This document shows, piece after piece, positions 1 through 64,000 of a stretch of 64,000 bases of DNA. Below the pieces are notes generated by a model that saw nothing but the letters and a program-made list of their open reading frames with translations, was not told the origin of the DNA and ran no database searches. Location: contig JBGSQF010000012.1 of the NCBI GenBank assembly GCA_041738235.1, forward strand, positions 10,363 to 74,362, given 5' to 3'. The number at the start of each line of letters is the position of its first letter. Positions within the stretch are counted from its first letter, which is position 1. The position numbers were made by a program, and so were the translations under genes. Origin of the DNA: Minisyncoccia bacterium. Its GTDB lineage: Bacteria > Patescibacteriota > Minisyncoccia > Moranbacterales > GCA-2747515.

Positions 1-8
1 CGATCTTT

Positions 9-446
9 GTGACGATGACAGCAAAACTCGTTCTCTTTATGGTTACCTCACATCGACAAAATGGAACTTTTACACAAGCGTACAAGGCCTTCGTTGTTCA
101 TATGGGTATGACCTTGATCTACTCTGAAGCCTTGCTGGCCTTCCTCTTCCATATGAAGTCGGTTTTCGTAAGAACCAACAAATTCATTCTCATAAAAATG
201 CCGAGCCTACTAAAAAACTCTTGTGGCGAACTAGTACTTGGTCTCTGGTATATTGCCGGAGCTGGAGCCGCCATCTTATACGGAGAACCTTCGATGGTAA
301 TTGCTTTTCTCATGGCAGCATCAGCGCTATTCTCCATTTACTACATCCACCTGAAGATCTTTCCCACCAAAGCCTATTCCAAAAAGATCCTAGAAAAAGC
401 AGAGAAAAAATATCAACCGTATATAATGAGTAAAATAATCAATTGA
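9..446 (+). CDS. hypothetical integral membrane protein; 5' end may lie upstream of the window
   Basis: ORF starts with GTG at 9 and has no in-frame stop between positions 3 and 9. The translation contains hydrophobic helices (LVLGLWYIAGAGAAILYG, VIAFLMAASALFSIYYIHL). No recognisable family. Confidence 0.4.
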   Translation: MTMTAKLVLFMVTSHRQNGTFTQAYKAFVVHMGMTLIYSEALLAFLFHMKSVFVRTNKFILIKMPSLLKNSCGELVLGLWYIAGAGAAILYGEPSMVIAFLMAASALFSIYYIHLKIFPTKAYSKKILEKAEKKYQPYIMSKIIN

Positions 447-456
447 GTTTGATCTT

Positions 457-1497
457 ATGCGTATCGCTCTTCTTGCTCCACTATGGAAAACTGTGCCCCC
501 GGAAAAATACGGCGGGTCAGAATTAGTAGTAGCCAACCTTGCCCGAGGACTGACCGAACTTGGACACGAAGTCACAACATTCGCCTGTGGAGGATCCAAA
601 GTGTCTGGCGAGCTTGTTTCCGTGATCGATAAACCGATGTATGACCTGGTGGGCAGTTTTGATTGGAAGAACGGGATCAAACAATACGAATTTCTTTCCT
701 ATGAAGCTCTTGGTAAGCGTATTCACGATTTTGATATCGTGCACAATCATATGGGTTTTCATCCGATCGCTCTGGCACCTTGGTCCCCAGTTCCATTCGT
801 AACAACTCTTCATAGCAGTTTGCCACCGGACTTTCCCTATTTGGCAGAAGCCTTCAAAGAATTTCCTTTTGTGTCTATTAGTGACTCTCAAAGGAAACTC
901 GCTCCAGAGCTGAACTATGTCGCAACGGTCTATCATGGGATCGACGTGGATTTCTTTAAACCACGGTTAGAAGGAGCGGGAAATGGGTTTGTTTTTATGG
1001 GAACGCTTTCTTACAACAAAGGTGTCGACATAGCGGTCAAAGCAGCCCACAAACTTGGCGTAAAGCTGACTCTTGCCGGAGAGGTTCGGGAAGACGATCA
1101 AAAATTTCTTGAGAAAGAGGTCTTCCCCTATATCGATGGCGAACGGATCAAATTTATTGGAGAAGCTAACCAACAAGAAAAAAGCCGTTTGTTTGCCGAG
1201 GCTGATGGCGTACTCTTTCCATCGCGCTGGAGTGAAGCGTTCGGACTTGTGATCATTGAGGCGCTTGCTTGCGGAACGCCCGTGATCGCACTCGATAACG
1301 GAGCAGTACCCGAAGTTCTACGTGATGGAATAACTGGCCTTATCATCAAAAAGGAAGACGACCTTGCAGAGGCACTAGAACAAGTAAGTAAGATCTCACG
1401 TACAAATTGCCGCTTAGAGGCCGAACAACGTTTTGATCTCACCTCTATGGCAAGCGGATACGAAGCAGTATACCGATCTCTTATCCACTCAAAATAA
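457..1497 (+). CDS. glycosyltransferase family 1 (GT4-type)
   Basis: N-terminus MRIALLAPLW...YGGSELVVANLARGLTELGHEV. C-terminus has a SRWSEAFGLVIIEALACGTPVIA...DGITGL EX7E-type motif, typical of GT-B/GT4 enzymes. Confidence 0.8.
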   Translation: MRIALLAPLWKTVPPEKYGGSELVVANLARGLTELGHEVTTFACGGSKVSGELVSVIDKPMYDLVGSFDWKNGIKQYEFLSYEALGKRIHDFDIVHNHMGFHPIALAPWSPVPFVTTLHSSLPPDFPYLAEAFKEFPFVSISDSQRKLAPELNYVATVYHGIDVDFFKPRLEGAGNGFVFMGTLSYNKGVDIAVKAAHKLGVKLTLAGEVREDDQKFLEKEVFPYIDGERIKFIGEANQQEKSRLFAEADGVLFPSRWSEAFGLVIIEALACGTPVIALDNGAVPEVLRDGITGLIIKKEDDLAEALEQVSKISRTNCRLEAEQRFDLTSMASGYEAVYRSLIHSK

Positions 1498-1620
1498 TAA
1501 AGATCGCCGTTGTCGCACCCCGGCTACAAGATCGACACCTTTAAAAGATTTCCAAAGTTCTAGAACCCAAGAAGTCCACTCTTAACACGGTCCGTCAGGA
1601 TCAAAAACACTTCTAAATAT

Positions 1621-2070
1621 ATGCCCCTCGATCTCTTTGCTACAACGCCTCTGCCACAAGAGCCACCCGAAGAAATGCGTGCCCTGTTAGCAGATCTCAA
1701 AAGATCGTCCGATCAGATGGATTGTCTGCGCAAGGCCTACGATCTGCTCAACAAAAAATACCGTGGCCACCGAGTCAAAACCTACACAAATATCCTCGAT
1801 GTCTTTCAAAAAGATATTTCTACTTTTTGGAACACAACAGGATTTCTTCACTGTACCAACATCAACTACGTTATGAGGTTTCTACTCATACGAAGCGGGT
1901 TCTTTAAAGAAAGCGACATACGACTCAAATGGACGCTCATCTGGTACATTTCTCCTCATCAATACCTACAGATCAAAACGAATGGCGCTTGGATCAACAT
2001 CGATGTCTGGGCTCATGCGTACGGGATACGATTCGGAGACTACGCTCACGGATTTCATTCTCGATCCTGA
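1621..2070 (+). CDS. transglutaminase-like (Cys-His-Asp) domain protein
   Basis: GFLHCTNINYVMRFLLIRSGFF followed by HQYLQIKTNGAWINIDV resembles the transglutaminase-like cysteine peptidase core (Cys, then His...Asp). Confidence 0.45.
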   Translation: MPLDLFATTPLPQEPPEEMRALLADLKRSSDQMDCLRKAYDLLNKKYRGHRVKTYTNILDVFQKDISTFWNTTGFLHCTNINYVMRFLLIRSGFFKESDIRLKWTLIWYISPHQYLQIKTNGAWINIDVWAHAYGIRFGDYAHGFHSRS

Positions 2071-2209
2071 CCGCCCGCCATACAATATCTTTCAAAATGA
2101 CCATGGACTCCAAGTTTTTTCAATGAAATATTATTGGAAATACAAGGTATCTATATTACAATAATAAAGGAAGTGATCCTATTAGCAAAGTAACTTTAAC
2201 AATAATCCT

Positions 2210-2614
2210 ATGCTCAATGAGTTCAAACAATTTCTACTGCGAGGGAATGTCGTAGACCTAGCAGTTGGTGTCGTAGTAGGTTCTGCATTTGGTGCTATCG
2301 TTGCCGCTTTGGTTGCGGACCTACTCACTCCCCTTATTGCAGCGATCGTTCAGGTTCCCGATTTTGGAGGTATGTCCTTTACCCTCAACGGTAGTGAGTT
2401 TATGTACGGTCACTTTTTGAATGCCCTTATCTCCTTCCTTCTCGTGTCGGGAGCAATATTTTTCTTCGTCGTAAAGCCGATGAACATGCTCATCTCAAGA
2501 TCCAAAAAAGAAACACCAACGGCAACCCCAACAACCAAAAAATGCAAGGAATGTCTCAGTGATATCCCTCTTCAGGCTAAGAGATGCGCTCACTGTGCAC
2601 AAGTTGTTGCCTAG
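2210..2614 (+). CDS. mscL: large-conductance mechanosensitive channel MscL with C-terminal CxxC-X10-CxxC zinc-ribbon extension
   Basis: MLNEFKQFLLRGNVVDLAVGVVVGSAFGAIVAALVADLLTPLI is the canonical MscL TM1 region. C-terminal tail KKCKECLSDIPLQAKRCAHCAQ carries four Cys. Confidence 0.85.
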   Translation: MLNEFKQFLLRGNVVDLAVGVVVGSAFGAIVAALVADLLTPLIAAIVQVPDFGGMSFTLNGSEFMYGHFLNALISFLLVSGAIFFFVVKPMNMLISRSKKETPTATPTTKKCKECLSDIPLQAKRCAHCAQVVA

Positions 2615-2641
2615 GGTTTCTCAGTAAAATATTCTATCCCC

Positions 2642-3040
2642 ATGATGAACACCTACAATTGGTACTCACAACTCATCAAACCTTCCTGGTCACCGCCCTC
2701 ATGGCTCTTTGGACCAGTGTGGACGTTTCTCTATGTTCTTATTGCGATCTCCTTTGGAAAAGTTTTTTTGATGGCATGGAAAAAAGAGATTGCTCTCATG
2801 ATCGCACTCCCTTTCCTGCTCAATCTCCTCTTTAACTTTGCATTCACACCGCTTCAGTTTGGTCTCAAAAACAATCTCCTCGCCGCGATCGACATCCTGC
2901 TTGTCTTGGGAACGCTCATCTGGGCCATGGTAGCCATATTCCCGTACGCACGTTGGATCACATTCATCCAGATCCCCTATCTTCTATGGGTACTTTTTGC
3001 TACCACCTTGCAACTCACCATCACATACCTCAACAAATAA
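2642..3040 (+). CDS. tspO: TspO/MBR family tryptophan-rich sensory protein
   Basis: WYSQLIKPSWSPPSWLFGPVWTFLYVLIAISFG matches the TspO signature (W..L.KP.w.PP.w.F..VW..LY). About 5 TM helices. Confidence 0.7.
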   Translation: MMNTYNWYSQLIKPSWSPPSWLFGPVWTFLYVLIAISFGKVFLMAWKKEIALMIALPFLLNLLFNFAFTPLQFGLKNNLLAAIDILLVLGTLIWAMVAIFPYARWITFIQIPYLLWVLFATTLQLTITYLNK

Positions 3041-3058
3041 ACATTCAATACATACAAT

Positions 3059-3457
3059 ATGTTCATAAAACTCTATCTCATCACCCTTCCTGTGTTCTTT
3101 GCCGTAGATATGATCTGGCTCGGGATCGTAGCAAAGAATTTTTATGCTAGCCAGATCGGCACGCTCATGAAGACCGATATCAACTGGACTGCCGCGATTG
3201 TTTTTTATCTTCTCTTTATCGTCGGCTTAGTGCTTTTTGTTATCTCCCCGGCTCTTGAAAAAAGCTCCTGGACATACGCGCTGTTCTTCGGAGCCCTCTT
3301 TGGTCTTATTACCTACGCCACCTATGACCTCACCAACCTGGCCACACTGAAAGACTGGCCACTGCTCGTTACCATCGTCGATCTTGTTTGGGGCATGACC
3401 CTTGCCGCCCTCGTTTCCACGATCACCTACTTCATCGCATTAAAGATCGGTTTATGA
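3059..3457 (+). CDS. DUF2177-like small membrane protein
   Basis: Four predicted TM helices. Stop overlaps the next start (ATGA at 3454-3457). Family assignment is from memory of DUF2177 sequence character and is weak. Confidence 0.5.
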
Positions 3458-3560
3458 ATTTCTTCACAACGCTTGCATTCGTGTTGCTTTCGTATATGAC
3501 CCTCTGGTTTTTTGTTTCTCTTGTAAAAAAAGAAATGACATAGCTGATGTCGCTTGGGGC

Positions 3561-4220
3561 TTGGGATTTGTTTTGATGGCGTGGACATCTTTCTTTTTTG
3601 CCGATACTTTCAATAATGTTCGTGGTTTCCTTGTCACTCTCCTTGTCACCGTCTGGGGGATCCGTCTGGCCTGGCATATTCATAAACGCAACCGTGGAAA
3701 AACCGAGGACTACCGATATGCGGAGTGGCGCAAAACATGGAGATGGTTTTATCTGCGATCATACTTTCAAGTCTATGTTCTCCAGGGAACACTCCTCTTC
3801 CTTGTAGTGTTTCCTGTTCTTCTCATCAATCAAATCAATGGCGAATCAATAAACACACTTGACCTCATTGGTCTTTTGGTTTGGCTCATCGGATTCTTTT
3901 TTGAATCCATAGGTGATGCCCAACTGGCACGGTTCATCAAAGATCCGAGCAACAAAGGACGCGTACTACAAAGTGGCCTCTGGAAATTTACCCGACATCC
4001 CAACTACTTTGGTGAAGTTACCCAATGGTGGGGAATCTGGATCTTAGCGCTCAGTGTCCCCAATGGATGGATCGGCATCATAGGACCGCTGACGATAACG
4101 TTCCTGATCCTAAAAGTTTCAGGCATTCCCATGCTGGAGAAAAAGATGATAGAAAATCCGGCGTTTCAGGAATACGCACAAAAGACCAGTATGTTTATTC
4201 CCTGGTTTCCCAAAAAGTAA
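3561..4220 (+). CDS. DUF1295 / steroid 5-alpha-reductase-like membrane protein; N-terminal 30 codons lie in another frame (3454-3543), i.e. frameshifted
   Basis: [21 protein letters not shown] and the overall hydropathy fit DUF1295. Upstream, ATG 3454 encodes [26 protein letters not shown] and then hits a stop. Inserting one A in the A7 run at 3525-3531 joins that segment to ...[20 protein letters not shown]... Confidence 0.7.
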
Positions 4221-4242
4221 ATTTGCTATCAAAATACAAACT

Positions 4243-5139
4243 ATGCACAAAGAACCGTTCGCCATTAGGACAATACTTGTGACCCTCATTCCCACCGTCA
4301 TCATTCTGGCAGGCATAGGGTTCTATTTTTCTTCCAGACAAGTTGCACACGCCCCTACACTCCCCGATCCCGTACCAACACCAACACAAGCCTGTACGCA
4401 AGATTCCGACTGCACCGCACCCAATACTATGTGCGAGGCGATCCAAAGTATGGGCGTTACTTCTCCCAACGGCGGACCCACGACCACCACGATCGTCAAA
4501 GGTGTGTGTAAGTCCAAAGAGAATGCCCAATGCCATATAAATTCCGATTGCGTTTCAGGTCTTCTATGTCACAGCAATATGTGTACGGCGCCTATTGGCA
4601 ATGCGTGTAGCGGACCCACAGACACCTCTTGTGGAGAAGGCTATGCATGTACCGAAGATTGCGGACCACCGATCGTTCGTTCCAACGACCCTCCGGTGAC
4701 CAGCTACTCCTGCCAACTCAAAGGATATATGCGCCCCTGTCCGATATGTCTTGCCAAACACACACGTATCAACACACCCACCGGCGAGATCCCCGTGGAA
4801 GCACTTCAAGTGGGTATGTCTGTCTGGACGCTCAACCGTTCCGGAGAGCGTGTCCCGGCTCAGATCCTCAAGACGACACAGACGCCCGTTCCTACCACAC
4901 ACCAAGTCGTTCATATACAACTCAAAGACGGTCGCGAACTGTTCGCCTCACCCAACCACCCTATCGGTGACGGCCGAACCATCGGGAGTCTCTCTATCGG
5001 CGACATCCTGAATGGAAGCCTGGTCACGCTAGCCAAAAGAATTCCCTACCAAGAACAATACACCTACGACATTCTCCCTTCCGGAGACACTGGTCTCTAT
5101 TGGGCAAATGATATACTCCTCGATAGCACCCTTCGTTAA
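4243..5139 (+). CDS. membrane-anchored Cys-rich protein with C-terminal Hint (Hedgehog/intein-like, BIL-type) domain
   Basis: N-terminal TM (ILVTLIPTVIILAGIGFYF) and a Pro/Thr linker. Repeated DSDC/NSDC Cys-rich modules follow. C-terminus from nt 4717 reads CLAKHTRINTPTGEIPVEALQVGMSVW...THQVVHIQLKDGRELFASPNHPI, i.e. Hint block A (C-L-A-x-x-T-x-I) and block B (TxxHP). Confidence 0.6.
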   Translation: MHKEPFAIRTILVTLIPTVIILAGIGFYFSSRQVAHAPTLPDPVPTPTQACTQDSDCTAPNTMCEAIQSMGVTSPNGGPTTTTIVKGVCKSKENAQCHINSDCVSGLLCHSNMCTAPIGNACSGPTDTSCGEGYACTEDCGPPIVRSNDPPVTSYSCQLKGYMRPCPICLAKHTRINTPTGEIPVEALQVGMSVWTLNRSGERVPAQILKTTQTPVPTTHQVVHIQLKDGRELFASPNHPIGDGRTIGSLSIGDILNGSLVTLAKRIPYQEQYTYDILPSGDTGLYWANDILLDSTLR

Positions 5140-5262
5140 TATTCTCCAAAAAGAAAAAGAGCTCCATGACGAGGCATGAAGTCTTTTTTTTGAGTCGCAC
5201 GTCCCTGTGCAACTCGCGGAAATCGTGATAGACCTCCTTGTTCTTTTTTTCGTTCTTATGCT

Positions 5263-5727
5263 TTACTTCTTGTATTGGTCCGATCCCACCTGATCGACGA
5301 GCCCAGAGAACCGCAGGCGAGTCTCCCTCGAAACCTCGTGTGTGGCAAACCAAAACACGAGATCATCGGGATTGAGCGTGTGCCCCTCCGCCAAAGTCAC
5401 CAATTCGGCAAACCGAGTGTGACAAATGGCAAAGAAGATTTGGTAGGATGCCCACGACTCATCCGTGATGCGTCCCTGCAAACGAGCATACAGGTGTGCG
5501 TGTTGCTTCCGAAAGCGGTCCAAGCCCCCGTAGGCGACCCACTGCTCCACAAGATCGTGCAGGTCAGGCTCCTTCCCAAGGCGCATCCGTGCGCAGTTCC
5601 GGTTGAACTGGCTCAGAACCTGCCATTCCTGAGCCAACCAAACCATATAGAGGACTCGAACATCTCCATGCGAATCCCAGATCTCCTTTGCCACCGGATC
5701 GATCAACTGAAGTCTCTTGGCTAGCAT
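5263..5727 (-). CDS. hypothetical protein (possibly DinB_2-like His-rich helical protein)
   Basis: Balanced, protein-like composition with several His (HGD, HAHLY, CHTRF, EGHT, THEV). Noticeably GC-richer than neighbours. The overlapping + strand ORF looks like a shadow. Confidence 0.4.
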   Translation of the reverse strand: MLAKRLQLIDPVAKEIWDSHGDVRVLYMVWLAQEWQVLSQFNRNCARMRLGKEPDLHDLVEQWVAYGGLDRFRKQHAHLYARLQGRITDESWASYQIFFAICHTRFAELVTLAEGHTLNPDDLVFWFATHEVSRETRLRFSGLVDQVGSDQYKK

Positions 5728-5835
5728 GGCGCACCTCCTCAGGGCACCGTTGTGAAAAAGCTTGTATACCTATTATTCACCCGATATCGGTTCTCGTCAA
5801 AGAAGTTATGCACCTTTTGAAAACAAAAAATACTT

Positions 5836-6648
5836 TCATCGGAAGAACCCTTCAGACATTTCGACAAGCTCTTTGTCCTTTATATATTCAAATAGTGTGA
5901 ACAGACATTCATCACTTTGAAGCATATTTTTCTCAAGAAATTGGACCAAAACCTCCCTTGTTCTTTCAAGAGCAACAACCTCCCCAAACTCCGGAATGCC
6001 CCCTCTTTCAGCGAGATCATGTGCAAACGTTTCATACCGCCCCATAAACTCCGAACTTGATTCAAGAAGACCGACCTTGTATACAATTGCCATTTTATCA
6101 GTAGGACCACCTTCCTTAAAATAGACCTCCCGAAAAGATCCAACTCGTTCCGTATCTGTTACGTCGATGCCCAGCTCTTCCTCAAGCTCTCTCTGTATGT
6201 TGTGTTGAAGGTCAAACATATTTCCCTTGAGATCATTATCATCGATCCCGCCACCACACATCTGATATATTCCAGCGCGTGATGTGTGTGCACCCATTCT
6301 CCCAAAGATCACCGCATTATCCAATGTTTCCACAAGTGCCGCAGTATGAATAATATGCACACCATATTCCCCAAGAGGATCTACATCCTGACAATATAAG
6401 TAATGCGCATAATCCGTCTTTTCCACCAAGAGCTCGACGCGCTCTTCAGTTTCGCTCTTTTTTACAACGGTCAAAACTTCCCCGCGTGTATATTTCTTTC
6501 CGCTTCGCACTAGATCTTCCCAATATGCGTCGATCTTCTCTTGTATATCTTGCGGAAGTTCAATGCTCTTTTGGCCAAAAAGTACAACGATCTCTTTGGT
6601 GATTGGAGAAATAACAGAAGGGTTCATACAATGTTTTTTATAGAGCAC
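5836..6648 (-). CDS. NUDIX hydrolase
   Basis: Nudix box GGGIDDNDLKGNMFDLQHNIQRELEEELGI (GX5EX7REUXEEXGU). Confidence 0.8.
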   Translation of the reverse strand: MLYKKHCMNPSVISPITKEIVVLFGQKSIELPQDIQEKIDAYWEDLVRSGKKYTRGEVLTVVKKSETEERVELLVEKTDYAHYLYCQDVDPLGEYGVHIIHTAALVETLDNAVIFGRMGAHTSRAGIYQMCGGGIDDNDLKGNMFDLQHNIQRELEEELGIDVTDTERVGSFREVYFKEGGPTDKMAIVYKVGLLESSSEFMGRYETFAHDLAERGGIPEFGEVVALERTREVLVQFLEKNMLQSDECLFTLFEYIKDKELVEMSEGFFR

Positions 6649-6764
6649 AATACTATTTTATAGTATCATACCACATACCGATGAAGCGACCAGAAAAAAT
6701 AGTATTCAATAAACCATCCCCTATGCCATTTTTAAAAGGGCCTCACATTCTAGTGATGACCCTT

Positions 6765-7391
6765 TCATTGCTTCTTTTCCCTCCTCTCTCTGTTGAGTTT
6801 TCGATGCGCTCTTCGGAGCGCTCTGACCAGTGTCACCCGGTACAGTTCCCGCCACCTGAGCATACGGGTGTGCCAACGTTCTGCACGCATACGGACCGTT
6901 CTGAGTGCACGTAGGATCGCCCGTCCAAATGCATACTTGATCAACTCCCTGGAAATAATGCTGACCATCAGATCAAGTGCCCATATGACCGGTCGCATAA
7001 CACCCAAGAAAAGCATCACACTCCAGACAATGACCCCTACAGTCAGTACGACCGCCATGGTGTACAGTACGTACAAGATCGGGTGTTGCTTACGGAGCCA
7101 GTCGAAAAACCTCGTTCGGAGCTCGGCCACCCTGTTCTTGATCAGGGCCATTCTCCACGATGAAGCGAAGAAAACACCGATCGACACAAGGCCATTGAAT
7201 ACCCATTTCGTAATGAGCTTTTTCATCCCCATCAGAAAGATCGTCAGAAGACCCTTCTTCACGAAATAGCTCTTTACTAGATAGGCACCAGCGAACACCA
7301 ACCCTTGTAGGAGATATCCATTTGTTGCCACCAGGACCACAACGATCGTCAGCCCCGCAGTGAGGGCTACGATGCGCAATTTGCTCATCAT
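6765..7391 (-). CDS. hypothetical membrane protein with Arg-rich C-terminus
   Basis: Four or more TM helices; C-terminal RALRTVRMRAERWHTRMLRWRELYR... Confidence 0.5.
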   Translation of the reverse strand: MMSKLRIVALTAGLTIVVVLVATNGYLLQGLVFAGAYLVKSYFVKKGLLTIFLMGMKKLITKWVFNGLVSIGVFFASSWRMALIKNRVAELRTRFFDWLRKQHPILYVLYTMAVVLTVGVIVWSVMLFLGVMRPVIWALDLMVSIISRELIKYAFGRAILRALRTVRMRAERWHTRMLRWRELYRVTLVRALRRAHRKLNRERREKKQ

Positions 7392-7477
7392 TCACCCCCA
7401 ATTGGCTTTGCAAAAAAAATAGACGTACTACACGTCTATGTATAATTATAACATATTTTTGCATTTAAGTCAATATC

Positions 7478-7565
7478 CCATTCCTTCCTCCTTCCGACTT
7501 TCCAACTTCCTGACCTTATAGACTTTACAGACTTTCAACTTTATAAACTTCCCGACCTTCTCTTT
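7478..7565 (+). repeat. phased ACTTT/GACTTT short-repeat array, copy R1
   Basis: CCGACTTTCCAACTTCCTGACCTTATAGACTTTACAGACTTTCAACTTTATAAACTTCCCGACCTTC. ACTT(T)/ACCTT recurs every 8-10 bp. Confidence 0.7.
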
Positions 7566-7571
7566 CCCCAT

Positions 7572-7616
7572 AAAAAAACGACCGGGGAGCATTGCACTCC
7601 TAGGTCGTCGTCGTTT
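7572..7616 (-). terminator. rho-independent terminator downstream of the M23 peptidase gene
   Basis: On the minus strand: AAACGACGACGACC...GGTCGTTTTTTT. A GC stem (ACGACC/GGTCGT with an inner GGGGAG/CTCCCC pairing) followed by a T7 run. Confidence 0.5.
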
Positions 7617-7681
7617 GCCACATAGTCACCTCCGTCGAGCTTCCTTGCTCTGTCAAACGGTATTGGTAGTGGCGATGTAAG

Positions 7682-9697
7682 TCATTTGAGGTAAAAGGAG
7701 ATGGTGCGTTCCACCGTCGGGAACTCCCCGCATGTGGATCGGATAAGGACGCGGTAGGTCCTCCATCCTCCGTCTCCAAGCTTGATGTTGTCGTTGTCGA
7801 CCCTCTCGTGTGCGGATTGCCCGACACCGAGAATGCCGATGGTGTCGCGATCACGATAGGTGCCGGAGTTGATGAAGTACTGGGCCTCCGCTTCGCATGT
7901 CATTGGTCCATTCCCCACGTTTTGGAAATTCACGTTGGGGTGGTAGCGCCTTCCTTTGCTTCCGGTCCCGCCATCCCTCACGATCTTTCCGTCGTAGTCG
8001 AGCCACAGGTCCGTTATGGCGATACGGGGGATAGCCGGGTTCACATAGAACCAGAAGTCGGAGGCATTGTTGCCCTCATCCGCTTCCGTGACGTTTCCCT
8101 GATAGTCGGCTACGGCTCGTCCTCTCCACCAACCAGGGACATTTGCGGTAAAGGGCTCGCCTCCGGTATATTCCTGACTGATCGATCCAGGATTAAGCTC
8201 GTCCACGCCGTCGTCCATGACATAGTTGAGATTTCCATTTGGGGTTTGTAACTGATAGGCCATCCGTGATGCGGCCGCTTTCCTTCCCCCAATGTTCTCA
8301 ACGTTGGCCCAGAGACCGAAGTGGTTGCCTTGAGTCAGAGAGGTCCTTCCGTTCGTGAGTCCCGCTCCTGAGATCACCATATCCGGTCGGTAGAGGTTCG
8401 GAGCGTTAAGGTCGTAGGCGAAGGATTCGATTCGGGAGGTGTTATCTCCCTCATCGGATTCCGATACCTCGTCTTCCGCGTCGCCCTTGGTCTTGAACTC
8501 GACCCGGGTGGTGTTGACGCTGGGGATGGTATAGGTATACGTTTCCTGGATCATTTGCCCTTCGTCGAGCTTGGCGATCGTCATGTAGCCCCGGTTGATC
8601 TTGATCCAGTCCCCGCCGTCAAACCTGACATAGTAGTCGATCTCGATCGTGTCTTTCCCGGGGTCGGCCCAATTACCGGCGTCATCGTGTTCAGCAATTG
8701 CCTGTACACGAAGCTTGACCGTCAGGGGTCCGAGTGTATCGCGTCCTGCGATGAACTCGTTGCCGTCGGGATCGAGAATGTCGAAGTCGAAGGTGAGGTT
8801 GGTTTGAGTGGGGTTTCCGTTATACCCGTCACCGCCCACGCCGTAGGTGTTCCCGCTGGTCTTGCCCGTTTCATTCACTGCGCTCCATACGGAAGGATCG
8901 ACGGCACATTGCGGGCTGTTCTCGGCGACGCACTCCAGATAAAACTGAACATCCTGCATATCGCACCGAGAGTCGGGTGGCAGTTGGTTCCAGCACATGG
9001 TGGGAAACCAGGCACTCGTTACAGTGATCGGATTGGGGATGTTCGTAGGAATCCTCGACAGGTAGTTATCTGGACCGGTGTGGACGATGAAGTCGATGGG
9101 GTCGATGAGGCCATTGTCATAGTAAGACTTTCCATTTACGACAATGGGAAATCCATATTTGTCCCATGACCATCTCCCATATCCACTCGAAATCGGATTT
9201 GGGAGATCAGGGTGAACCACTCCAAAGTGAAGATGGTTCCCGCCGACCCAGTTCCCGATATACCCGATCGTCTCTCCGGCTTTGACCGTCACACCAGGAT
9301 CTTTGGCATCGCTCTTGCGAACGTGCCCATAAAGGACAACGAAATCTCCATACTCGTTACTACGATGACGAACGAGCAGGGCGATGTTGTCATTGGTGCC
9401 GTCGTTACTCCAATAGGATTGACTCCATGATTGCACGACACCGTCGGAAATGGCACGAACAGGCGTTCCATATCCGGCCAAGAGGTCGACGCCGATATGG
9501 TAGACGGGTCCGTTGTCTCCCGGTGGATAGCATCCATCGTGATATTCCGGCTTCGTGAGCCACTTACCACAGTCGGCAACCTTGAGATTATCCGTCCCAA
9601 CGGGATAGACGAATCCGGTTTGAGTGTAGATGGAGTCGGCGGAGGTTACCGTCGAGAGCATCAAGAGACACAGCGCGAGAAAGGCATGAATGCCCAT
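7682..9697 (-). CDS. secreted M23 (LytM) family metallopeptidase with long C-terminal beta-rich region
   Basis: Signal peptide MGIHAFLALCLLMLSTVTSA. M23 motifs HIGVDL...GTPVRA and GNHLHFGVV. About 450 C-terminal residues rich in G/N/D/T. GC-rich relative to its flanks. Confidence 0.8.
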   Translation of the reverse strand: MGIHAFLALCLLMLSTVTSADSIYTQTGFVYPVGTDNLKVADCGKWLTKPEYHDGCYPPGDNGPVYHIGVDLLAGYGTPVRAISDGVVQSWSQSYWSNDGTNDNIALLVRHRSNEYGDFVVLYGHVRKSDAKDPGVTVKAGETIGYIGNWVGGNHLHFGVVHPDLPNPISSGYGRWSWDKYGFPIVVNGKSYYDNGLIDPIDFIVHTGPDNYLSRIPTNIPNPITVTSAWFPTMCWNQLPPDSRCDMQDVQFYLECVAENSPQCAVDPSVWSAVNETGKTSGNTYGVGGDGYNGNPTQTNLTFDFDILDPDGNEFIAGRDTLGPLTVKLRVQAIAEHDDAGNWADPGKDTIEIDYYVRFDGGDWIKINRGYMTIAKLDEGQMIQETYTYTIPSVNTTRVEFKTKGDAEDEVSESDEGDNTSRIESFAYDLNAPNLYRPDMVISGAGLTNGRTSLTQGNHFGLWANVENIGGRKAAASRMAYQLQTPNGNLNYVMDDGVDELNPGSISQEYTGGEPFTANVPGWWRGRAVADYQGNVTEADEGNNASDFWFYVNPAIPRIAITDLWLDYDGKIVRDGGTGSKGRRYHPNVNFQNVGNGPMTCEAEAQYFINSGTYRDRDTIGILGVGQSAHERVDNDNIKLGDGGWRTYRVLIRSTCGEFPTVERTISFYLK

Positions 9698-9785
9698 GAG
9701 TTTTTACCTCGTACAAGTTGTTAACGATCACTATGCCGGAACAATACCGAAAACCAAGGAGAAGAATTTCTCTTCGGTTGGGGAA

Positions 9786-10433
9786 TTACTCCGTGAGGGG
9801 CTTGAGCGTTTGGAGAATGCCGTAGTATACATCCTTAACTTCATAATTTTGCGAATAATTCAAAAAGAAAATTCTCAGCATGAAAACATTATTCCCAACA
9901 AACATTGTGAACATCTGTCCTCTATCCAATACCCCTTCCTTGAAATACGGTAGCTCAACTCTATCATAGGAGTCTTTTTGCATGCTAATATTTGCATTAG
10001 CATCTACAAGAGAAGAAGGTGTTATCTGAACAATGCATTCCCCTTCCCCCTCAATAAAAGCGTTCCCATATTTCTCAGTGCCAATACATGCAGAACCCTC
10101 AAGTAAATCATCTCGCACAACCCACCCCTCTTCCTTTGGATATCGAAACTCAATTCCCAATTGTTCATTACGATAGTATCCTGTCCATTTCGTCGTATCT
10201 ACTGCAGGAAGAGTGATCGTTTCGGATCGGTCTATGAGATCTTGAAATGTTTTGGGGGGGTTGTTTTTTTCTTCTTTCTGTCCTTCCTCCATTTTCCTCT
10301 GCTCTTCTTCGATCTGTTTTTGGGCCATTTGCGCATCTTTCTTTACCTCTCCCGAGTACCACAAAACACCCCCGGCAATAAGGACGGCGGTGGCGAGGAA
10401 GATACTCAAGAAAACGATACTTTTTTTGTTCAT
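9786..10433 (-). CDS. hypothetical secreted/membrane-anchored protein
   Basis: N-terminal TM MNKKSIVFLSIFLATAVLIAGGVLW, then a charged E/K/Q-rich stretch. Confidence 0.5.
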   Translation of the reverse strand: MNKKSIVFLSIFLATAVLIAGGVLWYSGEVKKDAQMAQKQIEEEQRKMEEGQKEEKNNPPKTFQDLIDRSETITLPAVDTTKWTGYYRNEQLGIEFRYPKEEGWVVRDDLLEGSACIGTEKYGNAFIEGEGECIVQITPSSLVDANANISMQKDSYDRVELPYFKEGVLDRGQMFTMFVGNNVFMLRIFFLNYSQNYEVKDVYYGILQTLKPLTE

Positions 10434-10550
10434 AGGAGTGGGTTATATAAATTTTTTGTGAACGGATCAATGTAATATATTGTACAGTATTTGTCAATGG
10501 TCCGGTAGTTCTCTTTTTTCTTTTCCCCTCTTTACTCTCTCTTCTGCATC

Positions 10551-10648
10551 TTCGACTTCCCGACTTTATGGACTTCCTGACTTTCGACTCTTAATCCCCC
10601 TAACTTTTGACTTTATGGACTTTATAGACTTTCAACTCTACAAACTCT
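10551..10648 (+). repeat. phased GACTTT repeat array, copy R2
   Basis: TTCGACTTCCCGACTTTATGGACTTCCTGACTTTCGACTC...TTTTGACTTTATGGACTTTATAGACTTTCAACTCTACAAACTC. Confidence 0.7.
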
Positions 10649-11315
10649 TACACACTTCCGTGCACGGATCGAGCCACGCGGATAGTTCCGCTTTTGATGC
10701 TACATATCCGCGAATGTTCGGCGTAGAGCCTTTAAAAAAACCAAGATGCAGATGCTTTCGTTCGCCATCGGTGTCGGCACTGCCACCGGCACCCAGTATG
10801 CCGATCTCTTCCCCCTGATCGACCTGGTCCCCCACCTTCCAATCCACACTTCCAAGAGCCAGATGTCCATATATCACCGAGATAGGATTGCCACGGAGAT
10901 CACACAACTGCGCCACCACTCCGCCGTATCCGGAAGCGGATCGCTTGAGGGTAAGTTTCCCCGTGCAGACGGCTCGGATCGGAACATCCACATTGGTTTC
11001 TGACGGAAATGTCTCAAGATCCGTACCGGTGTGATATCCGCGAAAACGCTCCGGCTGCACAGGTGAGGTCTTGGGGTCGATAAAAATACCGAAAGGCTTT
11101 TTGGTTACTCTTTCCGACACACGATCGATCGGCGACGCAAACTCCGGCGCCACCACAGCAGGCACCTCCGTCACCACGGGCGCCGCATTCTGGTCCGTCA
11201 CTGGGGGCGCGACAACATTCGAATTCTCCGAAACACTTTGTTGTCCTTTCCACAGCAAAACCCCCACCACCAAAATAACCACAGCAATTCCCGAAAGAAG
11301 AAATTTTTTGTACAT
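10638..11315 (-). CDS. M23 (LytM) family peptidase, membrane-anchored
   Basis: Signal anchor MYKKFLLSGIAVVILVVGVLL. M23 motifs GYHTGTDLE...VIYGHL...HLHLGFF. Confidence 0.8.
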   Translation of the reverse strand: MYKKFLLSGIAVVILVVGVLLWKGQQSVSENSNVVAPPVTDQNAAPVVTEVPAVVAPEFASPIDRVSERVTKKPFGIFIDPKTSPVQPERFRGYHTGTDLETFPSETNVDVPIRAVCTGKLTLKRSASGYGGVVAQLCDLRGNPISVIYGHLALGSVDWKVGDQVDQGEEIGILGAGGSADTDGERKHLHLGFFKGSTPNIRGYVASKAELSAWLDPCTEVCKSL

Positions 11316-11348
11316 ATCAAAAATTCAGATCACTGAAGTGTCTCTTTC

Positions 11349-12200
11349 TTATTTAACAACTTCATTAGATGCCCCACCTAAAACTTGCACATCCTCACTA
11401 ATACTCTCTTTTTTTTGTTCCGCTCCCACGATCTCACCTGTTAGTTTCTCCTCTATCAATTGGGGAGGATCATCCTTATTGATCATTTTTACTTCCCCCT
11501 CTAAAGGCTCTGGGACATCTTCACTTTTTACACTGTCAGCTACACAAGGTATTTTTGATTCGTTGTCTTGTGCCGGATTCAGTTTAACATCCCATCGATC
11601 TTGACTCTCCTGTTCCTTCTCTTTATTTTTATCAAAGTCAGGATGCTTATCACCGTGATCTTCTTCCTCATGAGAATTCTCTTTATGTTTGTCCGATCTA
11701 TGATCATCATCATCGTCTTTTTTGTCTTTGCATGAATGCTTTTTGTTTCTTTCATTAGAGCACTTTTTTGTATCCACCTTAAATGTTTTCGATACGATCT
11801 CGCTCTTCCATTCCACATTTTCATTATTTACAGCAACCGCCTGAAAGTACGTTGGATCTCCATCAGGAATAGAAACGCATGATCCTGAATAAGCGGTCCC
11901 ACCAGAAACCGGGTCACCGTCATTTGAAAACTCATACCAGATCGTGGCTGTGCCAGACGAAAGTCCCGAATATGCGAGTGACACACAAGGCGTTGTTTTA
12001 TAAAAACCATCTTCCCCATCCGGAAATTCCGGAGAAATAATTGCCTCGATCTCTGGGATCCAATGCGCAGCAGAAAATTCATTCTTCTGAACTAAGGCAC
12101 TATCTACAAACAGTGAATTTGTCCCGGAAATAGAATCCAAGTGAGCGCCTGACCAGACAAAGAAGAAGGCCAGCATTATTCTGGATATACTCTTTGCCAT
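11349..12200 (-). CDS. secreted protein with Asp/His/Lys-rich low-complexity segment, last gene of the sipW locus
   Basis: Likely start MAKSISRIMLAFFFVWSGA (signal peptide) at 12200; the longer ORF running to 12353 would overlap sipW. Contains KKHSCKDKKDDDDDHRSDKHKENSHEEEDHGDKH. Confidence 0.5.
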   Translation of the reverse strand: MAKSISRIMLAFFFVWSGAHLDSISGTNSLFVDSALVQKNEFSAAHWIPEIEAIISPEFPDGEDGFYKTTPCVSLAYSGLSSGTATIWYEFSNDGDPVSGGTAYSGSCVSIPDGDPTYFQAVAVNNENVEWKSEIVSKTFKVDTKKCSNERNKKHSCKDKKDDDDDHRSDKHKENSHEEEDHGDKHPDFDKNKEKEQESQDRWDVKLNPAQDNESKIPCVADSVKSEDVPEPLEGEVKMINKDDPPQLIEEKLTGEIVGAEQKKESISEDVQVLGGASNEVVK

Positions 12201-12220
12201 AAAGAAATAAGTTTCCTTCC

Positions 12221-12847
12221 TTACCATATAATTTTTCGCTTCGGTTTTCTTATAGAATTCGAAACAATCGATCGATCCGGTTTTATTATAATTATCGGTC
12301 TCTCTTTGACTGGTTCCAAGGTTCGTGAGGCCTTCTTCTTTCGACGACCCCAAGAACGCTCGATCTCTGCAACTATCTTCCTCAGTTCTTCATACACAAT
12401 AACAACAGCCGGAATAACAATGAACAGAATAAACCCAACTGGCTTTTTCACATAATCAACCGCATATCCCAAGTACGGGATCTGAAACAACACCTTTCCT
12501 ATAACATCACTTTCCGGAACCAGTTCCCCATCTTCAACTTCATTGGCATCTCCTTTAAAAACAAAAACCTTCTGTCCCTCTTTTGTGTCTTCTCGAACAA
12601 TGCGGTGGGTGATGGTCACGCTCTTATCGCTTGTTTGACGAGTTGCAATATCGCCAATTCCATATCCAGAAACCTTTCGAACAAGAATAACACTACCGGT
12701 ATGAATGGTAGGCTCCATAGACCCTGATTGCACCACAAAAGAGCGCAGACCAAGAACAGAGAACGTAGAAAGAGCTAGAAACCCTGCGATGACAATAAAC
12801 ACAACAACCACAACATTCGCCACGATCGAAAATATCTTTTTGAACAT
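12221..12847 (-). CDS. sipW: signal peptidase I, SipW/archaeal type (S26B)
   Basis: N-terminal TM, then VVQSGSMEPTIHTGSVILV (SGSMEPT catalytic Ser box of SipW-type SPases). A second TM follows, then a basic tail. Confidence 0.8.
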   Translation of the reverse strand: MFKKIFSIVANVVVVVFIVIAGFLALSTFSVLGLRSFVVQSGSMEPTIHTGSVILVRKVSGYGIGDIATRQTSDKSVTITHRIVREDTKEGQKVFVFKGDANEVEDGELVPESDVIGKVLFQIPYLGYAVDYVKKPVGFILFIVIPAVVIVYEELRKIVAEIERSWGRRKKKASRTLEPVKERPIIIIKPDRSIVSNSIRKPKRKIIW

Positions 12848-12969
12848 ATCAGACTCAAAACTAATTTAAGAAAACAAGCGATCAAACCACCCTATTACCC
12901 TTCACCAGAAAACATCTCCTTGCCACCCCCACCCCATGAAGTCTCACGGGGTGAAAGGGGTTTGGACCA

Positions 12970-13551
12970 TTAGAAACCTGAATTAAGATCAGCTGGCCAG
13001 ATCGTTGCCCCTGCCTGGCGAGCTTGTACATAAAGACTTGCATTATATACCTCATTCTGATACGAATCTCCGGCATTTACGCTCAACTTAACCGTCACCC
13101 GAAACTGTGACTTTCCACCAGCGGGGATAGTATAGTTGGCAGTATCTGCTCCAGTCGGGCTATCATAGAAGATCCCTGTTATAGGATCCACCGATGCCAA
13201 TGTTACCCAAACAAAACCATCCCATCGTTCTACCTTTGCCACGCTGATCATTGTATCGGTTAAGCTTGTGTCAACCCAATTGCCCACAGCCGCCCCACGG
13301 ATCTGCACGCCACTCGTACTCGTATTTTTGACATCAAAATTCACCAATGCCGTATCCCCAGGCAACAAGCCTGTGATATGAAATGGGGTCATTGTGGTAT
13401 CAGTATTTTGATCTTGAATATCAATTGTCAATGTCCCCGTTGTGATATCACTCCCAAGAACCTCACCTTTTACACTAAAATATGCGTATGTTCCCCCAAC
13501 GATCGCGACAGCTGCCGCAATAATGAGAAAACTTTTTAAGATCTGTTTCAT
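12970..13551 (-). CDS. TasA/camelysin-like (peptidase M73 family fold) secreted protein with SipW-cognate signal peptide
   Basis: MKQILKSFLIIAAAVAIVGGTYAYFS matches the SipW-cognate signal (GGGT.A.F). TGTLTIDI and LLPGDTALVNFDVKNTSTS parallel B. subtilis TasA segments ASGTLDL and LKPGDKLTKDFQFENNGS. Confidence 0.7.
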   Translation of the reverse strand: MKQILKSFLIIAAAVAIVGGTYAYFSVKGEVLGSDITTGTLTIDIQDQNTDTTMTPFHITGLLPGDTALVNFDVKNTSTSGVQIRGAAVGNWVDTSLTDTMISVAKVERWDGFVWVTLASVDPITGIFYDSPTGADTANYTIPAGGKSQFRVTVKLSVNAGDSYQNEVYNASLYVQARQAGATIWPADLNSGF

Positions 13552-13699
13552 ATATTTGTAATTATCTTTTATTATTTATTTTATTCTGTCACATCGACGC
13601 TTACAGGGGGGATGCCCGTGACAGATCTTCTCAAGAAGCGATAGTATCTCCTTGCTCCCCCTGCCCCAAGAGAAGCCTCAGGGCAAGAGGAGTTTGGAT

Positions 13700-14284
13700 T
13701 TATTCACTCCAATCCGGATTCTCAAGTTGCGTCCCATCCACAACAATATCAGCAGTCGCACTTCCACCTTGCATATCGTTATCCGCAGATGGATCAAGCT
13801 GGAAAGAAAGCTTAAAACAATGAGAGATGTTTACTCCAAGCGAACCCGTTGGCGCCGTTATCGAACTTACCGGAGATTCAAAACTGAGATCGGATAACTT
13901 CCCAGTATTCGAATACGTTACAGAACTGATATCCCCAGGATCTCCGCCACAAAACCCGTGTTCCACTTTCACATTGATCTTGTCATAAAATCCTGGAATT
14001 GTTTCACTCCATGTCCCATCTTGGAAACGATACTTGATCGGTACAGTCGAAAGTTCATTATATACCGTCATCTTATACGGCCCGTACCATACACCGGGTT
14101 CCATCTCTGTAAGATTCACACTTTGACTTTCCGTCACGTCACCGTTCAACTTAAAATCAAGTTTTCCAGAAGCAAACGTGTTGCCACTCACCACAGCCTG
14201 ATCGGTGAAATATGCCCATGTCGCCCCTCCCGCCACTACTGCGACTGCAACTACAACGAAGATGCTTTTCAGAATATTTTTCAT
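13700..14284 (-). CDS. TasA/camelysin-like secreted protein, paralog of 12970..13551
   Basis: Start chosen at MKNILKSIFVVVAVAVVAGGATWAYFTDQAVVSGNTFASGKLDFKL, a classic SipW-cognate signal plus the TasA-like ATFASGTLDL-type block. The ORF-track extension to 14383 adds an implausible 33-aa leader. Confidence 0.7.
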   Translation of the reverse strand: MKNILKSIFVVVAVAVVAGGATWAYFTDQAVVSGNTFASGKLDFKLNGDVTESQSVNLTEMEPGVWYGPYKMTVYNELSTVPIKYRFQDGTWSETIPGFYDKINVKVEHGFCGGDPGDISSVTYSNTGKLSDLSFESPVSSITAPTGSLGVNISHCFKLSFQLDPSADNDMQGGSATADIVVDGTQLENPDWSE

Positions 14285-14662
14285 ACATCGTATAGAAAAT
14301 GAATTATACTTTTTAGAATATTTGTCACATCGACCTTGTGACGTGCATACCGATACGTTCAAACATAACAAAACGCTCAACAAAAAAACCGACGAGGATC
14401 AAACAGAAAGATCTGTTGAACCTTCGTCGGTTCTCTCCAGGAAACTGATGACATACAAAGAATGGATGTTCATAAAGGGAGAGCGGGATCGCTAATTTAT
14501 TTTTTTTTAAAAACCTTCAGAAAAACTCCTTATAAATCATACTACAAAAGATCTGTAAAAATATTCCAAACCATTCTCTTTTGATCATTATTTTATAAAA
14601 TTTCTATAAAAATATTAATTTTCTTCAACTTCTTTCACTTGTTTTGTCAATCCGCGCCCCAC

Positions 14663-14800
14663 TTACTCATTTTCCATGAGGTCTTTCTGGTACCGCCCTG
14701 GCGTGATGATCTCTTCGAGCCTCAAGTGATGCGGAGCCCGAATAAGAATCCCGATAACAAAAAGTATCACTACATTCCCAACCGTGAAGGAAATAAAAAA
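14663..14800 (-). pseudogene. 3' gene fragment paralogous to the membrane hydrolase gene 27102..27593; no start codon
   Basis: Minus-strand translation FFISFTVGNVVILFVIGILIRAPHHLRLEEIITPGRYQKDLMENE* aligns with the C-terminus of the 27102..27593 product (...YRALHHFRLEEIITPERYQKDLMEGIGD). About 65 nt at 14679-14744 are near-identical to 27124-27188. Confidence 0.5.
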
Positions 14801-14826
14801 GCCCCGATCTAACGGGGCTCTTTTTA
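14795..14826. terminator. bidirectional rho-independent terminator
   Basis: AAAAAAGCCCCGATCTAACGGGGCTCTTTTT: a 5-bp GC stem flanked by an A-run and a T-run, immediately downstream of the minus-strand gene 14837..15411. Confidence 0.6.
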
Positions 14827-14836
14827 TACCAGAAGA

Positions 14837-15411
14837 TTATCGTCTGTTATTGTCTTTTCGATCATGCTCTTTGTTGTAATCATTCTTTCCCTCTTCAAAT
14901 CCTTGGTTGTATCCCTCGTCATATCCACCATTGTATTCATTGTCATGACCATTTCGATAGTCATCGTTATCGTCATCTTTCTTTCCGTCGTCATGTCCAT
15001 CGTTGTATCCATCTTCATGACCATCCCTGTGCCCTCTGTCATGATCCCTATCATTGTGATCATCATCCCGATTGTCATGTCCATAGCGAGACTTATGCTC
15101 TTTCTTTACCTTCTTGGCTTTTTTATCCTTATCCCCTCTGCCATCTGTTACGATCGCTACATTATCTCCCTCCCCCACTTCCTCACTAAATTTTGTATCC
15201 TTGTTCGTTGAAACTTCAATATCCTTTCCGTCAAAAGTTCTGATCTTGAGTTTGTCTCGATCAAAACTCGTCACTGTGCCGGTGTATGTTTTGGCAGTGA
15301 ATTTTTCGATAAACCCGGAACGCGCCTCAGCTGAGGTAGCGGCAAAACCAACTCCTGCGCATAGAACTCCCAAAACCACAGATGTTCCGATAATTTTCTT
15401 GGCTAACATAG
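14837..15411 (-). CDS. secreted protein with extreme Asp/His/Asn/Gly-rich C-terminal low-complexity tail
   Basis: Start chosen at MLAKKIIGTSVVLGVLCAGVGFAATSAEA (signal peptide). Tail reads HDNRDDDHNDRDHDRGHRDGHEDGYNDGHDDGKKDDDNDDYRNGHDNEYNGGYDEGYNQGFEEG. Confidence 0.5.
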
Positions 15412-15536
15412 TTTTTATATTATAGAAATTACAGTGAAGTGCTATTATACCATACATACAATACGGCACAAGCCCCCGGATCAAATCCGGATACTGCAAC
15501 CAGTACAATCAACACAAGAAGATATTTCAATACACT

Positions 15537-17258
15537 CTAATCGTACTTCAATTTAAAAACAACCATAGAATCGGAATCATATACTTCTTCAAAATAGGGA
15601 GAATTATAAATGCCGGAGAATCCCTCCCAATCATCCGTCTTGGCAACGACAATATGCGTCACATCCGAGCTTTTCCAAAAATCACGATCATCCGGGATCA
15701 CTTCACTCTTGAGTAATGCCACATGATCGTCCCAGATACTTTTCTCGGACTCAAGTAAAAACCGATTGTCCGTATCATTGCTCGTGATCATCGGCTGAGA
15801 GAAGAAAGCTTGCGCAGGACTCCCCACCATCGCATAGCCGGCAAAGTTCAATCGGATATAGGCGTGCCACGGGAGAAATAGAACGTTTCTCGTCTCAGGG
15901 TCTTCTTGCAATACTCTTTTCGACTCATACCAGCCAAAAGGATAGTCATGCGACGCAACCCTGGCCAGAACTCCCCAAAGCAACGTCCCGGCCCACAGAA
16001 ATGGAATAATAGAAACCACGATTACCGAAACAACTCTCACCCACATTCCTTCGCCCATACGAAACCATCTCCCCAAAGATGAAATCGCATACAACACCCC
16101 AAACGGCACCAGAAGAGCATACGCAAAAGCCAACACACCAGAGATCTTTTCTGTATCCCGAAGTCCCCGGAAAAATGGCACCACTCCGTAGAACAGATCG
16201 ATGATCGGTCGCGTCAGGGCACTGCCGTATCCCACGGAAAGCAAAAGGGCGGGAACGAAAGCGCAAACCATGGCCAGTGCAAAATCGTTCCTCCGACGAA
16301 TCTCACGCCACGCACCCAAACCAAAGAACACCCAAACCACGATCGGGACTGCCCACCACCACGAGAAATAGTCTTTGAACTGCAAGAAATCGTTACTCCA
16401 AAATCCATACAGTGCCGCCACGTTAAAAAACATCCCGAATGTCGGATCGCTCAGTGTGGCAAATGCCTCGAAGTCCCCCATCCCGATATTGGCAAACGTC
16501 CTTGTATCGTCAAAGAATCCAAAAATCCAGAAACTATTTACCACCAAAAAGATCCCAACGAATACCACTCCCCTCTCAAAAAACTCTTTCCACTTTCGAT
16601 TTTCTAACTTTCGACTTTCTGTTTCTTCACTTTCAACTTTACTGACTTTCAACCTTACAAGCTTTTGATCTCCCAACTTTATGACTTTATAGACTTTTGA
16701 CTGCATGACCCACAACACTAGTAGAAATCCCGAAGCAATATACGCCCAATGAAGACTCAGTATCGGATAAATGGAGAAGGCAAACGCAAAGACCAAAAAT
16801 CGACGCCAGTCCGCACGCTCAAGTAGTCGCAAAAAAAGCAACACCATGATCGGTAAAAACCCATACCCGAGCATCACAAACCAATGCCCCGCCATAAAGC
16901 GATCGTACACGTGAGGATTTATCATATAGAGCATCCCCGCGCTCACTGCGAGCGACTGTGGCATGAAGCGAAGTGCCAGTCGATACAGCGTAAATCCCGG
17001 GAGAAATAGAACCAGCGTCAGCACGATCTTTTGTAGAACTTCGGCCGGTATCAAAAGGTTCAGAAAAACAAACAATGCGCGTATCGGGAAACCGGGATCA
17101 ATCCCATTTCGCATACTATCGGCAAGATTCAAGTTTGGCCCCCAGACCATATCGGTCAAGAATACAAAACCAGACGCATAAAGAGGCGCCATAATAGCCA
17201 TAGCCACAAGCAAGAAGATCCCTATCGGATATATTTCCCTTAATATCTTTCTCATCAT
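15537..17258 (-). CDS. large polytopic membrane protein (putative GT-C-like membrane glycosyltransferase/polymerase) carrying an in-frame repeat-derived hydrophilic insert
   Basis: At least 12 TM helices plus a C-terminal soluble domain. Residues KVIKLGDQKLVRLKVSKVESEETESRKLENRKWKEF are encoded by the GACTTT-type repeat at 16588-16705. Confidence 0.6.
   Translation of the reverse strand: MMRKILREIYPIGIFLLVAMAIMAPLYASGFVFLTDMVWGPNLNLADSMRNGIDPGFPIRALFVFLNLLIPAEVLQKIVLTLVLFLPGFTLYRLALRFMPQSLAVSAGMLYMINPHVYDRFMAGHWFVMLGYGFLPIMVLLFLRLLERADWRRFLVFAFAFSIYPILSLHWAYIASGFLLVLWVMQSKVYKVIKLGDQKLVRLKVSKVESEETESRKLENRKWKEFFERGVVFVGIFLVVNSFWIFGFFDDTRTFANIGMGDFEAFATLSDPTFGMFFNVAALYGFWSNDFLQFKDYFSWWWAVPIVVWVFFGLGAWREIRRRNDFALAMVCAFVPALLLSVGYGSALTRPIIDLFYGVVPFFRGLRDTEKISGVLAFAYALLVPFGVLYAISSLGRWFRMGEGMWVRVVSVIVVSIIPFLWAGTLLWGVLARVASHDYPFGWYESKRVLQEDPETRNVLFLPWHAYIRLNFAGYAMVGSPAQAFFSQPMITSNDTDNRFLLESEKSIWDDHVALLKSEVIPDDRDFWKSSDVTHIVVAKTDDWEGFSGIYNSPYFEEVYDSDSMVVFKLKYD
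16588..16705 (+). repeat. phased GACTTT repeat array, copy R3, embedded in-frame in CDS 15537..17258
   Basis: CACTTTCGATTTTCTAACTTTCGACTTTCTG...CAACTTTATGACTTTATAGACTTTTGACTG. Confidence 0.7.
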
Positions 17259-17261
17259 ACG

Positions 17262-17358
17262 TTCACTTTATGGACTTCCCCACTCTCTCCCTTCCCCACT
17301 CTTTTACTCTCACACTCTCTAACTTTCTAACTTTATAGACTTTGGACTTTACAGACTC
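17262..17358 (+). repeat. phased GACTTT repeat array, copy R4
   Basis: CACTTTATGGACTTCCCCACTCTCTCCC...TAACTTTCTAACTTTATAGACTTTGGACTTTACAGACTC. Confidence 0.7.
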
Positions 17359-17897
17359 TTTCTTATCCCATCCACAGACCTTATGGGTCTACGTCTTACA
17401 TCCATCGGTCTTGCAGATCTTACATGCTCAGTAACATGAAAGACCCTCGAATTTATAGACTTTCGACTATTGACTCTATCTCCTCCCGACTTTCGACTTT
17501 TCACTCGAGATGTCCCCATCTCGACGATCTGCTTCACCACTCCGATGACCAGAAAGTAATACACCCAGACCGCTACGCGTTCATCCCACCCGGAAACAAA
17601 ACTCACACCACTATTCCCCATCGCGTTGAGGATCGCCACCGCCACTAGCGCCACTAGCGCCAGTCCGATAGAGATCCGCGAGTCCAAATCCCAATACACC
17701 AAGACAAAGCAAAATACCCAGAAAAATATATTCTCGAATGAGAAATGTAGTCCGAAATACAATCCCGATGCAAGAGCGATCACGATCACTACTCCTACCC
17801 AATCCCGAACATGAGTACTCTTTCCCACCATAAAGACCCTGCGGAGCAGTCTCCACAAATCCATCGGTGTAAAAATGTAATCACTCAATCGAAACAT
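17349..17897 (-). CDS. small membrane protein; C-terminal about 50 residues are encoded by repeat sequence
   Basis: Four TM helices. Tail SRVKSRKSGGDRVNSRKSINSRVFHVTE... is translated from repeat R5 (17448-17505). Confidence 0.45.
   Translation of the reverse strand: MFRLSDYIFTPMDLWRLLRRVFMVGKSTHVRDWVGVVIVIALASGLYFGLHFSFENIFFWVFCFVLVYWDLDSRISIGLALVALVAVAILNAMGNSGVSFVSGWDERVAVWVYYFLVIGVVKQIVEMGTSRVKSRKSGGDRVNSRKSINSRVFHVTEHVRSARPMDVRRRPIRSVDGIRKSL
17448..17505 (+). repeat. phased GACTTT repeat array, copy R5 (forms the 3' end of CDS 17349..17897)
   Basis: GAATTTATAGACTTTCGACTATTGACTCTATCTCCTCCCGACTTTCGACTTTTCACTCGAG. Confidence 0.65.
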
Positions 17898-17904
17898 ACT
17901 CCTT

Positions 17905-18012
17905 TTTAACTTTCAACTTTACGACTTTCGACCCTTTGTTCTACTACCTCCCCACTTTTGACTTTATGACTTTACAGACTTTCGACTCGATAGACTTTAT
18001 AGACTGACTCAA
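17905..18012 (+). repeat. phased GACTTT repeat array, copy R6
   Basis: TAACTTTCAACTTTACGACTTTCGACCC...TTTTGACTTTATGACTTTACAGACTTTCGACTCGATAGACTTTATAGACTGACTC. Confidence 0.7.
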
Positions 18013-18014
18013 CC

Positions 18015-20540
18015 TTACAGCTTGTATAGATTCGGTGAACTCAAAACTTTCGGTGCTTTAGCCATTCGTCTTCTCTTCACAAGATCGTATCCCACATATC
18101 CCAGACATCCCACAAATATAATTCCGATAACGATAAAACCCATATAAAAATATCGATTGAAATCATTTTCTACGACCAACAAAATATCGTATGTCCCATC
18201 ATCATTTTTCTTGCAAATGTTTCTATTTTTACACAAGTCATCAACATTAATCCACCAAGAATTGGAATAGTTGTTAATCTTATAATGAGTGTCTTCTGGA
18301 ATTGTCGCTTTACCCCATGTTTCCCAGAAATGTCCGTTGGGCAGATTATCGTTGCGTATCGAACCATCAAAGTTCTTAGAGATAAATTCATTCCCAGAGG
18401 CTGAGATTAATTTTTGGTCAATCATTCCCTGTGCTTCACTTTTGGTCGCCTGCCGATTGGATTCAACATCTGAAACACTATAGTTACCCAGAGGATTAAG
18501 GTTCTTTTGTCTTTTATCTTCAAACTTAATCGGATACGCCTTCCAGTTTTCACTATATTGCTCGGGATAAACTAAAAGAAAGGAATTTTTCACACCGTGT
18601 AAAACTACTTGTTCTTTCCAGTGATTGACGGCTTTATATTCAACCGATCTGAGCTTTGGCGATTCATCTACCTGCTGTGTAGCATGAAGATAATATGAAT
18701 CAATGTCTTTCGGTTGATATTCGGTTAAGCGAACATTGTCATAAAGATTATCCACCTCTTGGCTACCATCCGAAGACGCATAAAAAAATATGCTGATACT
18801 TTTTATATCACTAATCTCTGGATCGATGATCTTCTCATATATATGCCAATTACTATCCCGAACCTGGATCATTTCCGAGTGAGAATCTTGTTGGTCACCA
18901 CTCCTAAGATTATAATAATACATTACTTTCCCACCTCTAATATTTTTATAATCAAATTGTAACTTATACCTCATCCCCTCTAATATCTCAACAGAAAAAG
19001 TCTTTGACACACAGGCAAAATGATTTTTAGAAGAAAGCTCCATAGACTGATTCCCATCACTAGCATCTAGCGATAACCTAACTCCCAAATCTGGATCCCC
19101 TGGCCTTGTATCACTACAATCACCTGGCTTTTCTTGCCAAAGTCCACTTTCAAAGGAGGCGTCCTCAGAATCAATTAGATTGCTCTTATTAACAACATAT
19201 CCAAAGTCATTCTCACCCAAATCAAGAAAGATATCCTTCGCTAGCACAATATCCTTATCAATCAACGATCCAATATCGATCTTTCTTGTTTCAGATAGTG
19301 AATATTCTTTGAGTTGAATATTGTCATATAAGTTAGTCACTTCTTTACTACCATCTGACGGGGCATATAGATACAGATCTATATATTTTATACTTTTTAT
19401 TGGATCCCCCACATTTGTGTTACTTACCCCCTCATTAGAAGCAAGTAGATCCTCTTGTCCCTCCTTATTATCATATTCAGGATATACAAAATTTTCCTTT
19501 ATTTTCTCAGGATCTATAACTATAGAATATGTATGCCATTTATCATCCTTTGCATTAATTGTTTCAGCAGAAGCAAATCCCGAAGATATAATGTTGTTCT
19601 CATTATGTAACTTATAATAATAACGAATGTCTTCTCCAGTAATGTTTTTATAATCAAAAGACAAGCGATATATTTTATCACTCTGAATTTGAACGGGAAA
19701 AGTCTTGTTTGTGCAAGCATGATGGTTTACAGAGGATAGTTTCAGAGCTGTGTATCCTTCTGTAGCATCAAAAACCACTTCCTGCATTATTTCTGGCACC
19801 CCTTCAAGTTTATTGCTACAATCTCCAGGTTCTTTCTGCCACAAACCATTCTCAAACGAAATGCTCTCATTATCGGATAATACATCTCGAGTAGGTTTAA
19901 ATACCATTATCTCTTTATTCTCTATATCTTCTACCGATAGATTTGTACCCACGCGATCAAACATATCTAAAAAACGGCCATTAAATCTCAATAAATGATC
20001 CGCCGCAATATTGTCCAATGAAAAGAATTCTTTTTCATTAATGACTCCTGGAGAATCCTTAATTATTATTTCCCTCCGAGGAAGTACAAAATTTAACTTC
20101 CTTTGAGTTTCGTCGTAAGTGATCTGCAAATACGTATCCCTGTTTATATTTTTTTCAAGATAGAAATTCAGATCAGAACCACCACCATTGTTAAATAACC
20201 ATTTATCCCCCTTGTTTCCAAGAGTTAGAAACACCTCTCTACTTTGCCCGATAACTGGGCGGTAATTTTTTTTGTCGAAGCTCCCGTCCAAAATCCCACC
20301 CCCCTCTGACGATATATCTTTTAGACTTTCTATCCCAACATCTCCCAATATAATACGTTCCAAATATCCCAAACCACTAATAGGATCAGAAAAATTTGAT
20401 CCCCGTATAAAATAAAAAATAACCCCAATAATTATAAGATAAAAAAGTGCTGTCAGAATAAAATACTTCTTATTACTATTATTGACCATCTCTTTTAATA
20501 TTCTTATGTCTAGGAATAAATAAACACAGCACACCAACAA
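18015..20540 (-). CDS. large membrane-anchored protein with N- and C-terminal TM segments and an internal tandem duplication of an ~170-aa Cys-containing domain
   Basis: TM YFILTALFYLIIIGVIFYFI near the N-terminus and YFYMGFIVIGIIFVGCLGYVGY near the C-terminus. Repeats SFENGLWQKEPGDCS...ACTNKTF...FDYKNI...LYDNIQLKEY and SFESGLWQEKPGDCS...ACVSKTF...FDYKNI...LYDNVRLTEY. An alternative start at 20489 (MVNNSNKK) is possible. Confidence 0.6.
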   Translation of the reverse strand: MLVCCVYLFLDIRILKEMVNNSNKKYFILTALFYLIIIGVIFYFIRGSNFSDPISGLGYLERIILGDVGIESLKDISSEGGGILDGSFDKKNYRPVIGQSREVFLTLGNKGDKWLFNNGGGSDLNFYLEKNINRDTYLQITYDETQRKLNFVLPRREIIIKDSPGVINEKEFFSLDNIAADHLLRFNGRFLDMFDRVGTNLSVEDIENKEIMVFKPTRDVLSDNESISFENGLWQKEPGDCSNKLEGVPEIMQEVVFDATEGYTALKLSSVNHHACTNKTFPVQIQSDKIYRLSFDYKNITGEDIRYYYKLHNENNIISSGFASAETINAKDDKWHTYSIVIDPEKIKENFVYPEYDNKEGQEDLLASNEGVSNTNVGDPIKSIKYIDLYLYAPSDGSKEVTNLYDNIQLKEYSLSETRKIDIGSLIDKDIVLAKDIFLDLGENDFGYVVNKSNLIDSEDASFESGLWQEKPGDCSDTRPGDPDLGVRLSLDASDGNQSMELSSKNHFACVSKTFSVEILEGMRYKLQFDYKNIRGGKVMYYYNLRSGDQQDSHSEMIQVRDSNWHIYEKIIDPEISDIKSISIFFYASSDGSQEVDNLYDNVRLTEYQPKDIDSYYLHATQQVDESPKLRSVEYKAVNHWKEQVVLHGVKNSFLLVYPEQYSENWKAYPIKFEDKRQKNLNPLGNYSVSDVESNRQATKSEAQGMIDQKLISASGNEFISKNFDGSIRNDNLPNGHFWETWGKATIPEDTHYKINNYSNSWWINVDDLCKNRNICKKNDDGTYDILLVVENDFNRYFYMGFIVIGIIFVGCLGYVGYDLVKRRRMAKAPKVLSSPNLYKL

Positions 20541-22677
20541 TCAAAGTTATTACTGAAACAACTATACTCAGATACCAATACAATTGTGGCTTATAATATA
20601 AAACCATTTCTAAATCAATACTACCATCTAAATTCTCTTTATAATATCTCTTAGAAAAATTTTGTTTAATATAACTTGAATCAACTATCCATTTATTCAT
20701 AAAATTACCATCCTCATAATGAGAACTATTGAAAATTGATCCTAAACCAAACAAGAAAAAATTATTGTATGAACTATCACTTTTTTCGTCATTATTTTTT
20801 ACAAGGTACAATCTCCATGCAGGCGTATAAGATTCGTTAAAATGTATACTCTTTTTACCATCAATATGCTCTAACCTTAATAAATAACTTACCGGAGAGC
20901 GCTTTGCAAAAGTAAACTTACTATAATCAAATACTGCGTTGTCCACATTACTCACAGAAATCAGCGGAAGATTTTCATCATACGTCTTGTAGATATCGAA
21001 GTTCTCATTCCCAAAAACTTTGTTAAAATTTTCTTTTAAATACTTCTCAGTTTCATCCGAATCATCATTTTGATTAAAAATCTCATAATTGATGTCTTTA
21101 TGAAAAACTATGTATTTAATATGAAATCTCCTCCAATTATCAACCGGCACAGCTGAAGCATCTTTTAGTAAAGTATATATATTCTTATTTGCAAGACTGG
21201 CCAGCTCAGATGTTTTACTAAAGCATGATAGTCTATTCTGAGTACTTAAAAATGGCGAGAATCCATAATATTTAAAATTATAGCCAAACCAAATTTTATC
21301 TGATGTCGGATATATCATACACCTATCGCCATCTTTAACCCCTATCTCATCTAATGCAAGGTCAATATTCTGATAGTTTTTTGGTTCACTGCCAAGAGAA
21401 AAATAATTTATAAAACCACCCAAAAATCCATACATACTCAAAACAACAATATAGCCAATAAAGATTCTTGCAAGAATACGATTTGATTGAATTGCTATAT
21501 AAATAAGACAAGATGCGGCTATCAGTAAGATCAGAGAAAACTTCAAAGAATTCCTCCATGCTGTCATGTAACTAATATTTTCAAAAAGATAGCCAAATAC
21601 ACTGTCTAATGGATAGAATCCATGCATGGCAACCAACGGAATGGATACTAGAAATATAATGAATATCCTACTCCCAATAGCTTTTTTGAAAAAAATTTTT
21701 CTCAATGCGGCATATGCTATAATTAGGATAGGTATGAAACTTATTACCCTAAATACAAGACTACTATATATACCCTTATAATTAAACTGATCAACGATCC
21801 CGCTATATGACCAATGTTTAGAAAATAATCTACCAGAAATAAATGAGAGTAAATATTCAAGAGAAAAATATTTTTTTTGTGTAACTATATAATCTGTGAG
21901 TAAAGCCTTATTAAAATCACTCGATATAAAGAGATCGCGCACATTTATAAGTAGCAATATTTGTTCAACCAAAGAGGGAATGTTAATAAATACGTACAAA
22001 AGAAGCAACATTATAATTCTTTTCCACTCTTTATAATTGACAGCTAAAAAAAATAAGAAAAGAGTAAGAAACTGAATTGGAGGATACGAAACATTAACAA
22101 AAATTGGCATATTTATTAGCAAGAGGAAGAAAAAAGTAATCAGATATTTCTTTTGTCCCACGCGAATATACCGCAATCCAATACCCAGCAATAAAGGGGT
22201 TATTAAAAGAAAAATATAATATAGATGCAACCAACTACGTACAAAATCAAATGTAATAAGATTAATACAATAAAATAAAGCTACGACACTCGCTAAAAAT
22301 ACATTGTATTTATATCCAAATCCATAAGAAATCTCCTTAAGAATTAATCTGACTCCAAAATAAGCGAATGAATAAAAAACTATCTTAAGAAAAACCTGCA
22401 CACCCACCGAATCAAAGAGAAATGAAAGGCCATAAACTATTGTGTAAAAAAGAATATTTCCATACCTCCCAGCACTAAATCCTCCGGAGCCAAGATGATC
22501 TGACCACAGATAAAATTGGCGATCTAGATTGACACCAATGCTGTCCTCAAAAAATCCCAAGTCCCCTCCAACCAAATATTCCCCCGCATGCAAAACATAG
22601 GGGATAATTATAAAAAATATCAATGCAATATAAATTGCATTCTTATATAAAAATGTTTTCATAGTATCTCCTGGCAA
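20479..22677 (-). CDS. large polytopic membrane protein (GT-C-like / glycan polymerase-like), extremely AT-rich
   Basis: About 14 TM helices in the N-terminal 430 aa, then a soluble domain and a C-terminal TM (YWYLSIVVSVITLIVGVLCLFI). Confidence 0.6.
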   Translation of the reverse strand: MPGDTMKTFLYKNAIYIALIFFIIIPYVLHAGEYLVGGDLGFFEDSIGVNLDRQFYLWSDHLGSGGFSAGRYGNILFYTIVYGLSFLFDSVGVQVFLKIVFYSFAYFGVRLILKEISYGFGYKYNVFLASVVALFYCINLITFDFVRSWLHLYYIFLLITPLLLGIGLRYIRVGQKKYLITFFFLLLINMPIFVNVSYPPIQFLTLFLFFLAVNYKEWKRIIMLLLLYVFINIPSLVEQILLLINVRDLFISSDFNKALLTDYIVTQKKYFSLEYLLSFISGRLFSKHWSYSGIVDQFNYKGIYSSLVFRVISFIPILIIAYAALRKIFFKKAIGSRIFIIFLVSIPLVAMHGFYPLDSVFGYLFENISYMTAWRNSLKFSLILLIAASCLIYIAIQSNRILARIFIGYIVVLSMYGFLGGFINYFSLGSEPKNYQNIDLALDEIGVKDGDRCMIYPTSDKIWFGYNFKYYGFSPFLSTQNRLSCFSKTSELASLANKNIYTLLKDASAVPVDNWRRFHIKYIVFHKDINYEIFNQNDDSDETEKYLKENFNKVFGNENFDIYKTYDENLPLISVSNVDNAVFDYSKFTFAKRSPVSYLLRLEHIDGKKSIHFNESYTPAWRLYLVKNNDEKSDSSYNNFFLFGLGSIFNSSHYEDGNFMNKWIVDSSYIKQNFSKRYYKENLDGSIDLEMVLYYKPQLYWYLSIVVSVITLIVGVLCLFIPRHKNIKRDGQ

Positions 22678-23887
22678 TATTCCTCCACTCGTACTTTTTA
22701 ACAGATTGGAGACCCTTCCTTACCATCCTGGAATAGTCTTCTTGGCTTATGTGCATAATTCTCTTAGCAAAATCTTCATAACGTCCATTATCTACATCAA
22801 CTAATATTCCATTCTCTCCATCACTAATAATCTCATTAAAAACTGGTATATTTGAACCAATAAAGAGAGTGCCAGCAGCCCACGCCTCCAACAATACCTG
22901 ACCAAACGACTCACTCTTACTCAACAAAAAAACCATATGCGCATTTCCAAATATTGACGGCATATCGCTCTTTGGCTTTGCTCCATGAAAATATACACGA
23001 TCTCCTATTCCTAGCTTTCTTGACAAAGAAACAAGATCATCCATTTCATCGCCGTCCCCAACAACATCTAATACAAAATTGTATCCGTTCGTCATAAGGT
23101 AATGGGATATACGCAGAACCACCTCCACCCTTTTATTATCAGTAAGGTTTCCGGCAAAAAGTAGTCTGATTTTTCCAGTAAGTATTTTCTCATTAAAAGT
23201 GAAAGTATCAACATCTACTCCAACTGGTATTATTGCGTACGACCTCTCTCTAAAATCTCTTTTTAACTTCTTTCTAAAATAGTCACGTGCCACATTATTA
23301 TTAAATATATAGAAATCAAAAAGGTTAAAATAGTATCTTGAAAAAAACAACATTATATTCTTAATTATCCCAAAGAGAAAAAGCTCTAAGGCACTATTAT
23401 TCTGATGAAGTGTCTTTCCGTCATTTTCTAAAATGTTTTTCATATCAGGCAGATCAGTATATTGCAACCTTCCGATAACCCTTCTCAAATTCTTATTAAA
23501 TAGCTTATCAATTTGGAAAAAGATTATAAGATTAAATGATAATAGTCCATTTGGAAGCATATGCCATATAACATCAACCTTGTTCTCCTTAAGAACTTTC
23601 ATTGAGGCCATCATCACAAGAAAATAAAACCTTATCCTTAACCATAGTGTAATCTTCAAATCTGGCCTTGAAAGAACTTCAATAACCTTAACATTTTTTC
23701 CCAATTTCTCCTTTTGCTTACATTTTCCACAAATAACATAATACTCTAATCTTCGATCCAACACTGTTATATCCTCTATAACTCGTGCCGCTGCATAAAA
23801 CTCACTCTGGGAAGAAGAGTCTAGTATATAATGAGCTGGACTTATTAAAACTTTTACGGAATTCTTTTCTTTCTTAATGCTGGACAT
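22643..23887 (-). CDS. glycosyltransferase family 1 (GT4)
   Basis: C-terminal SKSESFGQVLLEAWAAGTLFIGSNIPVFNEIISDGENGILVD GT-B donor-binding motif. Confidence 0.8.
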   Translation of the reverse strand: MSSIKKEKNSVKVLISPAHYILDSSSQSEFYAAARVIEDITVLDRRLEYYVICGKCKQKEKLGKNVKVIEVLSRPDLKITLWLRIRFYFLVMMASMKVLKENKVDVIWHMLPNGLLSFNLIIFFQIDKLFNKNLRRVIGRLQYTDLPDMKNILENDGKTLHQNNSALELFLFGIIKNIMLFFSRYYFNLFDFYIFNNNVARDYFRKKLKRDFRERSYAIIPVGVDVDTFTFNEKILTGKIRLLFAGNLTDNKRVEVVLRISHYLMTNGYNFVLDVVGDGDEMDDLVSLSRKLGIGDRVYFHGAKPKSDMPSIFGNAHMVFLLSKSESFGQVLLEAWAAGTLFIGSNIPVFNEIISDGENGILVDVDNGRYEDFAKRIMHISQEDYSRMVRKGLQSVKKYEWRNIARRYYENIFI

Positions 23888-23891
23888 ATGA

Positions 23892-24719
23892 TCAAAATAT
23901 TTTTCTATAAACTCTAAAAAGATACTCCGTCATGCCTATCGGCAAAGGGAGATATGCAAATAACAAAACACCCAAATTAGCATACAAATCCAGAAATGCT
24001 GGTTTATAATTATATTTTTTGTAAGCACTGTGCCTAACGCTCAAGGTAGCCCTTACGTTCTCCTTAGTCCTTGCCGATGTTATAGAATACTCATGCCTCC
24101 TATACCGTAGCAGAATAGCTTGCACGTTTGCAAAAGAGTAATACTGTCCAATTCGAAAAGTCATATCCAAATCTTCTGCTTGTTTTATATGCTCATCATA
24201 CTTTCCAACTCTATCAAAGACTGTTTTTCGAATCATTGCAACTCCTTGAGAAACAGGCGAATATCGAAAAATTTTCTTTCTTAATTTATCATCAGATCTT
24301 TCATACTTTTGAAGTGCTAAAACCCCTTTTTCATTAAAGAATTGTAACCACCCTCCACAAATACCAACATCTGGGTTTTTCTCCATAAAAGCATATTGCC
24401 TCTCTATTCTATTTACTACAGAAATATCATCAGAATCCTGCCATACCACATATTTTCCCTTTGCCATTGAAACTAACTTGTTTCTATTAATAGGAATTCC
24501 CATATTCTTTTCATTCTTAACGGCGGTAATCCTACTGTCTTGTTTTTCGTATTTCTGAATAATGTTCCATGTCTTATCAGTTGAACAATCGTCAATAATA
24601 ATAAACTCAAAATCCTTGAAGGTTTGATTCAGAATACTTTCGATTGCCTCGGAAATATACTTTTCTGAATTATAGGCGGGCATTAATACCGAGACTTTGG
24701 GCGCATTGAATTCCATCAT
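23892..24719 (-). CDS. glycosyltransferase family 2
   Basis: VSVLMPAYNSEKYISEAIESILNQTFKDFEFIIIDDCSTDKT (GT-A fold with DxD context). Confidence 0.8.
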   Translation of the reverse strand: MMEFNAPKVSVLMPAYNSEKYISEAIESILNQTFKDFEFIIIDDCSTDKTWNIIQKYEKQDSRITAVKNEKNMGIPINRNKLVSMAKGKYVVWQDSDDISVVNRIERQYAFMEKNPDVGICGGWLQFFNEKGVLALQKYERSDDKLRKKIFRYSPVSQGVAMIRKTVFDRVGKYDEHIKQAEDLDMTFRIGQYYSFANVQAILLRYRRHEYSITSARTKENVRATLSVRHSAYKKYNYKPAFLDLYANLGVLLFAYLPLPIGMTEYLFRVYRKIF

Positions 24720-24734
24720 TTTACTCTTTACAAA

Positions 24735-25682
24735 TTAATTTCTTGTGTTTCTTTTCCTTACCACGTACAATGGTCTATTTGAGACATCTTTGTGAATACT
24801 TCCAATATAAAGTGCAATCAGTCCCAAACAAATGAGGATAATACCGACCAAGAAAAGGAGAATGACCGCAAGGATCGCCGGACCGGAGAAATTTAATCCA
24901 TAAGGATCTTTAAATATGTATTGTTCGATAAATATAAAAAGTCCCAGTATTCCAGATGTCAGAGTAATTAAGATGCCCAAATATCCGGCGATCTTTAAGG
25001 GGAAAAGACTTTGCGATATAAAACTCGAAAATGCCAATTTAAGAAGTTTGGCTGTACTATAACTCGCTTTTCCACTGGCTCGCTCATTGGCCTGAAAATG
25101 GATGTATTCTCTCCGAAAACCCAACCAATCCAAAAGCCCCCGCGTGATACGCTCGTGTTCGGTCAAGCGATTGAATTCATCGATCACGATCCGATCGATC
25201 AAGCGAAAATCGGTGGAACCAGATACCGATCCATGTTCACTGATAAACGTCATTATCGCATTAAACACAGCAGAACCCCATTTTTTGATAAGTCCCTCGC
25301 CTTTGTTTCTCTCTCTGATACCGATCACCATTTCTGCCCCCGCTTCCCACTTGGTGATGAATTCCGGTATGCGGTCAATTGGGTGTTGTAGGTCGGCATC
25401 TATCACGATGCACGCTTCTCCTTTACAGTGGTGTATCCCGGCGGTTGTCGCTTCCTCCTTGCCGAAGTTTCTCGAAAAATCTATAAGCCTCACGCTTGGA
25501 TCCAATTGCATGATCTTCTCGACCTCCGCAAGCGTTCCGTCAGCACTCCCATCATTTACAAATGTCATCTCAAACACGTATTTCCCGGCGAATTTCGTGA
25601 TAATTTTCTTGAGCTCAACATACACCAATGGAACGTTCTTTTCCTCGTTGTATACCGGGATGATGATGGAGATAAGTTTCAT
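24735..25682 (-). CDS. polyprenol-phosphate glycosyltransferase (GT2, DPM1/GtrB/ArnC-like) with C-terminal TM helices
   Basis: MKLISIIIPVYNEEKNVP...FVNDGSADGT...IDADLQHP. Two C-terminal TM helices. Confidence 0.8.
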   Translation of the reverse strand: MKLISIIIPVYNEEKNVPLVYVELKKIITKFAGKYVFEMTFVNDGSADGTLAEVEKIMQLDPSVRLIDFSRNFGKEEATTAGIHHCKGEACIVIDADLQHPIDRIPEFITKWEAGAEMVIGIRERNKGEGLIKKWGSAVFNAIMTFISEHGSVSGSTDFRLIDRIVIDEFNRLTEHERITRGLLDWLGFRREYIHFQANERASGKASYSTAKLLKLAFSSFISQSLFPLKIAGYLGILITLTSGILGLFIFIEQYIFKDPYGLNFSGPAILAVILLFLVGIILICLGLIALYIGSIHKDVSNRPLYVVRKRNTRN

Positions 25683-25693
25683 AGGAGTAATTT

Positions 25694-25732
25694 AGTCCAA
25701 AGTCTATAAAGTCTATCGAGTCCAAAGTTAAA
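25694..25732 (-). repeat. GACTTT repeat, copy R7 (inverted orientation)
   Basis: Plus strand GTCCAAAGTCTATAAAGTCTATCGAGTCCAAAGTTAAAG is the reverse complement of CTTTAACTTTGGACTCGATAGACTTTATAGACTTTGGAC. It shares CTCGATAGACTTTATAGACT with R6. Confidence 0.65.
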
Positions 25733-25750
25733 GAGTGTGAGCGTGATATT

Positions 25751-27085
25751 TTATATTGGTAGATCTTGAATTGTATTTCCTGTTGATCCTATAGGCTTTC
25801 GGTTAAGCGAACTCTTTTCTCGAAAAAGGAAAAATATCCCGACCAAAATAGCCGAAAGTTGAGCAACGATGTTTATCGCAAGCATCGCGTATACAGTTTT
25901 TCCCCCGATAGTGAACGCAACAAGCGTCGCGAGAGCGATAGCGAGAAAGGCGTACGATATCTTGGTCTTGTGGATGGAAAGCAGATACTGAAATATCACA
26001 TTGGATACAGAAAACAACGTCACAGCGATGGCAAACCATCCCAAATACGGTGCCACCTCATGATATTTACTCCCAAAGAGAATACTCAACACCCATACAG
26101 GATAGAGAAAATAGATAGCTGTAGCAAAGAGTGACGCCCCCAAGACCAAGAACAAGGCGATCTTAAGTATCTGAAACGAAGAACCTCCTTTGTGATTACT
26201 CTCAGAAGACATAGAAAAAAGCACGCCGGCGATCACGCCAGTGGCAAAGAATATCACCTTGGCAGTAACGCTCAGCGCCCCGTATTGACCCGCCACCAGA
26301 TCGCTCAGGTTATGTTTGGCCAGTATCATATCGGCATTGCCCAAGATATTGATCGCCAGACTTCCGATAAATACCGGCATCACGAAACGCTTGAGGGAAG
26401 CAAAATCAACCGTACTTTCACGACGGCTCTCCTTGTTCTCCGATTTCTTCATCACACTAGATTTGAGAAACAGAAATGTTATCACATACCCCGCAATCGT
26501 CGAAAGGACCAAACTGCCCACAATTCCCCCCAACGCAAATCCGAAACTCACCAGCGCGACCCCAAAGATCAATTTGACGATAGCCACCAAGACGCTCGAC
26601 AAACTCATCTGCTTAAACTTTTGCCATCCGCTCAAAAGTCCACTATTGACGGAATTAAAGAACGAAATATACATCGAGACCCATATCAGAATAAGTGCAA
26701 AATATTTATCAATATGGAGAAATTTCCCGACGAGTGGTGTCATCAGCACCATCAAAACAAAAATGGGAAGCCCAAATTTAAGGACTTTTTTATTAAGATA
26801 CGCAAATATCTCCCAACTCCCATTTTGGTTCCCGTCAGCCTTACAAGCCGCGGCATACTTGGTGGCAACCATACTGAGTGTTGCCGCCGGTACAGAGGCG
26901 ATGGTGATAAGCGCCAAAAGTGACTCGGCCTCACCATACACCGGAACACTCACTTGTCTCCCGATCACGAGATGAAACACGTAATTCAAAATATTGACCA
27001 CGAGCCCACCCATAAAAAGGATCGCGCTATTTTTCGCGAATGTGCCATAGTGAGAATATTTTTCTTTCAGTTCCTGTAGACCCAT
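25751..27085 (-). CDS. Wzx-like oligosaccharide flippase (MOP/PST family)
   Basis: About 12-14 TM helices. N-terminus GTFAKNSAILFMGGLVVNILNYVFHLVIGRQVS is typical of PST flippases. Confidence 0.75.
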   Translation of the reverse strand: MGLQELKEKYSHYGTFAKNSAILFMGGLVVNILNYVFHLVIGRQVSVPVYGEAESLLALITIASVPAATLSMVATKYAAACKADGNQNGSWEIFAYLNKKVLKFGLPIFVLMVLMTPLVGKFLHIDKYFALILIWVSMYISFFNSVNSGLLSGWQKFKQMSLSSVLVAIVKLIFGVALVSFGFALGGIVGSLVLSTIAGYVITFLFLKSSVMKKSENKESRRESTVDFASLKRFVMPVFIGSLAINILGNADMILAKHNLSDLVAGQYGALSVTAKVIFFATGVIAGVLFSMSSESNHKGGSSFQILKIALFLVLGASLFATAIYFLYPVWVLSILFGSKYHEVAPYLGWFAIAVTLFSVSNVIFQYLLSIHKTKISYAFLAIALATLVAFTIGGKTVYAMLAINIVAQLSAILVGIFFLFREKSSLNRKPIGSTGNTIQDLPI

Positions 27086-27101
27086 ACTGTTAGTCCTAAA
27101 T

Positions 27102-27593
27102 TTAATCTCCTATCCCTTCCATAAGGTCTTTCTGGTACCGCTCTGGCGTGATGATCTCTTCGAGCCTGAAATGATGCAGAGCCCGATAGGTGATCGAATA
27201 GGATCTGAATGTCATCCCTTCGTTTATATTTACATCGAGCATGAGATGAAAAAGCATCGAGAGCCCCATCGCAAAGAAGAATGATCTGAGCCCCACTTTC
27301 TTCCATATATAAATTCCAACGATAAAAAGTATCACCACGTATTCCCAACCGTGGAAAAAATAAAACAGATGGCCGTTTTGCATACCGTACGCGCCACCCG
27401 TAAAATGCTCCAGGTTGAATGATGGAAAACTAAAAGCAAGGAAATAATCAATAAAGTGATCAAGATCGATGAATATTCCCCCAAGGATAGCACCCACAAA
27501 AGCAGCGACCGGACGCCTCCAAATCCACCAGATAATGGATCCGGCAAGAAGACTCAATACAATATGTGTGAGGAGGTGCAATTCAAGACTCAT
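27102..27593 (-). CDS. membrane-bound metal-dependent hydrolase (DUF457/YdjM-like)
   Basis: TM helices with His/Asp residues at helix ends (LLTHIVLS, DLDHFIDYF, FHLMLD) in a small polytopic protein. Confidence 0.55.
   Translation of the reverse strand: MSLELHLLTHIVLSLLAGSIIWWIWRRPVAAFVGAILGGIFIDLDHFIDYFLAFSFPSFNLEHFTGGAYGMQNGHLFYFFHGWEYVVILFIVGIYIWKKVGLRSFFFAMGLSMLFHLMLDVNINEGMTFRSYSITYRALHHFRLEEIITPERYQKDLMEGIGD
27124..27188. repeat. ~65-bp segment duplicated at 14679-14744
   Basis: AGGTCTTTCTGGTACCGC(T/C)CTGGCGTGATGATCTCTTCGAGCCT(G/C)AA(A/G)TGATGC(A/G)GAGCCCGA(T/A)A, about 90% identical between the two loci. The copy at 27.1 kb is the 3' end of the hydrolase CDS. Confidence 0.7.
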
Positions 27594-27727
27594 TCCTTTC
27601 TTTCTTTTATATTCTTATTTCTTTTGTTCTTTTTTCACTCAAACGTAACACAAAACAAGCTCTTTTCTTTTGAAGATTACATTATACCGCAAATAAAAGA
27701 AAAAACCAAATCCTTATAGTATGCACC

Positions 27728-29002
27728 TCAAAAACTCGTAACGATCTTTTTGAAGAAGAGGAGACATTTTTCTTTGAAAGTCTTGTGCTCCTTAATAAGG
27801 GTCACCATCGTTTCAGTACCCACCTCCACCGAGACGGAATCATCAAGGTAACCTTCCCTCGAAAAGGATAAGGTCTTTGCTTCGTCCTTAAAGGGAATGG
27901 CGATCTCGAAGTATCCGTTGGTGCCCGATCGCGTCTCTCGTTCGGTCGATCGAACGATTGCGTTGGAGATCGGGAAACCAAACTCGTCAAACACCCGACC
28001 GAAGAAGATATCGGTGTGATAGTACGATTCTAGCGTATCAACCACCGGATTGGCTATACCGTCTATATCCCAAAGCTCTGTTGAGCCTCCGACCGAAACC
28101 CAGTAGTTCATTCCTACCAGTTCGGGAATATCGGTCATTCCCTTAAGGGCAGCATCAATCCACTGAGCCTGATCTTCCGGCGAAAGATCCCCATGAATGT
28201 CCGGGATCGGAGCGCCAAACTCCCCCAAGATGACCTGTCCTCCGGAATTCCTGGCAATATCCCGAATATCCGATACCAGTTTCTCCGGTGTAGCTACATA
28301 GTGATCGATCGTGACGATCCCACCCAGTCGCTTGGTTGTAGCAGAGTCCATAATAAGCCGTGCCACGTCCGCATTCATTGAAAAGTAGTTGGTCGTCACC
28401 ATTCGACCGATATCCTTGAAAGCCTTGTTGGCAACATCGTATTCGCTGATCAAAAAATTCCGATATCCGGTCACGTCCCCCGTTTTTCTGGGATCTCCCG
28501 ATCCTCCGTTCTCACATTCAGGACATGATGTAAAAGCATCTCCATTTTCAAAAAGGTCCGGGTGTCTCATGATGAATTCTTGAGTCTTGGCGATATGGTT
28601 TCCCCGGCTCATTTTTGTATACCCAAACCACCCTTCCCACCCAGAGAAGTTTCCACGAAACCACACTTTAAGATGTTGCTTTCTTGCCGCCGAGACCCAT
28701 CGCTTGAGAAACGGTATGAATTCTTCATCATAGGGAGTGGCGATCGCCACATGGGTCGCACCGGTACTCGCAATAGCCTTTATTTGACTCTCGATGATCG
28801 TGTCGAAAGAAGCATCGTTGAGCTTTTCTTTAGCAAGGTCCCGAGAGTATTTCATCGTATCAATGGACTGGAATTGCCAGATATTTTTTCCCGTGGGTTT
28901 TGTAAGATATAAGGCCGGCGTATGAAAGTTCGCATTAAAGAACAAAGCCACGACAAAGATCAACGTCACACCGATCAAGGGATATATGAGAAATTTTTTC
29001 AT
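27728..29002 (-). CDS. secreted putative glycoside hydrolase (TIM-barrel, clan GH-A-like) with C-terminal carboxypeptidase-regulatory-like beta-sandwich
   Basis: Signal anchor. HVAIATPYDEE, WFRGNFSGWEGWFG and VILGEFGAP resemble GH-A strands, with a Glu-nucleophile-like GEFG. C-terminal GRVFDEFGFPISNAIVRSTERETRSGTNGYFEIAIP is CarbopepD_reg-like. Confidence 0.45.
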   Translation of the reverse strand: MKKFLIYPLIGVTLIFVVALFFNANFHTPALYLTKPTGKNIWQFQSIDTMKYSRDLAKEKLNDASFDTIIESQIKAIASTGATHVAIATPYDEEFIPFLKRWVSAARKQHLKVWFRGNFSGWEGWFGYTKMSRGNHIAKTQEFIMRHPDLFENGDAFTSCPECENGGSGDPRKTGDVTGYRNFLISEYDVANKAFKDIGRMVTTNYFSMNADVARLIMDSATTKRLGGIVTIDHYVATPEKLVSDIRDIARNSGGQVILGEFGAPIPDIHGDLSPEDQAQWIDAALKGMTDIPELVGMNYWVSVGGSTELWDIDGIANPVVDTLESYYHTDIFFGRVFDEFGFPISNAIVRSTERETRSGTNGYFEIAIPFKDEAKTLSFSREGYLDDSVSVEVGTETMVTLIKEHKTFKEKCLLFFKKIVTSF

Positions 29003-29021
29003 CTCTTTTGCATGAGGGCCA

Positions 29022-30650
29022 TTACTTCTTTACCTTTGGGTCCAAAATTGCATCAATATTGAGCTCCGAAAGATACTCATCTTTGAGCTGATATATATCG
29101 GCAAATGGATAGTGATCCACCAGTTCATACCGAGCAAACCCCGGATTGTCGTGGATGAGACGCCAAGTGGAGTCCTCATTGGAATAACTTCTTACCACGA
29201 TCCAACGCGCCCAATGATCCGGATACTGTATAGCTGCATCGTAATAAGTACCGGTTCCTTCGTGGATAAATCGCTTCATCGGGAGTCCCGAAGAAAAAAT
29301 AATAGAATCGTGTGATGCCGCGGAGATCAGAATAAATCCTTTTTCCGGACCGGCGTGCTTCTGCAACCACCCCGAAACTTCGGATACGTTCTTCTGACTC
29401 GACCCCACTCGAGCGTCATCGATCGTCACGGCGTCACCACTACTGAATTGAAAGAAGGTCGTTAAAAGGAGAAGACCGATCAGTGTGACGCGAAGTGGTG
29501 GAAGTACGTGTATCAGATATCCGACAAAGATCGCAACCGATGGCATCATCATAACACCATAACGCACATTGAACCACGTGTCACCGGAAATTCCCTGAAT
29601 ATAGAGCACGGAGTGACCCAAATACAAAGCCAGGACATTGAACAAAAGCGGCGCAATAAGGGCTACGGTGGCAAGACGGATATGAGCCGGAAGCGACTTC
29701 TTGAACCACAAAACGATCATACCCACAAATCCAAGCACCATACTAAATGCGCCTACATTGTACGCGTACGCGTACATATACATCTTGAGCGAGAAAAACC
29801 ATTGACCCTTGGTCGGCAAAACACCCGCAGCATCCAACTGGTCCTGCTGGTAATGTGCCGAATAGGGCCCGAAGGCGAAATAGAACGGGTCTTTGAAAAT
29901 AAGGGCATTCCACAAAAGCCACAGAAATACACCAAACCCGCCCAATGTAGAGAAAAAAACGAACACGCCTTCCGTATATTTGTAGCCGTTCTTTCGGAAC
30001 AAAAATATCGAGATAAGCACCGCCGAAAAGAAAAGTAAAAACCATCCATCATAGCGCACCAGTGTCGCCAACATAATGAAAAATGCGGCGTAGATAAGTT
30101 GAAGTATGTCTTCTCCCTTGAACCATTTAAGTAAATAATACGATCCAACGGTCATTGTGGAGATAAGCATCAACTCCGTCATCGCTGTGGATTGCAAATA
30201 CAAAACATTCATATTGGAAGCAAAGAGTGCTACCGCAGCAACTCTCCCAGTCATCCCCACGCCCAACTCACGAAGATAGAGATAGATGATCGCTCCAGTG
30301 AGCACGAAAGAAAGCATCGACCATATTGCTCCAGCCAATCCGGAGTGCCACATAAAGTCGCTCCAGATCGTCACACCCATCAAGAGATGCGTCAGTGGAA
30401 GCCACACCGATCCCAACTGAGCAAACCCGGGATTGAGTCCCTCCACCACACGACGACCAATGTCGAGATGCGACCGTGCGTCATTGTACGCGAGTCCGAG
30501 ACCGTTGGCATAGTAGTGCAAGAACGTGTAGACCGATATCCCTGCCAATATCGCAAAGATGAGCACGAGAGCATGTCGTTCAAGAAACGCGGTCAAGCGT
30601 TCACGCAAGTATGTCCAAGAATAAAAAGATTTTGATCGAGTAGTGTTCAT
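29022..30650 (-). CDS. GT-C family membrane glycosyltransferase (ArnT/PMT-like, GT39/GT83-type)
   Basis: Twelve or more TM helices. First loop reads GLAYNDARSHLDIGRRV (DE/DxR-type motif of ArnT/PMT_2). Confidence 0.7.
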   Translation of the reverse strand: MNTTRSKSFYSWTYLRERLTAFLERHALVLIFAILAGISVYTFLHYYANGLGLAYNDARSHLDIGRRVVEGLNPGFAQLGSVWLPLTHLLMGVTIWSDFMWHSGLAGAIWSMLSFVLTGAIIYLYLRELGVGMTGRVAAVALFASNMNVLYLQSTAMTELMLISTMTVGSYYLLKWFKGEDILQLIYAAFFIMLATLVRYDGWFLLFFSAVLISIFLFRKNGYKYTEGVFVFFSTLGGFGVFLWLLWNALIFKDPFYFAFGPYSAHYQQDQLDAAGVLPTKGQWFFSLKMYMYAYAYNVGAFSMVLGFVGMIVLWFKKSLPAHIRLATVALIAPLLFNVLALYLGHSVLYIQGISGDTWFNVRYGVMMMPSVAIFVGYLIHVLPPLRVTLIGLLLLTTFFQFSSGDAVTIDDARVGSSQKNVSEVSGWLQKHAGPEKGFILISAASHDSIIFSSGLPMKRFIHEGTGTYYDAAIQYPDHWARWIVVRSYSNEDSTWRLIHDNPGFARYELVDHYPFADIYQLKDEYLSELNIDAILDPKVKK

Positions 30651-30656
30651 AAACGG

Positions 30657-32264
30657 TTATTTCTTTTCACGACCAATAAAATTAACGGTCAACATACTTG
30701 CACCCAATCCAAGGACCAAAAGATATACCAGTATAAAATATTCCCTTGGGGTCAGTACACCTCGAAACCACACGTCATACAAGTACGATTTCGATCCTAT
30801 CGGACTTCCATACTTTGAATCCAGGAATTCCCAATTTCTAAAATAGGTATACTTTTCTTCATGCCCCGACTGTTTCTCCATCGCAAGCACCTGCACTTTG
30901 GGAGGGTTGGCCATAGAGGTAATCGTACCCAACGTATTGACCGCTCCTGAATAAACAAAAAGTACCGCGAAGAGACCAATAAACCACCATTTTCTATTCC
31001 ACTGAGAAAGCGCCATACCCAATCCGATCGCCAAGACCGCATAGGTAGGAATAAGATAACGAGAACCAAATGCCCAACCACCCCACGGATCACCCCACAT
31101 CGAATACAAAAGGATATTAGCTCCGATGATGGCAGTGAGAAGAGCCACGATCCGCCCCTGTTTACGATACAAGAGCACAAGCCCAAAGATGCCCAACAGC
31201 ATAACGGGCGCAAAGGCGAATACCCCACGATCAGGACTGAGGAAATGAATATAGAAACCGTTGTAAAGATTACGTGTTTCAAAAAAACCAACCGCCGTTT
31301 TGTCACCCTTCATTTCCTGAAGAGAAGCCAGTTGCTCTTGGGTCAATACTTCTTGTTGGTAGGTGCTCTCTTTTTTGGGGTTCCCATACGCGTCGATCTC
31401 AGCAACCCCTTCAAGAGTCCCTGGCAATTGGAACATATTGCCATAGGCTGAATAGTTGTACCAACCAAAGAACGCCAAAGGGATCAAGAATCCTGCAAAG
31501 GTCAGTATGCCAAAAACAAACCTCTTTGACTGTGTCTTTTTCCCTCCTTTGCGAACGATCTCAAACAATCTCACCAGTGCATAGAGCCCCACTGGAAACA
31601 TCAAGAAGAGATTGGGGTTGTCCACAACGATAGATGCTGCACAAGCAAACCATACGATCGCAAGGCTCCATATATTTCGAAAAGAAAACAATGCCCACAA
31701 AGAAACAAGTAACAAAAAAACGCTCACATGATGCTGGTAAAGGCTCACACCATAGGCAAACGCCGGAGAAGCAAAGAGAAATGTAGCCCCTCCCAAAACC
31801 CCCGCGTACCACCTACCGCCGAGCCTCTTCACGATCGACGCTATGAGAAACATATTCATAAAGGCAAACACAGCGATCATGGCATATGTGCCCACTTGCG
31901 AGATCCCAAAGTACTTCCCTATCACATACCCGGGAACGACCAAAAAGGAAACTCCTGGGGCAAACAATGAAACGTATTTCCCCATCGAAGTGATCGCGAG
32001 ATCCGGAACCGCCAAACGTGCGACAGCAACACTAAATGTCAGAGAATGGTTCTCGACGAGCGAATAAAGAAGCGCAAACCGTCCTCGTTCGGGAGAAAGC
32101 TCTAATGGACCATCAAATGACCACGCTGAAGTGTTGAGCTCTTTGATCGTGGGAGTTCCAGGAAGACCGCGAAGGCTTAGGAGCAGGATGATCGCTACTA
32201 CAAGAACTACCAACCCAGAAAGTATAGGGGATGTCCAATTTTTTTGCAGTTTTTTTAGGTCCAT
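30657..32264 (-). CDS. GT-C family membrane glycosyltransferase (ArnT/PMT-like), second copy
   Basis: Polytopic protein with first-loop acidic motif SFDGPLELSPERGRFALLYSL. Confidence 0.7.
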   Translation of the reverse strand: MDLKKLQKNWTSPILSGLVVLVVAIILLLSLRGLPGTPTIKELNTSAWSFDGPLELSPERGRFALLYSLVENHSLTFSVAVARLAVPDLAITSMGKYVSLFAPGVSFLVVPGYVIGKYFGISQVGTYAMIAVFAFMNMFLIASIVKRLGGRWYAGVLGGATFLFASPAFAYGVSLYQHHVSVFLLLVSLWALFSFRNIWSLAIVWFACAASIVVDNPNLFLMFPVGLYALVRLFEIVRKGGKKTQSKRFVFGILTFAGFLIPLAFFGWYNYSAYGNMFQLPGTLEGVAEIDAYGNPKKESTYQQEVLTQEQLASLQEMKGDKTAVGFFETRNLYNGFYIHFLSPDRGVFAFAPVMLLGIFGLVLLYRKQGRIVALLTAIIGANILLYSMWGDPWGGWAFGSRYLIPTYAVLAIGLGMALSQWNRKWWFIGLFAVLFVYSGAVNTLGTITSMANPPKVQVLAMEKQSGHEEKYTYFRNWEFLDSKYGSPIGSKSYLYDVWFRGVLTPREYFILVYLLVLGLGASMLTVNFIGREKK

Positions 32265-32279
32265 ACTTGATAGATACTA

Positions 32280-33053
32280 TCACTTAACATAATATACTTC
32301 GGGCACTTCGGGAATAACATCAGAAAAAAGCGGTTGCGTCGCATACAGTTTGATGAGTGGGTGTTTTACCTTCCCGTTGAGACCAAACTCAACCCGTTGA
32401 AAACCTCGCTCTCTAAAATAGGCATCATTCGGAGTATCGCTGAGACAGTACGGGAAATCCGCGTAGAATACCACATTCTCGGAAAAACGCAATCCCATCT
32501 TACTGGTTATCACATGATCAACATGTTTTCCCAATCCGATCGGAAAAAAAAGTATGTTCTTCGTGTTGGCGTCGATCGATGCCCTGAGAGACTTTTCGAT
32601 CTCATCCATAAGATCATGATCATCCTTGGCGATACGCCCTCTCGTAATATGAAAACGATATGTCGGATACACGTGTACAAATTCCGGAAAGATCTTACCC
32701 AAGATCTTCCCAAGCCATCCCGATCGCTTCTTACGCCATAGAGCATCCTTATATCCTAGATGTGTATACGACGCCTCTAACAACTCCAGCACAGTTTTAT
32801 CCTCCTCTTTTCTCTTGGCAAAAAGTTCTTTCGCATTCTTGATACCACACTGTTTGAGAAACATCTTGGCTGAGAGCGTTTCTTGTCTCCCCTCTCCCGC
32901 CTCAGTGAATATCGTCAAAACGGACATATGCATCTTGCCTGTAAGGTACGACATCAGATTGCCACATGACAAAACCGCGTCATCCAAATGTGGAGAGACG
33001 AAATAGCAGTGCGTATATTTGGCCAACAATTGTTCTAATGCGTTCTCTTTCAT
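32280..33053 (-). CDS. PIG-L/LmbE family deacetylase
   Basis: YFVSPHLDDAVLSCGNLMSYL (PHxDD motif). Confidence 0.8.
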   Translation of the reverse strand: MKENALEQLLAKYTHCYFVSPHLDDAVLSCGNLMSYLTGKMHMSVLTIFTEAGEGRQETLSAKMFLKQCGIKNAKELFAKRKEEDKTVLELLEASYTHLGYKDALWRKKRSGWLGKILGKIFPEFVHVYPTYRFHITRGRIAKDDHDLMDEIEKSLRASIDANTKNILFFPIGLGKHVDHVITSKMGLRFSENVVFYADFPYCLSDTPNDAYFRERGFQRVEFGLNGKVKHPLIKLYATQPLFSDVIPEVPEVYYVK

Positions 33054-33054
33054 A

Positions 33055-35115
33055 TCACCTCTTTTGAGTTATCACATCCGTTATGAATTGCTCGTATTCC
33101 TTCGCTATAGAATCCCAATCATATTTTTCAGCATATAGTCGAGCTTGCTGTGCTGTCTTCTGATACAATTTGCTACTCTGCATAGGCTTCAAAACAGCGT
33201 TGGCCATAGCGTCTACATCAAAGCTTGGCACACGAATGATCGCATCGTTAGAAGTGATCCACTGAAGCCCTGGAATATCAAAAGCCACAGTAGGAACACC
33301 ATAGGACATCATCTCCAGCGCCACAAGAGAAAACGTCTCAAACCGAGAAGGTAATAAGCAAGCGATCGTTTCGCGAAAGAAGTTCTCTTTCTCTTGAGCG
33401 TTGATCCGTCCCAGCAGATGAACGGAGTCACCAAGCTCGTGCAATTCTATAAGCTTCTTCACACGGGCCATCTCGGTCTCCGTGCCCACCCCGGCAATGA
33501 CCAGCGGAACTGCCATGGTCTCCGAGATCTTTTTGTAGGCTTTGAGCAAAAGGTCAATGCCCTTTTGATCCACTTCAATGCGCCCAATGTAGGACAAGTG
33601 CTTCCCCACCCGCTCCCCATTCAATGTGGGCATATATACACCATTGGGGATTATTTTTATCTCCGCAGAATGGTTGTGGGCGATAACTTCCTCGGCGCTT
33701 GTCTTGGTCACCACGATAAAATGACGGTAGAATTTCAAACCAAAGTTCTCGATCCAATGGAAAGGGAGATGATATTTTCGCACCATATCTTGAGCACTGA
33801 GCATATGCACAAGCGCGACCACCGGTTTTTTGGTGAATACTGGAGTAAATGAAGTAGAAAATGGCGGTGTAAAACTCTCTATCCATATGTCGTAATCCAA
33901 AAACATCACGTACCAAGGAAGAGTCAAATGATACAGTAACTGACCGATCTGTCCTCCAAACATCGAAAAACCAATACGACGATAGTGCACACCGTTCCTT
34001 TCTTCATTTTTTGCTCCGGGATATTTGCCCGTAAGAACGGTCACGTTGAACTCATGAGACAGACGACGAGCTATTTCATGTACGGCCACAGCGCCTCCGC
34101 CAGCATAATGCGGGTTCTCCACATCGTCATAGTTCGATACGATAATGTTCTTTTTATTGAGAGATCCGTTGAGTGACTTGGTAGATTGCACCGTTTCCCA
34201 TGTACCACTATCTTTATCCTCGTGCGCATCTCGGATCATCAGCATGCGAACGATGGGAAGTGTACAACAATAGATCGTCACCCAAAAGGGATTGCGGATC
34301 CAAGATTGAACGAGTGCAAAAAACTTCTGTGCGAGTCCTATATTATAATACTGTGCAACAAATGCCGGATCAAATTCCTTGGCCTGTATTCTCTCTGATT
34401 TGAGGAATCGTTGCATCTGTTTTATGTAATCGGAAAAATTCGATGGCAGTCTATATCGAACGAGTGCCTTTTCGGCAACTTTGAACTTAAATCCTCTGGA
34501 CTCACCAAAAAGGAACGAGAAGGCTTCATCTGCGGATGCATCAGGAAACCGCAATACTTCGTACATCTCCCGACGAAATGCCCTTATCCTTCCCTCAGAT
34601 CGATAGAGATAAGAAACTCGAGGAGCGCGTCGCACGTACTCCCAGGTGATCGCACCCGCATGGGCCACTCTCTCAGCAAATGTCCTCGGTTTGAGTGAGA
34701 GGGCATAACCAGAAGTATGCACAACCTCTTCCTCCTCCAAAAGCGGCGCCAGGAGTTCATAAAGAAGATCCTTTCCTTCCACATAAATATCTGCATCTAG
34801 GATCACGATCACATCGGATGTGGCATTTTGCATAAGTTCGTTCATACGAGCGAACTTTCCACACCTCTTCCCATCCGCCATCAACTTAAAACGAGGGTGA
34901 TCTTTGCAAAATTCTCGGACGATCTTATCTGTACCATCAGAAGAACCGTCTGAAACAACTATCACTTCATCAATAGTAAAACCGGTCTCTTCTTGGTCCT
35001 GAAGCACTTCTAAAAGATACCCCGTATTGCGTTCCTCATTGTACGCGGGGATACCTATGGTCACAGAAAGTTTTTTCTCTTCCGCAGATCGATCTTGCGT
35101 CGCTGTTGCTTGCAT
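33055..35115 (-). CDS. bifunctional glycosyltransferase: N-terminal GT2 fused to C-terminal GT1 (GT4)
   Basis: N-terminus LSVTIGIPAYNEERNTGYLLEVL...VIVVSDGSSDGT...LDADIYV. C-terminus LLPSRFETFSLVALEMMSYGVPTVAFDIPGL. Confidence 0.8.
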   Translation of the reverse strand: MQATATQDRSAEEKKLSVTIGIPAYNEERNTGYLLEVLQDQEETGFTIDEVIVVSDGSSDGTDKIVREFCKDHPRFKLMADGKRCGKFARMNELMQNATSDVIVILDADIYVEGKDLLYELLAPLLEEEEVVHTSGYALSLKPRTFAERVAHAGAITWEYVRRAPRVSYLYRSEGRIRAFRREMYEVLRFPDASADEAFSFLFGESRGFKFKVAEKALVRYRLPSNFSDYIKQMQRFLKSERIQAKEFDPAFVAQYYNIGLAQKFFALVQSWIRNPFWVTIYCCTLPIVRMLMIRDAHEDKDSGTWETVQSTKSLNGSLNKKNIIVSNYDDVENPHYAGGGAVAVHEIARRLSHEFNVTVLTGKYPGAKNEERNGVHYRRIGFSMFGGQIGQLLYHLTLPWYVMFLDYDIWIESFTPPFSTSFTPVFTKKPVVALVHMLSAQDMVRKYHLPFHWIENFGLKFYRHFIVVTKTSAEEVIAHNHSAEIKIIPNGVYMPTLNGERVGKHLSYIGRIEVDQKGIDLLLKAYKKISETMAVPLVIAGVGTETEMARVKKLIELHELGDSVHLLGRINAQEKENFFRETIACLLPSRFETFSLVALEMMSYGVPTVAFDIPGLQWITSNDAIIRVPSFDVDAMANAVLKPMQSSKLYQKTAQQARLYAEKYDWDSIAKEYEQFITDVITQKR

Positions 35116-35134
35116 ACGGTTGTTTCCGATTTAC

Positions 35135-36694
35135 TTATCCATTATGTTCACTTTTCACCAAACGCTCTCTCAACCCTTCGAGAAATTCGTGTTTTCTCCG
35201 TTCGTATTCCCGAAAGGACTTTCCGTTACACTCGAGTTTCAACTGTTCATACTCCTGTTTCAACTTTTCATCATTTTGAATAGCCCACACTACCGATGAC
35301 TGATCTTTGAACTTTTCCGTGGTCGGATCGATCAGAAGTATATCTATTTCCCAACCATCTCGCTTTGTTTGCCATTCTATATAATCCCGCTTCTTCCGAA
35401 CCGGCTTGCCAAAAAGAGAAGAGATATCCTCAATATGAGATGAAAAGTCAGTCGCCCTACACTCAATAAAAATATCGATATCCCGGCGACCAGCAATACC
35501 CATACTCACCGACCCAAGCAAATGAATGGGAAATTGTTCCGACATCACAGAACGAATATCCTTTATGACCAGATCTGTCATTTCCAACCCCTTAGGATCA
35601 AATGGTTCGATCTTTATTTTCTTGGTGGACGAATACATCAAGATATAGATCTCTTGTTTAAATCTTTTCCATAACGAACGAACTTTTTCACAGAATACAG
35701 AGGTGTTTCCCCCATCAAGCTGACTTGAGAGAAAGTCTATGACCATCATAGGATCCCGCCCAGATCTCAAACTCAGATTATAGAGAGCTAAATGCGCTGA
35801 CAGTGCTAAAAACTCTTTTCGTGAACATTCTTTGGCCAGAAGCTCTTTCATATATACCGACTCGAGAAATTTCTTGCCAAAATTGGGGTCTTCCCAAGTC
35901 TTCAACGCTATACTCACAGCATCAAATAACGGATGTGTAAGCACCGCAAGCTGGAAATCAATGATCCAAACATCATCACCTCGCGCAAGGATGTTCCAGC
36001 CCCCAAGGTCACGATGGGAAAAACTCACACCTGCCTTAAATAAACAAGGGATTCGCCTCATATACGCTATCGCCGAACGAAAGATGAAAACGATGCATGA
36101 TGGATGCCTAAGAAGGGCACGCGCAAAAATTATTGGAAATAAGATCACAGTGTGCCATGCTGTTCGATGAGAAATTGATACTAATCGTTTTCCCTTTATA
36201 TATTTCCCCAGGAATGCAAGGTATCCTAACACTTGCGCGTATGTCTCAAGTCTTTTTTCTTCGGGAAATTCAATAAGTGGTTTACTTTCTTCCAGACATT
36301 CAATAAGAAGGATCAGACTCTTCTTATCCTCAACTTCATCAATAAATCTTGGAATGTGTATATGCGGAAATTTCTCCGTGACCTCAGGATGCGCCCTAAG
36401 AGTCTCTTGCAGTACCCGGTAGACCGAGATCTCATTAGCCAGGGAATACCAAGGAAGGGAGTGTTTTTTCCCGATCCATTGCTTGGCTATTGCTTTCTCT
36501 CCCGATCCATTTTTGTAGATACCGTATCGGTATGTTTTACTGCTTCTCTGTGGGAAGAATTCCTTCACAAAAACATACTCACCGATCCTATTCGGAAAAA
36601 TGGTCAAAGAAGTTGCTGAACTTCTTCTGTGCTTCGTGTCCAAGAACACATCTATGATCGTTTTTAATCCTATGCAGATCGGATCTTTTTTCAT
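35135..36694 (-). CDS. fusion of an APH/choline-kinase-like phosphotransferase domain and a GrpB-family nucleotidyltransferase-fold domain
   Basis: Kinase motifs HRDLGGWNIL and VWIIDFQ. C-terminal HLLGSVSMGIAGRRDIDIFIE...IDILLIDP matches GrpB (UPF0157). Confidence 0.6.
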   Translation of the reverse strand: MKKDPICIGLKTIIDVFLDTKHRRSSATSLTIFPNRIGEYVFVKEFFPQRSSKTYRYGIYKNGSGEKAIAKQWIGKKHSLPWYSLANEISVYRVLQETLRAHPEVTEKFPHIHIPRFIDEVEDKKSLILLIECLEESKPLIEFPEEKRLETYAQVLGYLAFLGKYIKGKRLVSISHRTAWHTVILFPIIFARALLRHPSCIVFIFRSAIAYMRRIPCLFKAGVSFSHRDLGGWNILARGDDVWIIDFQLAVLTHPLFDAVSIALKTWEDPNFGKKFLESVYMKELLAKECSRKEFLALSAHLALYNLSLRSGRDPMMVIDFLSSQLDGGNTSVFCEKVRSLWKRFKQEIYILMYSSTKKIKIEPFDPKGLEMTDLVIKDIRSVMSEQFPIHLLGSVSMGIAGRRDIDIFIECRATDFSSHIEDISSLFGKPVRKKRDYIEWQTKRDGWEIDILLIDPTTEKFKDQSSVVWAIQNDEKLKQEYEQLKLECNGKSFREYERRKHEFLEGLRERLVKSEHNG

Positions 36695-36710
36695 TCGTTT
36701 ATAGTATCTT

Positions 36711-39700
36711 TTATTTATGTCCCCTCACGATACATCCAAGAAAATTCTTACTCGTTTCCGCCCAGGTAAAGTTACTCGCCCACACTCGAGCCTTTTCAGA
36801 CATTCCCTCACGCAATTCCTTATCACGAATGATAAGTAGTATCTTCTCAGCAAATCCCCGAATGTCACCATAAGGCACCAAATATCCAGTGTTTTTGTCT
36901 CGCACCGAATCACGAAGCCCAGGAACATCGGAAGCGATCACAGGAGTACCACAAGCATTCGCCTCAATAGCAACAATTCCCCAACCTTCCATAAATGAAG
37001 GATTCACAAGCACCCAAGAACTCTGCAAAAGCCGAACCTTTTCTTCATTATCAACTTGTCCAGTAAATTGGATCCGGTCTATAGGGATCTGCAGTTCACC
37101 GGCTAGTTTTTTTAAACGACGCTCCTCTTCTCCGCTTCCCGCAATGATGAGTTGCGCGTCCGGTCGCTCCCGAAGTACGATGCGAAAAGCATTGATCAAA
37201 ACATCCACTGACTTGTAGCTTTTGAGACGTCCCAAATAGAGGACAACCGGGGAAGAGGTTTTTTCAACGAGTATCTCTGAAAGGGTCGCTGGATCAACGC
37301 CTGGATGTACAACGGTGATCCCTCTCTTTCCCAATCCAAGCTCTTTCATCTCACGCTTGCTCGATTCTGAAACTGTGATGAACTTTATCTTCTTATAAAA
37401 GAAAGGCATAATATCTTTTTCGAGAGTACTTGCCAACCAAGCAAGTGGTTGGATCAATGATCGATGAAAAACATTTTGATGCACATGATGCAAAAGACAA
37501 AATATTGGCTCGCGTACATATATTGGTGTAAAGAATGGGATACCATTTTCACAATCGATCACAACATCATACTTTCCACGAAATCGAAAAATATAGTAAA
37601 AGAATGCCCACACATAGACAAGATAAAATCCTCCTCGACGGATCACTTGCACATCATCCACCATCTCGTGACGTTTCTCCCGTCCATCATTTCCACAAAA
37701 AAGCGTGACATAATTTCCCTCCTTGACCCACTCTTTGGCTATTTCGTGGACATAGACCTCGGCTCCGCCGGCAAATTTATGCTCCGTATCGCGCCAGTTA
37801 AAGATCAAAATATGCTTCTTTCCTACGGCCAACTTGGGTAGATCATCAGAAAATCCATTGGAAAAGACCCCCAAAAGATCACGCCCGGCACGATGGAGAA
37901 ATCTCAGATCATCGTAGAGGAAATGGAGTACGGTCAGAAGCATCCACCCAACAATGCTCACAATAAATATTACATGCACGATATCTTCCAATGATCCATG
38001 TGAGATCATTATTCCTCCAACCAAACCCAACGAGAGAATAAAGCTCAAGAGAGAAAATGCATAGTGACGTTTCGCCAGATGATAAGAAACGGTAACTCCC
38101 GAAAGGGTAAATATGCCCAATGCCACCGTATACGGGAGAAGCATATGAACGATGGCTCGCGCTTTCTCTCCAAAAAGGAACGGAGCGGTATACGATCCAA
38201 ATACCCCCAAAAGAAGGACCCCGCACACAACGACCGCGAATACCACACTATACACCAAGTACAGGATCTTATTGGTCTTCAACTTCAGTCCTTCATTCCG
38301 ACTCACAAACGTTATGGTGAATGAGTTGGGGAGCGATCCGAGAAAATAGATCATTTTCCCAATGATCGCTATAAGTGCATACTGCCCTGCTTGCACCGGA
38401 TCAAGGTAATGATTGGCCAAAAAGATATCTACACTCAAAAATATTACTACTGAAAGATTCACTATGACGGTCGAGGAAAAAAAGGAATTGGGGAATGGCT
38501 CTACCGAATCCGTTTCTTGATATTCTTTTTTCTTTGCCGTCCAGAGTACTACAAGATATGACAATACTCCTGTGACAGCAATGGCAAGTGGGATCGAAAG
38601 ATAAACCCAACCAGAAAGTCCCAATAGAACCAGTAGCCCAGCGATACCAAACTTAATGATCGCCTCACCCACAAAAAGCAATGCAACCGAAGAGAAGTGG
38701 TAGACCCCTTGCAATAGTCCCCGACTTCCAGCCGCAAGCATTCCCAACGTAAAGATCGGAGTAAAAAGGATGAGCGGGAGAATATCACTCAAGTTAAAGA
38801 ATTTTGCAATAAACGGTGCTCCTACGACCCAGAAAAACGACACCACGAGAGAGATCTCGATCGCCAACCCCATCGTTTTTTTGAAAAAAGCGTTCACCGC
38901 ACCATAGCCCTTGGAAGGATAAAGATACGCAGCCCTATGGTTCATGGTCAAAGAAAAGGCGCTCACCACAACAGAAGCAAGAAACCACAGCGTATTGATC
39001 AATGTTACCAACGCAAGATCTTCAAACCTCAACACCCTCCCCAAAAATGCATTGAACAAAAAGTTAATGAAGTTGGAAAACACCAATGCCCCCATAAAGA
39101 ATCCCTTGCTCGAGAAAATAAAATTATATAAGGATTCTGGCATAATGCGTCGAAGCCAAGCGATCAACGCGATTGGACGCACCCTGGATCGAGATCCCTT
39201 TTTGGTCGGTCTACTAACAAGTTTCTTTTGAGTTTCTTGAACTTGACTCACCTGAGGGGTGGTTTCTGCAACAACTTTCTGACCCATCTCAGAAACAGCC
39301 TCTTGGGTAGGTTGCTGAACTTCTTTGACTTGGGCAGGAAGAGTCTTCAGAAATAAAGGTTTTCTTATATCAAAAAATCGACGTCCTGGTTTTCGATTCA
39401 AATGGAGTCCATGCGTGGTCTTCTGCCAATAATGTGGCTTAACAAGAAGTTCATAAAGGGCGATCGATGCTGCAATACTTCCAAGTATCCAGTACAAAGG
39501 CACCAAAAAAACATATTTGATAAGGTCCCAGTGCCCTCGTTTGGCACACCCGATCATGTAATAGTAGATATAAAGGAAATTCCCGAATACCATCGATACT
39601 GCCGCCATATAGAAAACCCAGGTGGGAAACAGTTCCTGGATCGTTGGACCCACATAAGCGTACAGCGTGAAGTACGCGATAGTCGTGATCCAAAGGATCG

Positions 39701-41576
39701 GGTTGATGAAAAGAAAGGCGATCTTTCCTCCAACCACCAACTGAAAGATAAGAGCGTGCAGTCCATTCTCACGAAAGAAAGCGATAGGATCTCGCATATG
39801 AACAAGATAGGTCTGCATATACCCCTTGATCCAACGAGAGCGCTGTCGCAGCCAGTTCTTGATATGACTATTTGCCTCTTCTAGTGTCACAGAATCGATG
39901 ACCGCCGTTCTTCCTCCCCGCTTAAAAAGACGCATACCGAGATCACAGTCCTCCGTTACATTGAATGGGTCCCATCCTTCGAAGGCGAGCAGATCGCTTC
40001 GACGGAAGTGGTTACTTGTGCCCCCAAGTGGGATAGAAGTATTGGCAGTCTGAAGTCCTACCAAGACGATATCAAACCACAACGAATACTCCGCTGTAAA
40101 AAATCGGGTCAATAGATTGTCATTTGGATTGAAGTAGTTGAGCTTGGCCTGTAAACACTGAACCTCGGGACCTAATTTTTGAAATCCCAGAAAAGCCTTA
40201 CGGAGCTGCCACGGATCCGGTATGTCCTCAGCGTCGTAGATCACTACATACTCCCCACGAGCAAGAGAGAGTCCATAGTTGCATGCCTTCGGTTTCGTTT
40301 TCGGCATTGAGTGAGGAACGACCACTATGCGAAAATGGTCAGGAAGTTTCATTGATCTTGCGGCTACGATCGTTTCAGGATCATTCTCCTCAAGAAGCAA
40401 AAGTACATCGAGTTTATCTTTCGGCCATTCTATCTTATCAATAGCTGCAACAAATCCCGGCAAGATATGTGCTTCTCTGTATAACGGACAGAGTATGGAA
40501 TATATGGGCAGATCCTTGTCTGACACGGATCTCAGTTCCTCTTCCGTGCTTTCGATCTCGGGAGGAGTTTTTAAGCTCTTAAGCACCAACCCCAGATTAA
40601 ACACAACATCAATAAAATACACTATGCTCAGAAACGCTATGACTACAATACCGGTTTGTATGGGATCCAGCATCAGCCCCACCACTAAAGCGATGAAAAA
40701 TAGTATCCCAAAATTTCGTTGCCACGGAGCAAATGTATGGAGTGCCGAATGCTTATGATGTAAGGTAGTATGCGTGATAAAACGAGATTTGTTGTGCGCA
40801 ACCCCTGCCCCGATCATACGCTCTGTGGACTCCGGATGGATGAGCAGTGGCGGACGTCCTTTAAATCGAAGCTTGAGAGCGTTCCACCCGATCTCTGTAA
40901 CTGCCTTAAAGAAATGTATCTTTGACTCGCCCTTGAACCGTTCAGCAAAAGATATGGTCACGCCCCCGATCACGTATCCGTAATTCCTCGCCGAAAGAAG
41001 AAATTCAAGATCGAATGTCCACGGTGTTGGGTCGAGTACAACCTCTCGAATGATCTTTTTTCGGAATGCCTTCATACCTGATTGCACATCACAATCAAGT
41101 CCGTGTAAAAATTTACCAAAGAACAAACTAAATCCCCGACTGAGTATCTTTCGCAAAAGTGTTGTTTCTTTTTCCTTGCGATTGCCTACCACAATATCCG
41201 CTTTTCCCTCAGAGAGCATAGTGACCATTTCCGGCAACGCTTCCGGAGGATATTGGAGATCAGCATCCAACATCGCAATATAGGGATACTGTGCATACGA
41301 AAATCCCTCCAAAAGCGAATATGCTTTTCCAGGTTTCCCTTGCTTGACATAAACCGAAACATTGGCATATTCCAATGCCATTCGATTTATCTCACCTACT
41401 GTCCCGTCTTGAGAATGATCGTCTATGAAGATGGCCTCCCAGACAATATCTGAATCCTCAAGTGAACGCGCGATTCTTCGGATGAGTGGCTCGACACTCT
41501 CCCTTTCATTGAGCGTTGGTATCACGACAGATATCTTTCTTTTCTGTGTGTTTGGATCCACTACCACACTTTTCAT
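36711..41576 (-). CDS. 1621-aa multidomain glycosyltransferase: GT2 (DPM1-like) + processive GT2 synthase (QxxRW) + about 12-TM transporter-like region + C-terminal GT4
   Basis: aa 10-230: ISVVIPTLNERE...FIDDHSQDGT...LDADLQYP. aa 345-600: YDAEDIPD...TEDCDLG...RQRSRW. aa 760-1210: polytopic. aa 1225-1621: EGWGIVAIEANACGTPVIASDVPGLRD. Confidence 0.8.
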   Translation of the reverse strand: MKSVVVDPNTQKRKISVVIPTLNERESVEPLIRRIARSLEDSDIVWEAIFIDDHSQDGTVGEINRMALEYANVSVYVKQGKPGKAYSLLEGFSYAQYPYIAMLDADLQYPPEALPEMVTMLSEGKADIVVGNRKEKETTLLRKILSRGFSLFFGKFLHGLDCDVQSGMKAFRKKIIREVVLDPTPWTFDLEFLLSARNYGYVIGGVTISFAERFKGESKIHFFKAVTEIGWNALKLRFKGRPPLLIHPESTERMIGAGVAHNKSRFITHTTLHHKHSALHTFAPWQRNFGILFFIALVVGLMLDPIQTGIVVIAFLSIVYFIDVVFNLGLVLKSLKTPPEIESTEEELRSVSDKDLPIYSILCPLYREAHILPGFVAAIDKIEWPKDKLDVLLLLEENDPETIVAARSMKLPDHFRIVVVPHSMPKTKPKACNYGLSLARGEYVVIYDAEDIPDPWQLRKAFLGFQKLGPEVQCLQAKLNYFNPNDNLLTRFFTAEYSLWFDIVLVGLQTANTSIPLGGTSNHFRRSDLLAFEGWDPFNVTEDCDLGMRLFKRGGRTAVIDSVTLEEANSHIKNWLRQRSRWIKGYMQTYLVHMRDPIAFFRENGLHALIFQLVVGGKIAFLFINPILWITTIAYFTLYAYVGPTIQELFPTWVFYMAAVSMVFGNFLYIYYYMIGCAKRGHWDLIKYVFLVPLYWILGSIAASIALYELLVKPHYWQKTTHGLHLNRKPGRRFFDIRKPLFLKTLPAQVKEVQQPTQEAVSEMGQKVVAETTPQVSQVQETQKKLVSRPTKKGSRSRVRPIALIAWLRRIMPESLYNFIFSSKGFFMGALVFSNFINFLFNAFLGRVLRFEDLALVTLINTLWFLASVVVSAFSLTMNHRAAYLYPSKGYGAVNAFFKKTMGLAIEISLVVSFFWVVGAPFIAKFFNLSDILPLILFTPIFTLGMLAAGSRGLLQGVYHFSSVALLFVGEAIIKFGIAGLLVLLGLSGWVYLSIPLAIAVTGVLSYLVVLWTAKKKEYQETDSVEPFPNSFFSSTVIVNLSVVIFLSVDIFLANHYLDPVQAGQYALIAIIGKMIYFLGSLPNSFTITFVSRNEGLKLKTNKILYLVYSVVFAVVVCGVLLLGVFGSYTAPFLFGEKARAIVHMLLPYTVALGIFTLSGVTVSYHLAKRHYAFSLLSFILSLGLVGGIMISHGSLEDIVHVIFIVSIVGWMLLTVLHFLYDDLRFLHRAGRDLLGVFSNGFSDDLPKLAVGKKHILIFNWRDTEHKFAGGAEVYVHEIAKEWVKEGNYVTLFCGNDGREKRHEMVDDVQVIRRGGFYLVYVWAFFYYIFRFRGKYDVVIDCENGIPFFTPIYVREPIFCLLHHVHQNVFHRSLIQPLAWLASTLEKDIMPFFYKKIKFITVSESSKREMKELGLGKRGITVVHPGVDPATLSEILVEKTSSPVVLYLGRLKSYKSVDVLINAFRIVLRERPDAQLIIAGSGEEERRLKKLAGELQIPIDRIQFTGQVDNEEKVRLLQSSWVLVNPSFMEGWGIVAIEANACGTPVIASDVPGLRDSVRDKNTGYLVPYGDIRGFAEKILLIIRDKELREGMSEKARVWASNFTWAETSKNFLGCIVRGHK

Positions 41577-41795
41577 AACATCAGACTACCTAACTTTCTA
41601 ACGGACGAAACGGGTCTCATCAATATGAAACTTTACTCTATACCAGATAATACCCATCCGTCAAGTAAAACCGAGCAAAACCATCAATGAGTTTTGACCA
41701 AAAAGACAGAGAGTATTTGACATTCTCAACTTATTGACCCTTAATATGAACGAGCAGTAGATACTCCCATTTTCAAATAAATTAAAAGAAACAAT

Positions 41796-42836
41796 ATGAA
41801 AAGCCCAAAAAAGGTGCTGATCACCGGAGGAGCTGGCTATATTGGTAATGAGCTGGTCAAGGCGCTGCCCAAATCCATCGAAATTGTTATTGTGGATAAT
41901 TTTCACATAGACACCCCCCATAAAAGAGCTGTGAATAAAGAATTAAAAAAAGGTCGAAGACTCACTTTGATCGAGTCAAATGTTTCGGAGATTGGAAAAT
42001 ACAAAAGATTTTTGAAAGATATAGATGTGGTGGTCTATATGGCTTCCCTCAATTCTTATAAAGAATCCAATGCTGATCCTCTTCTCTACTTGCAAGAAAA
42101 CAACATTAACCTTCGCATATTTCTCAATGTTCTAGAACAATATTCTCCAAATATAAAAAAATTCATTCTTACCTCCACGAGGGGCATCTATGGTGAAGGA
42201 TCCTATACATGCAGCGCCTGCAAAAAACGTGTCAGTCCCTCCTTGTCTGAAAAATTACAATGTCCACTCTGCGGAAGTACCGACCTATCACCTCAAAAAA
42301 TAAAAGAGGATGACATGGTAAATCCCACCTCTCACTACGGCATTACCAAAAAACTCCAAGAAGATCTCCTGACTGCTTACTGTTCCGAGAAAAATACACT
42401 ATTGGATATTTTTCGAATATTCAACGTGTATGGTGAAGACCAAGGAAAATACTACTCAAATATAGGGATAATTCCCCAGATCTACGAACAAATAACAACA
42501 AAACACACGATATACCTTAGTGGTAATGGGAATATAACAAGAGATTTTATTTACATAGGTGATATCGTCAATGTTCTCCTCCACTCGGTATCTTCCCTAG
42601 GCAAGCGACCTAACACAAAAGAAGTCTACAATCTTGGATCTGGTCGACCCGTAAGCATAAATGATATAGCCCAGTTCTTCGAAAGTTTGGGATACACCTT
42701 CAAGAAAAACAGATCCAAGAAGTTTGGAGACATACGATACTCTGTCGCAAATAATGCAAAGGTGAGTAAGGAATTCAACATACAAAAATTTACCGATATC
42801 TACACTTTTTTAACGGACCTGTATAAAAGAATATAA
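41796..42836 (+). CDS. NAD-dependent epimerase/dehydratase (SDR family) with an inserted Cys4 zinc ribbon just before the catalytic YxxxK
   Basis: VLITGGAGYIGNELV Rossmann motif. CSACKK...CPLCG at aa 138-159, followed by YGITK. Confidence 0.8.
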   Translation: MKSPKKVLITGGAGYIGNELVKALPKSIEIVIVDNFHIDTPHKRAVNKELKKGRRLTLIESNVSEIGKYKRFLKDIDVVVYMASLNSYKESNADPLLYLQENNINLRIFLNVLEQYSPNIKKFILTSTRGIYGEGSYTCSACKKRVSPSLSEKLQCPLCGSTDLSPQKIKEDDMVNPTSHYGITKKLQEDLLTAYCSEKNTLLDIFRIFNVYGEDQGKYYSNIGIIPQIYEQITTKHTIYLSGNGNITRDFIYIGDIVNVLLHSVSSLGKRPNTKEVYNLGSGRPVSINDIAQFFESLGYTFKKNRSKKFGDIRYSVANNAKVSKEFNIQKFTDIYTFLTDLYKRI

Positions 42837-42846
42837 TTGTAAACTT

Positions 42847-43773
42847 ATGCCATCAAAACAGGATTGTACGATCATCTTACTTTCTTACAACTCGTTGGAA
42901 GTAACAGATATATGCCTCACTAAACTCAAAGAAGCTGTTTCATACTGCACCGAGATACTCAAAAATGACATCCAAGTAATCGTGGTGGATAATGGCTCAA
43001 AAGATGGCTCGGTAGATATGATAAAAGAAAAGCATCCTTTTGTTCACCTTATCGCTCTAGAAGAGAATATTGGCTACGCGGCAGGAAATAATTTGGCTAT
43101 GAAAACCGTCGAGACCACCTATATTCTCCTCATGAACTCCGATACCTATGTTAAAAAAGACTCTATAGTAACAAGCCTTCAAAAGATCGAAAGTGAAAAA
43201 GGTTGCGATGTGCTTGTAAGCAGATGGGTAACTGAAGACGGAGTCTTTCACAATTATGGTGGCTATCTTCCAACCCCACTCAGGATCATTTCTTGGGCAT
43301 TCGGCCTTGAAAGTTTTCCGATCATAAAAAACTTTATCCACAAGATCTACAGCTATAATTCAGGATTCTACAACAAAGAAGGACGTATGGAGTGGTGTCC
43401 ACCTTGTTTTATGACCTTGAGAAAGAAAGTATACACACTCACAGATGGATTTGATGATAAACTTTGGTTTCATATGGTGGATGTTGAGTGGTGCAAACGC
43501 ATGAGCCAAAAGGGGTTCACTATTCTCTTCACTCCAACCGTTGAAGTGGTACACCTCGGCGGAGCGAGTAGCAAAGGACTTGAAGCAAGTCTCATAGGTG
43601 ATAACTTCAAAGGGCTTATGCACTATTGCCGAAAACACTATCCAAAAGATGTTCGCTTGGTAGCATTTGTTGTAAAGTTCGGTCTCAAAGTACGGAGCCT
43701 ACTCTATTCAGTGATGGGAGAAAAGGATTTGGCTAAAACATACGAGCTTGCATCCAGCGATATAAAAATTTAG
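42847..43773 (+). CDS. glycosyltransferase family 2 (rhamnosyltransferase/WbbL-like)
   Basis: CTIILLSYNSLEVT...VIVVDNGSKDGS...NIGYAAGNN...LMNSDTYV. Confidence 0.8.
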   Translation: MPSKQDCTIILLSYNSLEVTDICLTKLKEAVSYCTEILKNDIQVIVVDNGSKDGSVDMIKEKHPFVHLIALEENIGYAAGNNLAMKTVETTYILLMNSDTYVKKDSIVTSLQKIESEKGCDVLVSRWVTEDGVFHNYGGYLPTPLRIISWAFGLESFPIIKNFIHKIYSYNSGFYNKEGRMEWCPPCFMTLRKKVYTLTDGFDDKLWFHMVDVEWCKRMSQKGFTILFTPTVEVVHLGGASSKGLEASLIGDNFKGLMHYCRKHYPKDVRLVAFVVKFGLKVRSLLYSVMGEKDLAKTYELASSDIKI

Positions 43774-43861
43774 TCTCACTCCTTTCTCGTACATAAAAAC
43801 AACGAACGCTCCAGATCGTTGTCTGAGCGTCCTTGCTCGAAATTCTTCCTTTGAGATCACA

Positions 43862-44263
43862 TCAGTAACGATCCACCCACACGGACTCGGATACTCTTTG
43901 CCATCCCGGCAGCCTATCGACCACCCGAATAACGCATTGTGCATCGAGACACGGAGGTGTGTCGCAATTCGAGCAGTACAACCTCGTGATCACGTGCTTT
44001 GCCCTGGTCCAGTAAGGCTTCCATACCAACTCCTCACTGTCCCAAGCGATAAGGAACAGTGGGAGCAGCATGACCATGCTTCCGATCACGCCATTTCCAC
44101 AACGTAAGCATTCAACTTCATGCTCACTGTACCGCAGAAAATCCCCCCTCTGTGATCGAGTGATTGCCTCGATCATCTTCTCGGAATAACCCGTCCAAAG
44201 GTTACCCCCAAAAGGAAAGGAAAAAACGCTTGGTGTCTTTGGATTCATGACCACTGCCCCCAC
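43862..44263 (-). CDS. hypothetical Cys-rich small protein (CLRC...CSNC...C...C), GC-rich
   Basis: ORF with protein-like composition and putative Zn-binding cysteines. Its composition differs sharply from the adjacent AT-rich GT genes. Could be a remnant of foreign DNA next to the tRNA. Confidence 0.35.
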   Translation of the reverse strand: MGAVVMNPKTPSVFSFPFGGNLWTGYSEKMIEAITRSQRGDFLRYSEHEVECLRCGNGVIGSMVMLLPLFLIAWDSEELVWKPYWTRAKHVITRLYCSNCDTPPCLDAQCVIRVVDRLPGWQRVSESVWVDRY

Positions 44264-44545
44264 AGTTTAAGAGACAAGACAATCCTATGCCTAGGTACAT
44301 TTTTTGTAAAGGAGGATTACCAGATGTTCTTAACTAAGAAAAGGACCCGCCCATACAAAAACACTTCAGACGAGTAACGATCTTGTCTTGCCATTCAGTA
44401 ACGACTTCGTTGTCCTGGGCAGCGCCGAACACTCCTAAACCCGCGTCCGTCGATACTCGCTTGACTCGCCTTCGCTCGTTCCTGCCCGCCTGCCCGTCCG
44501 TAACACTTCGCGAAGGAGGGTTCGAATCCTCTACTCCTCTGGACA

Positions 44546-44578
44546 AATAACCTAAAAGCCCCTCTCTTTTAGGTTATT
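44546..44578. other. perfect 13-bp inverted repeat hairpin (AATAACCTAAAAG-cccctct-CTTTTAGGTTATT) abutting the 3' end of tRNA-Gln
   Basis: Read directly from the sequence. No U-tract on either strand, so it is more likely a processing or structural hairpin than an intrinsic terminator. Confidence 0.5.
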
Positions 44579-44582
44579 AATG

Positions 44583-44654
44583 CTGGGGAGGAGGGATTCG
44601 AACCCCCGCATGACGGGACCAGAACCCGTTGCCTTACCGCTTGGCTACTCCCCA
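44583..44654 (-). tRNA. tRNA-Gln (anticodon CUG)
   Basis: Minus-strand sequence TGGGGAGTAGCCAAGCGGTAAGGCAACGGGTTCTGGTCCCGTCATGCGGGGGTTCGAATCCCTCCTCCCCAG folds as a cloverleaf. It has U1:A72 and G73 (bacterial tRNA-Gln identity), U8, anticodon stem ACGGG/CCCGT with loop TTCTGGT, and T-loop TTCGAAT. CCA is not encoded. Confidence 0.75.
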
Positions 44655-44819
44655 AATTGATCCAAAATATTTCCCCATTATCTTACCCGTCTCGACTCGC
44701 GGAGCTCATCGACGCGAGGTGAGCCACTTGGCCATTCCCAAAGGTCGATCGTCTAGACAAGAAACAAAACAATCCTCTCACACAAGGATTGTTCTATAGT
44801 AACAAAAATCAGGAAAAAA

Positions 44820-45728
44820 TCAAATACTGAGAAATCTTTTCACGGCAAACCAACTCCCGATCATCCCTTGAAATATTCCACCAAGAAGAAGTCCTCCCGC
44901 GATCATCCCAGAGTGCGTGAAAAAGAGTTGAACCGTCCCTTGCTGAACCAGATCCCCAACTAACGGAGCTATAAATTGTGCCGTAAGAACCAGAAGAATG
45001 AATGCCAGTATGGCAGCAAATATTCCGTACCACATTCCCTCAAATAATAAGGGCATCTTTATATACAGATTCGATGCTCCCACCAATCGCATGATCTCAA
45101 ACTCCTGACGACTGGCATACATAGAAAGTCGAATAGCATTATAGGTAATAAGTATGGCGATAAACACAAATGCGGCACCAAGGGACAATCCGATCTTTTC
45201 TACCGTACTAATAAAGGTGGTTTGTCGGTTGATCACCGTCTTATTTTTTGCATAGTTGATCTCGTGAATGATCGAGGCAAAACGCGCATTTTCAATATCA
45301 TGCACTATTTGTTCATAATTGCGTGGATCCTGAGCTCGTATAACCAACGATGGTCGCAATGGGTTTTCCCCAAGGATCTCGAGTGATTTATCGATATTCT
45401 CACTCCCCTGTGATGATGCACGAAGCTGCATTAAAGCTTGATCAGGAGATACATATTCCACAGAGGCGATCCCTGCAGCATTTTGCAATTCCGATTTGAT
45501 CTCCTGCATCATGCTTTCGTCAGTCCCTGATTCAAAATAGACACTAACATTCATTGACCTCTCTCCGATACTCACGAGATTTCTCACAACCACACCAAAT
45601 ATGACCGTAATACCCATAATGTAGAGGGACAGCACCAGTACGCTGATCGTACCAAATGTGAGTGACCCGTCGCGAAAAAGACTTCGCCACCCTTCAACAA
45701 ATGTTCTTCTAAATTTGAGGAATTTCAT
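44820..45728 (-). CDS. ftsX: cell-division ABC transporter permease FtsX
   Basis: MKFLKFRRTFVEGWRSLFRDGSLTFGTISVLVLSLYIMG... with four TM helices. Located downstream of ftsE. Confidence 0.85.
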   Translation of the reverse strand: MKFLKFRRTFVEGWRSLFRDGSLTFGTISVLVLSLYIMGITVIFGVVVRNLVSIGERSMNVSVYFESGTDESMMQEIKSELQNAAGIASVEYVSPDQALMQLRASSQGSENIDKSLEILGENPLRPSLVIRAQDPRNYEQIVHDIENARFASIIHEINYAKNKTVINRQTTFISTVEKIGLSLGAAFVFIAILITYNAIRLSMYASRQEFEIMRLVGASNLYIKMPLLFEGMWYGIFAAILAFILLVLTAQFIAPLVGDLVQQGTVQLFFTHSGMIAGGLLLGGIFQGMIGSWFAVKRFLSI

Positions 45729-45785
45729 ACTATAGAGTATATAAATGCACTTTTTTTACTTTTGTTGTGTTTTTTGAGACTTCTT

Positions 45786-46469
45786 TTAATCCAGTGAATA
45801 ACGACCATTCTTTTCATCACGAGCCACATGTCCATTCTCGAGTACGATCACACGCTTCCTCACTTGATCCACGATCTCTTTGCTGTGCGTAGCCAAAAGA
45901 ACAGTCGTTCCAAAACTATTGATCTTGACCAACAGATCAACGATCCCATGGGTCGAGTCTGGATCAAGGTTACCCGTTGGTTCATCCGCAATGATCACTT
46001 TTGGATCAATGATAAGTGCCCTTGCCATAGAGACTCGCTGCGCCTCTCCGCCGGAAAGCTGTCGAGGGTAGAGATGTTCTTTTCCTTCAAGGCCCACAAC
46101 TGAAAGCATCTTTGGCACTTCTTCATCGATCTCATCATTGCTTCTTCCGTCCACCTCCAAAGCAAACGCCACATTCTCAAAAACGGTTCTGTTATTAAAC
46201 AGTTTGAAGTCCTGAAATACTGTCCCAAAGTTTCTCCGATAGTAAGGCAAAAGACGACGAGAGATCTCATTGGTTGGTCGACCAAAAAATATCACTCGCC
46301 CAGTCGTTGGCATCTCTTCAGCATACAACAATTTCAACAAAGTAGATTTACCTGCACCACTCGCTCCAACAAGAGAAACAAACTCTCCCGACTCAATAGT
46401 GATGTTTGTGTTGCGCAACGCGACAAAATCTTCCGGATAAATTTTTGATACGTCTTCAAATTGGATCAT
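45786..46469 (-). CDS. ftsE: cell-division ATP-binding protein FtsE
   Basis: Walker A GASGAGKST, ABC signature LSGGEAQR, Walker B IIADEPT. Confidence 0.9.
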   Translation of the reverse strand: MIQFEDVSKIYPEDFVALRNTNITIESGEFVSLVGASGAGKSTLLKLLYAEEMPTTGRVIFFGRPTNEISRRLLPYYRRNFGTVFQDFKLFNNRTVFENVAFALEVDGRSNDEIDEEVPKMLSVVGLEGKEHLYPRQLSGGEAQRVSMARALIIDPKVIIADEPTGNLDPDSTHGIVDLLVKINSFGTTVLLATHSKEIVDQVRKRVIVLENGHVARDEKNGRYSLD

Positions 46470-46594
46470 ATGCGTTGTTTTTCATTTGATACTTTTAGTA
46501 TAGCATAAAAATCTGCAAAGTTCCAAGCTTGAAAAGTTAAGGATCAGATAGACCAGAACTCCGGAACTTCCTTGTGCGCTTTATATTTATAACT

Positions 46595-47687
46595 CTAGTC
46601 ACGTCTGATCCATGCCTCCATAAATTCATCGATATCCCCATCCAATACCGCATCCACTTGTGCTGTTTCATGCTTTGTTCTGTGGTCCTTTACCATTTTG
46701 TAAGGATGGACAACGTATGATCGGATCTGACTTCCCCACTCAGCAGAACTTTGTTCACCTCGCAGTTTTTTCTGTTCCTCTTCTCGCTCTTGCATCTTCC
46801 TTTGAGCAAGTTTTGCACGCAATATAGCCATAGCCTGGAGTTTGTTCTGAAGTTGAGAACGCTCGTTCTGACAACTTGCCACTATCCCTGTCGGAATATG
46901 CGTGATACGTACTGCGGAATCTGTTGTATTGACCGATTGGCCTCCGGCGCCCGAAGAGCGGTACACATCCACACGGAGATCACTCTCTAGGAGAGACTCT
47001 TCCGTTGACTCCTCCACGACCGGTAAAACTTCTACGCGCGCAAATGACGTCTGTCGAAGGTTGTTCGCATTAAAAGGAGAAAGTCTGACCAACCGATGGG
47101 TTCCCTGTTCACTGGCAAGTTTTCCATACGCATAATCGCCCTCAATACGAAGGGTCGCACTCTTAATACCGGCCTCAGCCCCATACGTTTCATCAAGGAT
47201 CGTCGATCTATGCTCACTTCGTTCACACCACCGAAGATACATTCGCAAAAGCGTCTGCGCCCAATCCTGGGCATCCACCCCACCGGCACCACTTTGAATG
47301 ATAATGATCGCATCGTTTGAGTCATATGGACCAGAGAACAACAAGACCGTTTCAAGTTCTGTCATTTTTTTCTCGAGATCCGTCGTCATTCTTTCCACAT
47401 CACGCATCTCAACGGGCGACTCTGCTATATCGAGCAATTCGAGAACATCACGTGTTTCCTGATCCAACGACTCGTACTGAGATACCGTTCCCCTCGCCTG
47501 TGTCAATTTTCGCATTATTCGTTGAGCTCGCTCAGAATCATTCCAAAAGTCCGACTGAGAAGACACTCTTTCCAATTCTAAGATCTCTTCTTGTTTTTTG
47601 GAAACATCAAAGACGGTCCCGCAAAAGCGGGAGTTTATCGGATATCACATCAATTCTATCCCGCAAGGCTTTCTTTTCTTCTCTCAT
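46595..47687 (-). CDS. prfB: peptide chain release factor 2, requires programmed +1 frameshift: complement(join(46595..47608,47610..47687))
   Basis: Frame 1: ATG at 47687, then MREEKKALRDRIDVISDKLPLLRDRL and in-frame TGA (47607-47609), i.e. the CTT TGA shifty site. The +1 frame continues DVSKKQEEILELERVSSQSDFWNDSERAQ... through the GGQ motif (SGAGGQSVNTTDSAVRITHIPTGIV). Confidence 0.9.
47607..47612 (-). promoter_or_regulatory. prfB autoregulatory +1 frameshift site (CTT TGA)
   Basis: CUU UGA U at codon 26-27 of prfB, the same position and sequence logic as the E. coli prfB frameshift. Confidence 0.8.
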
Positions 47688-47719
47688 AAAAAACAAATTA
47701 AAGTATAAATGCTAAATAG

Positions 47720-48784
47720 TTACAATCCCACCCTATCCTTATTTCTTTTATGTTCCTCAAAATCTTTTGCAAAGTACGTTTGTCCTGTCTGGGGGTCGCT
47801 CAGAAAATACCAATAAGGGGAATCTTGTGGATGCAACGCCGCATCGATCGCATCAAGTGATGGATTTCCAACAGGTCCAGGAGGAAGCCCCTTATAGAGA
47901 TATGTGTTATATGGAGAATCCGTTTCAAGGTCATTTGCCGAATGCTGGACCTTCCCACTTTGAAGAATGTAATTCAACGTGGCATCACTTTGTAGTAGCA
48001 TTCCTGCATCGATACGTTTCCAGAAAATACCACTGACTATTTTCCTATCCTCGCTTGATCGAACCTCTCCCTCAAGAATGCTCGCCATGATCATGATGTC
48101 TACAAAGCTCTTGTTTTGCGATCTGCTCTCTGCGCGCAATGTTTTAGTTTTCGTATCAAATGTCTGAAGCATCCGCTGCACCAACTCTTCTCCGGTCGTT
48201 TCCGGAAGAAAGAAATATGTGTCCGGAAAAAGGTACCCCTCTAACGAAGACTTCTCAGGAAGGGTCGAGAGAAAATCAAAAGATGCCAGCATAGCCTCTG
48301 TTGGATGCTCTGCCACATCAAAGAAAGATTGGCCCAAAAGCCCCTTCTCCGTCAATCGGTCAGTCATCTCCTGCACCGTCCATCCTTCTGGAAATGTGAC
48401 CTTTATATCCCTCAATTTTGCCTCTCCGCGCGATATGATCGTAGCAATATCAGCTGGAGAAAGTGACCGCGCCAATTCATATACCCCAGCATGAAACGTT
48501 CCACGAAGTTTGTCTTGCCATACGCCAAAAAGAAAAACGTATTGGGAACTCACAAGTTTTTTCGCTTCCAACTTTTTTGCGATGGTCCACGCCCCATCTC
48601 CCTCGATAATTTCTATTCGAACCGTATCATTACTGCTCTCTACTGGTTTGTGATACAAAAAATCAGCCCAAAAATAGAGAGCAACACCAAAAAGAAAAAA
48701 GAATGCAACAATAATGGCTATTCTTTTTATTATCATAAAATGAGTAAATATCCCACTTCGATCCAAACTCTGAGATCGTATCAT
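47720..48784 (-). CDS. mltG: endolytic murein transglycosylase MltG (YceG family)
   Basis: N-terminal TM, then IEIIEGDGAWTIAKKL...LRGTFHAGVYEL and the YceG C-terminal region. Start could alternatively be MIIKRIA at 48736. Confidence 0.8.
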   Translation of the reverse strand: MIRSQSLDRSGIFTHFMIIKRIAIIVAFFFLFGVALYFWADFLYHKPVESSNDTVRIEIIEGDGAWTIAKKLEAKKLVSSQYVFLFGVWQDKLRGTFHAGVYELARSLSPADIATIISRGEAKLRDIKVTFPEGWTVQEMTDRLTEKGLLGQSFFDVAEHPTEAMLASFDFLSTLPEKSSLEGYLFPDTYFFLPETTGEELVQRMLQTFDTKTKTLRAESRSQNKSFVDIMIMASILEGEVRSSEDRKIVSGIFWKRIDAGMLLQSDATLNYILQSGKVQHSANDLETDSPYNTYLYKGLPPGPVGNPSLDAIDAALHPQDSPYWYFLSDPQTGQTYFAKDFEEHKRNKDRVGL

Positions 48785-48785
48785 A

Positions 48786-49424
48786 CTAAGCGACCCATTC
48801 TCCTTTCTTCACCGAAGGAGAGAAGGAAAAACCACGATACTCTTCACTATACATCTCCGTTCCCCGCTTCTCAAAGAACCAAATTGATCCACGTAATGAA
48901 ATGACCATCTTTCCGCCGTCCTTCAATTGGTCCTTGAGCAACTTTGGAACTTCCTCAAAATCAAGCCCGACCAATATTCTATCGTAAGGAGCATTTGCTG
49001 CATATCCTTCCGATCCATCTTCATTATACAATTCTATTTTTTTTCCTTTAAGGACATTAAATTTTTGAATATTCTCCTGTCCAAAACGGTATAGATCAGG
49101 AATGACCTCTAATCCCGTTACTCGACCCTCATCACCCACTATATAGGCCAAAAGCGCCACAACCCATCCTGATCCACTACCAACCTCCAAAACATTCTGA
49201 CCTTTCTCAACATCAAGCAGATCCAAAGAAAAAGCCACCACTGATGGTTGTGGTATTGTCTGTCCATATCCTATGGGTAGAGGTATGTCCACCTGTGCAT
49301 TATGCGACAGCGATTCAGGGACAAATTCCTCTCTTCCAATCATAGAGAACGCCTCTATGAGAGCATCATTTCGTGTATATCCCTTCTCTGTAAGATTCCG
49401 AACAAGATTACTCATATGACACAA
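48786..49424 (-). CDS. pcm: protein-L-isoaspartate O-methyltransferase
   Basis: GYGQTIPQPSVVAFSLDLL...VLEVGSGSGWVVALLA (SAM-binding motif I of PCMT). Confidence 0.85.
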   Translation of the reverse strand: MCHMSNLVRNLTEKGYTRNDALIEAFSMIGREEFVPESLSHNAQVDIPLPIGYGQTIPQPSVVAFSLDLLDVEKGQNVLEVGSGSGWVVALLAYIVGDEGRVTGLEVIPDLYRFGQENIQKFNVLKGKKIELYNEDGSEGYAANAPYDRILVGLDFEEVPKLLKDQLKDGGKMVISLRGSIWFFEKRGTEMYSEEYRGFSFSPSVKKGEWVA

Positions 49425-49468
49425 TTATTCCCGAAAACCCAGTGGAATACTCTATCCCAACTTATCTT

Positions 49469-49912
49469 TTACTCTCCGATCACTTGAATGATCGCCGAGC
49501 GTTTTCGAGACCCATCCAGATCAACACAAAACACACTTTGTCTCACACCAAGAACAAGCTCTCCTTGAACTACAGGCACCACCCCACTTGTTCCAAGAAA
49601 CATCGCCTTACAGTGGGAATGTCCATTGCTCCTACCATCAGAAATGGGAGTATTTTTCTTTAATTCGAAGAGGTCGTGCGAGTATTGTTCATCCGCTGGT
49701 GCCAACTTGTACAGCACTCGTGCAAAATCCTGCAATAAGAGCGGTTCATTGTGATTGATGATCACGCTCATCGTCGAATGTGGAGCGAATATCAGCACTT
49801 GTCCATTCTGGATCTTGGAATCATCCACAGCCTCACGAACCATCTGTGTTACATCAACAAATTCTATCTGAGATTTAGTTTCAAATTGTATCTCTTTTTT
49901 ATAGACTGTCAT
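49469..49912 (-). CDS. YjbQ/UPF0047 family protein
   Basis: FAPHSTMSVIINHNEP...GHSHCKAMFLG...GELVLGVRQSV is characteristic of YjbQ. Confidence 0.7.
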   Translation of the reverse strand: MTVYKKEIQFETKSQIEFVDVTQMVREAVDDSKIQNGQVLIFAPHSTMSVIINHNEPLLLQDFARVLYKLAPADEQYSHDLFELKKNTPISDGRSNGHSHCKAMFLGTSGVVPVVQGELVLGVRQSVFCVDLDGSRKRSAIIQVIGE

Positions 49913-49959
49913 TTCTTTTGGTTTTTTTAAAAACTATTCAGCTCAAACTCCGAAAGACG

Positions 49960-50277
49960 TCATTCCGCCCCCTCAAGAGCATTCTTTAAAGCCTCAGCTG
50001 TCTGCACGCCAGAAAATTCCTTCACAACTTTTCCATTTGCGAATATCTTGATCGTTGGAATAGACATGATCCCATGCTCTTGAGCTTTTTGAGGATTCTC
50101 ATCCACATTAAGTTTTCCCACAATGAACTTCTCTCCAACTTCCTTAGCAAGGTCATCAATGACCGGACCCATCATTTGACAAGGACCACACCAAGGTGCC
50201 CAGAAATCTACCAGAACGGGCTTATCAGCCTGGAGTACTTCGACATCAAAATTAGCATCAGTAAATGTTGCTTCCAT
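49960..50277 (-). CDS. trxA: thioredoxin
   Basis: WAPWCGPCQM active site; 105 aa. Confidence 0.9.
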   Translation of the reverse strand: MEATFTDANFDVEVLQADKPVLVDFWAPWCGPCQMMGPVIDDLAKEVGEKFIVGKLNVDENPQKAQEHGIMSIPTIKIFANGKVVKEFSGVQTAEALKNALEGAE

Positions 50278-50309
50278 ATATTTTTTTATAAAATTAGCAT
50301 AAAAAGAAC

Positions 50310-51542
50310 TTACCCTTTTAGTATATTACTTTTTAGCTTCTTTGGCAACTTCTCCATCATCAATCTTTCGATCTTTTGAGACCCATTATCCCAACTGAAC
50401 TGTTTGACCCTATCTCCATTCTTTTTCCCTTGCTCACAAACATCCTCCAGGTGTTTCAAACAGTAGCAAAATCCTTCGTACAATCCCCTTGCCCCCTCTT
50501 GGCAATAGACTCCTCCCTCACCGAGATATCTTCTATTGTTCTCGCGGTCAAAACACACAACCGGTAATCGAGCCGCCATATATTGCAAGATCTTTCCCGA
50601 TGCTTGATGAGTTGCGGAATCCTTTGGATCTATTCCTATGTCACAAACCGAGAGCAACCCCGGAAGATCAAAGTAGTGCAACGGAGAAATAATGCGAACG
50701 CTCTCTTCCAATGATCGCTCTCGAACAAGTCCGACGGCATACTCATCAGGAAAACCGGCGAGAATAAAACAGGCTTTATTTCCAAAGGCATTGCAAAACA
50801 TTTGTATCGCCTCTATCAGCGGAAGCATTCCCTTATTAGGGATCAATGCTCCCGTATAGACAAACACAGGTCTATCATCCGGAATGCCCCATTTCTGTCG
50901 GATGCTCTTTTCGTCAAGAGACCCTTGATAATGAGTGCTGTTTGCCCCATCCAATAGCGTTTCAGTTATTTGACCCTTTGTTCGTAACTTTTTGATCTCA
51001 TTCGTATTTTCCCATGAGCTCGTCACAACAACATCTCCTAGTCCGCTCACCCACCGCTCAACATATTGAAATATTTTTCGAAGCCACCCACCCTTTAAAT
51101 ATCCATGGGAGACCATTTCCGAAGTAAGTCCTCCATGAAGGTCAGATACCAACACCATTTTTCTCCAAAACAAAATATTCTTTACCACCCATCCTATCAA
51201 TGTTCCCTCATGCAAATGTCCGTATATAATATCAGGTCTTTGCTTTCGAGCCAAAGAGAATACCTTTCGCAAAAGCATAATATCCAACAAGATCTTCTGC
51301 CAGTCAGCTCCCGCCTCCAACTTCTTATACCAAAAAAGCCACCTCCGAATACGTCGATGATCGATATGCGTATCAAGCTTGCTAGGTATCTCCTCTCCAA
51401 TATGATATGACACCAACGTCACTGTATGTCCTCGCCGTTCAAGCGCCAACGCTTCCTCCAGTATACGAATGGGCGTCCCACGACTCACAAAAAAAGGCGT
51501 CGGAGCGATAACTAATATCTTCATTGCTTTACATGAGATCAA
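50310..51542 (-). CDS. glycosyltransferase family 1 (GT4)
   Basis: GT-B architecture with the N-terminal KILVIAPTPFFVSRGTPIRILEEALALERRGHTV donor-domain start. Alternative start MKILVIAP at 51524. Confidence 0.75.
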   Translation of the reverse strand: MISCKAMKILVIAPTPFFVSRGTPIRILEEALALERRGHTVTLVSYHIGEEIPSKLDTHIDHRRIRRWLFWYKKLEAGADWQKILLDIMLLRKVFSLARKQRPDIIYGHLHEGTLIGWVVKNILFWRKMVLVSDLHGGLTSEMVSHGYLKGGWLRKIFQYVERWVSGLGDVVVTSSWENTNEIKKLRTKGQITETLLDGANSTHYQGSLDEKSIRQKWGIPDDRPVFVYTGALIPNKGMLPLIEAIQMFCNAFGNKACFILAGFPDEYAVGLVRERSLEESVRIISPLHYFDLPGLLSVCDIGIDPKDSATHQASGKILQYMAARLPVVCFDRENNRRYLGEGGVYCQEGARGLYEGFCYCLKHLEDVCEQGKKNGDRVKQFSWDNGSQKIERLMMEKLPKKLKSNILKG

Positions 51543-51576
51543 TTCTTTCCCTATTCTACAACATCAAAACAGGCCA

Positions 51577-52074
51577 CTACTTAAAGAGAGAAACGATATA
51601 ATAGCAAACATAGGCACTCACCACACCAAGAAGAACCATAAAGAACCCGTGCGTTAACGGAGATTTTCCTTCAAGTTGTGCGCGATAGATCCCAAAGATG
51701 AACAATAACACTAGTCCTGTCATAATGGAAATAAACCTCGCTATCGAAAGATTCCCCATAACCATATACGAGATAAGAGGTAGTATAACGATAACTAACG
51801 TCAAGAACAACGAGCCGAGACACTGCGCAAGATCGTTCCGAGAAGGCGACTTGGTATGCAATAAAGGAGAACTTACAATGAGTGGCCCGAAAGAATTGGC
51901 AGCGCTTCCCGCTATACCTACGATAAGTCCAGCAACCACTATCGTCCAATGATCCGATGTTATCGTCGAAACACCCAGACTCACGCAAAAACTGGCAATA
52001 ACAGCCCCCACTATACCGAAGATAACTTCTCTCAACTTATTCTCCAGATCTGTAAACAAAGGCGTTGAGTCCAT
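51577..52074 (-). CDS. small membrane protein, possibly VIT1/CCC1-like (DUF125) family
   Basis: Five TM helices; IFGIVGAVIASFCVSLGVS resembles the VIT family N-terminal helix. Confidence 0.4.
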   Translation of the reverse strand: MDSTPLFTDLENKLREVIFGIVGAVIASFCVSLGVSTITSDHWTIVVAGLIVGIAGSAANSFGPLIVSSPLLHTKSPSRNDLAQCLGSLFLTLVIVILPLISYMVMGNLSIARFISIMTGLVLLFIFGIYRAQLEGKSPLTHGFFMVLLGVVSAYVCYYIVSLFK

Positions 52075-52125
52075 ATTATTGTGCTTTAGAGGTTAAACGA
52101 ACACCACCCCCCCTTAAGAAAGATA

Positions 52126-54699
52126 CTAAATATCCTCCGCTCTTACTACTACAATATCCCCAGGAGAAGGATTTCGTTCAATGACCACATCAGCGATCTT
52201 GGATTCTACCGTTTCAGCAATAAATCGCTTGACCGCTCGAGCTCCAAATACTGGATCGTATCCCAATTCAACGACCTTTTCTGGAACACCTTCTTGAAAC
52301 TCCAGAATGATACCTCGATTTTTTTTGATCGAATCGGCAAGCTCACTTAAAAGTATCTTACACACCTCAATAAGCTCACCTCCCGCGATCGGTCGAAAGA
52401 ATATTACACCATCAAAACGATTTAAAAATTCCACTCGAAATATGTTCTTATCGGTAATATATTCAATGATCTCCCTATGCACCGACTCTGTGTCCATACC
52501 TGCCTGAAATCTCTCTTTGATAACATTAGCTCCCGCATTCGAAGTGGCTATTATTATCAAATTCGTAAAAATCACTTTCTGTCCAAATGCATCGGTAAAA
52601 AACCCTTCGTCAAGGATCTGTAAGAAGAGATCCAAAACACCACCATCCGCCTTTTCTAACTCATCAAGCAGTAACACCCCGTATGGATGATCACGTACCA
52701 TCGTGGTCAACTGTCCCGGAATATTCAAGTCACGCGATCCCATAAGTCGATCAACTGCATTTGAACTTTGGAATTCACTCATATCAAGCCGAACCAATGA
52801 TCCCGTCTTTCCAAAATAGGCCTTCGACAGTACTTTTGCGAGCTCCGTTTTTCCCACGCCCGTTGGACCCAAGAAAAGGAAACTCCCAATCGCCCTTGTT
52901 GAGTCACTCATTCCAGCCCGAGATCGTTTAAGCGCACGGGCCACCTGTCGCACTGCCTCCGGTTGACCGACCACCCGCTCTGCTAATATCTTTTCTAGTC
53001 GCACCAATTTCTCTTTCTCTGAAACTTGAATATCCCCCAACGGAACACCTGTTTTGAAAGACACAAAAGTGTCGACTGTTTTTTGCGTGATAAATGGACC
53101 ATCCGGATGTTGCTGCCAATACAAAGCTGTTTCTTTGGCCACATCTAAAGCTCGTTCGGGCAGAGGAACCGTTGGATGAAAACGTCCACTATAGCGAATA
53201 ATGGTTCGAAAAGCTCCGATCGTGAACACCACCGTCTTCTTTTCATCGGTGTCAAAAAAATCCAAAAGGACCGAAAGAGCTGTGGCATCATCGATCGCCT
53301 CAAGTTCAATGATCTCAAGATACTGTAATATTCCCTCATTCCTTTCTAAAGAGTCATGATATCCCTGTCCTGAAACAGTGGCTATTATTCTAAAACTTGG
53401 AATAGGGAGGTATTTTACCAGAAGAGATGAGAGATCGATCGTGCCAAAACGCACCGCCCCTTCTCCCATATACCGATCGATGTTTTCTATGACTAGAGTG
53501 ATATTCCCTGCGTAGACCGCCTCAGAGAAAAGCTGTTCGATGGTTTCTTGTGGGTATTCCCCCTCATTTCTTGCAGAAAAAACGCGATCCAGGTCGATAT
53601 TTATAAGGCGCTCACCAGGTGAAAAAACATGAGCACTCCGTTCTCGTGTTTGTTTTGCAAGGAATTGTATAATAGACTTCTTCCCTGTTCCAGAAGGGGC
53701 TACCAGCAGAACACAGTTCTGCTCCGGACGAAGCAATGTCATCTTCATGCTCTCTAACTCACGAGGATGAGCACACACCCGCATATCTTCAAAGCTCCCA
53801 CGAGAAAGAATATCAAACCCATACCGGTCAATATTCGGAGTAAATCCAAAACGCCACTGCCGGGCGATCGGTCGAACCTTTCTCAAATTTTCTAATTTCC
53901 AGAAAGCCGATCTGTTCTTGCGATCTACTTCCAACTTCTGCTCCCAGGTTAATGCCTGTTGAAAATCCTCCTCTGGAACATGATGCTCTCGGAGCATTTC
54001 CCCCAATTCATCCAAAGACCGAAGAGAATGCAACCTCTCCTTAGATATTTCGATCCCTACACGGTTGAGCACACGAGAAAACCAGAATTGTCTAAGAAGC
54101 GCTTCTGGACGAGACAAAACCTCTTCTTGTTGAGCTCTCAGATATTGCATCAGTGCGAGCAGGAATATTGAGAGGACCATAACGCTCAAAACCCAATATA
54201 CGGAAGATCCTTCAGATATTCCCAATACAAGAAAAGCAAGAAAAGCAACGGGAAACGTGACCCACATCACAAAGACAAGGACCGAAAAGATACCCGCCAA
54301 TATAAATGCAGTGAGTCCCACCACGATCACAGAAAACCGTACCATAGATCCGATCACCCGAGATAGAGCATTTTCTGCTAGGAGTTGAATGAGTCGCACA
54401 GGATCAAATCCCCGCCAATACTTCTGGGAAACATCTCGATGCCATGGAGAAAACAGTGTAAGAAATAACTCCTGTATCGAAAAGAACTCCAACAAAAACC
54501 ACAAAAGATTCCTTGTGATCGAAAAGAGTGAGAGAAGTCCTTTTGTATAGTACCAAACCAAAAAAGACATAAACGTAAAAACTAACACAAATGTCCACTG
54601 AACACATAAAGTATACCATTTTTTTTGACATACTCCTATACACAAGAAATCGTTTTTTTCAAATGCTTTCCGAAAACCTAACTTTGTTGCACAGATCAA
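52126..54699 (-). CDS. membrane-anchored ClpA/ClpB-like double AAA+ ATPase
   Basis: N-terminal about 215 aa holds 5-6 TM helices. AAA-1 has a degenerate Walker A LLVAPSGTGKKSI. AAA-2 has FLFLGPTGVGKTELAKVL, LLLDELEKA and the Clp D2-small region. The start is uncertain: TTG at 54699 or ATG at 54570. Confidence 0.7.
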   Translation of the reverse strand: MICATKLGFRKAFEKNDFLCIGVCQKKWYTLCVQWTFVLVFTFMSFLVWYYTKGLLSLFSITRNLLWFLLEFFSIQELFLTLFSPWHRDVSQKYWRGFDPVRLIQLLAENALSRVIGSMVRFSVIVVGLTAFILAGIFSVLVFVMWVTFPVAFLAFLVLGISEGSSVYWVLSVMVLSIFLLALMQYLRAQQEEVLSRPEALLRQFWFSRVLNRVGIEISKERLHSLRSLDELGEMLREHHVPEEDFQQALTWEQKLEVDRKNRSAFWKLENLRKVRPIARQWRFGFTPNIDRYGFDILSRGSFEDMRVCAHPRELESMKMTLLRPEQNCVLLVAPSGTGKKSIIQFLAKQTRERSAHVFSPGERLINIDLDRVFSARNEGEYPQETIEQLFSEAVYAGNITLVIENIDRYMGEGAVRFGTIDLSSLLVKYLPIPSFRIIATVSGQGYHDSLERNEGILQYLEIIELEAIDDATALSVLLDFFDTDEKKTVVFTIGAFRTIIRYSGRFHPTVPLPERALDVAKETALYWQQHPDGPFITQKTVDTFVSFKTGVPLGDIQVSEKEKLVRLEKILAERVVGQPEAVRQVARALKRSRAGMSDSTRAIGSFLFLGPTGVGKTELAKVLSKAYFGKTGSLVRLDMSEFQSSNAVDRLMGSRDLNIPGQLTTMVRDHPYGVLLLDELEKADGGVLDLFLQILDEGFFTDAFGQKVIFTNLIIIATSNAGANVIKERFQAGMDTESVHREIIEYITDKNIFRVEFLNRFDGVIFFRPIAGGELIEVCKILLSELADSIKKNRGIILEFQEGVPEKVVELGYDPVFGARAVKRFIAETVESKIADVVIERNPSPGDIVVVRAEDI

Positions 54700-54771
54700 G
54701 TACTATTCGTTTCTTTTTCTGCAACTTTTGTGATACACTAGACACACAAATTCTTTATATATATACAAAAT

Positions 54772-55932
54772 ATGCACGTCGATCGTCCGAAGATCCCCTT
54801 ATGGATCATTCTTGTTGTCACTACTATTAGCCTCCTTTCTTCCTTCTTTCTCGTCAGCAAAACACTTCTTGCAAACGATTTTATCTCTTTTTCATCCTTT
54901 GTTCCCCAAATACAGAAAAGTGTCTCCGTTAAACCAATAGAGGCGATTGTCATACACTTTCCCAAGCCCGTTTTTGACAACACCTACCGCCAACGTATTC
55001 ATATCAACCCTTCTCTCCCCTTCTATGCCAAGTGGGAAGATAACCAAACTAAACTCCTCCTTACCCCACAAAGCAATTGGGATCCCGGAACACGCTACAC
55101 CGTAACTCTCCCAGAAGGATCTTCTTCCAACCCATTCTCTTCAATCCCTCAAACTGCCATCTTTGACTTTCAAACTGTTCCATATCCAACGGTCACCAGT
55201 GTCACACCGAAAGATGGCACAACGGATGTGGTTGTGGATATAGAAGACCCAGTTGTTGTGACGTTTGACACTCCCCTTGAGGATTTCTGGGTAGATTTTG
55301 TTTTCTCCCCAAATATCGACGTGACCTTCCAAAATAACCCAGAAAAAACGCGATTCGAAATACTCCCAAAGTCAGCATTCTCCCCAGGGACACTGTATAC
55401 ACTCACGATCCTATCGCGAGTAAAGGAAAGTGACTCTTCCACGCCGAAACAGATCTACCAAACAAAATTTACTACGCTCCCCCCAGCCCCAACAGAAATT
55501 TCACAAAATATTAACGAACGCCTTGCACAAGCAAAACGATTCACACCAGCTCAAATTACTCAGGGAAAATACATCGACATCAATATAGCATCACAGGTGA
55601 TGACCCTCTTTGAAAATGGTTCGGCGATCAACGCTTACCTCATTTCATCAGGAAAGCGAGGAATGGACACACCGAAAGGCAGTTTTCAGATACACAACAA
55701 AGCCCTTCGTCCGTGGTCAAAAGCACATTCTCTCTATATGCCCTATTGGATGGCCATTACTTCCGACGGAAAATACGGGATCCACGAACTTCCTGAATGG
55801 CCGGGAGGGTATAAAGAAGGTGCAAACCATCTCGGCATACCTGTTTCCCACGGCTGCGTCCGGTTAGGCATAGGGCCCGCCGAATATGTCTACAACTGGG
55901 CCGAGATCGGAACACCGGTAATTATTCACTAA
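54772..55932 (+). CDS. L,D-transpeptidase (YkuD family) with N-terminal TM and Ig-like domains
   Basis: C-terminal GIHELPEWPGGYKEGANHLGIPVSHGCVRL (catalytic His/Cys of the YkuD domain). Confidence 0.8.
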   Translation: MHVDRPKIPLWIILVVTTISLLSSFFLVSKTLLANDFISFSSFVPQIQKSVSVKPIEAIVIHFPKPVFDNTYRQRIHINPSLPFYAKWEDNQTKLLLTPQSNWDPGTRYTVTLPEGSSSNPFSSIPQTAIFDFQTVPYPTVTSVTPKDGTTDVVVDIEDPVVVTFDTPLEDFWVDFVFSPNIDVTFQNNPEKTRFEILPKSAFSPGTLYTLTILSRVKESDSSTPKQIYQTKFTTLPPAPTEISQNINERLAQAKRFTPAQITQGKYIDINIASQVMTLFENGSAINAYLISSGKRGMDTPKGSFQIHNKALRPWSKAHSLYMPYWMAITSDGKYGIHELPEWPGGYKEGANHLGIPVSHGCVRLGIGPAEYVYNWAEIGTPVIIH

Positions 55933-56194
55933 CACACAAAAATCAAAACATACAAACATTTAAGCAAGGTCCCTTAGATAACTACCTAAAACCTGGTATC
56001 AAGGTATAAATTTCCTAATTTCGAGCAGATATCTTTAAAATTGACTTCAATCTTTTCCGCCCTTTGAGCAAGATCTTAGATAAATAGTTATTTACTTCAA
56101 TATTCCCTGTTTCCATATCTATATATCCAGATATTCTCCTGTTTAAATATTCAAATACTTGCGTGTTTTGATGTTTATATGTTTAGATGCTCTC

Positions 56195-58294
56195 ATGACT
56201 TTCTCTTCCCCTCTCTCCAAAATTTCTTCCATAAAATCCTTCCACCTCACCCGACTGAGAAAGCTTGGGATAATCACCGTGATTGATCTCCTAAGACATT
56301 TCCCAGCGCGATACGATGACTTCTCTCTACACATTCCCATCGGCGAGATCGCACCCAATACACGTTGCACCATAGAGGGCACCGTTAAAAACTTTACCTC
56401 AAAACAATCTTGGAGAAAGAAGTTGCTGATATCCGAAGCAGTTATCGAAGATGAAACAGGGGCAGTTCGGGCGATCTGGTTTGGACGGAAGTTCCTCGAT
56501 AAAACACTCTCCCCCGGAAAACACGTTCGTATCAGCGGAAAAGCCTCTCTCAAAGACAACGAGGTATTCTTCCAGTCACCGGAGTGTGAAAGTGCCCATC
56601 GCGACGCCACCCATACTGGAGGCCTTGTAGGGGTATATCCCGAAACAGAAGGCCTTACTTCTAAGTGGCTTCGATGGCAGATACAAACAATACTTTCTCG
56701 AGTACAGTTCCCCAATGATCCGATCCCCAATGATATCCGAACGCGTCTTCATCTTCCCACACAAGAAAAGGCATTTCGATTCATTCACACACCTGCCTCA
56801 CAGGAGCATGCTCTTCTCGCTCAAAAATATTTCGCTTTTGAAGAGATGTTCCTTTTGCAACTTTTTTCTATCCAACAAAAATACATTCGAGCAAAAGAGT
56901 CTTCGGTGGTATTCTCCCAAGGTGATACATCTTTGCCATCCTTCATTTCTTCACTCCCCTTTACACTTACCGACGATCAACAAAAAGCTATCTCCCATAT
57001 CACTCAAGATCTTTCTCAACCGCATCCAATGAACCGCCTCCTTAACGGGGATGTGGGATCTGGAAAAACGGTCGTTGCCGCAATTGCCGCCCGACACGTT
57101 GCTCAGCACAAACATCAAACGACACTTCTTGCCCCAACAGAAGTTTTAGCCCTTCAACATTTCCATTCTTTTTGTTCACTTCTCAAAAAAGAAAATATTT
57201 CGATCGGACTTTTGACACATGCCTATCAATACATCATGTATCCGGGAAGGAGTGAGTTTGAATCCATTCGCCGCCCACAATTCATCAACGCCCTTAAGGC
57301 TGGTCTTATAGATATCGTCATAGGCACACACGCACTTATTCAAAAGGACGTGGCATTCAAAGATCTTGCCCTTGTGATCATCGATGAACAGCATCGATTT
57401 GGGGTGGCCCAACGGGCTCACCTACAAACACTCTCCAAAACACTCGAGGATGGCCTTGAACGATCAGTACCTCATCTTCTTAGTATGACCGCTACCCCCA
57501 TTCCCCGTACATTGTCACTCGCGTTCTTTGGAAACCTCGACGTATCGCTCCTCGAGATAATGCCCAAAGATCGTCTTCCTATCATCACTAAGATCATCAC
57601 CCCGGAAAAACGAAACGGGGTCTACGACTTCATTAAAACCCATGTCAGCAAGAAAAGACAAGGGTACATCATCCTTCCTTTTGTTGAGGAATCGGACGCG
57701 ATCCTCAATGTAAAAGCGGCCATTACCGAGCATGCTCAACTCCAAAAGAACATTTTTCCCGACCTCAAACTTGGACTTTTACATGGTCGAATGAAGTCGA
57801 GCGAAAAAGAAGAAGTGATGCGCGACTTTAAAGAAGGACGTACTGATCTTCTTGTTTCTACCTCAGTAGTAGAAGTAGGTGTAGACGTACCCAATGCCAC
57901 TCTCATGATCATCGAAAACGCTGATCGATTTGGACTCTCCCAACTTCATCAATTTCGTGGACGTATCGGACGCGGGTCCCATCAATCCTATTGTTTCCTT
58001 TTTGCCAGTGACGATGCCGAAGCGCCAAGCAAGCGAATGCGAATTCTCGAGAAAACACTCAACGGTTTCTTGATAGCCGAAGAAGATATGAAGCTACGTG
58101 GTCCCGGACAATTTCTCGGAACACGACAGTCAGGGCTTCCCGATATTACTATGGAAAGCATGGGCAATATGAAACTCATCGCACTCGCACAAAAAGAAGC
58201 GGAGGATCTTCTCACCCGTGACCCTGAATTAGTTCACTCCCCTGACCTCAAAAAAACCCTCAGTACATTTGATGAGGGTATACATCTCGAATAA
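56195..58294 (+). CDS. recG: ATP-dependent DNA helicase RecG
   Basis: Wedge-domain region LRKLGIITVIDLLRHFPARYDD. Helicase motifs GDVGSGKTVVA and DEQHRFGV, plus the C-terminal TRG motif region. Start taken at ATG 56195; the track's TTG at 56159 is an alternative. Confidence 0.85.
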   Translation: MTFSSPLSKISSIKSFHLTRLRKLGIITVIDLLRHFPARYDDFSLHIPIGEIAPNTRCTIEGTVKNFTSKQSWRKKLLISEAVIEDETGAVRAIWFGRKFLDKTLSPGKHVRISGKASLKDNEVFFQSPECESAHRDATHTGGLVGVYPETEGLTSKWLRWQIQTILSRVQFPNDPIPNDIRTRLHLPTQEKAFRFIHTPASQEHALLAQKYFAFEEMFLLQLFSIQQKYIRAKESSVVFSQGDTSLPSFISSLPFTLTDDQQKAISHITQDLSQPHPMNRLLNGDVGSGKTVVAAIAARHVAQHKHQTTLLAPTEVLALQHFHSFCSLLKKENISIGLLTHAYQYIMYPGRSEFESIRRPQFINALKAGLIDIVIGTHALIQKDVAFKDLALVIIDEQHRFGVAQRAHLQTLSKTLEDGLERSVPHLLSMTATPIPRTLSLAFFGNLDVSLLEIMPKDRLPIITKIITPEKRNGVYDFIKTHVSKKRQGYIILPFVEESDAILNVKAAITEHAQLQKNIFPDLKLGLLHGRMKSSEKEEVMRDFKEGRTDLLVSTSVVEVGVDVPNATLMIIENADRFGLSQLHQFRGRIGRGSHQSYCFLFASDDAEAPSKRMRILEKTLNGFLIAEEDMKLRGPGQFLGTRQSGLPDITMESMGNMKLIALAQKEAEDLLTRDPELVHSPDLKKTLSTFDEGIHLE

Positions 58295-58296
58295 TA

Positions 58297-58336
58297 AAAG
58301 ACCTGACAGTCGACCGTCAGGTCTTTTGGTTTTTGC
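58297..58336. terminator. bidirectional rho-independent terminator between recG and the DUF805 gene
   Basis: AAAAGACCTGACAGTCGACCGTCAGGTCTTTTGGTTTTTG: a 10-bp perfect stem flanked by an A-run and a T-run. Confidence 0.65.
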
Positions 58337-58339
58337 TAT

Positions 58340-58714
58340 TTACGCCACAGGGGCAACCGGTGGAACCGGCGCTCCTGGAGTGTTCATTCCTTTTGGATTT
58401 AGTCCGTACTCATTGTCACCTGGTTGACTATCCATAGCTGCGAAGATAATAAGCACTATCGCTCCCACAAGAGGAATTGGGCCAATAAGCAACCACCATC
58501 CACTCTTTCCAATATCATGCAACCGACGAGCCCCTACCGCCAAACCAGGGATCAAAACTCCAAGAGCATAGACAAACCCCAATATAGGAATATGTAAGAA
58601 ACTTATGATAGTAGAGATGATCAAGTTAAAGAGAAAAAAATACCAAAACTCCGACCGTGTCGCTCGCCCCTCAAATACTGCATACTTCTTCAAAACTCCT
58701 ATGTAGTACTCCAT
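58340..58714 (-). CDS. DUF805 family inner-membrane protein
   Basis: GRATRSEFWYFFLFNLIISTI and the following TM helices match DUF805 (YhaH-like). Confidence 0.6.
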   Translation of the reverse strand: MEYYIGVLKKYAVFEGRATRSEFWYFFLFNLIISTIISFLHIPILGFVYALGVLIPGLAVGARRLHDIGKSGWWLLIGPIPLVGAIVLIIFAAMDSQPGDNEYGLNPKGMNTPGAPVPPVAPVA

Positions 58715-58865
58715 ATAAATGCATTTAATAAATTATACTGTTGAGAGACCAGGTCAAGCCATCTCACTGAAAAAATACAAGATAGTCCCCTTTTTATTTC
58801 GACATAAACCAAAACATCGAACATATTTACTTTTTTCTATCCTGTGTTATTATATCATTGTTTTG

Positions 58866-58890
58866 AAAAGCACGCACGGTGCTTTTTTTA
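58866..58890 (+). terminator. putative rho-independent terminator (AGCAC-GCACG-GTGCT + T7)
   Basis: Stem-loop followed by TTTTTTT in a non-coding stretch upstream of tRNA-Glu. It may end a short plus-strand transcript. Confidence 0.4.
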
Positions 58891-58898
58891 AAACGATT

Positions 58899-58983
58899 TA
58901 GCCCATTCGTCTATCGATTAGGATCCCGATACCAAACCCATAAGGTTGGCACGGGACAAGCGTCAGGTTTTCCTCATTTCATT
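58899..58983 (+). repeat. degenerate partial copy of the tRNA-Glu 5' half (D-arm and anticodon-arm segments) interrupted by ~34 nt
   Basis: GCCCATTCGTCTATCGATTAGGAT ... AGCGTCAGGTTTTCCTCATTTCATT versus tRNA GGCCCGTTCGTCTATCGGTTAGGAC-GCCAGGTTTTCATCCTGG. Confidence 0.55.
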
Positions 58984-59055
58984 GGCCCGTTCGTCTATCG
59001 GTTAGGACGCCAGGTTTTCATCCTGGTAAGAGGGGTTCGACTCCCCTACGGGCTA
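58984..59055 (+). tRNA. tRNA-Glu (anticodon UUC)
   Basis: GGCCCGT-TC-GTCT-ATCGGTTA-GGAC-G-CCAGG-TTTTCAT-CCTGG-TAAG-AGGGG-TTCGACT-CCCCT-ACGGGCT-A. All four stems pair; anticodon loop reads UUUUCAU. Confidence 0.75.
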
Positions 59056-59230
59056 CGGATATACTAAAAAATACCTCGAGCACATCAAGGTATTTTTTAG
59101 TATACTGTAATTGATAAAGGGGGAGTCGAAGGGTATTTCAAAAACGTAAACTGCTTTACGTTTTTGAAAACCCGGGCTTTGGAGGAGGAATGAACCTGTG
59201 TCGCAGACACGTGTGAATGACAGAGAAAAA

Positions 59231-59249
59231 GGACTCCCCTACGGGCTAC
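59231..59249 (+). repeat. direct repeat of the tRNA-Glu 3' end (T-loop half to discriminator)
   Basis: GGACTCCCCTACGGGCTAC versus tRNA 3' end CGACTCCCCTACGGGCTAC (18/19 identical), ~175 bp downstream of the intact tRNA. Confidence 0.6.
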
Positions 59250-59307
59250 AAGCATAAAAGTATCCTGATCACCTCAGGATACTTTGTGTATAAAGACTCT
59301 CCATCCC

Positions 59308-59895
59308 CTACTCATCCACTTCACTCAAAACTTTCACCAACCTCTTCTTGGCCCGACTAATGAGTGTGCCGACGGTGTTTCGCGGTTTGTTGATAATATC
59401 AGCGATCTCATCATATGACCTTTCGAAATAGTACCGAAGAAGCAATACCTCTCTATACTTTGGCGGGAGCTTTTTGATCGCACGACGCACCTCAGACCGA
59501 CGCTCTCCCCGGATCCATCGTTCTTGTGGGGAATCTTGCCGATCCGATGTACTTAAACGATCTTTTACATTCACAATATCCTCCCATGATATCGACCGAA
59601 ATCGATTTCGACGTTTGAGATGATTTATCGCCTCATTGTGAGCAATGCGATATATCCAGGAAGAAAAACGTTTACGATTATCAAAACTACTCATTGACTT
59701 GTAGATCTTCATGAGCACATCTTGCAAAATATCTTCTGCTTCTTCCTTGGATCCCACAAGATGCCAAAGATAAAAGAGTATCTTGTCATGATACCGCTCC
59801 TCTATCTCGTGAAACCGTTCCGTATCACCACCCTTTACCGCAGTGAGAATAGACTGTTCTTCTTTGGCATTCTTTCTGGTACTTGATCTTTTCAT
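59308..59895 (-). CDS. ECF-type RNA polymerase sigma-70 family factor
   Basis: Region 2 DILQDVLMKIYKSMSSFDNRKRFSSWIYRIAHNEAIN. Region 4 SYDEIADIINKPRNTVGTLISRAKKRL. Confidence 0.85.
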   Translation of the reverse strand: MKRSSTRKNAKEEQSILTAVKGGDTERFHEIEERYHDKILFYLWHLVGSKEEAEDILQDVLMKIYKSMSSFDNRKRFSSWIYRIAHNEAINHLKRRNRFRSISWEDIVNVKDRLSTSDRQDSPQERWIRGERRSEVRRAIKKLPPKYREVLLLRYYFERSYDEIADIINKPRNTVGTLISRAKKRLVKVLSEVDE

Positions 59896-59985
59896 AAGTG
59901 GACAGGTTTTGCCTTACGGGTTAGAGTACGTATCAGAGATCACTCGCGAACTCTACCCCATACTTATATATCAATCCTACCCCCT

Positions 59986-61233
59986 ATGCCCCAAAAAAGC
60001 CAGTCCGTAACCATTCTCGGCATTGAAACATCCTGTGACGAAACGGCTATCTCTATCGTTCGGTACGAGCAAGATGCGGTTGAGGTTCTTGCCAGCGTTG
60101 TCTCTTCACAGATCAAACTTCATGCCCAATATGGAGGTGTTGTCCCCAACCTAGCGGCACGAGAGCATACTAAAAACATTCTCCCCGTTCTCAAAAAATC
60201 ATTGGAACAGTCACACATCTCTATAGATGACATAGACGCCCTTGCTGTTACCCAAGGTCCGGGACTTATTCCGGCACTTCTCGTGGGAACCACCGTTGCT
60301 CGAACACTTTCTTGGCTTTGGCAAAAACCCTTACTGGGTATTCACCATATTGAGGGACATATATATGCAAATTTTATACATAACAAGGAACAAGTGGCCA
60401 ATGACAAGCCAAGCGAAGATTCAAAACCTTCTCATTTTTTGCCTGTTACCAGTTGCCTATCACCCAAATTTCCTATTCTTGCACTTGTTGTCTCCGGCGG
60501 ACATACACAACTCATACTTATGCAAAAACACTTTGATTATGAGATCGTTGGGGAAACGCAAGACGATGCCGTAGGTGAAGCATTCGATAAAGTCGCGCGC
60601 ATTTTAGGTCTCGGTTATCCCGGCGGACCCGCGGTAGCGCAACGTGCAGCACAAACAGTAAAAAAGAAGGAACAACACGCAACCAAAAAACAGGATTTAG
60701 ATTCTCCAAAGACCTCACCTATCATTCATCAATTTTCACCCGTAACGCTCCCCCGGCCCATGCTCAATTCTCAGGACCTAAACTTCTCTTTCTCTGGACT
60801 CAAGACCGCTGTACTCTACGCTGTGCAAAAATTCAGAAAAGAAAAATTGCTTACTGAAAACACCGACCTGCCCGATGAGTTCATAAATACCCTCTGTGCA
60901 GAATTTCAACAGGCAGCGATCGATGTTTTGATCAAAAAAACCCTTAGGGCAGCTAAGCAATATAAAGCAGGAACGGTCATCCTGGCTGGTGGCGTTAGCG
61001 CCAATACTGAACTACGCAGACAATTAGGAGAATCCCTCGCATCATCTCTTTCCCATATTGAGTACAAAATACCAGAAATAAAATACTCCGTGGACAACGC
61101 CGCGATGATCGCTGCCGCAGCATCATTTCGCTGGATATACATGTCCAAGGAAGAAAGAAAAGCCTCACAAAAACACTGGGAAAAACTTAAAACCCAAGCA
61201 AACCTTTCTCTTGAGTCACACAAAATATTTTAA
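59986..61233 (+). CDS. tsaD: tRNA N6-adenosine threonylcarbamoyltransferase TsaD
   Basis: ILGIETSCDETAISIV, GIHHIEGHIYA (metal-binding HxxH) and GGVSAN motifs of the Kae1/TsaD family. An inserted low-complexity loop lies around aa 130-160. Confidence 0.9.
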   Translation: MPQKSQSVTILGIETSCDETAISIVRYEQDAVEVLASVVSSQIKLHAQYGGVVPNLAAREHTKNILPVLKKSLEQSHISIDDIDALAVTQGPGLIPALLVGTTVARTLSWLWQKPLLGIHHIEGHIYANFIHNKEQVANDKPSEDSKPSHFLPVTSCLSPKFPILALVVSGGHTQLILMQKHFDYEIVGETQDDAVGEAFDKVARILGLGYPGGPAVAQRAAQTVKKKEQHATKKQDLDSPKTSPIIHQFSPVTLPRPMLNSQDLNFSFSGLKTAVLYAVQKFRKEKLLTENTDLPDEFINTLCAEFQQAAIDVLIKKTLRAAKQYKAGTVILAGGVSANTELRRQLGESLASSLSHIEYKIPEIKYSVDNAAMIAAAASFRWIYMSKEERKASQKHWEKLKTQANLSLESHKIF

Positions 61234-61296
61234 TCTCGTTATTTTCGTTGAAAAAAGCACTTTGTGTGATATACTTTCTTTATTAAAATAGACCGT

Positions 61297-63999
61297 ATGA
61301 AGGAACTCCCCAAAACATACTCTCCTGAAGAACACGAGGATCTCATTTATCAAATGTGGGAAGAAAGTGGTTTTTTCAATCCCGATGTTTGTGTAGAAAA
61401 AGGAGTAACTGAGGAGGATGCTCAACCATTTTCGATCACGCTTCCCCCACCCAATGCCACGGGAACACTTCACATTGGACATTCTGTTATGCTGGCTGTT
61501 GAGGACCTTCTGATTCGATATCACCGTATGCGTGGAGAAAGAACACTTTGGCTTCCCGGAACCGACCACGCAGCCCTTGCCACACAGGAAAAGGTCGAAC
61601 GAATCCTCTGGGACACCGAACAAAAGACTCGACATGATCTCGGACGAGAATCCTTTCTAAAACGCGTAGATGAATTTGTCGATGAAAGTCGCAATACGAT
61701 GCGTCGTCAAATGAGAAAAATGGGATCCTCCCTTGATTGGTCACGTGAGGCTTTCACACTTGATGCTGACAGGAACCTTGCTGTACGCACCGCTTTTAAA
61801 AAGATGTTTGATGAAGGAATTATCTATCGAGGAGACCGGATCGTGAACTGGGACCCCAAAATGCAAACCACTGTTTCTGATGACGAGATAGAATGGAAAG
61901 AGGAAACAGTTCCTTTTTATTATTTTCAGTACGGACCATTCGTCATAGGAACTTCACGACCTGAAACAAAATTTGGTGATAAATACGTCGTAGTCCATCC
62001 CGATGATGAACGCTATGCAAAATACCACGATGGCCAAAAATTCGAAGCAGAGTGGATCAACGGAACAATAACAGCGATACTTATCAAAGATCCGATCATT
62101 GATATGAGCTTTGGATCGGGCGCGATGACCATTACTCCCTGGCATGATCCGACCGACTTTGATATTGCCGAGAGACATCACCTTGATAAGGAACAGATCA
62201 TCGATTACGACGGTCACCTTCTCAACATCGCCGGGTCCGCCTTCAAAGGCCTGACGATCCTCGAAGCTCGAAGAAAGATCGTTGAAAAACTGCGAGAAAA
62301 AGGACTTCTCGTAAAGACCGAGGATAATTATATACACAACGTCGCCATCAACAGTCGAGGAGGTGGAACAATAGAACCCCAGATCAAACGTCAGTGGTTT
62401 ATTAACGTAAACAAAGAGTTTGATCGAGACGGAACCCAAACCTCTCTAAAAAAGCTCATGCAAGAGGCAGTTCGAGAAAAAGGCATCGAATTCGTTCCAA
62501 AACGATTTGAAAAGACCTACTTTCATTGGATCGACAATCTCCGTGATTGGTGTATCTCCCGACAGATATGGTACGGTCACCAAATACCGGTATATTATTG
62601 TCAAAATAGCAAACAACAAACAACAGGTGACACTCCATGCCAAAAGCCGATCGTTTCGATCGAGGGGCTTCATAAATGTCCTCACTGCGGAGGAAAAATA
62701 GAACAAGACCCTGACACACTTGATACCTGGTTCTCTGCGGGACTCTGGACCTTCTCCACCCTTGGATGGCCAGATCAAACAATAAACCTCAAAACATTCC
62801 ATCCAACTTCTGTTATGGAAACCGGATATGACATTCTATTCTTTTGGGTCGCTCGAATGATCCTTATGAGTACCTATCTGCTCGATGAGGTCCCATTTAA
62901 AACAGTTTACCTTCACGGACTTGTACGCGATGAGCAAGGTCGAAAGATGAGCAAGTCTCTGGGCAATGTCTTGGATCCACTCGACATTATCCCAAAGTAT
63001 GGCACCGACGCTATTCGACTATCTCTTCTTATTGGATCAACACCTGGAAATGATGTTCGGCTTGGCGAAGAGAAGATCGCTAGCTACCGAAACTTTACCA
63101 ATAAGCTTTGGAATATTGCACGATTCGCTCTTCAAAACAAGTCCCAAATAACAAACGACACTTTTCAGATAACAAGTGACTCTGGACGATGGATCCTCTC
63201 ACAAATGGCACTTCTTATCGACGAAGTGACACATGATCTGGATAAATACCAATTTTCACAAGCCGGAGAAAAACTGCGAGACTTTACCTGGAATACATTT
63301 GCCGACTGGTACCTGGAAATTTCAAAGTTTGAAGAAAATAAGAAAGAAACGAATAACATCCTCATGTTTGTTTTGGAGGACCTTCTCAAACTTTGGCATC
63401 CTTTCATGCCCTTTGTAACAGAAACGATATGGCAAGAAATCACAAACTCCACGGAAAAAACCCCAAGAATGCTTATGATAGAAAAATGGCCAGCACTAAA
63501 AAAATATCAAGATGTTCTCTCTGCCAGCGACAAAGATACAGCTGATTTTTCTACCATTCTTCAAATAGTTCAGGCGATCAGAAATCTCCGTTCCGCAAAT
63601 CGTATTGAGCCCAAGAACAAACTCCCCGCTATCCTCACGATCTCTAAGGAGTCGAAAAGCCTGTTAGGATCATTAGAAAAGAACAAACATCTTATTCTTA
63701 AACTTCGTACCAACCTTTCTGAACTTGAAATCCAGACTACCGAAAAAATCCCTGAGAACTGTCTTTCTCAAGCTGTTACCGCCAACATCTCTGTTTTTAT
63801 TCCCCGCGGTAGCACCATAGACATAGAGCAAGAGCATGAACGACTTGTCAAAGAAGAAACGAATATCAAAAAACTCATACAAAGCACAACAGATCTCCTG
63901 TCAAACCCAGGGTACCGAAATAACGCTCCCGCGCACATTGTACAAAAAACAGAGAAACTCCTCATCGGCTATCAAAAGAAACTTACGGAGGTCCAAAAA
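61297..63999 (+). CDS. valS: valine--tRNA ligase (3' end beyond window)
   Basis: HIGH-type motif PPPNATGTLHIGH, KMSKS motif KMSKSLGNVLDP (~62950), and class I editing-domain features. The ORF runs in frame to the window end without a stop. Confidence 0.9.
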   Translation, partial: MKELPKTYSPEEHEDLIYQMWEESGFFNPDVCVEKGVTEEDAQPFSITLPPPNATGTLHIGHSVMLAVEDLLIRYHRMRGERTLWLPGTDHAALATQEKVERILWDTEQKTRHDLGRESFLKRVDEFVDESRNTMRRQMRKMGSSLDWSREAFTLDADRNLAVRTAFKKMFDEGIIYRGDRIVNWDPKMQTTVSDDEIEWKEETVPFYYFQYGPFVIGTSRPETKFGDKYVVVHPDDERYAKYHDGQKFEAEWINGTITAILIKDPIIDMSFGSGAMTITPWHDPTDFDIAERHHLDKEQIIDYDGHLLNIAGSAFKGLTILEARRKIVEKLREKGLLVKTEDNYIHNVAINSRGGGTIEPQIKRQWFINVNKEFDRDGTQTSLKKLMQEAVREKGIEFVPKRFEKTYFHWIDNLRDWCISRQIWYGHQIPVYYCQNSKQQTTGDTPCQKPIVSIEGLHKCPHCGGKIEQDPDTLDTWFSAGLWTFSTLGWPDQTINLKTFHPTSVMETGYDILFFWVARMILMSTYLLDEVPFKTVYLHGLVRDEQGRKMSKSLGNVLDPLDIIPKYGTDAIRLSLLIGSTPGNDVRLGEEKIASYRNFTNKLWNIARFALQNKSQITNDTFQITSDSGRWILSQMALLIDEVTHDLDKYQFSQAGEKLRDFTWNTFADWYLEISKFEENKKETNNILMFVLEDLLKLWHPFMPFVTETIWQEITNSTEKTPRMLMIEKWPALKKYQDVLSASDKDTADFSTILQIVQAIRNLRSANRIEPKNKLPAILTISKESKSLLGSLEKNKHLILKLRTNLSELEIQTTEKIPENCLSQAVTANISVFIPRGSTIDIEQEHERLVKEETNIKKLIQSTTDLLSNPGYRNNAPAHIVQKTEKLLIGYQKKLTEVQK

Positions 64000-64000
64000 C

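Follow-up and report, generated by a model that had tools for sequence, protein, structure and literature searches.

The seven GACTTT mini-repeat arrays of the window, by which we mean the whole 64,000-nucleotide stretch of DNA analysed here, are copies of a widespread, modular, interspersed repeat family that occurs in Patescibacteria and in some Bacteroidales. This conclusion is well supported. The family falls among the intergenic short tandem repeats, which are a known kind of sequence, and it has apparently not been described so far. With less assurance, we read the arrays of the window as solo arms of a gene-boundary hairpin-repeat family that are tolerated since their AAAGTC reading is stop-poor and unstructured, a reading that we favour although we would not place it quite at even chances.

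Enrichment and unit structure

All seven arrays listed by an earlier, sequence-only reading of this DNA were recovered in place, and the motif far exceeds chance within the window. The pattern GACTTT-N1-3-GACTTT has 9 matches against 0.06 expected (dinucleotide shuffles of the 64-kb window), ACTTT-N4-ACTTT occurs 9 times in the window against 0.28 expected, and sub-arrays with at least three units number 10 in the window against 0.4 in shuffles. A density of at least four ACTTT per 30 bp is reached in the 64 kb only at the seven loci. GACTTT lies on the forward strand in six of the seven arrays, with 25694-25732 inverted, and one unit grammar is common to all. Their description as a single repeat family holds, as does the remark that they are not CRISPR. 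The arrays match no Rfam family, and where hairpins were sought in the window arrays both strands folded weakly (z-scores of -1.9 to +1.8).

Each unit consists of RACTTT and a spacer of either 1 nt (T/C; period 7) or 3 nt (A-Y-R; period 9). The unit spacing in the window arrays is 7 bp (n = 11), 8 bp (n = 11) or 9 bp (n = 13); in 67 arrays from other contigs, from which the search pattern described below is itself absent, the corresponding counts are 92, 18 and 133, and the spacers are those of the window (ATA, T, C, ATG, AAG, ACA and ACG). Within the hexamer, G1 is free and A2, C3 and T4 are nearly fixed. Ordinary slipped-strand simple-sequence repeats, arisen independently at each site with neither a shared origin nor a function, would hardly produce such a grammar, which is common with its spacers to all seven arrays and to more than 120 unrelated contigs; moreover, units of period 7 and period 9 are interleaved at random and not in runs, and imperfect arrays are unchanged between strains whose flanks differ. 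This reading is disfavoured and we give it next to no credence, even though some bacteria have many tandem repeats of heptamer scale (Mrazek 2007, as reported in PMC4679880) and a scan for any hexamer repeated three times gave at least the matches listed, as did its permuted control.

A helical phasing of 8-10 bp had been proposed for the units and does not stand. The AA/TT periodogram of the arrays has its maximum at 7.75-8.0 bp and nothing at 10.5 bp, and together with the spacing of 7, 8 or 9 bp this indicates that the arrays are not in helical phase. Phased-bend promoter elements, which had also been suggested, are not supported: the period is about 8 and not 10.5 bp, good sigma-70-like promoters follow only A1 and A2, and A3 to A7 have no space for one.

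Model ribbon-helix-helix arrays include the 7-bp heptads of omega, the 8-bp metboxes of MetJ and the ACTC boxes that ParG binds every 8 bp, and a short core that recurs about every 8 bp may be likened to them. The conserved core and the position of A1 and A2 directly upstream of the region's two best promoter-like sites would likewise suit double-stranded-DNA operator or iteron arrays for a cooperative regulator of the envelope gene cluster. We nevertheless consider such operators quite improbable, since the switch between 7 and 9 bp would turn neighbouring cores towards different helix faces, A3 to A7 lie inside genes or abut start codons, repeats elsewhere flank every kind of gene, and no DNA-binding protein gene is conserved beside the arrays.

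Genomic context of the seven arrays

Array A1 (7478-7565, forward strand) is built of GACTTT-type units that read AAAGUC in the sense of the minus-strand genes, and it is flanked by the terminator of gene 7682-9697 on one side and by the promoter of gene 6765-7391 on the other. Just upstream of it in gene sense is an intrinsic-terminator-like hairpin with a U7 tract (7572-7609, minus strand, -17.6 kcal/mol), and directly downstream is the region's best match to a sigma-70-like promoter (7445-7473, minus strand, TTGACT-17-TATAAT with a TG extension). Array A2 (10551-10648, forward strand) extends over the stop codon of the M23 peptidase gene 10638-11315, and in gene sense it precedes by about 50-150 bp a promoter-like site for gene 9786-10433 (10469-10497, minus strand, TTGACA-17-TACATT). 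Among the seven arrays, only A1 and A2 lie upstream of a good sigma-70-like promoter; their cores are 87% identical over 39 nt and their flanking genes are unrelated. It had been observed that some arrays run into coding sequence, and A2 at its stop codon agrees with this, as do A3 and A5.

Array A3 (16588-16705, forward strand) lies wholly within gene 15537-17258 (minus strand), which encodes a 573-aa polytopic membrane protein, and is read in frame as SKVYKVIKLGDQKLVRLKVSKVESEETESRKLENRK. The resulting peptide forms a variable loop that separates hydrophobic segments. The homologues P0004, P0005, P0014, P0018 and P0020 lack the insert; distant homologues of the protein carry PF11847 or PF20176 (DUF6541). 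Array A4 with its pyrimidine-rich flank (17262-17358, forward strand) stops, in gene sense, about 5 nt short of the ATG of the same gene. Array A5 (17448-17505, forward strand) is located in the 3′ end of ORF 17349-17897, where another frame reads SRVKSRKSGGDRVNSRKSINSR, and relatives have shorter ESRK/ENRK tails at this point. Array A6 (17905-18012, forward strand) fills the gap from the stop of 18015-20540 to the Shine-Dalgarno sequence and ATG of 17349-17897. Array A7 (25694-25732, minus strand), the sole inverted copy, reads GACUUU in gene sense and ends 11-16 nt upstream of the ATG of the GT2 gene 24735-25682; it is complementary to all other arrays and matches A6 at 27 of 28 nt. A1, A4, A6 and A7 have stops in all frames.

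The statement that the arrays always lie in minus-strand gene clusters is uninformative: every long ORF from 5.2 to 41.6 kb, as chosen by a greedy ORF call, is on the minus strand. The association with an accessory cluster is coincidental and local: no arrays accompany the envelope and glycosylation genes that go on to 44 kb, and in other genomes GACTTT repeats flank all kinds of genes and also tRNAs.

Base composition bears on a further explanation, namely that the arrays are recombination anchors whose junction homology would allow cell-surface gene cassettes to be swapped between genomes. A1, A2 and A6 stand at sharp GC steps, A6 (at the left edge) and A7 are near the two ends of a block of 25-38% GC and are the inverted copies noted above, and in L001 an array borders an insertion of roughly 4 kb that duplicates the 3′ end of a gene. 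However, GC discontinuity is not in excess when 55 array-bearing junctions are compared with 439 others (p = 0.21), A7 stands some 0.9 kb off the right-hand boundary of the low-GC block (about 24.8 kb), and no recombinase gene is nearby, and we judge anchors to be very improbable.

Distribution and conservation in other genomes

A 26-base composite pattern taken from the window, for which we estimate a chance expectation of about 0.004, has matches in over 120 metagenome contigs, whose GC content is 27-53%. Eight of these contigs could be named: seven belong to Patescibacteria (Parcubacteria, Roizmanbacteria and unclassified), and one belongs to Butyricimonas/Odoribacter (Bacteroidales). The phage and plasmid collections that were searched gave no match to the repeat. 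Other genomes carry many copies each, at junctions that are unrelated to one another, in gaps between ORFs as well as between tRNA genes. In relatives with 50-57% amino-acid identity and 35% to 56% GC, the motif occurs at orthologous places and in the same sense orientation, and four independent comparisons of orthologous sites show 100% identity in the array columns where the flanks are 77-99.8% identical.

Inverted pairs and solo arms

Many copies elsewhere are inverted pairs of the form 5′-(AAAGTC)n-loop-(GACTTT)n-3′, with 50 non-redundant pairs in the 120 loci, and at loci of several phyla the order AAAGTC then GACTTT was counted 65 times and the opposite order 0 times. The pairs fold between genes into long hairpins of -16 to -63 kcal/mol; in many the arms are paired over most of their length, and some surround a GC-rich stem. 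AAAGTC arms start most often within 10 nt past stop codons, GACTTT arms end 10-15 nt ahead of start codons, and the ends of the element are frequently TAGTC...GACTA. The 64-kb window contains no paired copy, only solo arms, of which six read AAAGUC in gene sense and one (A7) reads GACUUU. The comparison with REP-like elements made in the sequence-only reading therefore fails within the window, where the arms are solo and fold weakly, and succeeds elsewhere, where the inverted pairs and long hairpins give the family a REP/BIME-like lifestyle.

According to the reading that we favour, the complete element would be such a pair filling the gap between two genes, and on either strand an A-rich 5′ arm would pair with a U-rich 3′ arm in a long hairpin, where each GAC-UUU unit may add a short G/C-clamped stem extension and then a U run. 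Such a gene-boundary hairpin might be of a bidirectional-terminator or RNA-end-protecting type. The window would then hold six A-rich arms in mRNA sense and, in A7, a U-rich arm just before a start codon, and we infer that these solo arms are by-products, most likely partial or decayed copies that spread from junction to junction by recombination or copying. The AAAGTC reading is 70% purine and unstructured, is stop-free in two of the three frames and yields hydrophilic K/S/V/E linkers when translated; solo arms would persist because this reading is harmless, which would explain A3 in a membrane-protein loop and A5 as a C-terminal tail. A terminator role of the pairs is not confirmed: their gene arrangements (13 tandem, 2 convergent and 4 divergent) are background-like, with neither convergent enrichment nor divergent depletion, and hairpin stability is no greater when read in the direction of the gene ending there (p = 0.69).

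The same pairs may be viewed as a selfish, non-autonomous mobile element, MITE- or RPE-like, with arms of iterated transposase-binding hexamers, solo arms as broken copies and in-frame copies as tolerated insertions. The many copies per genome at unrelated ORF-ORF and tRNA-tRNA junctions, the fixed pair arrangement, the frequent TAGTC...GACTA ends, the in-frame loop insertion of A3 and the near-identical stretches at distant loci with unrelated flanks all accord with this view. It is, on the whole, unlikely, because neither a transposase nor a RAYT-like gene is among the scanned window ORFs, neither defined termini nor target-site duplications could be demonstrated, copies differ freely in length and in the order of their units, the phage and plasmid collections gave no match, and orthologous copies exceed their coding flanks in conservation, which is unexpected for decaying selfish copies.

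That solo arms are by-products is hard to square with the complete conservation of the arrays, with the position-specific variability of the hexamer and with the same arm in six of the seven arrays, and these observations fit a sequence-specific host factor better. As the sequence-only reading had also suggested, the arrays could be binding sites for a protein. This would be an abundant host protein, such as an OB-fold cold-shock-type protein, an S1-like protein or one that makes rings or filaments, that reads the 6-nt core on single-stranded RNA or DNA, tolerates gaps of 1-3 nt, and would cover gene boundaries and regulate hairpin formation, termination or translation. This is possible, if still doubtful. 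The core is conserved, above all at A2, C3 and T4, while spacer length varies; arrays stay identical where flanks diverge; solo arms are unstructured; and GACUUU arms end 10-15 nt before starts that often have no Shine-Dalgarno sequence. A parallel is offered by the heptamer repeats TAACTGA, with the proposed involvement of S1, Csp and CsrA (PMC4679880), and according to a remark in the same source B. subtilis CspB binds heptamer repeats with one protein per heptamer. However, no candidate protein was found, a flexible single-strand binder would not predict bimodal periods (7 or 9, rarely 8), intergenic solo arms occur in both orientations at roughly 60:40, A3 is within a coding region, and A1 may not be transcribed in the sense direction because it lies between a terminator and a promoter.

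Comparison with known repeats

MIRUs of Mycobacterium and BOX elements of Streptococcus pneumoniae are modular units of variable copy number in the intercistronic gaps of operons, oriented with transcription. The GACTTT family shares each of these properties, but its units are of 7-9 nt and not 40-100 nt, and its arrays have no overlapping mini-ORFs. Rickettsia palindromic elements are reportedly selfish repeats inserted in frame in genes (Ogata et al. 2000), and A3 is likewise a non-coding repeat placed in frame in a permissive part of a conserved protein, although it is a solo direct-repeat arm and not a palindrome, and the GACTTT family is mostly intergenic. REP/BIME elements (e.g., GTAG/CGTC-tagged REPs, PMC3733652) are similarly multi-copy, lie after stops or between genes and form hairpins when paired. 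In contrast, the window copies form no hairpins, the arms are iterated 7/9-nt units and not a single palindrome of 20-40 nt, no GTAG/CGTC head is evident by inspection of the arrays, and no RAYT-like gene is among the window ORFs scanned.

The TAACTGA heptamer repeats of Beggiatoaceae, Cyanobacteria and Bacteroidetes (MacGregor 2015, PMC4679880) and the long simple sequence repeats, or LSSRs (Mrazek 2007, as cited in PMC4679880), are also short direct repeats (7-9 nt) that are scattered over many intergenic sites, often directly upstream of starts in place of a Shine-Dalgarno sequence, with occasional ORF-internal copies and a patchy occurrence across distant phyla. The GACTTT units differ in being imperfect and in combining periods of 7 and 9 about a RACTTT core that is conserved; many of their copies are inverted pairs with a fixed arm order, their hosts are mainly Patescibacteria, and the window copies are mostly reversed (AAAGUC) relative to genes. 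The tandem repeats of Borgs, as described in PMC9879509, form repeat regions that arise independently and recently and can create new disordered protein segments; they are comparable in the latter respect, whereas the GACTTT repeats follow one shared imperfect grammar at all loci and in many genomes.

The arrays of the window and their unit grammar

The seven arrays listed in the sequence-only reading are all present where it placed them. A1 (7478-7565), A2 (10551-10648), A3 (16588-16705), A4 (17262-17358), A5 (17448-17505) and A6 (17905-18012) carry GACTTT on the forward strand, and A7 (25694-25732) is inverted, as had been described. Clusters of at least four ACTTT per 30 bp occur in the 64-kb window solely at these loci. 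GACTTT-N1-3-GACTTT was observed nine times in the window against a shuffle expectation of 0.06, ACTTT-N4-ACTTT nine times against 0.28, and sub-arrays of at least three units, with one mismatch allowed, ten times against 0.4. The location in minus-strand gene clusters, which had been remarked on, is uninformative, since between 5.2 and 41.6 kb every long ORF chosen by a greedy ORF call is on the minus strand.

The core-to-core spacing in the window is 7 bp in 11 cases, 8 bp in 11 and 9 bp in 13. A second count, made together with the spacers, gave periods of 7 (9 cases), 8 (5) and 9 (9) and the spacers C, ATA, ACA, CT, T and ATG, a set that matches 67 independent arrays on other contigs. The window arrays fit the definition that we use for a RACTTT 7/9 family: a RACTTT core plus a spacer of 1 nt (T or C) or 3 nt (A-Y-R), in at least 3-4 tandem units. 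The gene-sense strand of six arrays reads AAAGUC and is 70% purine. To judge from their shared sequence, the arrays are related beyond the level of the unit, with 34 of 39 nt common to A1 and A2, 27 of 28 nt common to A6 and A7 in inverted orientation, and 19 of 19 nt common to A4 and A7. Segmental duplication was rejected as the origin of the likeness between A1 and A2, as their flanking genes are unrelated and are not paralogues.

Distribution outside the window

We are confident that the window arrays are solo arms, that is, arrays without an inverted partner, of a widespread modular RACTTT repeat family with 7/9-nt spacing. A composite query taken from the window (ACTTTAT-N0-1-GACTTTATAGACTTT-N1-2-RACT; 26 specified bases, with a chance estimate of our own of approximately 0.004) matched at least 120 metagenome contigs with GC contents of 27-53% and unrelated flanks. 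Ten flanking proteins were searched by exact sequence and eight had source names; seven of these were Patescibacteria (Patescibacteria group, Parcubacteria group and Roizmanbacteria), and the eighth, from a human-gut contig, was Butyricimonas/Odoribacter. The unit grammar was counted in the 67 arrays, which lie on composite-matched contigs and do not themselves contain the query pattern. Their periods were 7 (92 cases), 8 (18) and 9 (133), the 3-nt spacers were ATA (46), ATG (28), AAG (19), ACA (13) and ACG (13), and the 1-nt spacers were T (41) and C (36). Within the hexamer, G1 is often replaced by A and positions A2, C3 and T4 are near-invariant; the order of 7s and 9s along the arrays is random.

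Scans for three GACTTT hexamers (N1-3 in genome contigs, N3 in viral contigs) were rejected as evidence of specificity, and the apparent spread across phyla in the genome-contig scan was set aside, because in viral contigs the permuted control GTCATT gave at least as many matches as could be counted for GACTTT. The composite query alone is treated as informative. Among the genome contigs L003-L122, Flavobacterium, Acidobacteriota and Verrucomicrobiota have similar paired CGACTTT or GGACTTT arrays with the same A-arm/T-arm order, and Cyanobacteria have pure TGACTTT heptamer runs beside other heptamer repeats; given the failed control, these arrays are not counted toward one family. Phage and plasmid collections gave no array match, to which a low-complexity filter may contribute.

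Inverted pairs and their polarity

An inverted partner within 80 nt was found in 50 non-redundant pairs among 120 loci. The order of the arms is fixed: 5′-(AAAGTC)n-loop-(GACTTT)n-3′ was found 65 times and the opposite order 0 times, in two locus sets that include several phyla. The hairpins of these pairs have energies of -16 to -63 kcal/mol; in many of them the arms pair nearly from end to end, and a GC-rich stem is enclosed by some. The commonest start of an AAAGTC arm is no more than 10 nt past a stop codon. GACTTT arms typically end 10-15 nt ahead of a start codon, with ...GACTAA-(AT-rich)-ATG as a frequent junction that lacks a Shine-Dalgarno sequence. tRNA genes flank or neighbour some of the arrays. 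The ends of the pairs, considered as possible MITE-type terminal inverted repeats, often read TAGTC...GACTA, which the unit grammar alone also predicts. In the unrelated repeat-bearing contigs L370 (4435-4525) and L399 (111-232), the same GC-rich palindrome, CCTGCCTGCCGGCAGGCAGG, lies in the middle of the pair, and contigs L408, L424 and L436 share a different central module (AAAAAATTTG-N5-CAAATTTTTT). Because unrelated contigs share identical pair centres, the central modules of the family seem, at the level of sequence, to be interchangeable.

Placement and folding of the window arrays

The host organism is a member of the Patescibacteria, and the source names of homologues of one window protein are Moranbacteria, Patescibacteria, Parcubacteria and Saccharimonadales. 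None of the window arrays adjoins an inverted partner, so that the window holds solo arms only. A1 lies between a terminator-like hairpin (-17.6 kcal/mol, followed by U7) and TTGACT-17-TATAAT, which is the region's best match to a sigma-70-like promoter. An M23 peptidase gene ends within A2, which covers its stop codon and is upstream of a promoter-like TTGACA-17-TACATT. A4, A6 and A7, all with stops in every frame, take up the space between neighbouring genes as far as the start codons. The remark that some arrays run into coding sequence proved correct for A3 and A5. A3 lies in frame in a 573-aa membrane-protein gene (15537-17258), in a variable loop between hydrophobic segments; homologues of this protein span 99% of its length, and several have no insert. 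A5 forms the C-terminal tail of a small membrane protein, in a frame that differs from that of A3.

No stable fold was found in the arrays, for which the minimum free energy is weak on both strands (z from -1.9 to +1.8), and Rfam gave them no match at the gathering threshold or at E ≤ 1. The paired relatives gave only sub-threshold matches to miRNA-hairpin models in Rfam. Two further structured segments were noted. On the minus strand at 7419-7439, a 9-bp stem (AUAGACGUG-UAG-UACGUCUAU) followed by U8 lies between the strong promoter (7473-7445) and a start codon (7391); by its appearance, the 5′ leader of this 208-aa gene contains a terminator or an attenuator. The 89-nt gap between A5 and A4 (17359-17447, minus strand) holds two hairpins (-23.6 kcal/mol, z = -1.85) and has its own short repeats (TCTTACAT).

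Corresponding arrays in relatives

The repeat also recurs in relatives, where the sequence-only reading had suggested looking for it. Four contigs with homologues of the 573-aa protein (50-57% identity; GC 35, 35, 42 and 56%) show the GACTTT motif at corresponding places and in the same sense orientation. In the relative L001, and weakly in L002, the motif is in the same loop of the 573-aa protein homologue, and in L124 it is directly upstream of the gene for this homologue. In L123, it follows the C-terminal anchor 'GYDxVKRR' of a large surface protein and is the equivalent of A6. Moreover, the motif is found in the tail of the small membrane protein in L001 and L002, and L002 also has it in a GT4 glycosyltransferase, within the linker that joins the domains. 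At L001 4701-8540, an array borders an insertion of approximately 4 kb with RhuM-like and zeta-toxin genes; the insertion duplicates the 3′ end (the membrane anchor) of a large surface-protein gene, and the homology begins exactly at the array. In four independent orthologous comparisons, the array columns were identical in 181 of 181 cases while the flanks had diverged (77-99.8% identity); therefore, neutral decay appears disfavoured, on what is a small sample.

What the repeat may do

We tentatively regard it as plausible that the complete element is a gene-boundary hairpin and that the window copies are partial ones, tolerated as solo arms. On either strand, the 5′ arm of the complete hairpin would be A-rich and its 3′ arm U-rich, and the window arrays would be partial copies of it. 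Solo arms may be tolerated because AAAGTC, as it is read, is rich in purines, forms no structure and leaves two frames without stops. The fixed order of the A-arm and the U-arm is compatible with a bidirectional terminator or an end-protecting hairpin, neither of which is confirmed by tests of orientation and asymmetry: the pairs lie between 13 tandem, 2 convergent and 4 divergent gene pairs, the same as the background, and the hairpins are no more stable in the sense of the ending gene (p = 0.69). If the repeat is a general gene-boundary signal, it would offer a first handle on operon punctuation and tuning in these organisms.

Another explanation is that the array is bound by a single-strand-binding protein. 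Such binding is favoured by a core that stays conserved at flexible spacing and by the conservation of the arrays, and there is a precedent in MacGregor's proposal for the TAACTGA heptamer (PMC4679880); we nevertheless consider this explanation rather unlikely. A bolder proposal would join such a protein to the hairpin: the RACTTT 7/9 units would be a phylum-wide cis-regulatory code of the Patescibacteria (and of some Bacteroidales), read by an abundant candidate single-strand nucleic-acid-binding protein that coats the U-rich or the A-rich arm and so decides whether the hairpin forms. We give this proposal little credence; if true, termination, RNA stability or translation would be under a control that is both global and tunable, in organisms with very few classical regulators. 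A selfish MITE- or RPE-like element is similarly improbable in our view, and a Pfam scan of 38 window ORFs gave no transposase-like match; a selfish element this successful would raise the question of how its copies spread.

Several other functions found no support. The suggestion of a phased-bend or UP-like promoter element, and with it the roughly helical periodicity that had been reported, does not stand: the AA/TT periodogram has its maximum at 7.75-8.0 bp with no signal at 10.5 bp, and promoter-like sites follow just two of the arrays, A1 and A2. A promoter scan showed no excess of sites (43 vs. 47 expected), and, on inspection, the unit grammar yields no sigma-70-like hexamer pair at a legal spacing, by which the arrays were rejected as promoters. 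The arrays are not themselves intrinsic terminators, as they form no hairpin; the terminator-like hairpin that adjoins A1 is separate. The orientation of A6 and A7 fits an integrase arm-site (attL/attR) reading, which was rejected with no recombinase and far too many copies per genome. MraZ boxes, Spo0A boxes, DnaA boxes, primase sites and Rho rut sites were leads from resemblance, none of which was supported. In the window, the GC content changes sharply at A1, A2 and A6; a recombination-junction test found no extra GC discontinuity at 55 array-bearing vs. 439 other junctions (494 in total; p = 0.21).

Within ORFs, the AAAGTC sense is dominant (44:9 and 10:1), and the orientation of intergenic solo arms is only approximately 60:40. 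Codon usage accounts for part of the bias within ORFs, since one 'coding array' or more belongs to the native coding sequence. Such a case is the AsnB gene of contig L449, which was rejected as a clean in-frame insertion: to judge by the AsnB family, the array-like DNA encodes a native segment of the protein. The case indicates that the relaxed detector gives some false 'coding arrays'.

Comparison with known repeat classes

The window copies are neither CRISPR arrays nor palindromes of the REP type, and phased bending is likewise excluded for them. CRISPR loci have near-identical repeats of approximately 24-47 nt with unique spacers of similar length, and the judgement that the arrays are too short and irregular for this class is upheld by their imperfect, contiguous units of 7-9 nt. 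The REP-like reading, which had also been offered, fails on the absence of a stable stem-loop on either strand of the window copies; no GTAG/CGTC head was evident in the arrays on reading by eye, and the 38 scanned window ORFs included no match to a transposase such as the RAYT that accompanies REP elements. The nearest described classes are the heptamer direct repeats and long simple sequence repeats (PMC4679880 and works cited there), REP/BIME, Rickettsia palindromic elements, MIRU and BOX. As in long simple sequence and heptamer direct repeats, a unit of 5-11 nt recurs in tandem over a length longer than chance; however, those units are constant and near-perfect, whereas the window periods are mixed (7s and 9s at random) and their TRF matches are 62-93%. 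The mixed 7/9 grammar, the fixed arm order, the host range and the reversed orientation in most window copies distinguish the RACTTT family from all of these classes. Full-text literature searches for the repeat strings returned just nuclear-receptor and miR-142 coincidences, and a keyword search on repeats in Patescibacteria found no description. Therefore, we rate the family as a variant of intergenic short-repeat phenomena for which no earlier description was found.

The Patescibacteria make up a large share of bacterial diversity and have tiny genomes and few known regulators; to our knowledge, almost nothing is known of their non-coding DNA. The RACTTT repeat recurs at gene boundaries in Parcubacteria, Microgenomates and some gut Bacteroidales. 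As the flanking protein of the human-gut contig clusters with Butyricimonas and Odoribacter proteins, bench tests would be possible if cultivable strains carry the repeat. For annotation, the arrays account for unusual stretches of predicted proteins, inserts as well as tails, that are rich in lysine, serine and valine.

Other features of the window

The segment 18000-24800 has a GC content of 25-38%, compared with approximately 44% around it, and holds genes for GT4, GT2 and two proteins without a Pfam match (841 aa and 732 aa); the block is probably acquired DNA. Since the M23 peptidase genes 7682-9697 and 10638-11315, by contrast, have GC contents of 52-57%, the region from 7 to 26 kb is a compositional mosaic. 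At 18088-18114, TATCCCACA occurs three times in tandem where the gene of the 841-aa protein encodes the C-terminal membrane anchor; the unit resembles the DnaA-box consensus TTATCCACA, probably by coincidence. At 14883-15048, within ORF 14837-15508, a 24-nt unit is repeated in tandem six to seven times and gives an 8-residue coding repeat that is unrelated to the GACTTT family. At 12221-14383, two camelysin/TasA-like (Peptidase_M73) genes lie beside an S26/S24-type signal-peptidase-like gene, an arrangement that may be called reminiscent of the tapA-sipW-tasA fibre operon. Finally, the 298-aa product of 4243-5139 contains a Hint (intein/hedgehog-type) domain.

Follow-up and report, generated by a model that had tools for sequence, protein, structure and literature searches.

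Organization of the locus

We analysed a 64-kb stretch of DNA (hereafter, the window) from a CPR (Moraniibacteriota-like) bacterium. Its minus strand carries four co-directional open reading frames, confirmed at the positions proposed in a first-pass annotation, which had likened them to the tapA–sipW–tasA operon of Bacillus. In the direction of transcription, the features are as follows:

14795..14824, minus strand: intrinsic terminator of an upstream, unrelated gene (12-pair stem with 6 G–C pairs, then a T-run)
14500..14640, minus strand: AT-rich candidate promoter region (GC 0.20, against 0.435 for the window)
13700..14284, minus strand: TasA-like subunit 1 (TasA-like 1; 194 aa from an ATG; the mechanical ORF extends to a TTG at 14383)
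13655..13692, minus strand: RNA stem-loop directly 3' of TasA-like 1 (16-bp stem, no U-tract, then CAAGGAGAT)
12970..13551, minus strand: TasA-like subunit 2 (TasA-like 2; 193 aa; distant paralogue of subunit 1)
12925..12961, minus strand: RNA stem-loop directly 3' of TasA-like 2 and just 5' of the peptidase gene (−27.7 kcal/mol, z −2.3)
12221..12847, minus strand: SipW/archaeal-ER-type signal peptidase I (208 aa; SGSMEPT; N- and C-terminal membrane segments)
11349..12200, minus strand: the fourth protein, a putative third SipW-type substrate and TapA-like minor subunit (283 aa; signal peptide, TasA-like N-terminal strand, two-Cys β-domain, tail)

The terminator (14824–14795) closes the upstream gene and sets the operon's 5' limit. 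The promoter region had been drawn at 14285–14640; the AT-richness is real but narrower, with a GC content of 0.20 only in 14500–14640 and 0.38 in 14285–14500. A consensus scan located a sigma-70-like site, TTAATA-17-TAAAAT, at 14618–14590, where a promoter may lie. The ATG of the fourth protein at 12200 is preceded by AAGGAAGGA, while public gene calls start it at an ATG at 12227, giving 292 aa (P0033). All motifs quoted in the first-pass annotation are present in the translations (GGATWAYFTD, GGTYAYFS, NTFASGKLDFKL, LLPGDTALVNFDVKN and KDDDDDHRSDKH). At the level of sequence, scores against curated models (PF12389, TIGR04088 and TIGR02228) put the observation far beyond chance.

An archaeal/ER-type signal peptidase

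The peptidase, annotated from its SGSMEPT box as an archaeal-type signal peptidase I, scores 108.3 bits on TIGR02228 (archaeal/ER-type signal peptidase I; MEROPS S26B; cutoff 51.85), which bears out that assignment. Its best PDB matches are SEC11A/C (~1e-9), in an alignment spanning the SGSMEP, HR and GDxN boxes. Residues S43, H81, D100 and D106 are invariant across 11 orthologues; Ser43, His81 and Asp100 are the predicted catalytic residues, so that the Ser/His dyad of S26B enzymes, together with the Asp, is retained. Against the equivalog model for Bacillus SipW orthologues (NF046067), the peptidase reaches 99.4 bits, below the cutoff of 190. Neither a second signal peptidase nor a further TasA-like or SipW-type gene was found within the 64-kb window.

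Two TasA-like proteins, the candidate fibre subunits

Both small proteins pass the Pfam gathering threshold of PF12389 (Peptidase_M73, TasA/camelysin; 22.5 bits), TasA-like 1 with 28.1 bits and TasA-like 2 with 29.8 bits, in agreement with their initial assignment to this family; the matches span residues 11–64 and 13–80 only, that is, the N-terminal 50–70 residues. SipW-cognate signal peptides had been assigned to both. With the model for SipW-dependent-type signal peptides (TIGR04088; curated cutoff 19 bits), this holds for TasA-like 1 (37 bits) but not for TasA-like 2, which stays under the cutoff at 13.4 bits.

The family profile of TasA-like 1 (A1) matches solved TasA (5of1/8aur) with an E value of 1e-4, covering the N- and C-terminal blocks, including the C-terminal NxxQG...TQ block. 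The profile of TasA-like 2 (A2) by itself reaches just E 0.28 against TasA. The two profiles align with each other over 179 columns (hhalign, 99.4%), as expected of full-length paralogues; the pair had been called paralogous. These comparisons indicate that both proteins are homologous to solved TasA over their full length, A1 directly and A2 through A1. The equivalog model for TasA orthologues (NF046066) gives 20.2 bits against a cutoff of 450, which marks the TasA-like protein, as judged from its sequence, as a distant family member and not an orthologue of B. subtilis TasA.

For both AF2 models, whose confidence is moderate (pLDDT 75 for TasA-like 1 and 67.5 for TasA-like 2), the top Foldseek match in the PDB is the TasA fibre 8aur_A, with a probability of 1.00 and an E value of 2.1e-4, respectively. 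CanX and AbpA are also among the structural matches. From the TasA alignment, SipW-type cleavage of TasA-like 1 is predicted at ATWA(24)/YFTD, and the resulting mature N-terminus, YFTDQAVVSGNTFASG, is a putative donor strand. The predicted cleavage site of TasA-like 2 is GTYA(23)/YFSV.

The fourth protein carries a TasA-like N-terminal strand

The 283-aa product had been described as a D/H-rich secreted protein. The tail is indeed present, as a 138-aa K/E/D/H-rich low-complexity segment at the C-terminus, but it is only the variable part of a protein that itself appears to be a SipW-type substrate. Cleavage is predicted at GTNS(29)/LFVD, and the N-terminal strand is followed by a ~90-aa β-domain with two cysteines (C72 and C108). 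Across the family, T27, F31, W47, P49, C72 and C108 are invariant. By hhalign, the family aligns with A1 at 89% (E 2e-6) over the signal/strand segment and with A2 at 87% over the signal/strand columns; the three substrates thus have an N-terminal motif in common.

TIGR04088 returned no match for the window's fourth protein, so the case for it as a SipW substrate rests on profile–profile alignment and on its relatives. An orthologue (L006) scores 17.5 bits (cutoff 19), and 19 of 50 family members match the model at E ≤ 0.1, the best at 2.5e-6. At the strand, relatives read F[ST]D and the window copy FVD. Relatives were gathered by an exhaustive representative search; a word-indexed homologue search with the N-terminal 156 aa had yielded a single match.

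C-terminal modules differ between members. A lamin-tail domain (LTD, PF00932) takes the place of the charged tail in 33 of the 50 relatives and is also present in the L003, L006, L014 and L015 proteins, while the window copy has no LTD match at E ≤ 10. Five of the 50 match an OmpL47-type barrel model, for which the matching segment is not specified. The closest match of the body is a weak one to Fn3_assoc, and no match to TapA emerged from general searches, whether with Pfam, with NCBIfam or PDB-linked.

On this sequence evidence, what is conserved in the protein is the SipW-type signal, the N-terminal strand resembling that of TasA, and the β-domain with its two cysteines. On these grounds we regard the fourth protein as a probable functional counterpart of TapA, with which it has in common a SipW-type signal followed by a segment resembling the donor strand of the subunits (the 89% and 87% alignments above); 'TapA-like' here claims likeness of function, not membership of the TapA family. 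Recognition of this protein as a third SipW-type substrate is new here.

Gene order and RNA hairpins are conserved in CPR genomes

The order TasA-like gene(s), peptidase and fourth-protein homologue was found in 10 loci identified through the subunits. It was likewise found, in a metagenome scan that used a 4-sequence alignment, in each of the 4 loci that were identified from the fourth protein and include upstream DNA. In total, this order has been seen in about 14 independent CPR loci, with protein identities of only 32–58%, and the fourth protein directly follows the peptidase in every locus where this position is visible. The most closely related MAGs go by the names Candidatus Moraniibacteriota and Levyibacteriota.

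Between the peptidase gene and the TasA-like gene ahead of it there is usually a strong RNA hairpin. The stem-loop after TasA-like 1 (−31.5 kcal/mol, z −4.8) was matched in stability by 0 of 200 shuffles, and the element after TasA-like 2 has 81% identity to it. In 10 of 12 related loci tested, a hairpin of different sequence occupies the same place as the element after TasA-like 2, with z scores of −3.1 to −6.4.

The operon had also been placed among M23 cell-wall hydrolases and glycan genes. These neighbours are there (M23 hydrolases at 10638–11315 and at 7682–9697, the latter also with CARDB, and many glycosyltransferase genes), but the M23 genes lie outside the conserved module. The M23 peptidase, a 215-aa protein and the upstream D/H-rich protein were considered as module members and rejected, having no homologue in any related locus.

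A model for fibre assembly

We propose, with a probability of roughly 0.6, that the module encodes a TasA-family extracellular donor-strand-exchange fibre of a CPR bacterium in which the fourth protein is TapA-like. The proposal builds on family membership, the catalytic residues, the common N-terminal motif, and the conserved gene order and hairpins; the core of the tapA–sipW–tasA analogy has survived tests of family, best structural match and catalytic residues.

A single promoter would drive all four genes, and both TasA-like proteins, putative jelly-rolls, would be exported by Sec together with the fourth protein. The SipW-type peptidase, using its Ser43/His81 dyad and Asp100, would cut these substrates after a T-x-A/S motif and expose N-termini of the form [YL]F[TSV]D...N.F..G. 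Each such N-terminus would serve as a donor strand that enters the β-sandwich of the next subunit, and because of this insertion the TasA-like proteins would polymerise into a fibre, either as homopolymers or mixed. The fourth protein would present the same type of strand on a body of another kind, Ig-like and already complete. It could give the first strand, nucleating the fibre, and sit at one fibre end as a cell-proximal anchor or a distal adhesin. Binding would fall to its variable C-terminal module, a lamin-tail domain in most relatives and the K/E/D/H-rich tail here. The stem-loops after the subunit genes may hold subunit mRNA above that of the peptidase and minor subunit. Such a fibre might be used in a matrix or in attachment.

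The three SipW-type substrates might instead be secreted or surface β-sandwich proteins that do not polymerise, with glycan-binding, coat or matrix roles, and the peptidase might only serve their unusual signal peptides. We consider this unlikely, though it deserves to be taken seriously. The best-conserved feature common to all three proteins is the donor-strand segment of TasA, and a monomeric state would not set them apart, as soluble genuine TasA is also a self-complemented monomer (PMC9674648). If the proteins did not polymerise, there would be no obvious role for so strict a link to a minor protein that bears a strand, or for the hairpins after the subunit genes.

The peptidase could also be the general signal peptidase I of the organism and an incidental neighbour of the TasA-like genes, as CPR genomes are small and the window holds no other signal peptidase. 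This is improbable given that the peptidase lies between a TasA-like gene and a fourth-protein homologue at the divergent CPR loci described above, and that all three neighbours carry the SipW-cognate motif. More improbable still is that the TasA-like proteins are camelysin-type (M73) metalloproteases, as the Pfam name Peptidase_M73 would have it, or precursors of ribosomally made peptides, as in the JGI label of the homologues ('predicted ribosomally synthesized peptide with SipW-like signal peptide'). Neither protein contains HExxH or another metal-binding motif, the predicted models are of folded proteins of ~170 residues, probably jelly-rolls, and not short peptides, and the solved member of the family is a fibre subunit.

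If the module does encode a donor-strand-exchange fibre, its conservation and self-contained character would make it a second candidate attachment structure in CPR bacteria. To our knowledge, current explanations of how CPR/Patescibacteria attach to their hosts rely almost wholly on type IV pili. Tentatively, such a modular surface fibre might be the means by which Moraniibacteriota and Levyibacteriota cling to host cells, to surfaces or to extracellular DNA, giving CPR bacteria a second adhesive organelle in addition to type IV pili; members of the fourth-protein family would then be interchangeable tips or anchors, with the target set by the cargo domain (lamin-tail, Big_7 or His/Asp-rich tail), a possibility to which we give limited weight. 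The module is easily testable: it comprises only four genes, includes neither chaperone nor usher, and its cleavage sites and donor strands have been predicted.

Comparison with known systems

The module resembles B. subtilis tapA–sipW–tasA in having its own signal peptidase of ER/archaeal type, with Ser, His and Asp in the active site, and in its putative major subunits, probably jelly-rolls, with an N-terminal donor-strand motif right after a T-W-A cleavage site. The donor strand of TasA comprises residues 28–38, and TapA, with a similar N-terminus, nucleates fibres (PMC9674648). TapA itself adopts an Ig fold, contains a single disulfide and is about 100-fold rarer than TasA (PMC10151520). 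As with TapA, the likeness of the fourth protein to the subunits is confined to the N-terminal strand, and its body is Ig-like and contains a pair of cysteines, but no homology of this body to TapA was detected. The two systems also differ in gene order (here tasA-like, tasA-like, sipW, minor protein), in the presence here of two distant subunit paralogues with identity to TasA under 20%, and in the host, which is a CPR bacterium and not a Firmicute. The tapA–sipW–tasA logic is thereby extended: the combination of a putative starter, bearing a strand, and exchangeable cargo is seen again on a body of no detected TapA homology, which supports the idea that nucleators of the TapA kind have arisen repeatedly around TasA-family subunits.

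In B. cereus, two camelysins accompany SipW (PMC10151520), and sipW–calY1–calY2 is alike in having two camelysin/TasA paralogues beside the peptidase gene; it has no TapA-like gene, whereas the module in the window has a separate, conserved strand-bearing minor protein. The Clostridium perfringens BsaA family (TIGR04090) is likewise a SipW-dependent matrix protein, to which TasA-like 2 shows a weak match (21.6 bits, far under the cutoff of 60).

The first-pass annotation called such systems essentially uncharacterised outside Firmicutes. This is outdated, as structures of archaeal filaments of the TasA superfamily are available and the presence of PF12389 in Patescibacteria has already been reported (PMC9245690). 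The gain made here is correspondingly limited: TasA homologues of Patescibacteria were known from Pfam surveys, and the function that we add is inferred. Searching the literature on SipW and camelysin in CPR, we found one sentence (PMC9245690) and no paper on the CPR operon itself. The bundling pili of Pyrobaculum (AbpA/AbpB) and the cannulae of Pyrodictium (CanA/CanX) consist of jelly-roll subunits joined by donor strands, as we propose for the putative fibre encoded in the window. HMMs detect no sequence similarity between the archaeal filament proteins and those of the window. Unlike the window module, the archaeal ABP operon has no dedicated signal peptidase (PMC9245690). Its minor protein AbpB, which is larger and bears a strand, has been proposed as an initiator or adhesin (PMC9245690).

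A four-gene module with two TasA-like subunits

The first-pass annotation's four-gene observation was borne out, with every motif it quoted found in the sequence. The operon spans 14284 to 11349 on the minus strand, and its upstream boundary is set out with it here:

14824-14795, minus: strong terminator, closing an unrelated gene upstream of the operon
14500-14640: AT-rich stretch (20% GC) downstream of the terminator, holding a promoter-like site
13700-14284, minus: TasA-like 1, 194 aa counted from the ATG
12970-13551, minus: TasA-like 2, 193 aa
12221-12847, minus: signal peptidase, 208 aa
11349-12200, minus: fourth protein, 283 aa

AAGGAAGGA lies 5′ of the fourth-protein ATG at 12200; public gene calls start this protein 27 nt further upstream, giving 292 aa (P0033). 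Immediately upstream of the operon, a separately terminated gene (14837-15409, minus) codes for a protein with a Sec signal, a small β-domain and a 90-aa tail in which D, G, N, H, R and Y predominate (22 D, 9 H). This gives the region another secreted protein rich in His and Asp, in addition to the fourth one with its tail; no homologue of it was found in the related loci.

The TasA/camelysin kinship proposed earlier for both small proteins was supported by PF12389, which TasA-like 1 (28.1 bits) and TasA-like 2 (29.8 bits) pass at a cutoff of 22.5, with matches limited to the N-terminal 50-70 residues of each. The SipW-cognate signals annotated on both were recovered with TIGR04088 for TasA-like 1 (37 bits versus 19) but not for TasA-like 2 (13.4 bits). 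Each protein has a separate metagenomic homologue family (alignments A1 and A2, respectively). The A1 profile matched solved TasA (5of1, 8aur; E 1e-4) through an N-terminal NTFxxGxLD and a C-terminal NxxQG...TQ block; the A2 profile alone was weak against the PDB (E 0.28). Compared with each other, A1 and A2 matched at 99.4% across 179 columns with ~22% identity, indicating that the two proteins are old paralogues. Their AlphaFold models are β-sandwiches (pLDDT 75 and 67.5), for both of which the TasA fibre 8aur_A was the top Foldseek match in the PDB (probability 1.00; E 1.2e-3 for TasA-like 1 and 2.1e-4 for TasA-like 2). The Bacillus TasA equivalog model was far from reached (20 bits versus 450), ruling out TasA orthology. 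Both are therefore distant members of the TasA/camelysin family. Database names would make them a metalloprotease or a RiPP, a very improbable assignment; neither contains an HExxH motif. NCBI names a homologue in a Moranbacteria MAG "SipW-dependent-type signal peptide-containing protein".

An archaeal-type signal peptidase

The annotated archaeal-type signal peptidase I was confirmed by TIGR02228 (108 bits versus 51.85); the Bacillus SipW equivalog cutoff was not reached (99 bits versus 190). Among solved structures, human SEC11A and SEC11C come closest (~1e-9), aligned via the SGSMEP, HR and GDxN boxes. The catalytic S43 and H81 are invariant in 11 orthologues, as are D100 and D106. These residues fit the Ser/His/Asp arrangement that Tjalsma et al. 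in 2000 reportedly described for the SipW active site.

The conserved part of the fourth protein

Our main addition to the first reading is that the conserved part of the fourth protein, then described as a D/H-rich secreted protein, is not its D/H-rich stretch. There is a tail of 138 aa with abundant K, E, D and H, and the counterparts at related loci L009 and L013 have similar charged, His-rich stretches, but what is conserved is a signal/strand segment and a two-Cys domain. In the orthologues, the signal peptide ends T-N-[AS] and is followed by [LAF]F[ST]D...N...[ST][AG].WIP, then by a domain of ~90 aa in which two cysteines (C72, C108) never vary and the pattern IYYEFS.DGDP..GG occurs. In profile-profile comparison, the first segment aligned with the columns for signal and donor strand in both TasA-like families (89%, E 2e-6 for A1; 87%, E 4e-6 for A2).

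Searched exhaustively, a set of 1.84 billion representatives yielded 133 relatives; ~50 of them have the same N-terminal architecture, and the two-Cys domain by itself is also repeated within giant surface proteins. Among the 50, TIGR04088 matched 19 (best E 2.5e-6), 33 carry a lamin-tail domain (PF00932) and 12 carry Big_7. The window's protein has no lamin-tail domain, the charged tail standing in its place.

Conservation of the module

Scanning GTDB with A2 yielded 8 loci in MAGs named Moraniibacteriota and Levyibacteriota, three of them labelled "uncultured Bdellovibrionales". In every one of these loci and of the contigs found via subunit proteins, the order is TasA-like (one or two genes), peptidase, strand-bearing protein. 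A separate scan of metagenomes, begun with the fourth protein, yielded 6 loci, four of which have upstream DNA; in each of the four, the peptidase immediately precedes the fourth protein, with a TasA-like gene further upstream. The rival reading, an incidental housekeeping peptidase, is contradicted by this synteny, and we regard it as improbable. That the four genes form a SipW-processed TasA-family module is, in our assessment, very likely. The M23 hydrolases, noted earlier as surrounding the operon, and likewise the D/H-rich protein upstream do not accompany the module in related loci and were rejected as members. The window yielded neither additional members of these families nor other signal peptidases.

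Relatives vary around this core. A further 250-345-aa protein with a weak TasA-like profile match and an ordinary, not SipW-type, signal peptide occurs at L003 (12220-13107), L014 (8903-9940), L015 (6497-7522) and L006 (8039-8791), the last with two SpaA_4-domain genes downstream as well; the window has neither. At L003 (8736-9947), L004 and L005, an inserted gene for a 403-aa AAA_14/DUF4143 ATPase separates the TasA-like gene from that of the peptidase. L009, L011 and L012 (CAYLJX01, CAZETL01, CAYQPQ01), "uncultured Bdellovibrionales" MAGs with the module, have a subunit 52-55% identical to the Moraniibacteriota type, and their label may be wrong.

A candidate donor-strand fibre

In Bacillus subtilis, the donor strand of TasA (residues 28-38) begins right behind the site that SipW cleaves and enters the next subunit; the TapA N-terminus, similar to this strand, is the proposed source of the first strand (PMC9674648). 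TapA has an Ig-fold with one disulfide, and its N-terminal residues alone are needed (PMC10151520). Alignment places the cuts at A24|Y25 (TasA-like 1), A23|Y24 (TasA-like 2) and S29|L30 (fourth protein), which would expose YFTDQAVVSGNTF, YFSVKGEVLGSDI and LFVDSALVQKNEF. In the most economical reading, to which we give a probability of roughly 0.6, the TasA-like proteins would polymerise by donor-strand exchange into a fibre begun or capped by the fourth protein, whose variable C-terminal module would bind something. That they are instead secreted β-sandwich proteins that do not polymerise seems unlikely.

The module follows the logic of known tapA-sipW-tasA-type systems but differs in its gene order, in combining a paralogue pair with a putative TapA-like starter, and in that this starter comes from a distinct modular family. 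Such systems had been called essentially uncharacterised outside Firmicutes; this does not hold, as archaeal TasA-superfamily filaments are already solved and Patescibacteria are among the phyla listed with PF12389 by Wang et al. 2022 (PMC9245690). The literature searched yielded no publication on the operon in CPR, its fourth-protein family or SipW in CPR.

Hairpins after the subunit genes

Directly 3′ of each TasA-like gene lies a stem-loop rich in G+C and lacking a U-tract (-31.5 kcal/mol, z -4.8 after TasA-like 1; -27.7 kcal/mol, z -2.3 after TasA-like 2). The two share 81% identity and the terminal sequence CAAGGAGAT. Ten of 12 related loci tested have a hairpin of different sequence after the TasA-like gene that precedes the peptidase (z -3.1 to -6.4), while the regions taken as controls, downstream of the fourth gene and of the M23 gene, are unstructured. 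We read the hairpins as an attenuator or 3′ stabiliser that would hold subunit transcripts in excess, which fits the roughly 100:1 TasA:TapA ratio (PMC10151520).

Genomic surroundings

Overall, the window is a normal piece of chromosome from a CPR-type genome, encoding FtsEX, RF-2-type release factor domains, YceG, ClpB-like, RecG, TsaD and an ECF-type sigma factor. The glycan genes reported near the operon are indeed there: many glycosyltransferases, and a low-GC island at 18000-25000 (GC 0.30-0.36 versus 0.435 overall). Its two large ORFs (18015-20540, 20479-22677) have no Pfam match and are followed by GT1, GT2, GT2 and a Polysacc_synt flippase (22643-27085), which together may form an acquired cluster for surface glycans. 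A single 1621-aa ORF (36711-41576, minus) fuses two GT2 domains to a GT4/GT1 domain, adjoined by a 686-aa GT2+GT4 fusion (33055-35115) and a PIG-L deacetylase. Nearer the operon lie a secreted 671-aa M23 peptidase fused to CARDB domains (7682-9697, minus; local GC 0.56 at 8001-9000) and a 573-aa polytopic membrane protein (15537-17258, minus) with no Pfam match and an N-terminal, below-threshold match to the MmpA trehalose-lipid delivery family (105 bits versus 210). At 4243-5139 (plus), a 298-aa protein with a Hint_2 (intein/hedgehog-like) domain is encoded among small membrane-protein genes (MscL, TspO, DUF2177, DUF1295).

What the first reader, a model, noticed from the sequence alone, without database searches (positions are those of the whole stretch)
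36711..41576. 1621-aa single-polypeptide glycan factory: GT2 + processive GT2 synthase + 12-TM transporter-like module + GT4
One ORF concatenates four modules:
- a DPM1-like GT2;
- a cellulose/chitin/hyaluronan-synthase-like GT2 with D, DxD, TED and QRSRW motifs;
- a long polytopic region with no catalytic motifs, possibly a flippase or translocation channel;
- a complete GT4 (EX7E).

Such a fusion could prime, polymerise, export and decorate a polysaccharide in one protein. The same locus also carries a separate GT2-GT4 fusion (33055..35115).
Basis: partly seen in the sequence, partly recalled or inferred. Interest (0 to 1): 0.65.

Follow-up and report, generated by a model that had tools for sequence, protein, structure and literature searches.

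The report
Four-enzyme glycan-assembly fusion protein of Patescibacteria
One real 1621-residue membrane protein joins a lipid-sugar donor synthase, a cellulose/hyaluronan-synthase-like polymerase, a Wzx-type flippase and a fourth glycosyltransferase; it is conserved with two unnamed membrane partners across the uncultivated Patescibacteria and probably builds a still unknown cell-surface glycan.

Summary
ORF 36711..41576 (minus strand, 1621 aa) holds four modules:
- M1: a DPMS/ArnC/GtrB-type polyprenyl-phosphate glycosyltransferase.
- M2: a membrane-embedded processive GT2 with invariant DAED, TED and QRSRW motifs, whose fold matches hyaluronan and cellulose synthases.
- A roughly 90-residue unconserved linker.
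- M3: a 12-helix MOP/Wzx-type flippase.
- M4: a GT4 with the EX7E motif.

It is not an assembly chimera. More than 100 full-length homologues (49-73% identity) exist, and at least 590 GTDB species genomes carry relatives. The same modules also occur split or recombined at the module borders.

New here: two divergent GT-C-like membrane proteins and a membrane-anchored exo-protein follow it on the same strand in most related loci. In Ktedonobacteria the M2-type synthase is fused directly to the GT-C-like partner, which is annotated PMT_2 there.

Best reading:
- M2 polymerises and exports a backbone.
- M1 makes a lipid-linked sugar.
- M3 flips that sugar.
- The GT-C partners transfer it outside the cell.
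- M4 adds a sugar in the cytoplasm.

Folds and linkage are shown. Substrates, product and order of steps are inferred. I class it as a new variant of known kinds. I found no description of it in the papers searched.

The parts
40569..41576 (-). M1, residues 1-336. A polyprenyl-phosphate glycosyltransferase-like GT2: GT-A core (14-210), amphipathic juxtamembrane helix (222-239), beta-hairpin (244-267) and a two-helix membrane hairpin (284-336). Motifs DDHS 52-55 and DADLQYPPE 104-112.
   Evidence: - Pfam Glycos_transf_2, E 9e-36.
- PDB sequence hits: DPMS 5mlz (2e-37 with the family profile), ArnC, GtrB.
- Foldseek: ArnC 9asc, E 3e-14, rmsd 3.1 A over 226 columns, 29% identity; also DPMS and GtrB.
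- AF2 model pLDDT 87.5.
39393..40559 (-). M2, residues 340-728. A membrane-integrated processive GT2 synthase-like module. Motifs: D399, DAED 448-451, TED 541-543, QRSRW 578-582 (interface helix 572-593). Hydrophobic helices 606-637, 652-679 and 683-712. Invariant terminal motif P714-HYW-x-KT-x-HGL 724.
   Evidence: - Pfam Glyco_tranf_2_3 and Glyco_trans_2_3.
- NCBIfam best hits CelA, PgaC/IcaA and the XrtG-associated GT, all below the curated cut-offs.
- Foldseek: hyaluronan synthases 7sp7 and 8smn (475-535 columns) and BcsA 9b8v, 5ej1, 4p00 (about 450-464 columns, rmsd 6-7 A).
- It is the most conserved part of the protein (0.73-0.88 column identity), including its helices.
39132..39392 (-). 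Linker, residues about 729-815. Hydrophilic, K/R-rich, unconserved and variable in length. It is the natural break point between the M1-M2 and M3-M4 halves.
   Evidence: - Column conservation 0-0.17.
- pLDDT below 50.
- Adjacent-ORF splits occur at this position in at least 7 genomes.
37857..39131 (-). M3, residues about 816-1240. A 12-helix transporter of the MOP superfamily, Wzx/PST type (lipid-linked sugar flippase). Invariant polar or charged residues: N838, K975, D1050, H1056, K1074.
   Evidence: - AF2 pLDDT 93.2, pTM 0.90, 12 long helices.
- Foldseek: PfMATE 6hfb E 1e-7, WzxE 9g95/9g9m TM-score 0.70-0.75, MurJ 9ukv TM-score 0.73.
- The window's own PF01943 protein matches this module in other genomes at 22-29% identity.
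- The closest stand-alone relative, P0241, passes the Pfam Polysacc_synt_3 and Polysacc_synt cut-offs.
- Invariant residues.
36711..37856 (-). M4, residues 1241-1621 plus the stop codon. A GT4 (GT-B, retaining) glycosyltransferase with the EX7E motif at 1530-1538.
   Evidence: - Pfam Glycos_transf_1, 154 bits, plus Glyco_transf_4.
- NCBIfam best hits MshA and BshA, below the cut-offs.
- PDB profile hits Tll1590, PimA, MshA, BshA.
30657..32264 (-). mem535. A conserved downstream partner: a polytopic membrane protein and a candidate GT-C glycosyltransferase.
   Evidence: - Present downstream on the same strand in 49 of 79 related loci.
- NCBIfam LA_3751/LA_3752 putative GT, E 1.5e-12, below the cut-off.
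- Weak PMT_2, PMT and TMEM260 hits in family members.
- hhalign against the mem542 family: probability 86%, E 4.7e-6.
29022..30650 (-). mem542. The tightest partner: a polytopic membrane protein with an outside C-terminal domain and a candidate GT-C (PMT_2-like) glycosyltransferase. Invariant first-loop motif Y55-N-D57-A-R-S..D63..RR..E70.
   Evidence: - Present in 55 of 79 loci at about 59% identity.
- More than 3000 homologues, all 'hypothetical' and without a Pfam domain.
- Lies immediately after M2 where M2 stands alone, and is fused to M1-M2 in L069.
- Ktedonobacteria M2 fusions with this domain carry PF13231 PMT_2.
- Invariant residues.
27728..29002 (-). CPDreg_424. The third conserved partner: an N-terminal membrane anchor, an unassigned outside domain with invariant E164 and G-E261-F-G, and a C-terminal CarboxypepD_reg beta-sandwich. 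Possibly a glycoside hydrolase.
   Evidence: - Present in 30 of 79 loci at about 51% identity, directly after mem542.
- CarboxypepD_reg in 11 of 16 family members.
- Glyco_hydro_cc only weakly, in 2 of 16 members, E 0.008.
32280..36694 (-). Variable accessory genes between the large protein and the partners: an APH+GrpB fusion (35135..36694), a GT2-GT4 fusion (33055..35115) and a PIG-L family deacetylase (32280..33053).
   Evidence: - Pfam assignments.
- Present in only some related loci, for example PIG-L in 11 and APH/GrpB in 8.

Best explanation
This is a genuine four-module inner-membrane enzyme. Together with the downstream GT-C-like proteins mem535 and mem542, it assembles a surface glycan by combining two known routes.

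Proposed steps
1. M2 polymerises a beta-linked backbone from a nucleotide sugar and threads it through the membrane, as hyaluronan and cellulose synthases do.
2. M1 loads a sugar onto polyprenyl phosphate at the cytoplasmic face.
3. M3, the Wzx-type flippase, moves that lipid-linked sugar to the outer face. M4, the GT4 fused to it, may first add a second sugar.
4. The GT-C partners transfer the flipped sugar to the emerging polymer, or to another envelope acceptor.

M4 otherwise acts as a cytoplasmic alpha-glycosyltransferase that makes a primer or anchor.

What is shown: the ORF, the four folds, the conserved catalytic motifs, and the phylum-wide conservation and genetic linkage of all parts.

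What is inferred: every activity, the sugars involved, the acceptor and the order of steps.
For: Folds and motifs
- establish the four folds and their motifs.
- Catalytic residues of M1, M2 and M4 are invariant in 117 homologues. So are polar and aromatic residues inside the M2 helices, and charged residues inside the M3 helices.

Linkage of the four modules
- The modules occur fused, or split as '12|34', '1|234', '124 + 3', or M2 alone. The breaks fall only at module borders.
- M3 relatives are often fused to GT4 or GT2 domains.

Linkage to the GT-C-like partners
- Of 23 four-module loci with at least 12 kb of downstream sequence, 21 carry both mem535 and mem542.
- A mem542-like gene starts within about 100 nt of the M2 stop wherever M2 or M1-M2 stands alone.
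- L069 encodes M1-M2-mem542 as a single 1544-aa ORF (BLASTP E 4e-74).
- Hundreds of Ktedonobacteria proteins are M2 (50% identical to this one) fused to this domain, which is annotated PMT_2 there.

Precedent
- The trio of a polyprenyl-P glycosyltransferase, a flippase and a GT-C is the established three-component glycosylation scheme (PMC11127046).
- A Wzx-type flippase is proposed in that role for GacI/GacK/GacL (bioRxiv 10.1101/180810) and for AglD/AglR/AglS (PMC3871713).

Gating-loop-like motif
- The invariant W717-x-K-T720-x-H722-G follows the last M2 helix. It has the spacing of the FxVTxK gating-loop motif, and the same position after the last interface or membrane helix as FxVTxK and WGTR/KG in known synthases (PMC9934533).
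Against: - No biochemical data exist for any family member.
- GT-C membership of mem535 and mem542 rests on weak or indirect hits. No structure was predicted for them, and there are no PDB sequence hits.
- M2 topology is unresolved. Three hydrophobic helices follow the catalytic domain, yet an even number of crossings is needed. M2 also lacks the final helix pair of BcsA and HAS, so a complete channel is not demonstrated.
- The natural halves are M1-M2 and M3-M4. M1 and M3 are therefore not the most tightly fused pair.
- M4's role is the least constrained.
- No c-di-GMP or other regulatory domain was found.
Confidence: 0.5

Rival explanations
1. A single lipid-linked route, like archaeal Agl glycosylation. 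M1 puts the first sugar on polyprenyl monophosphate. M4, M2 and the accessory GT2 and GT4 enzymes extend it in the cytoplasm. M3 flips the finished lipid-linked glycan. The GT-C partners transfer it as a block to a protein (S-layer or pilin), to the wall or to a lipid. In this view M2 is an ordinary membrane-anchored elongating GT2, not a translocating synthase.
For: - The best NCBIfam hit of M1 is AglJ, which adds the first sugar to dolichyl phosphate (PMC3871713).
- No phosphoglycosyl transferase was found among the window ORFs of at least 150 aa that were scanned, as expected for a monophosphate-linked route.
- MOP-GT4 and MOP-GT2 fusions are common in this flippase subfamily, which suggests that sugar addition is coupled to flipping.
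- Two GT-C-like proteins are conserved downstream.
Against: - M2 has the full processive-synthase signature (TED, QRSRW), a gating-loop-like motif and strongly conserved polar and aromatic residues in its helices. Its best fold matches are translocating synthases over 450-535 columns.
- M2 and the GT-C partner occur together without M1, M3 or M4 in many genomes.
- The GT-C hits are to PMT_2-type sugar transferases, not to oligosaccharyltransferases or ligases.
Confidence: 0.2
2. A lipoglycan or glycolipid factory, following the logic of mycobacterial PIM/LM/LAM or GPI synthesis. M4 (PimA/MshA-like) glycosylates a membrane lipid in the cytoplasm, with PIG-L deacetylating it in some genomes. M3 flips the glycolipid. 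M1 supplies polyprenyl-P-sugar for GT-C-driven extension outside. M2 adds a processive chain.
For: - M4's closest solved relatives include PimA, PimB', MshA and BshA.
- A PIG-L family deacetylase lies in the locus and in 11 related loci.
- A DPM1-like enzyme plus GT-C enzymes is the scheme used for LM/LAM and GPI extension (established knowledge of those pathways).
Against: - GT4 similarity is generic: all hits fall below the family cut-offs.
- PIG-L is in a minority of loci.
- This reading does not explain why M2 and the GT-C partner are the most tightly linked pair.
Confidence: 0.15
3. The modules work independently. In this view they are fused only for co-expression in a streamlined genome, with no mechanistic coupling between them.
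For: - The linker is unconserved and disordered.
- Each module also exists as a separate gene in some genomes.
Against: - The same set of modules and partners stays together in dozens of lineages across the Parcubacteria, Microgenomates and Saccharibacteria groups, despite repeated splitting and refusion.
- An alternative fusion, M2 to GT-C, exists in another phylum.
Confidence: 0.1
4. An assembly or annotation artefact: a bridged frameshift or chimeric contig that joins separate genes.
For: None beyond the unusual length. A few related genomes do have the gene split at the linker.
Against: - There are more than 100 full-length homologues from independent assemblies, at 49-73% identity and 99% coverage.
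- Intact ORFs of 1500-1757 aa occur in at least 27 GTDB genomes.
- There is no stop codon in the window ORF.
Confidence: 0.01

Closest known systems
Three-component extracytoplasmic glycosylation systems (GtrA/GtrB/GtrC; CsbB/GtcA/YfhO; GacI/GacK/GacL; AglD/AglR/AglS)
   Same: - They use a GtrB/DPM1-type GT2 that charges polyprenyl phosphate, a flippase, and a GT-C enzyme that transfers the sugar outside.
- Here M1, M3 and mem535/mem542 fill those three roles.
- A Wzx-type flippase is also proposed for GacK and AglR (10.1101/180810; PMC3871713; PMC11127046).
   Different: - Here the first two components are domains of a single polypeptide that also carries a processive synthase and a GT4.
- The GT-C candidates belong to a family with no Pfam model.
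- No activity has been shown.
Membrane-integrated processive GT2 synthases (bacterial cellulose synthase BcsA, class I hyaluronan synthase, chitin synthase, PgaC/NodC)
   Same: - GT-A core with D, DxD, TED and Q(R/Q)xRW on an interface helix.
- An N-terminal helix pair and C-terminal helices.
- A gating-loop-like motif.
- Best fold matches over 450-535 columns.
   Different: - Only 13-20% identity.
- No PilZ or other c-di-GMP domain.
- It lacks the last helix pair after the gating-loop-like motif, and its topology parity is unresolved.
- It is fused to three other modules.
- It is genetically tied to a GT-C-like protein, which no characterised synthase system is.
Wzx/PST flippases of the MOP superfamily (WzxE, MurJ, TacF, AglR)
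   Same: - A 12-helix MOP fold with TM-score about 0.7 to WzxE and MurJ.
- Sequence homology to PF01943 and PF13440 proteins.
   Different: - The window module itself passes no Pfam or NCBIfam cut-off.
- It is embedded between a synthase and a GT4.
- No phosphoglycosyl transferase or Wzy polymerase was found in the locus, so it is not a classic Wzx/Wzy pathway.
M2-PMT_2 fusion proteins of Ktedonobacteria (for example P0392, 1269 aa, annotated only 'glycosyltransferase')
   Same: - The synthase module is 50% identical over 465 residues, including the terminal KPHYWEKTxHG motif.
- Their C-terminal domain is homologous to the window's mem542.
   Different: - In those proteins the synthase is fused to the GT-C-like partner, and mostly lacks M1, M3 and M4.
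- They are also uncharacterised.

Membership tests
Polyprenyl-phosphate glycosyltransferases (DPMS / GtrB / ArnC, GT2) | GT-A fold with a DxD metal site in the family motif D-A-D-L-Q | tested here: met
   - DADLQYPPE at residues 104-112, nearly invariant.
- The family profile hits DPMS 5mlz at 2e-37.
- Foldseek matches ArnC, DPMS and GtrB at rmsd about 3 A.
Polyprenyl-phosphate glycosyltransferases (DPMS / GtrB / ArnC, GT2) | Amphipathic juxtamembrane helix plus a C-terminal transmembrane hairpin that places the active site at the membrane | tested here: met
   In the AF2 model, helix 222-239 has a hydrophobic moment of 0.34, and two hydrophobic helices span 284-336.
Polyprenyl-phosphate glycosyltransferases (DPMS / GtrB / ArnC, GT2) | Transfers a sugar from a nucleotide sugar to polyprenyl phosphate | not testable with these tools
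   This needs an enzyme assay. All NCBIfam equivalog hits fall below the curated cut-offs.
Processive membrane-integrated GT2 synthases (BcsA / HAS / CHS / PgaC) | D, DxD, TED and Q(R/Q)xRW motifs | tested here: met
   D399, DAED 448-451, TED 541-543 and QRSRW 578-582 are all invariant in 59 to 117 homologues.
Processive membrane-integrated GT2 synthases (BcsA / HAS / CHS / PgaC) | Transmembrane helices that form a glycan-conducting channel above the active site | tested here: inconclusive
   - The fold aligns with HAS and BcsA, including the membrane parts, and the helices are highly conserved.
Processive membrane-integrated GT2 synthases (BcsA / HAS / CHS / PgaC) | Cytosolic gating loop with FxVTxK or WGT(R/K)G | tested here: inconclusive
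   An invariant W717-Q-K-T720-T-H722-G723 follows the last helix. It resembles both motifs (PMC9934533) but is identical to neither.
Bacterial cellulose synthase BcsA specifically | C-terminal PilZ domain (c-di-GMP control) and a BcsB partner | tested here: not met
   No PilZ hit in Pfam. No BcsB-like neighbour. The CelA NCBIfam score is 66 bits against a cut-off of 699.
MOP superfamily, PST/Wzx flippases | 12 transmembrane helices in two six-helix lobes (MOP fold) | tested here: met
   The AF2 model has pLDDT 93 and 12 long helices. Foldseek TM-scores are 0.65-0.78 to MATE, WzxE and MurJ over about 440 columns.
MOP superfamily, PST/Wzx flippases | Sequence membership in PF01943 or PF13440 | tested here: inconclusive
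   - The window module scores only MatE at 23.1 bits, below the 24.9 cut-off.
- Its closest stand-alone relative, P0241 (38% identity), passes both PST models.
- The window's own PF01943 protein aligns to this module in other genomes.
GT4 retaining glycosyltransferases | Two-Rossmann GT-B architecture with the EX7E motif | tested here: met
   Glyco_transf_4 plus Glycos_transf_1 at 154 bits against a 26.4 cut-off. EGWGIVAIE at 1530-1538, invariant.
Three-component extracytoplasmic glycosylation system | A GT-C fold transferase that uses the flipped polyprenyl-P-sugar | tested here: inconclusive
   - mem535 and mem542 are polytopic, with an acidic first-loop motif.
- They give weak PMT_2, PMT and TMEM260 hits.
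- Homologous domains in Ktedonobacteria fusions carry PF13231.
Wzx/Wzy-dependent polysaccharide pathway | An initiating phosphoglycosyl transferase and a Wzy polymerase in the locus | tested here: not met
   No PF02397 or PF00953 protein, and no recognisable Wzy, was found among the window ORFs of at least 150 aa that were scanned. Such genes could lie elsewhere in the genome.

The most novel reading that the evidence does not exclude
The large protein and the Pfam-less mem542 and mem535 family may form the core machine, conserved across the phylum, for a so-far undescribed envelope glycopolymer of Patescibacteria. In this reading a truncated HAS/BcsA-type synthase, which lacks the usual last helix pair, works in physical complex with a GT-C enzyme and a Wzx-type domain. 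Backbone export, flipping of the lipid-linked donor and outside branching would then be coupled in a single assembly. The M2 to GT-C coupling shared with Ktedonobacteria would define a new class of synthase-dependent pathway.
Probability: 0.2. Interest if true: 0.85.

Novelty: new variant of a known kind. Interest (0 to 1): 0.62.

Why it matters
- Patescibacteria (CPR) make up a large share of bacterial diversity. They live attached to other cells, and the chemistry of their surface is essentially unknown.
- This protein and its partners are among the few large envelope-biosynthesis systems conserved across the Parcubacteria, Microgenomates and Saccharibacteria groups. The partner mem542 is 62-76% identical across lineages and has no family assignment.
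- If the proposed mechanism holds, it names the enzymes for a major CPR surface glycan. It also gives mutable targets in cultivable Saccharibacteria.
- It would show a new way to couple a processive synthase to GT-C-dependent decoration. The M2 to GT-C fusions in Ktedonobacteria support that coupling independently.
- The natural fusion would be a compact system for structural study of how a flippase, a lipid-sugar synthase and a polymerase cooperate.

Tried and rejected
Searches that found nothing
- PDB sequence searches with M3, mem542 (single sequence and profile) and CPDreg_424 gave nothing usable.
- NCBIfam gave no hit for M3, mem542 or the 444-aa Wzx.
- Pfam gave nothing for mem535 or mem542 as single sequences, even at E up to 10.
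- Seven full-text searches on Patescibacteria/CPR/Saccharibacteria glycosyltransferases, fusions, flippases and GT2 to GT-C fusions found no description of this family. The one paper with all the terms (PMC12419801) concerns other proteins.

Tools not available or limited
- Model coordinates are not exposed, so M2 topology could not be read from the model.

Not informative
- The promoter and terminator scan was not above chance. One sigma-70-like site lies 60-90 nt upstream of the start.

Readings considered and rejected
- Assembly chimera: rejected on conservation.
- A drug-efflux MATE role for M3: rejected on its homology to PST proteins and its context.
- BcsA membership: rejected because there is no PilZ or BcsB and the score is far below the cut-off.
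- A classic Wzx/Wzy pathway: rejected because no phosphoglycosyl transferase or Wzy was found.
Full report
**1. The observation**

The window contains a single ATG-initiated ORF at 36711..41576 on the minus strand. It encodes 1621 aa and has no internal stop.

Pfam places the following on it:
- Glycos_transf_2 at residues 16-178.
- Glyco_tranf_2_3 and Glyco_trans_2_3 at 359-640.
- Glyco_transf_4 plus Glycos_transf_1 at 1270-1598.
- A sub-threshold MatE hit at 830-936.

The separate GT2-GT4 fusion at 33055..35115 is also real.

**2. Not a chimera**

A search of 5.8 billion proteins returned more than 100 full-length homologues. They are 1545-1730 aa long, 49-73% identical at 99% coverage, and all have the same domain content. 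They come from independent NCBI, JGI, ENA and Logan assemblies. Where they are named, the name is only 'glycosyltransferase', from Moranbacteria, Niyogibacteria, Falkowbacteria or Parcubacteria.

They span the Parcubacteria group, the Microgenomates group (Levyi-, Davies-), Dojkabacteria, Doudnabacteria and Saccharibacteria. Labels such as 'uncultured Gammaproteobacteria' on some automated MAG records were not verified.

The closest named relative is a Moranbacteria MAG at 67% identity (L024), so the window probably comes from that lineage.

**3. Anatomy**

A MAFFT alignment of 117 full-length proteins gives the conservation of each part:

| Part | Residues | Column identity |
|---|---|---|
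| M2 (most conserved) | 360-720 | 0.73-0.88, helices included |
| M1 | 1-240 | moderate |
| M4 (GT4) | 1250-1621 | moderate |
| M3 | 820-1225 | lower, 0.3-0.69 |
| Linker | 722-815 | essentially none; variable length |

AlphaFold2 with a 59-sequence alignment gave two confident models:
- Residues 1-780: pLDDT 87.5, pTM 0.84, disordered after 728.
- Residues 800-1250: pLDDT 93.2, pTM 0.90, twelve long helices.

**4. M1**

- By sequence, its closest solved relatives are dolichyl-phosphate mannose synthase 5mlz (2e-37 with the family profile), ArnC and GtrB.
- By fold, it superposes on ArnC, DPMS and GtrB at about 3 A over roughly 226 columns, at 26-29% identity.
- It has the family's DADLQ motif, an amphipathic juxtamembrane helix (222-239) and a two-helix membrane hairpin (284-336).
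- It therefore works like a polyprenyl-phosphate sugar synthase. No curated NCBIfam model is passed, so the sugar is unknown.

**5. M2**

- The best fold matches are Chlorella-virus and Xenopus hyaluronan synthases (475-535 aligned columns) and BcsA (about 450-464 columns, rmsd 6-7 A, 17-20% identity).
- NCBIfam gives sub-threshold hits to CelA, PgaC/IcaA and an XrtG-associated GT.
- D399, DAED, TED and QRSRW are invariant. So are many polar and aromatic residues in the helices: Q612, K618, N625, P626, W629, Y635, N666, Y673, W696. This is expected of a glycan-contacting membrane part and not of a passive anchor.
- Directly after the last helix lies an invariant P-HYW-x-KT-x-HGL (714-724). Its [F/W]-x-x-T-x-[K/H] spacing matches the BcsA/CesA gating-loop motif FxVTxK, and it resembles the WGT(R/K)G motif of HAS and CHS. 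In known synthases the gating loop follows interface helix 3 on the cytosolic side (PMC9934533). This similarity is an inference, not a test.
- There is no PilZ domain.

**6. An unresolved point in M2**

After the catalytic core there are three hydrophobic, non-amphipathic helices: 606-637, 652-679 and 683-712. Both loops that flank the last helix are K/R-rich.

M3 has 12 helices and M4 needs cytoplasmic nucleotide sugars, so the linker must be cytoplasmic. The M1-M2-mem542 fusion in L069 requires the same (section 10). An even number of membrane crossings is therefore needed.

Either one helix is re-entrant or interface-like, or helix 606-637 is a hairpin. M2 also ends where BcsA and HAS still have a final helix pair.

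**7. M3**

- The fold matches MOP-superfamily transporters end to end: PfMATE (E 1e-7), WzxE (TM-score 0.70-0.75) and MurJ (0.72-0.73).
- The window's own stand-alone PF01943 protein (25751..27085) aligns by tblastn to this module of homologues in about 50 genomes, at 22-29% identity and coverage 0.7-0.98.
- An exhaustive HMMER search of 1.84 billion representatives found 131 clusters at E<=1e-30 and 503 at E<=1e-10.
- The best hits are stand-alone proteins of about 420 aa. One of them, P0241, passes the Pfam Polysacc_synt_3 and Polysacc_synt cut-offs. Others are MOP-GT4, MOP-GT2, MOP-GT4-GT2, MOP-GT4-GNAT and synthase-MOP-GT4 fusions.
- M3 keeps invariant charged or polar residues in its helices: N838, K975, D1050, H1056, K1074.
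- It is a Wzx/PST-type flippase module, not a drug exporter.

**8. M4**

M4 is a standard GT4. Its nearest relatives are MshA, BshA, PimA, PimB' and a sucrose-phosphate synthase, all at sub-family level only.

**9. Modularity**

Among 79 related loci the arrangements are:
- All four modules in one ORF: the commonest form, in at least 27 loci.
- '12 | 34' as adjacent ORFs that break in the linker: at least 7 loci.
- '1 | 234'.
- '124', with M3 encoded separately.
- '234'.
- M2 alone, 505-531 aa.

Breaks fall only at the module borders. This is the classic pattern of functionally linked proteins.

**10. Surroundings**

The gene heads a tightly packed run of genes on the minus strand. Most gaps are at most 20 nt, and the largest are 68 and 134 nt. 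The run reads:
- APH+GrpB
- GT2-GT4
- PIG-L deacetylase
- mem535
- mem542
- CPDreg_424
- YdjM
- a Wzx/PST protein
- GT2
- GT2
- GT4
- two large unassigned proteins in a low-GC stretch

. An epimerase and a GT2 lie divergently upstream. No phosphoglycosyl transferase was found among the window ORFs of at least 150 aa that were scanned.

Across related loci the accessory glycosyltransferases vary, but mem535, mem542 and CPDreg_424 recur downstream, on the same strand and in the same order:

| Partner | Loci (of 79) | Identity |
|---|---|---|
| mem535 | 49 | about 42% |
| mem542 | 55 | about 59% |
| CPDreg_424 | 30 | about 51% |

Where at least 12 kb of downstream sequence is available, 21 of 23 four-module loci have both membrane proteins.

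**11. The partners**

- mem542 has more than 3000 homologues. All are 'hypothetical', none has a Pfam domain, and they are 62-76% identical.
- mem535 and mem542 are remote homologues of each other (hhalign probability 86%, E 4.7e-6).
- Both are polytopic. Each has a K/R-rich N-terminus and a first outside loop with conserved acidic and basic residues (Y-N-D57-A-R-S-H-L-D63 in mem542). mem542 also has a soluble C-terminal domain.
- Individual family members give weak hits to PMT_2, PMT, TMEM260-like and DUF2079, all of the GT-C clan.

The decisive link is genetic:
- Where M2 or M1-M2 stands alone, a mem542-like gene starts 14-100 nt after it. This holds for L056, L066, L071, L072, L075 and for both tandem copies in L057.
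- L069 encodes M1-M2-mem542 as one 1544-aa ORF (32% identity over 492 residues, E 4e-74).
- Searching with that region found 712 proteins, mostly from Ktedonobacteria and mostly 1100-1480 aa long. They combine an M2-type synthase with this domain, which is annotated PF13231 (PMT_2) there.
- In one of these proteins (P0392) the synthase part is 50% identical to the window's M2 over 465 residues, including the terminal motif.

CPDreg_424 is membrane-anchored. It has an unassigned outside domain with invariant E164 and GE261FG, only a weak Glyco_hydro_cc hint, and a CarboxypepD_reg sandwich. It may be a glycan hydrolase of the kind that accompanies synthase systems, but this is not established.

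**12. Mechanism**

The parts fit two established schemes at once.

The first is synthase-dependent polymerisation and export, carried out by M2. The second is the three-component extracytoplasmic glycosylation scheme: a polyprenyl-P sugar synthase, a flippase and a GT-C (PMC11127046). A Wzx-type flippase has been proposed in that role for GacI/GacK/GacL (10.1101/180810) and for AglD/AglR/AglS (PMC3871713). Here M1, M3 and mem535/mem542 fill those roles.

I therefore propose:
- M2 makes and exports a backbone.
- M1 and M3 deliver a lipid-linked sugar to the outer face.
- The GT-C partners transfer that sugar to the nascent chain or to another envelope acceptor.
- M4, which stays fused to M3 when the gene splits, either adds a second sugar to the lipid-linked donor before flipping or makes a primer or anchor.

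Folds, motifs, conservation and linkage are shown. Activities, sugars, the acceptor and the order of steps are inferred. My confidence in the overall scheme is about 0.5.

The main rivals are:
- A single lipid-linked route like the archaeal Agl pathway, in which M2 is only an elongating enzyme (0.2).
- A lipoglycan scheme like PIM/LAM or GPI (0.15).
- Independent modules fused only for co-expression (0.1).
- An artefact (0.01).

**13. Comparison and novelty**

Every module belongs to a known superfamily, so this is not a new kind of chemistry. Three things are new:
- The four-module fusion and its conservation across Patescibacteria.
- Its fixed association with a large, highly conserved, Pfam-less GT-C-like family.
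- The independent M2 to GT-C fusion in Ktedonobacteria, which points to a so-far undescribed coupling between a processive synthase and a GT-C enzyme.

No curated family model is passed by M1, M2 or M3. Seven full-text searches found no description. I class it as a new variant of known kinds, with interest 0.62.

Noticed in passing
window 29022..30650 (-), with relatives in loci L001-L079: mem542 is a 542-aa polytopic membrane protein with more than 3000 homologues. They are 62-76% identical, all are annotated 'hypothetical', and none has a Pfam domain. It is better conserved than the large glycosyltransferase it accompanies. It looks like a divergent PMT_2-type GT-C.
   Followed up: partly
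L069 8800..13434 (contig JBJKSJ010000048.1, labelled a Ktedonobacterales MAG); proteins P0390-P0509: In Ktedonobacteria (Chloroflexota), hundreds of proteins of 1100-1480 aa fuse an M2-type synthase to a mem542-like PMT_2 domain. The synthase part of one (P0392) is 50% identical to the window's M2. L069 also carries M1. This synthase to GT-C fusion appears to be undescribed.
   Followed up: partly
window 27728..29002 (-): A membrane-anchored 424-aa protein is conserved directly after mem542 in 30 of 79 loci. It has an unassigned outside domain (invariant E164 and G-E261-F-G, with only a weak Glyco_hydro_cc hint) followed by a CarboxypepD_reg beta-sandwich. It may be a glycan hydrolase.
   Followed up: partly
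window 39393..39785 (-), residues 597-728 of the large protein: Topology puzzle. Three hydrophobic helices follow the M2 catalytic core, but an even number of membrane crossings is required. Both loops around the last helix are K/R-rich. M2 ends at an invariant gating-loop-like motif (W-x-K-T-x-H-G) without the final helix pair seen in BcsA and HAS.
   Followed up: partly
window 18015..24000: G+C drops to 31-36% here, against about 44% elsewhere. The stretch covers the distal genes of the operon: a GT4, a 732-aa protein with about 11 helices and no Pfam hit, and an 841-aa membrane-anchored protein with two internal repeats of about 90 residues (…SFE(N/S)GLWQ(K/E)(E/K)PGDCS…FDYKNI…YYY(K/N)L). 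None of the three recurs in the related loci, so this may be a variable, laterally acquired part of the glycan locus.
   Followed up: no
window 35135..36694 (-): A 519-aa fusion of an aminoglycoside-phosphotransferase-like kinase domain with a GrpB domain lies immediately downstream of the large gene. It recurs in 8 related loci. Its role in a glycan locus is unexplained.
   Followed up: no
window 12221..14383 (-): Two TasA/camelysin-like (Peptidase_M73) proteins lie next to a signal-peptidase S26 (SipW-like) gene. This is the gene set for TasA-type fibres. Two M23 peptidases lie nearby (7682..9697, which also has a CARDB domain, and 10638..11315).
   Followed up: no
window 25751..27085 (-): The same operon holds a second, stand-alone Wzx/PST flippase (PF01943) that is homologous to module M3. 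The locus therefore has two MOP flippases, and possibly two lipid-linked substrates.
   Followed up: partly
window 3561..5139 (+): A DUF1295 / steroid-reductase-like membrane protein (E 1.5e-67) is followed by a 298-aa protein with a Hint (intein-like) domain.
   Followed up: no
related loci L057, L006, L056: Some genomes carry extra copies of the M1-M2 or M2 unit. L057 has two tandem M1-M2 genes, each followed by its own mem542-like gene. This suggests duplication of the synthase to GT-C pair as a unit.
   Followed up: no
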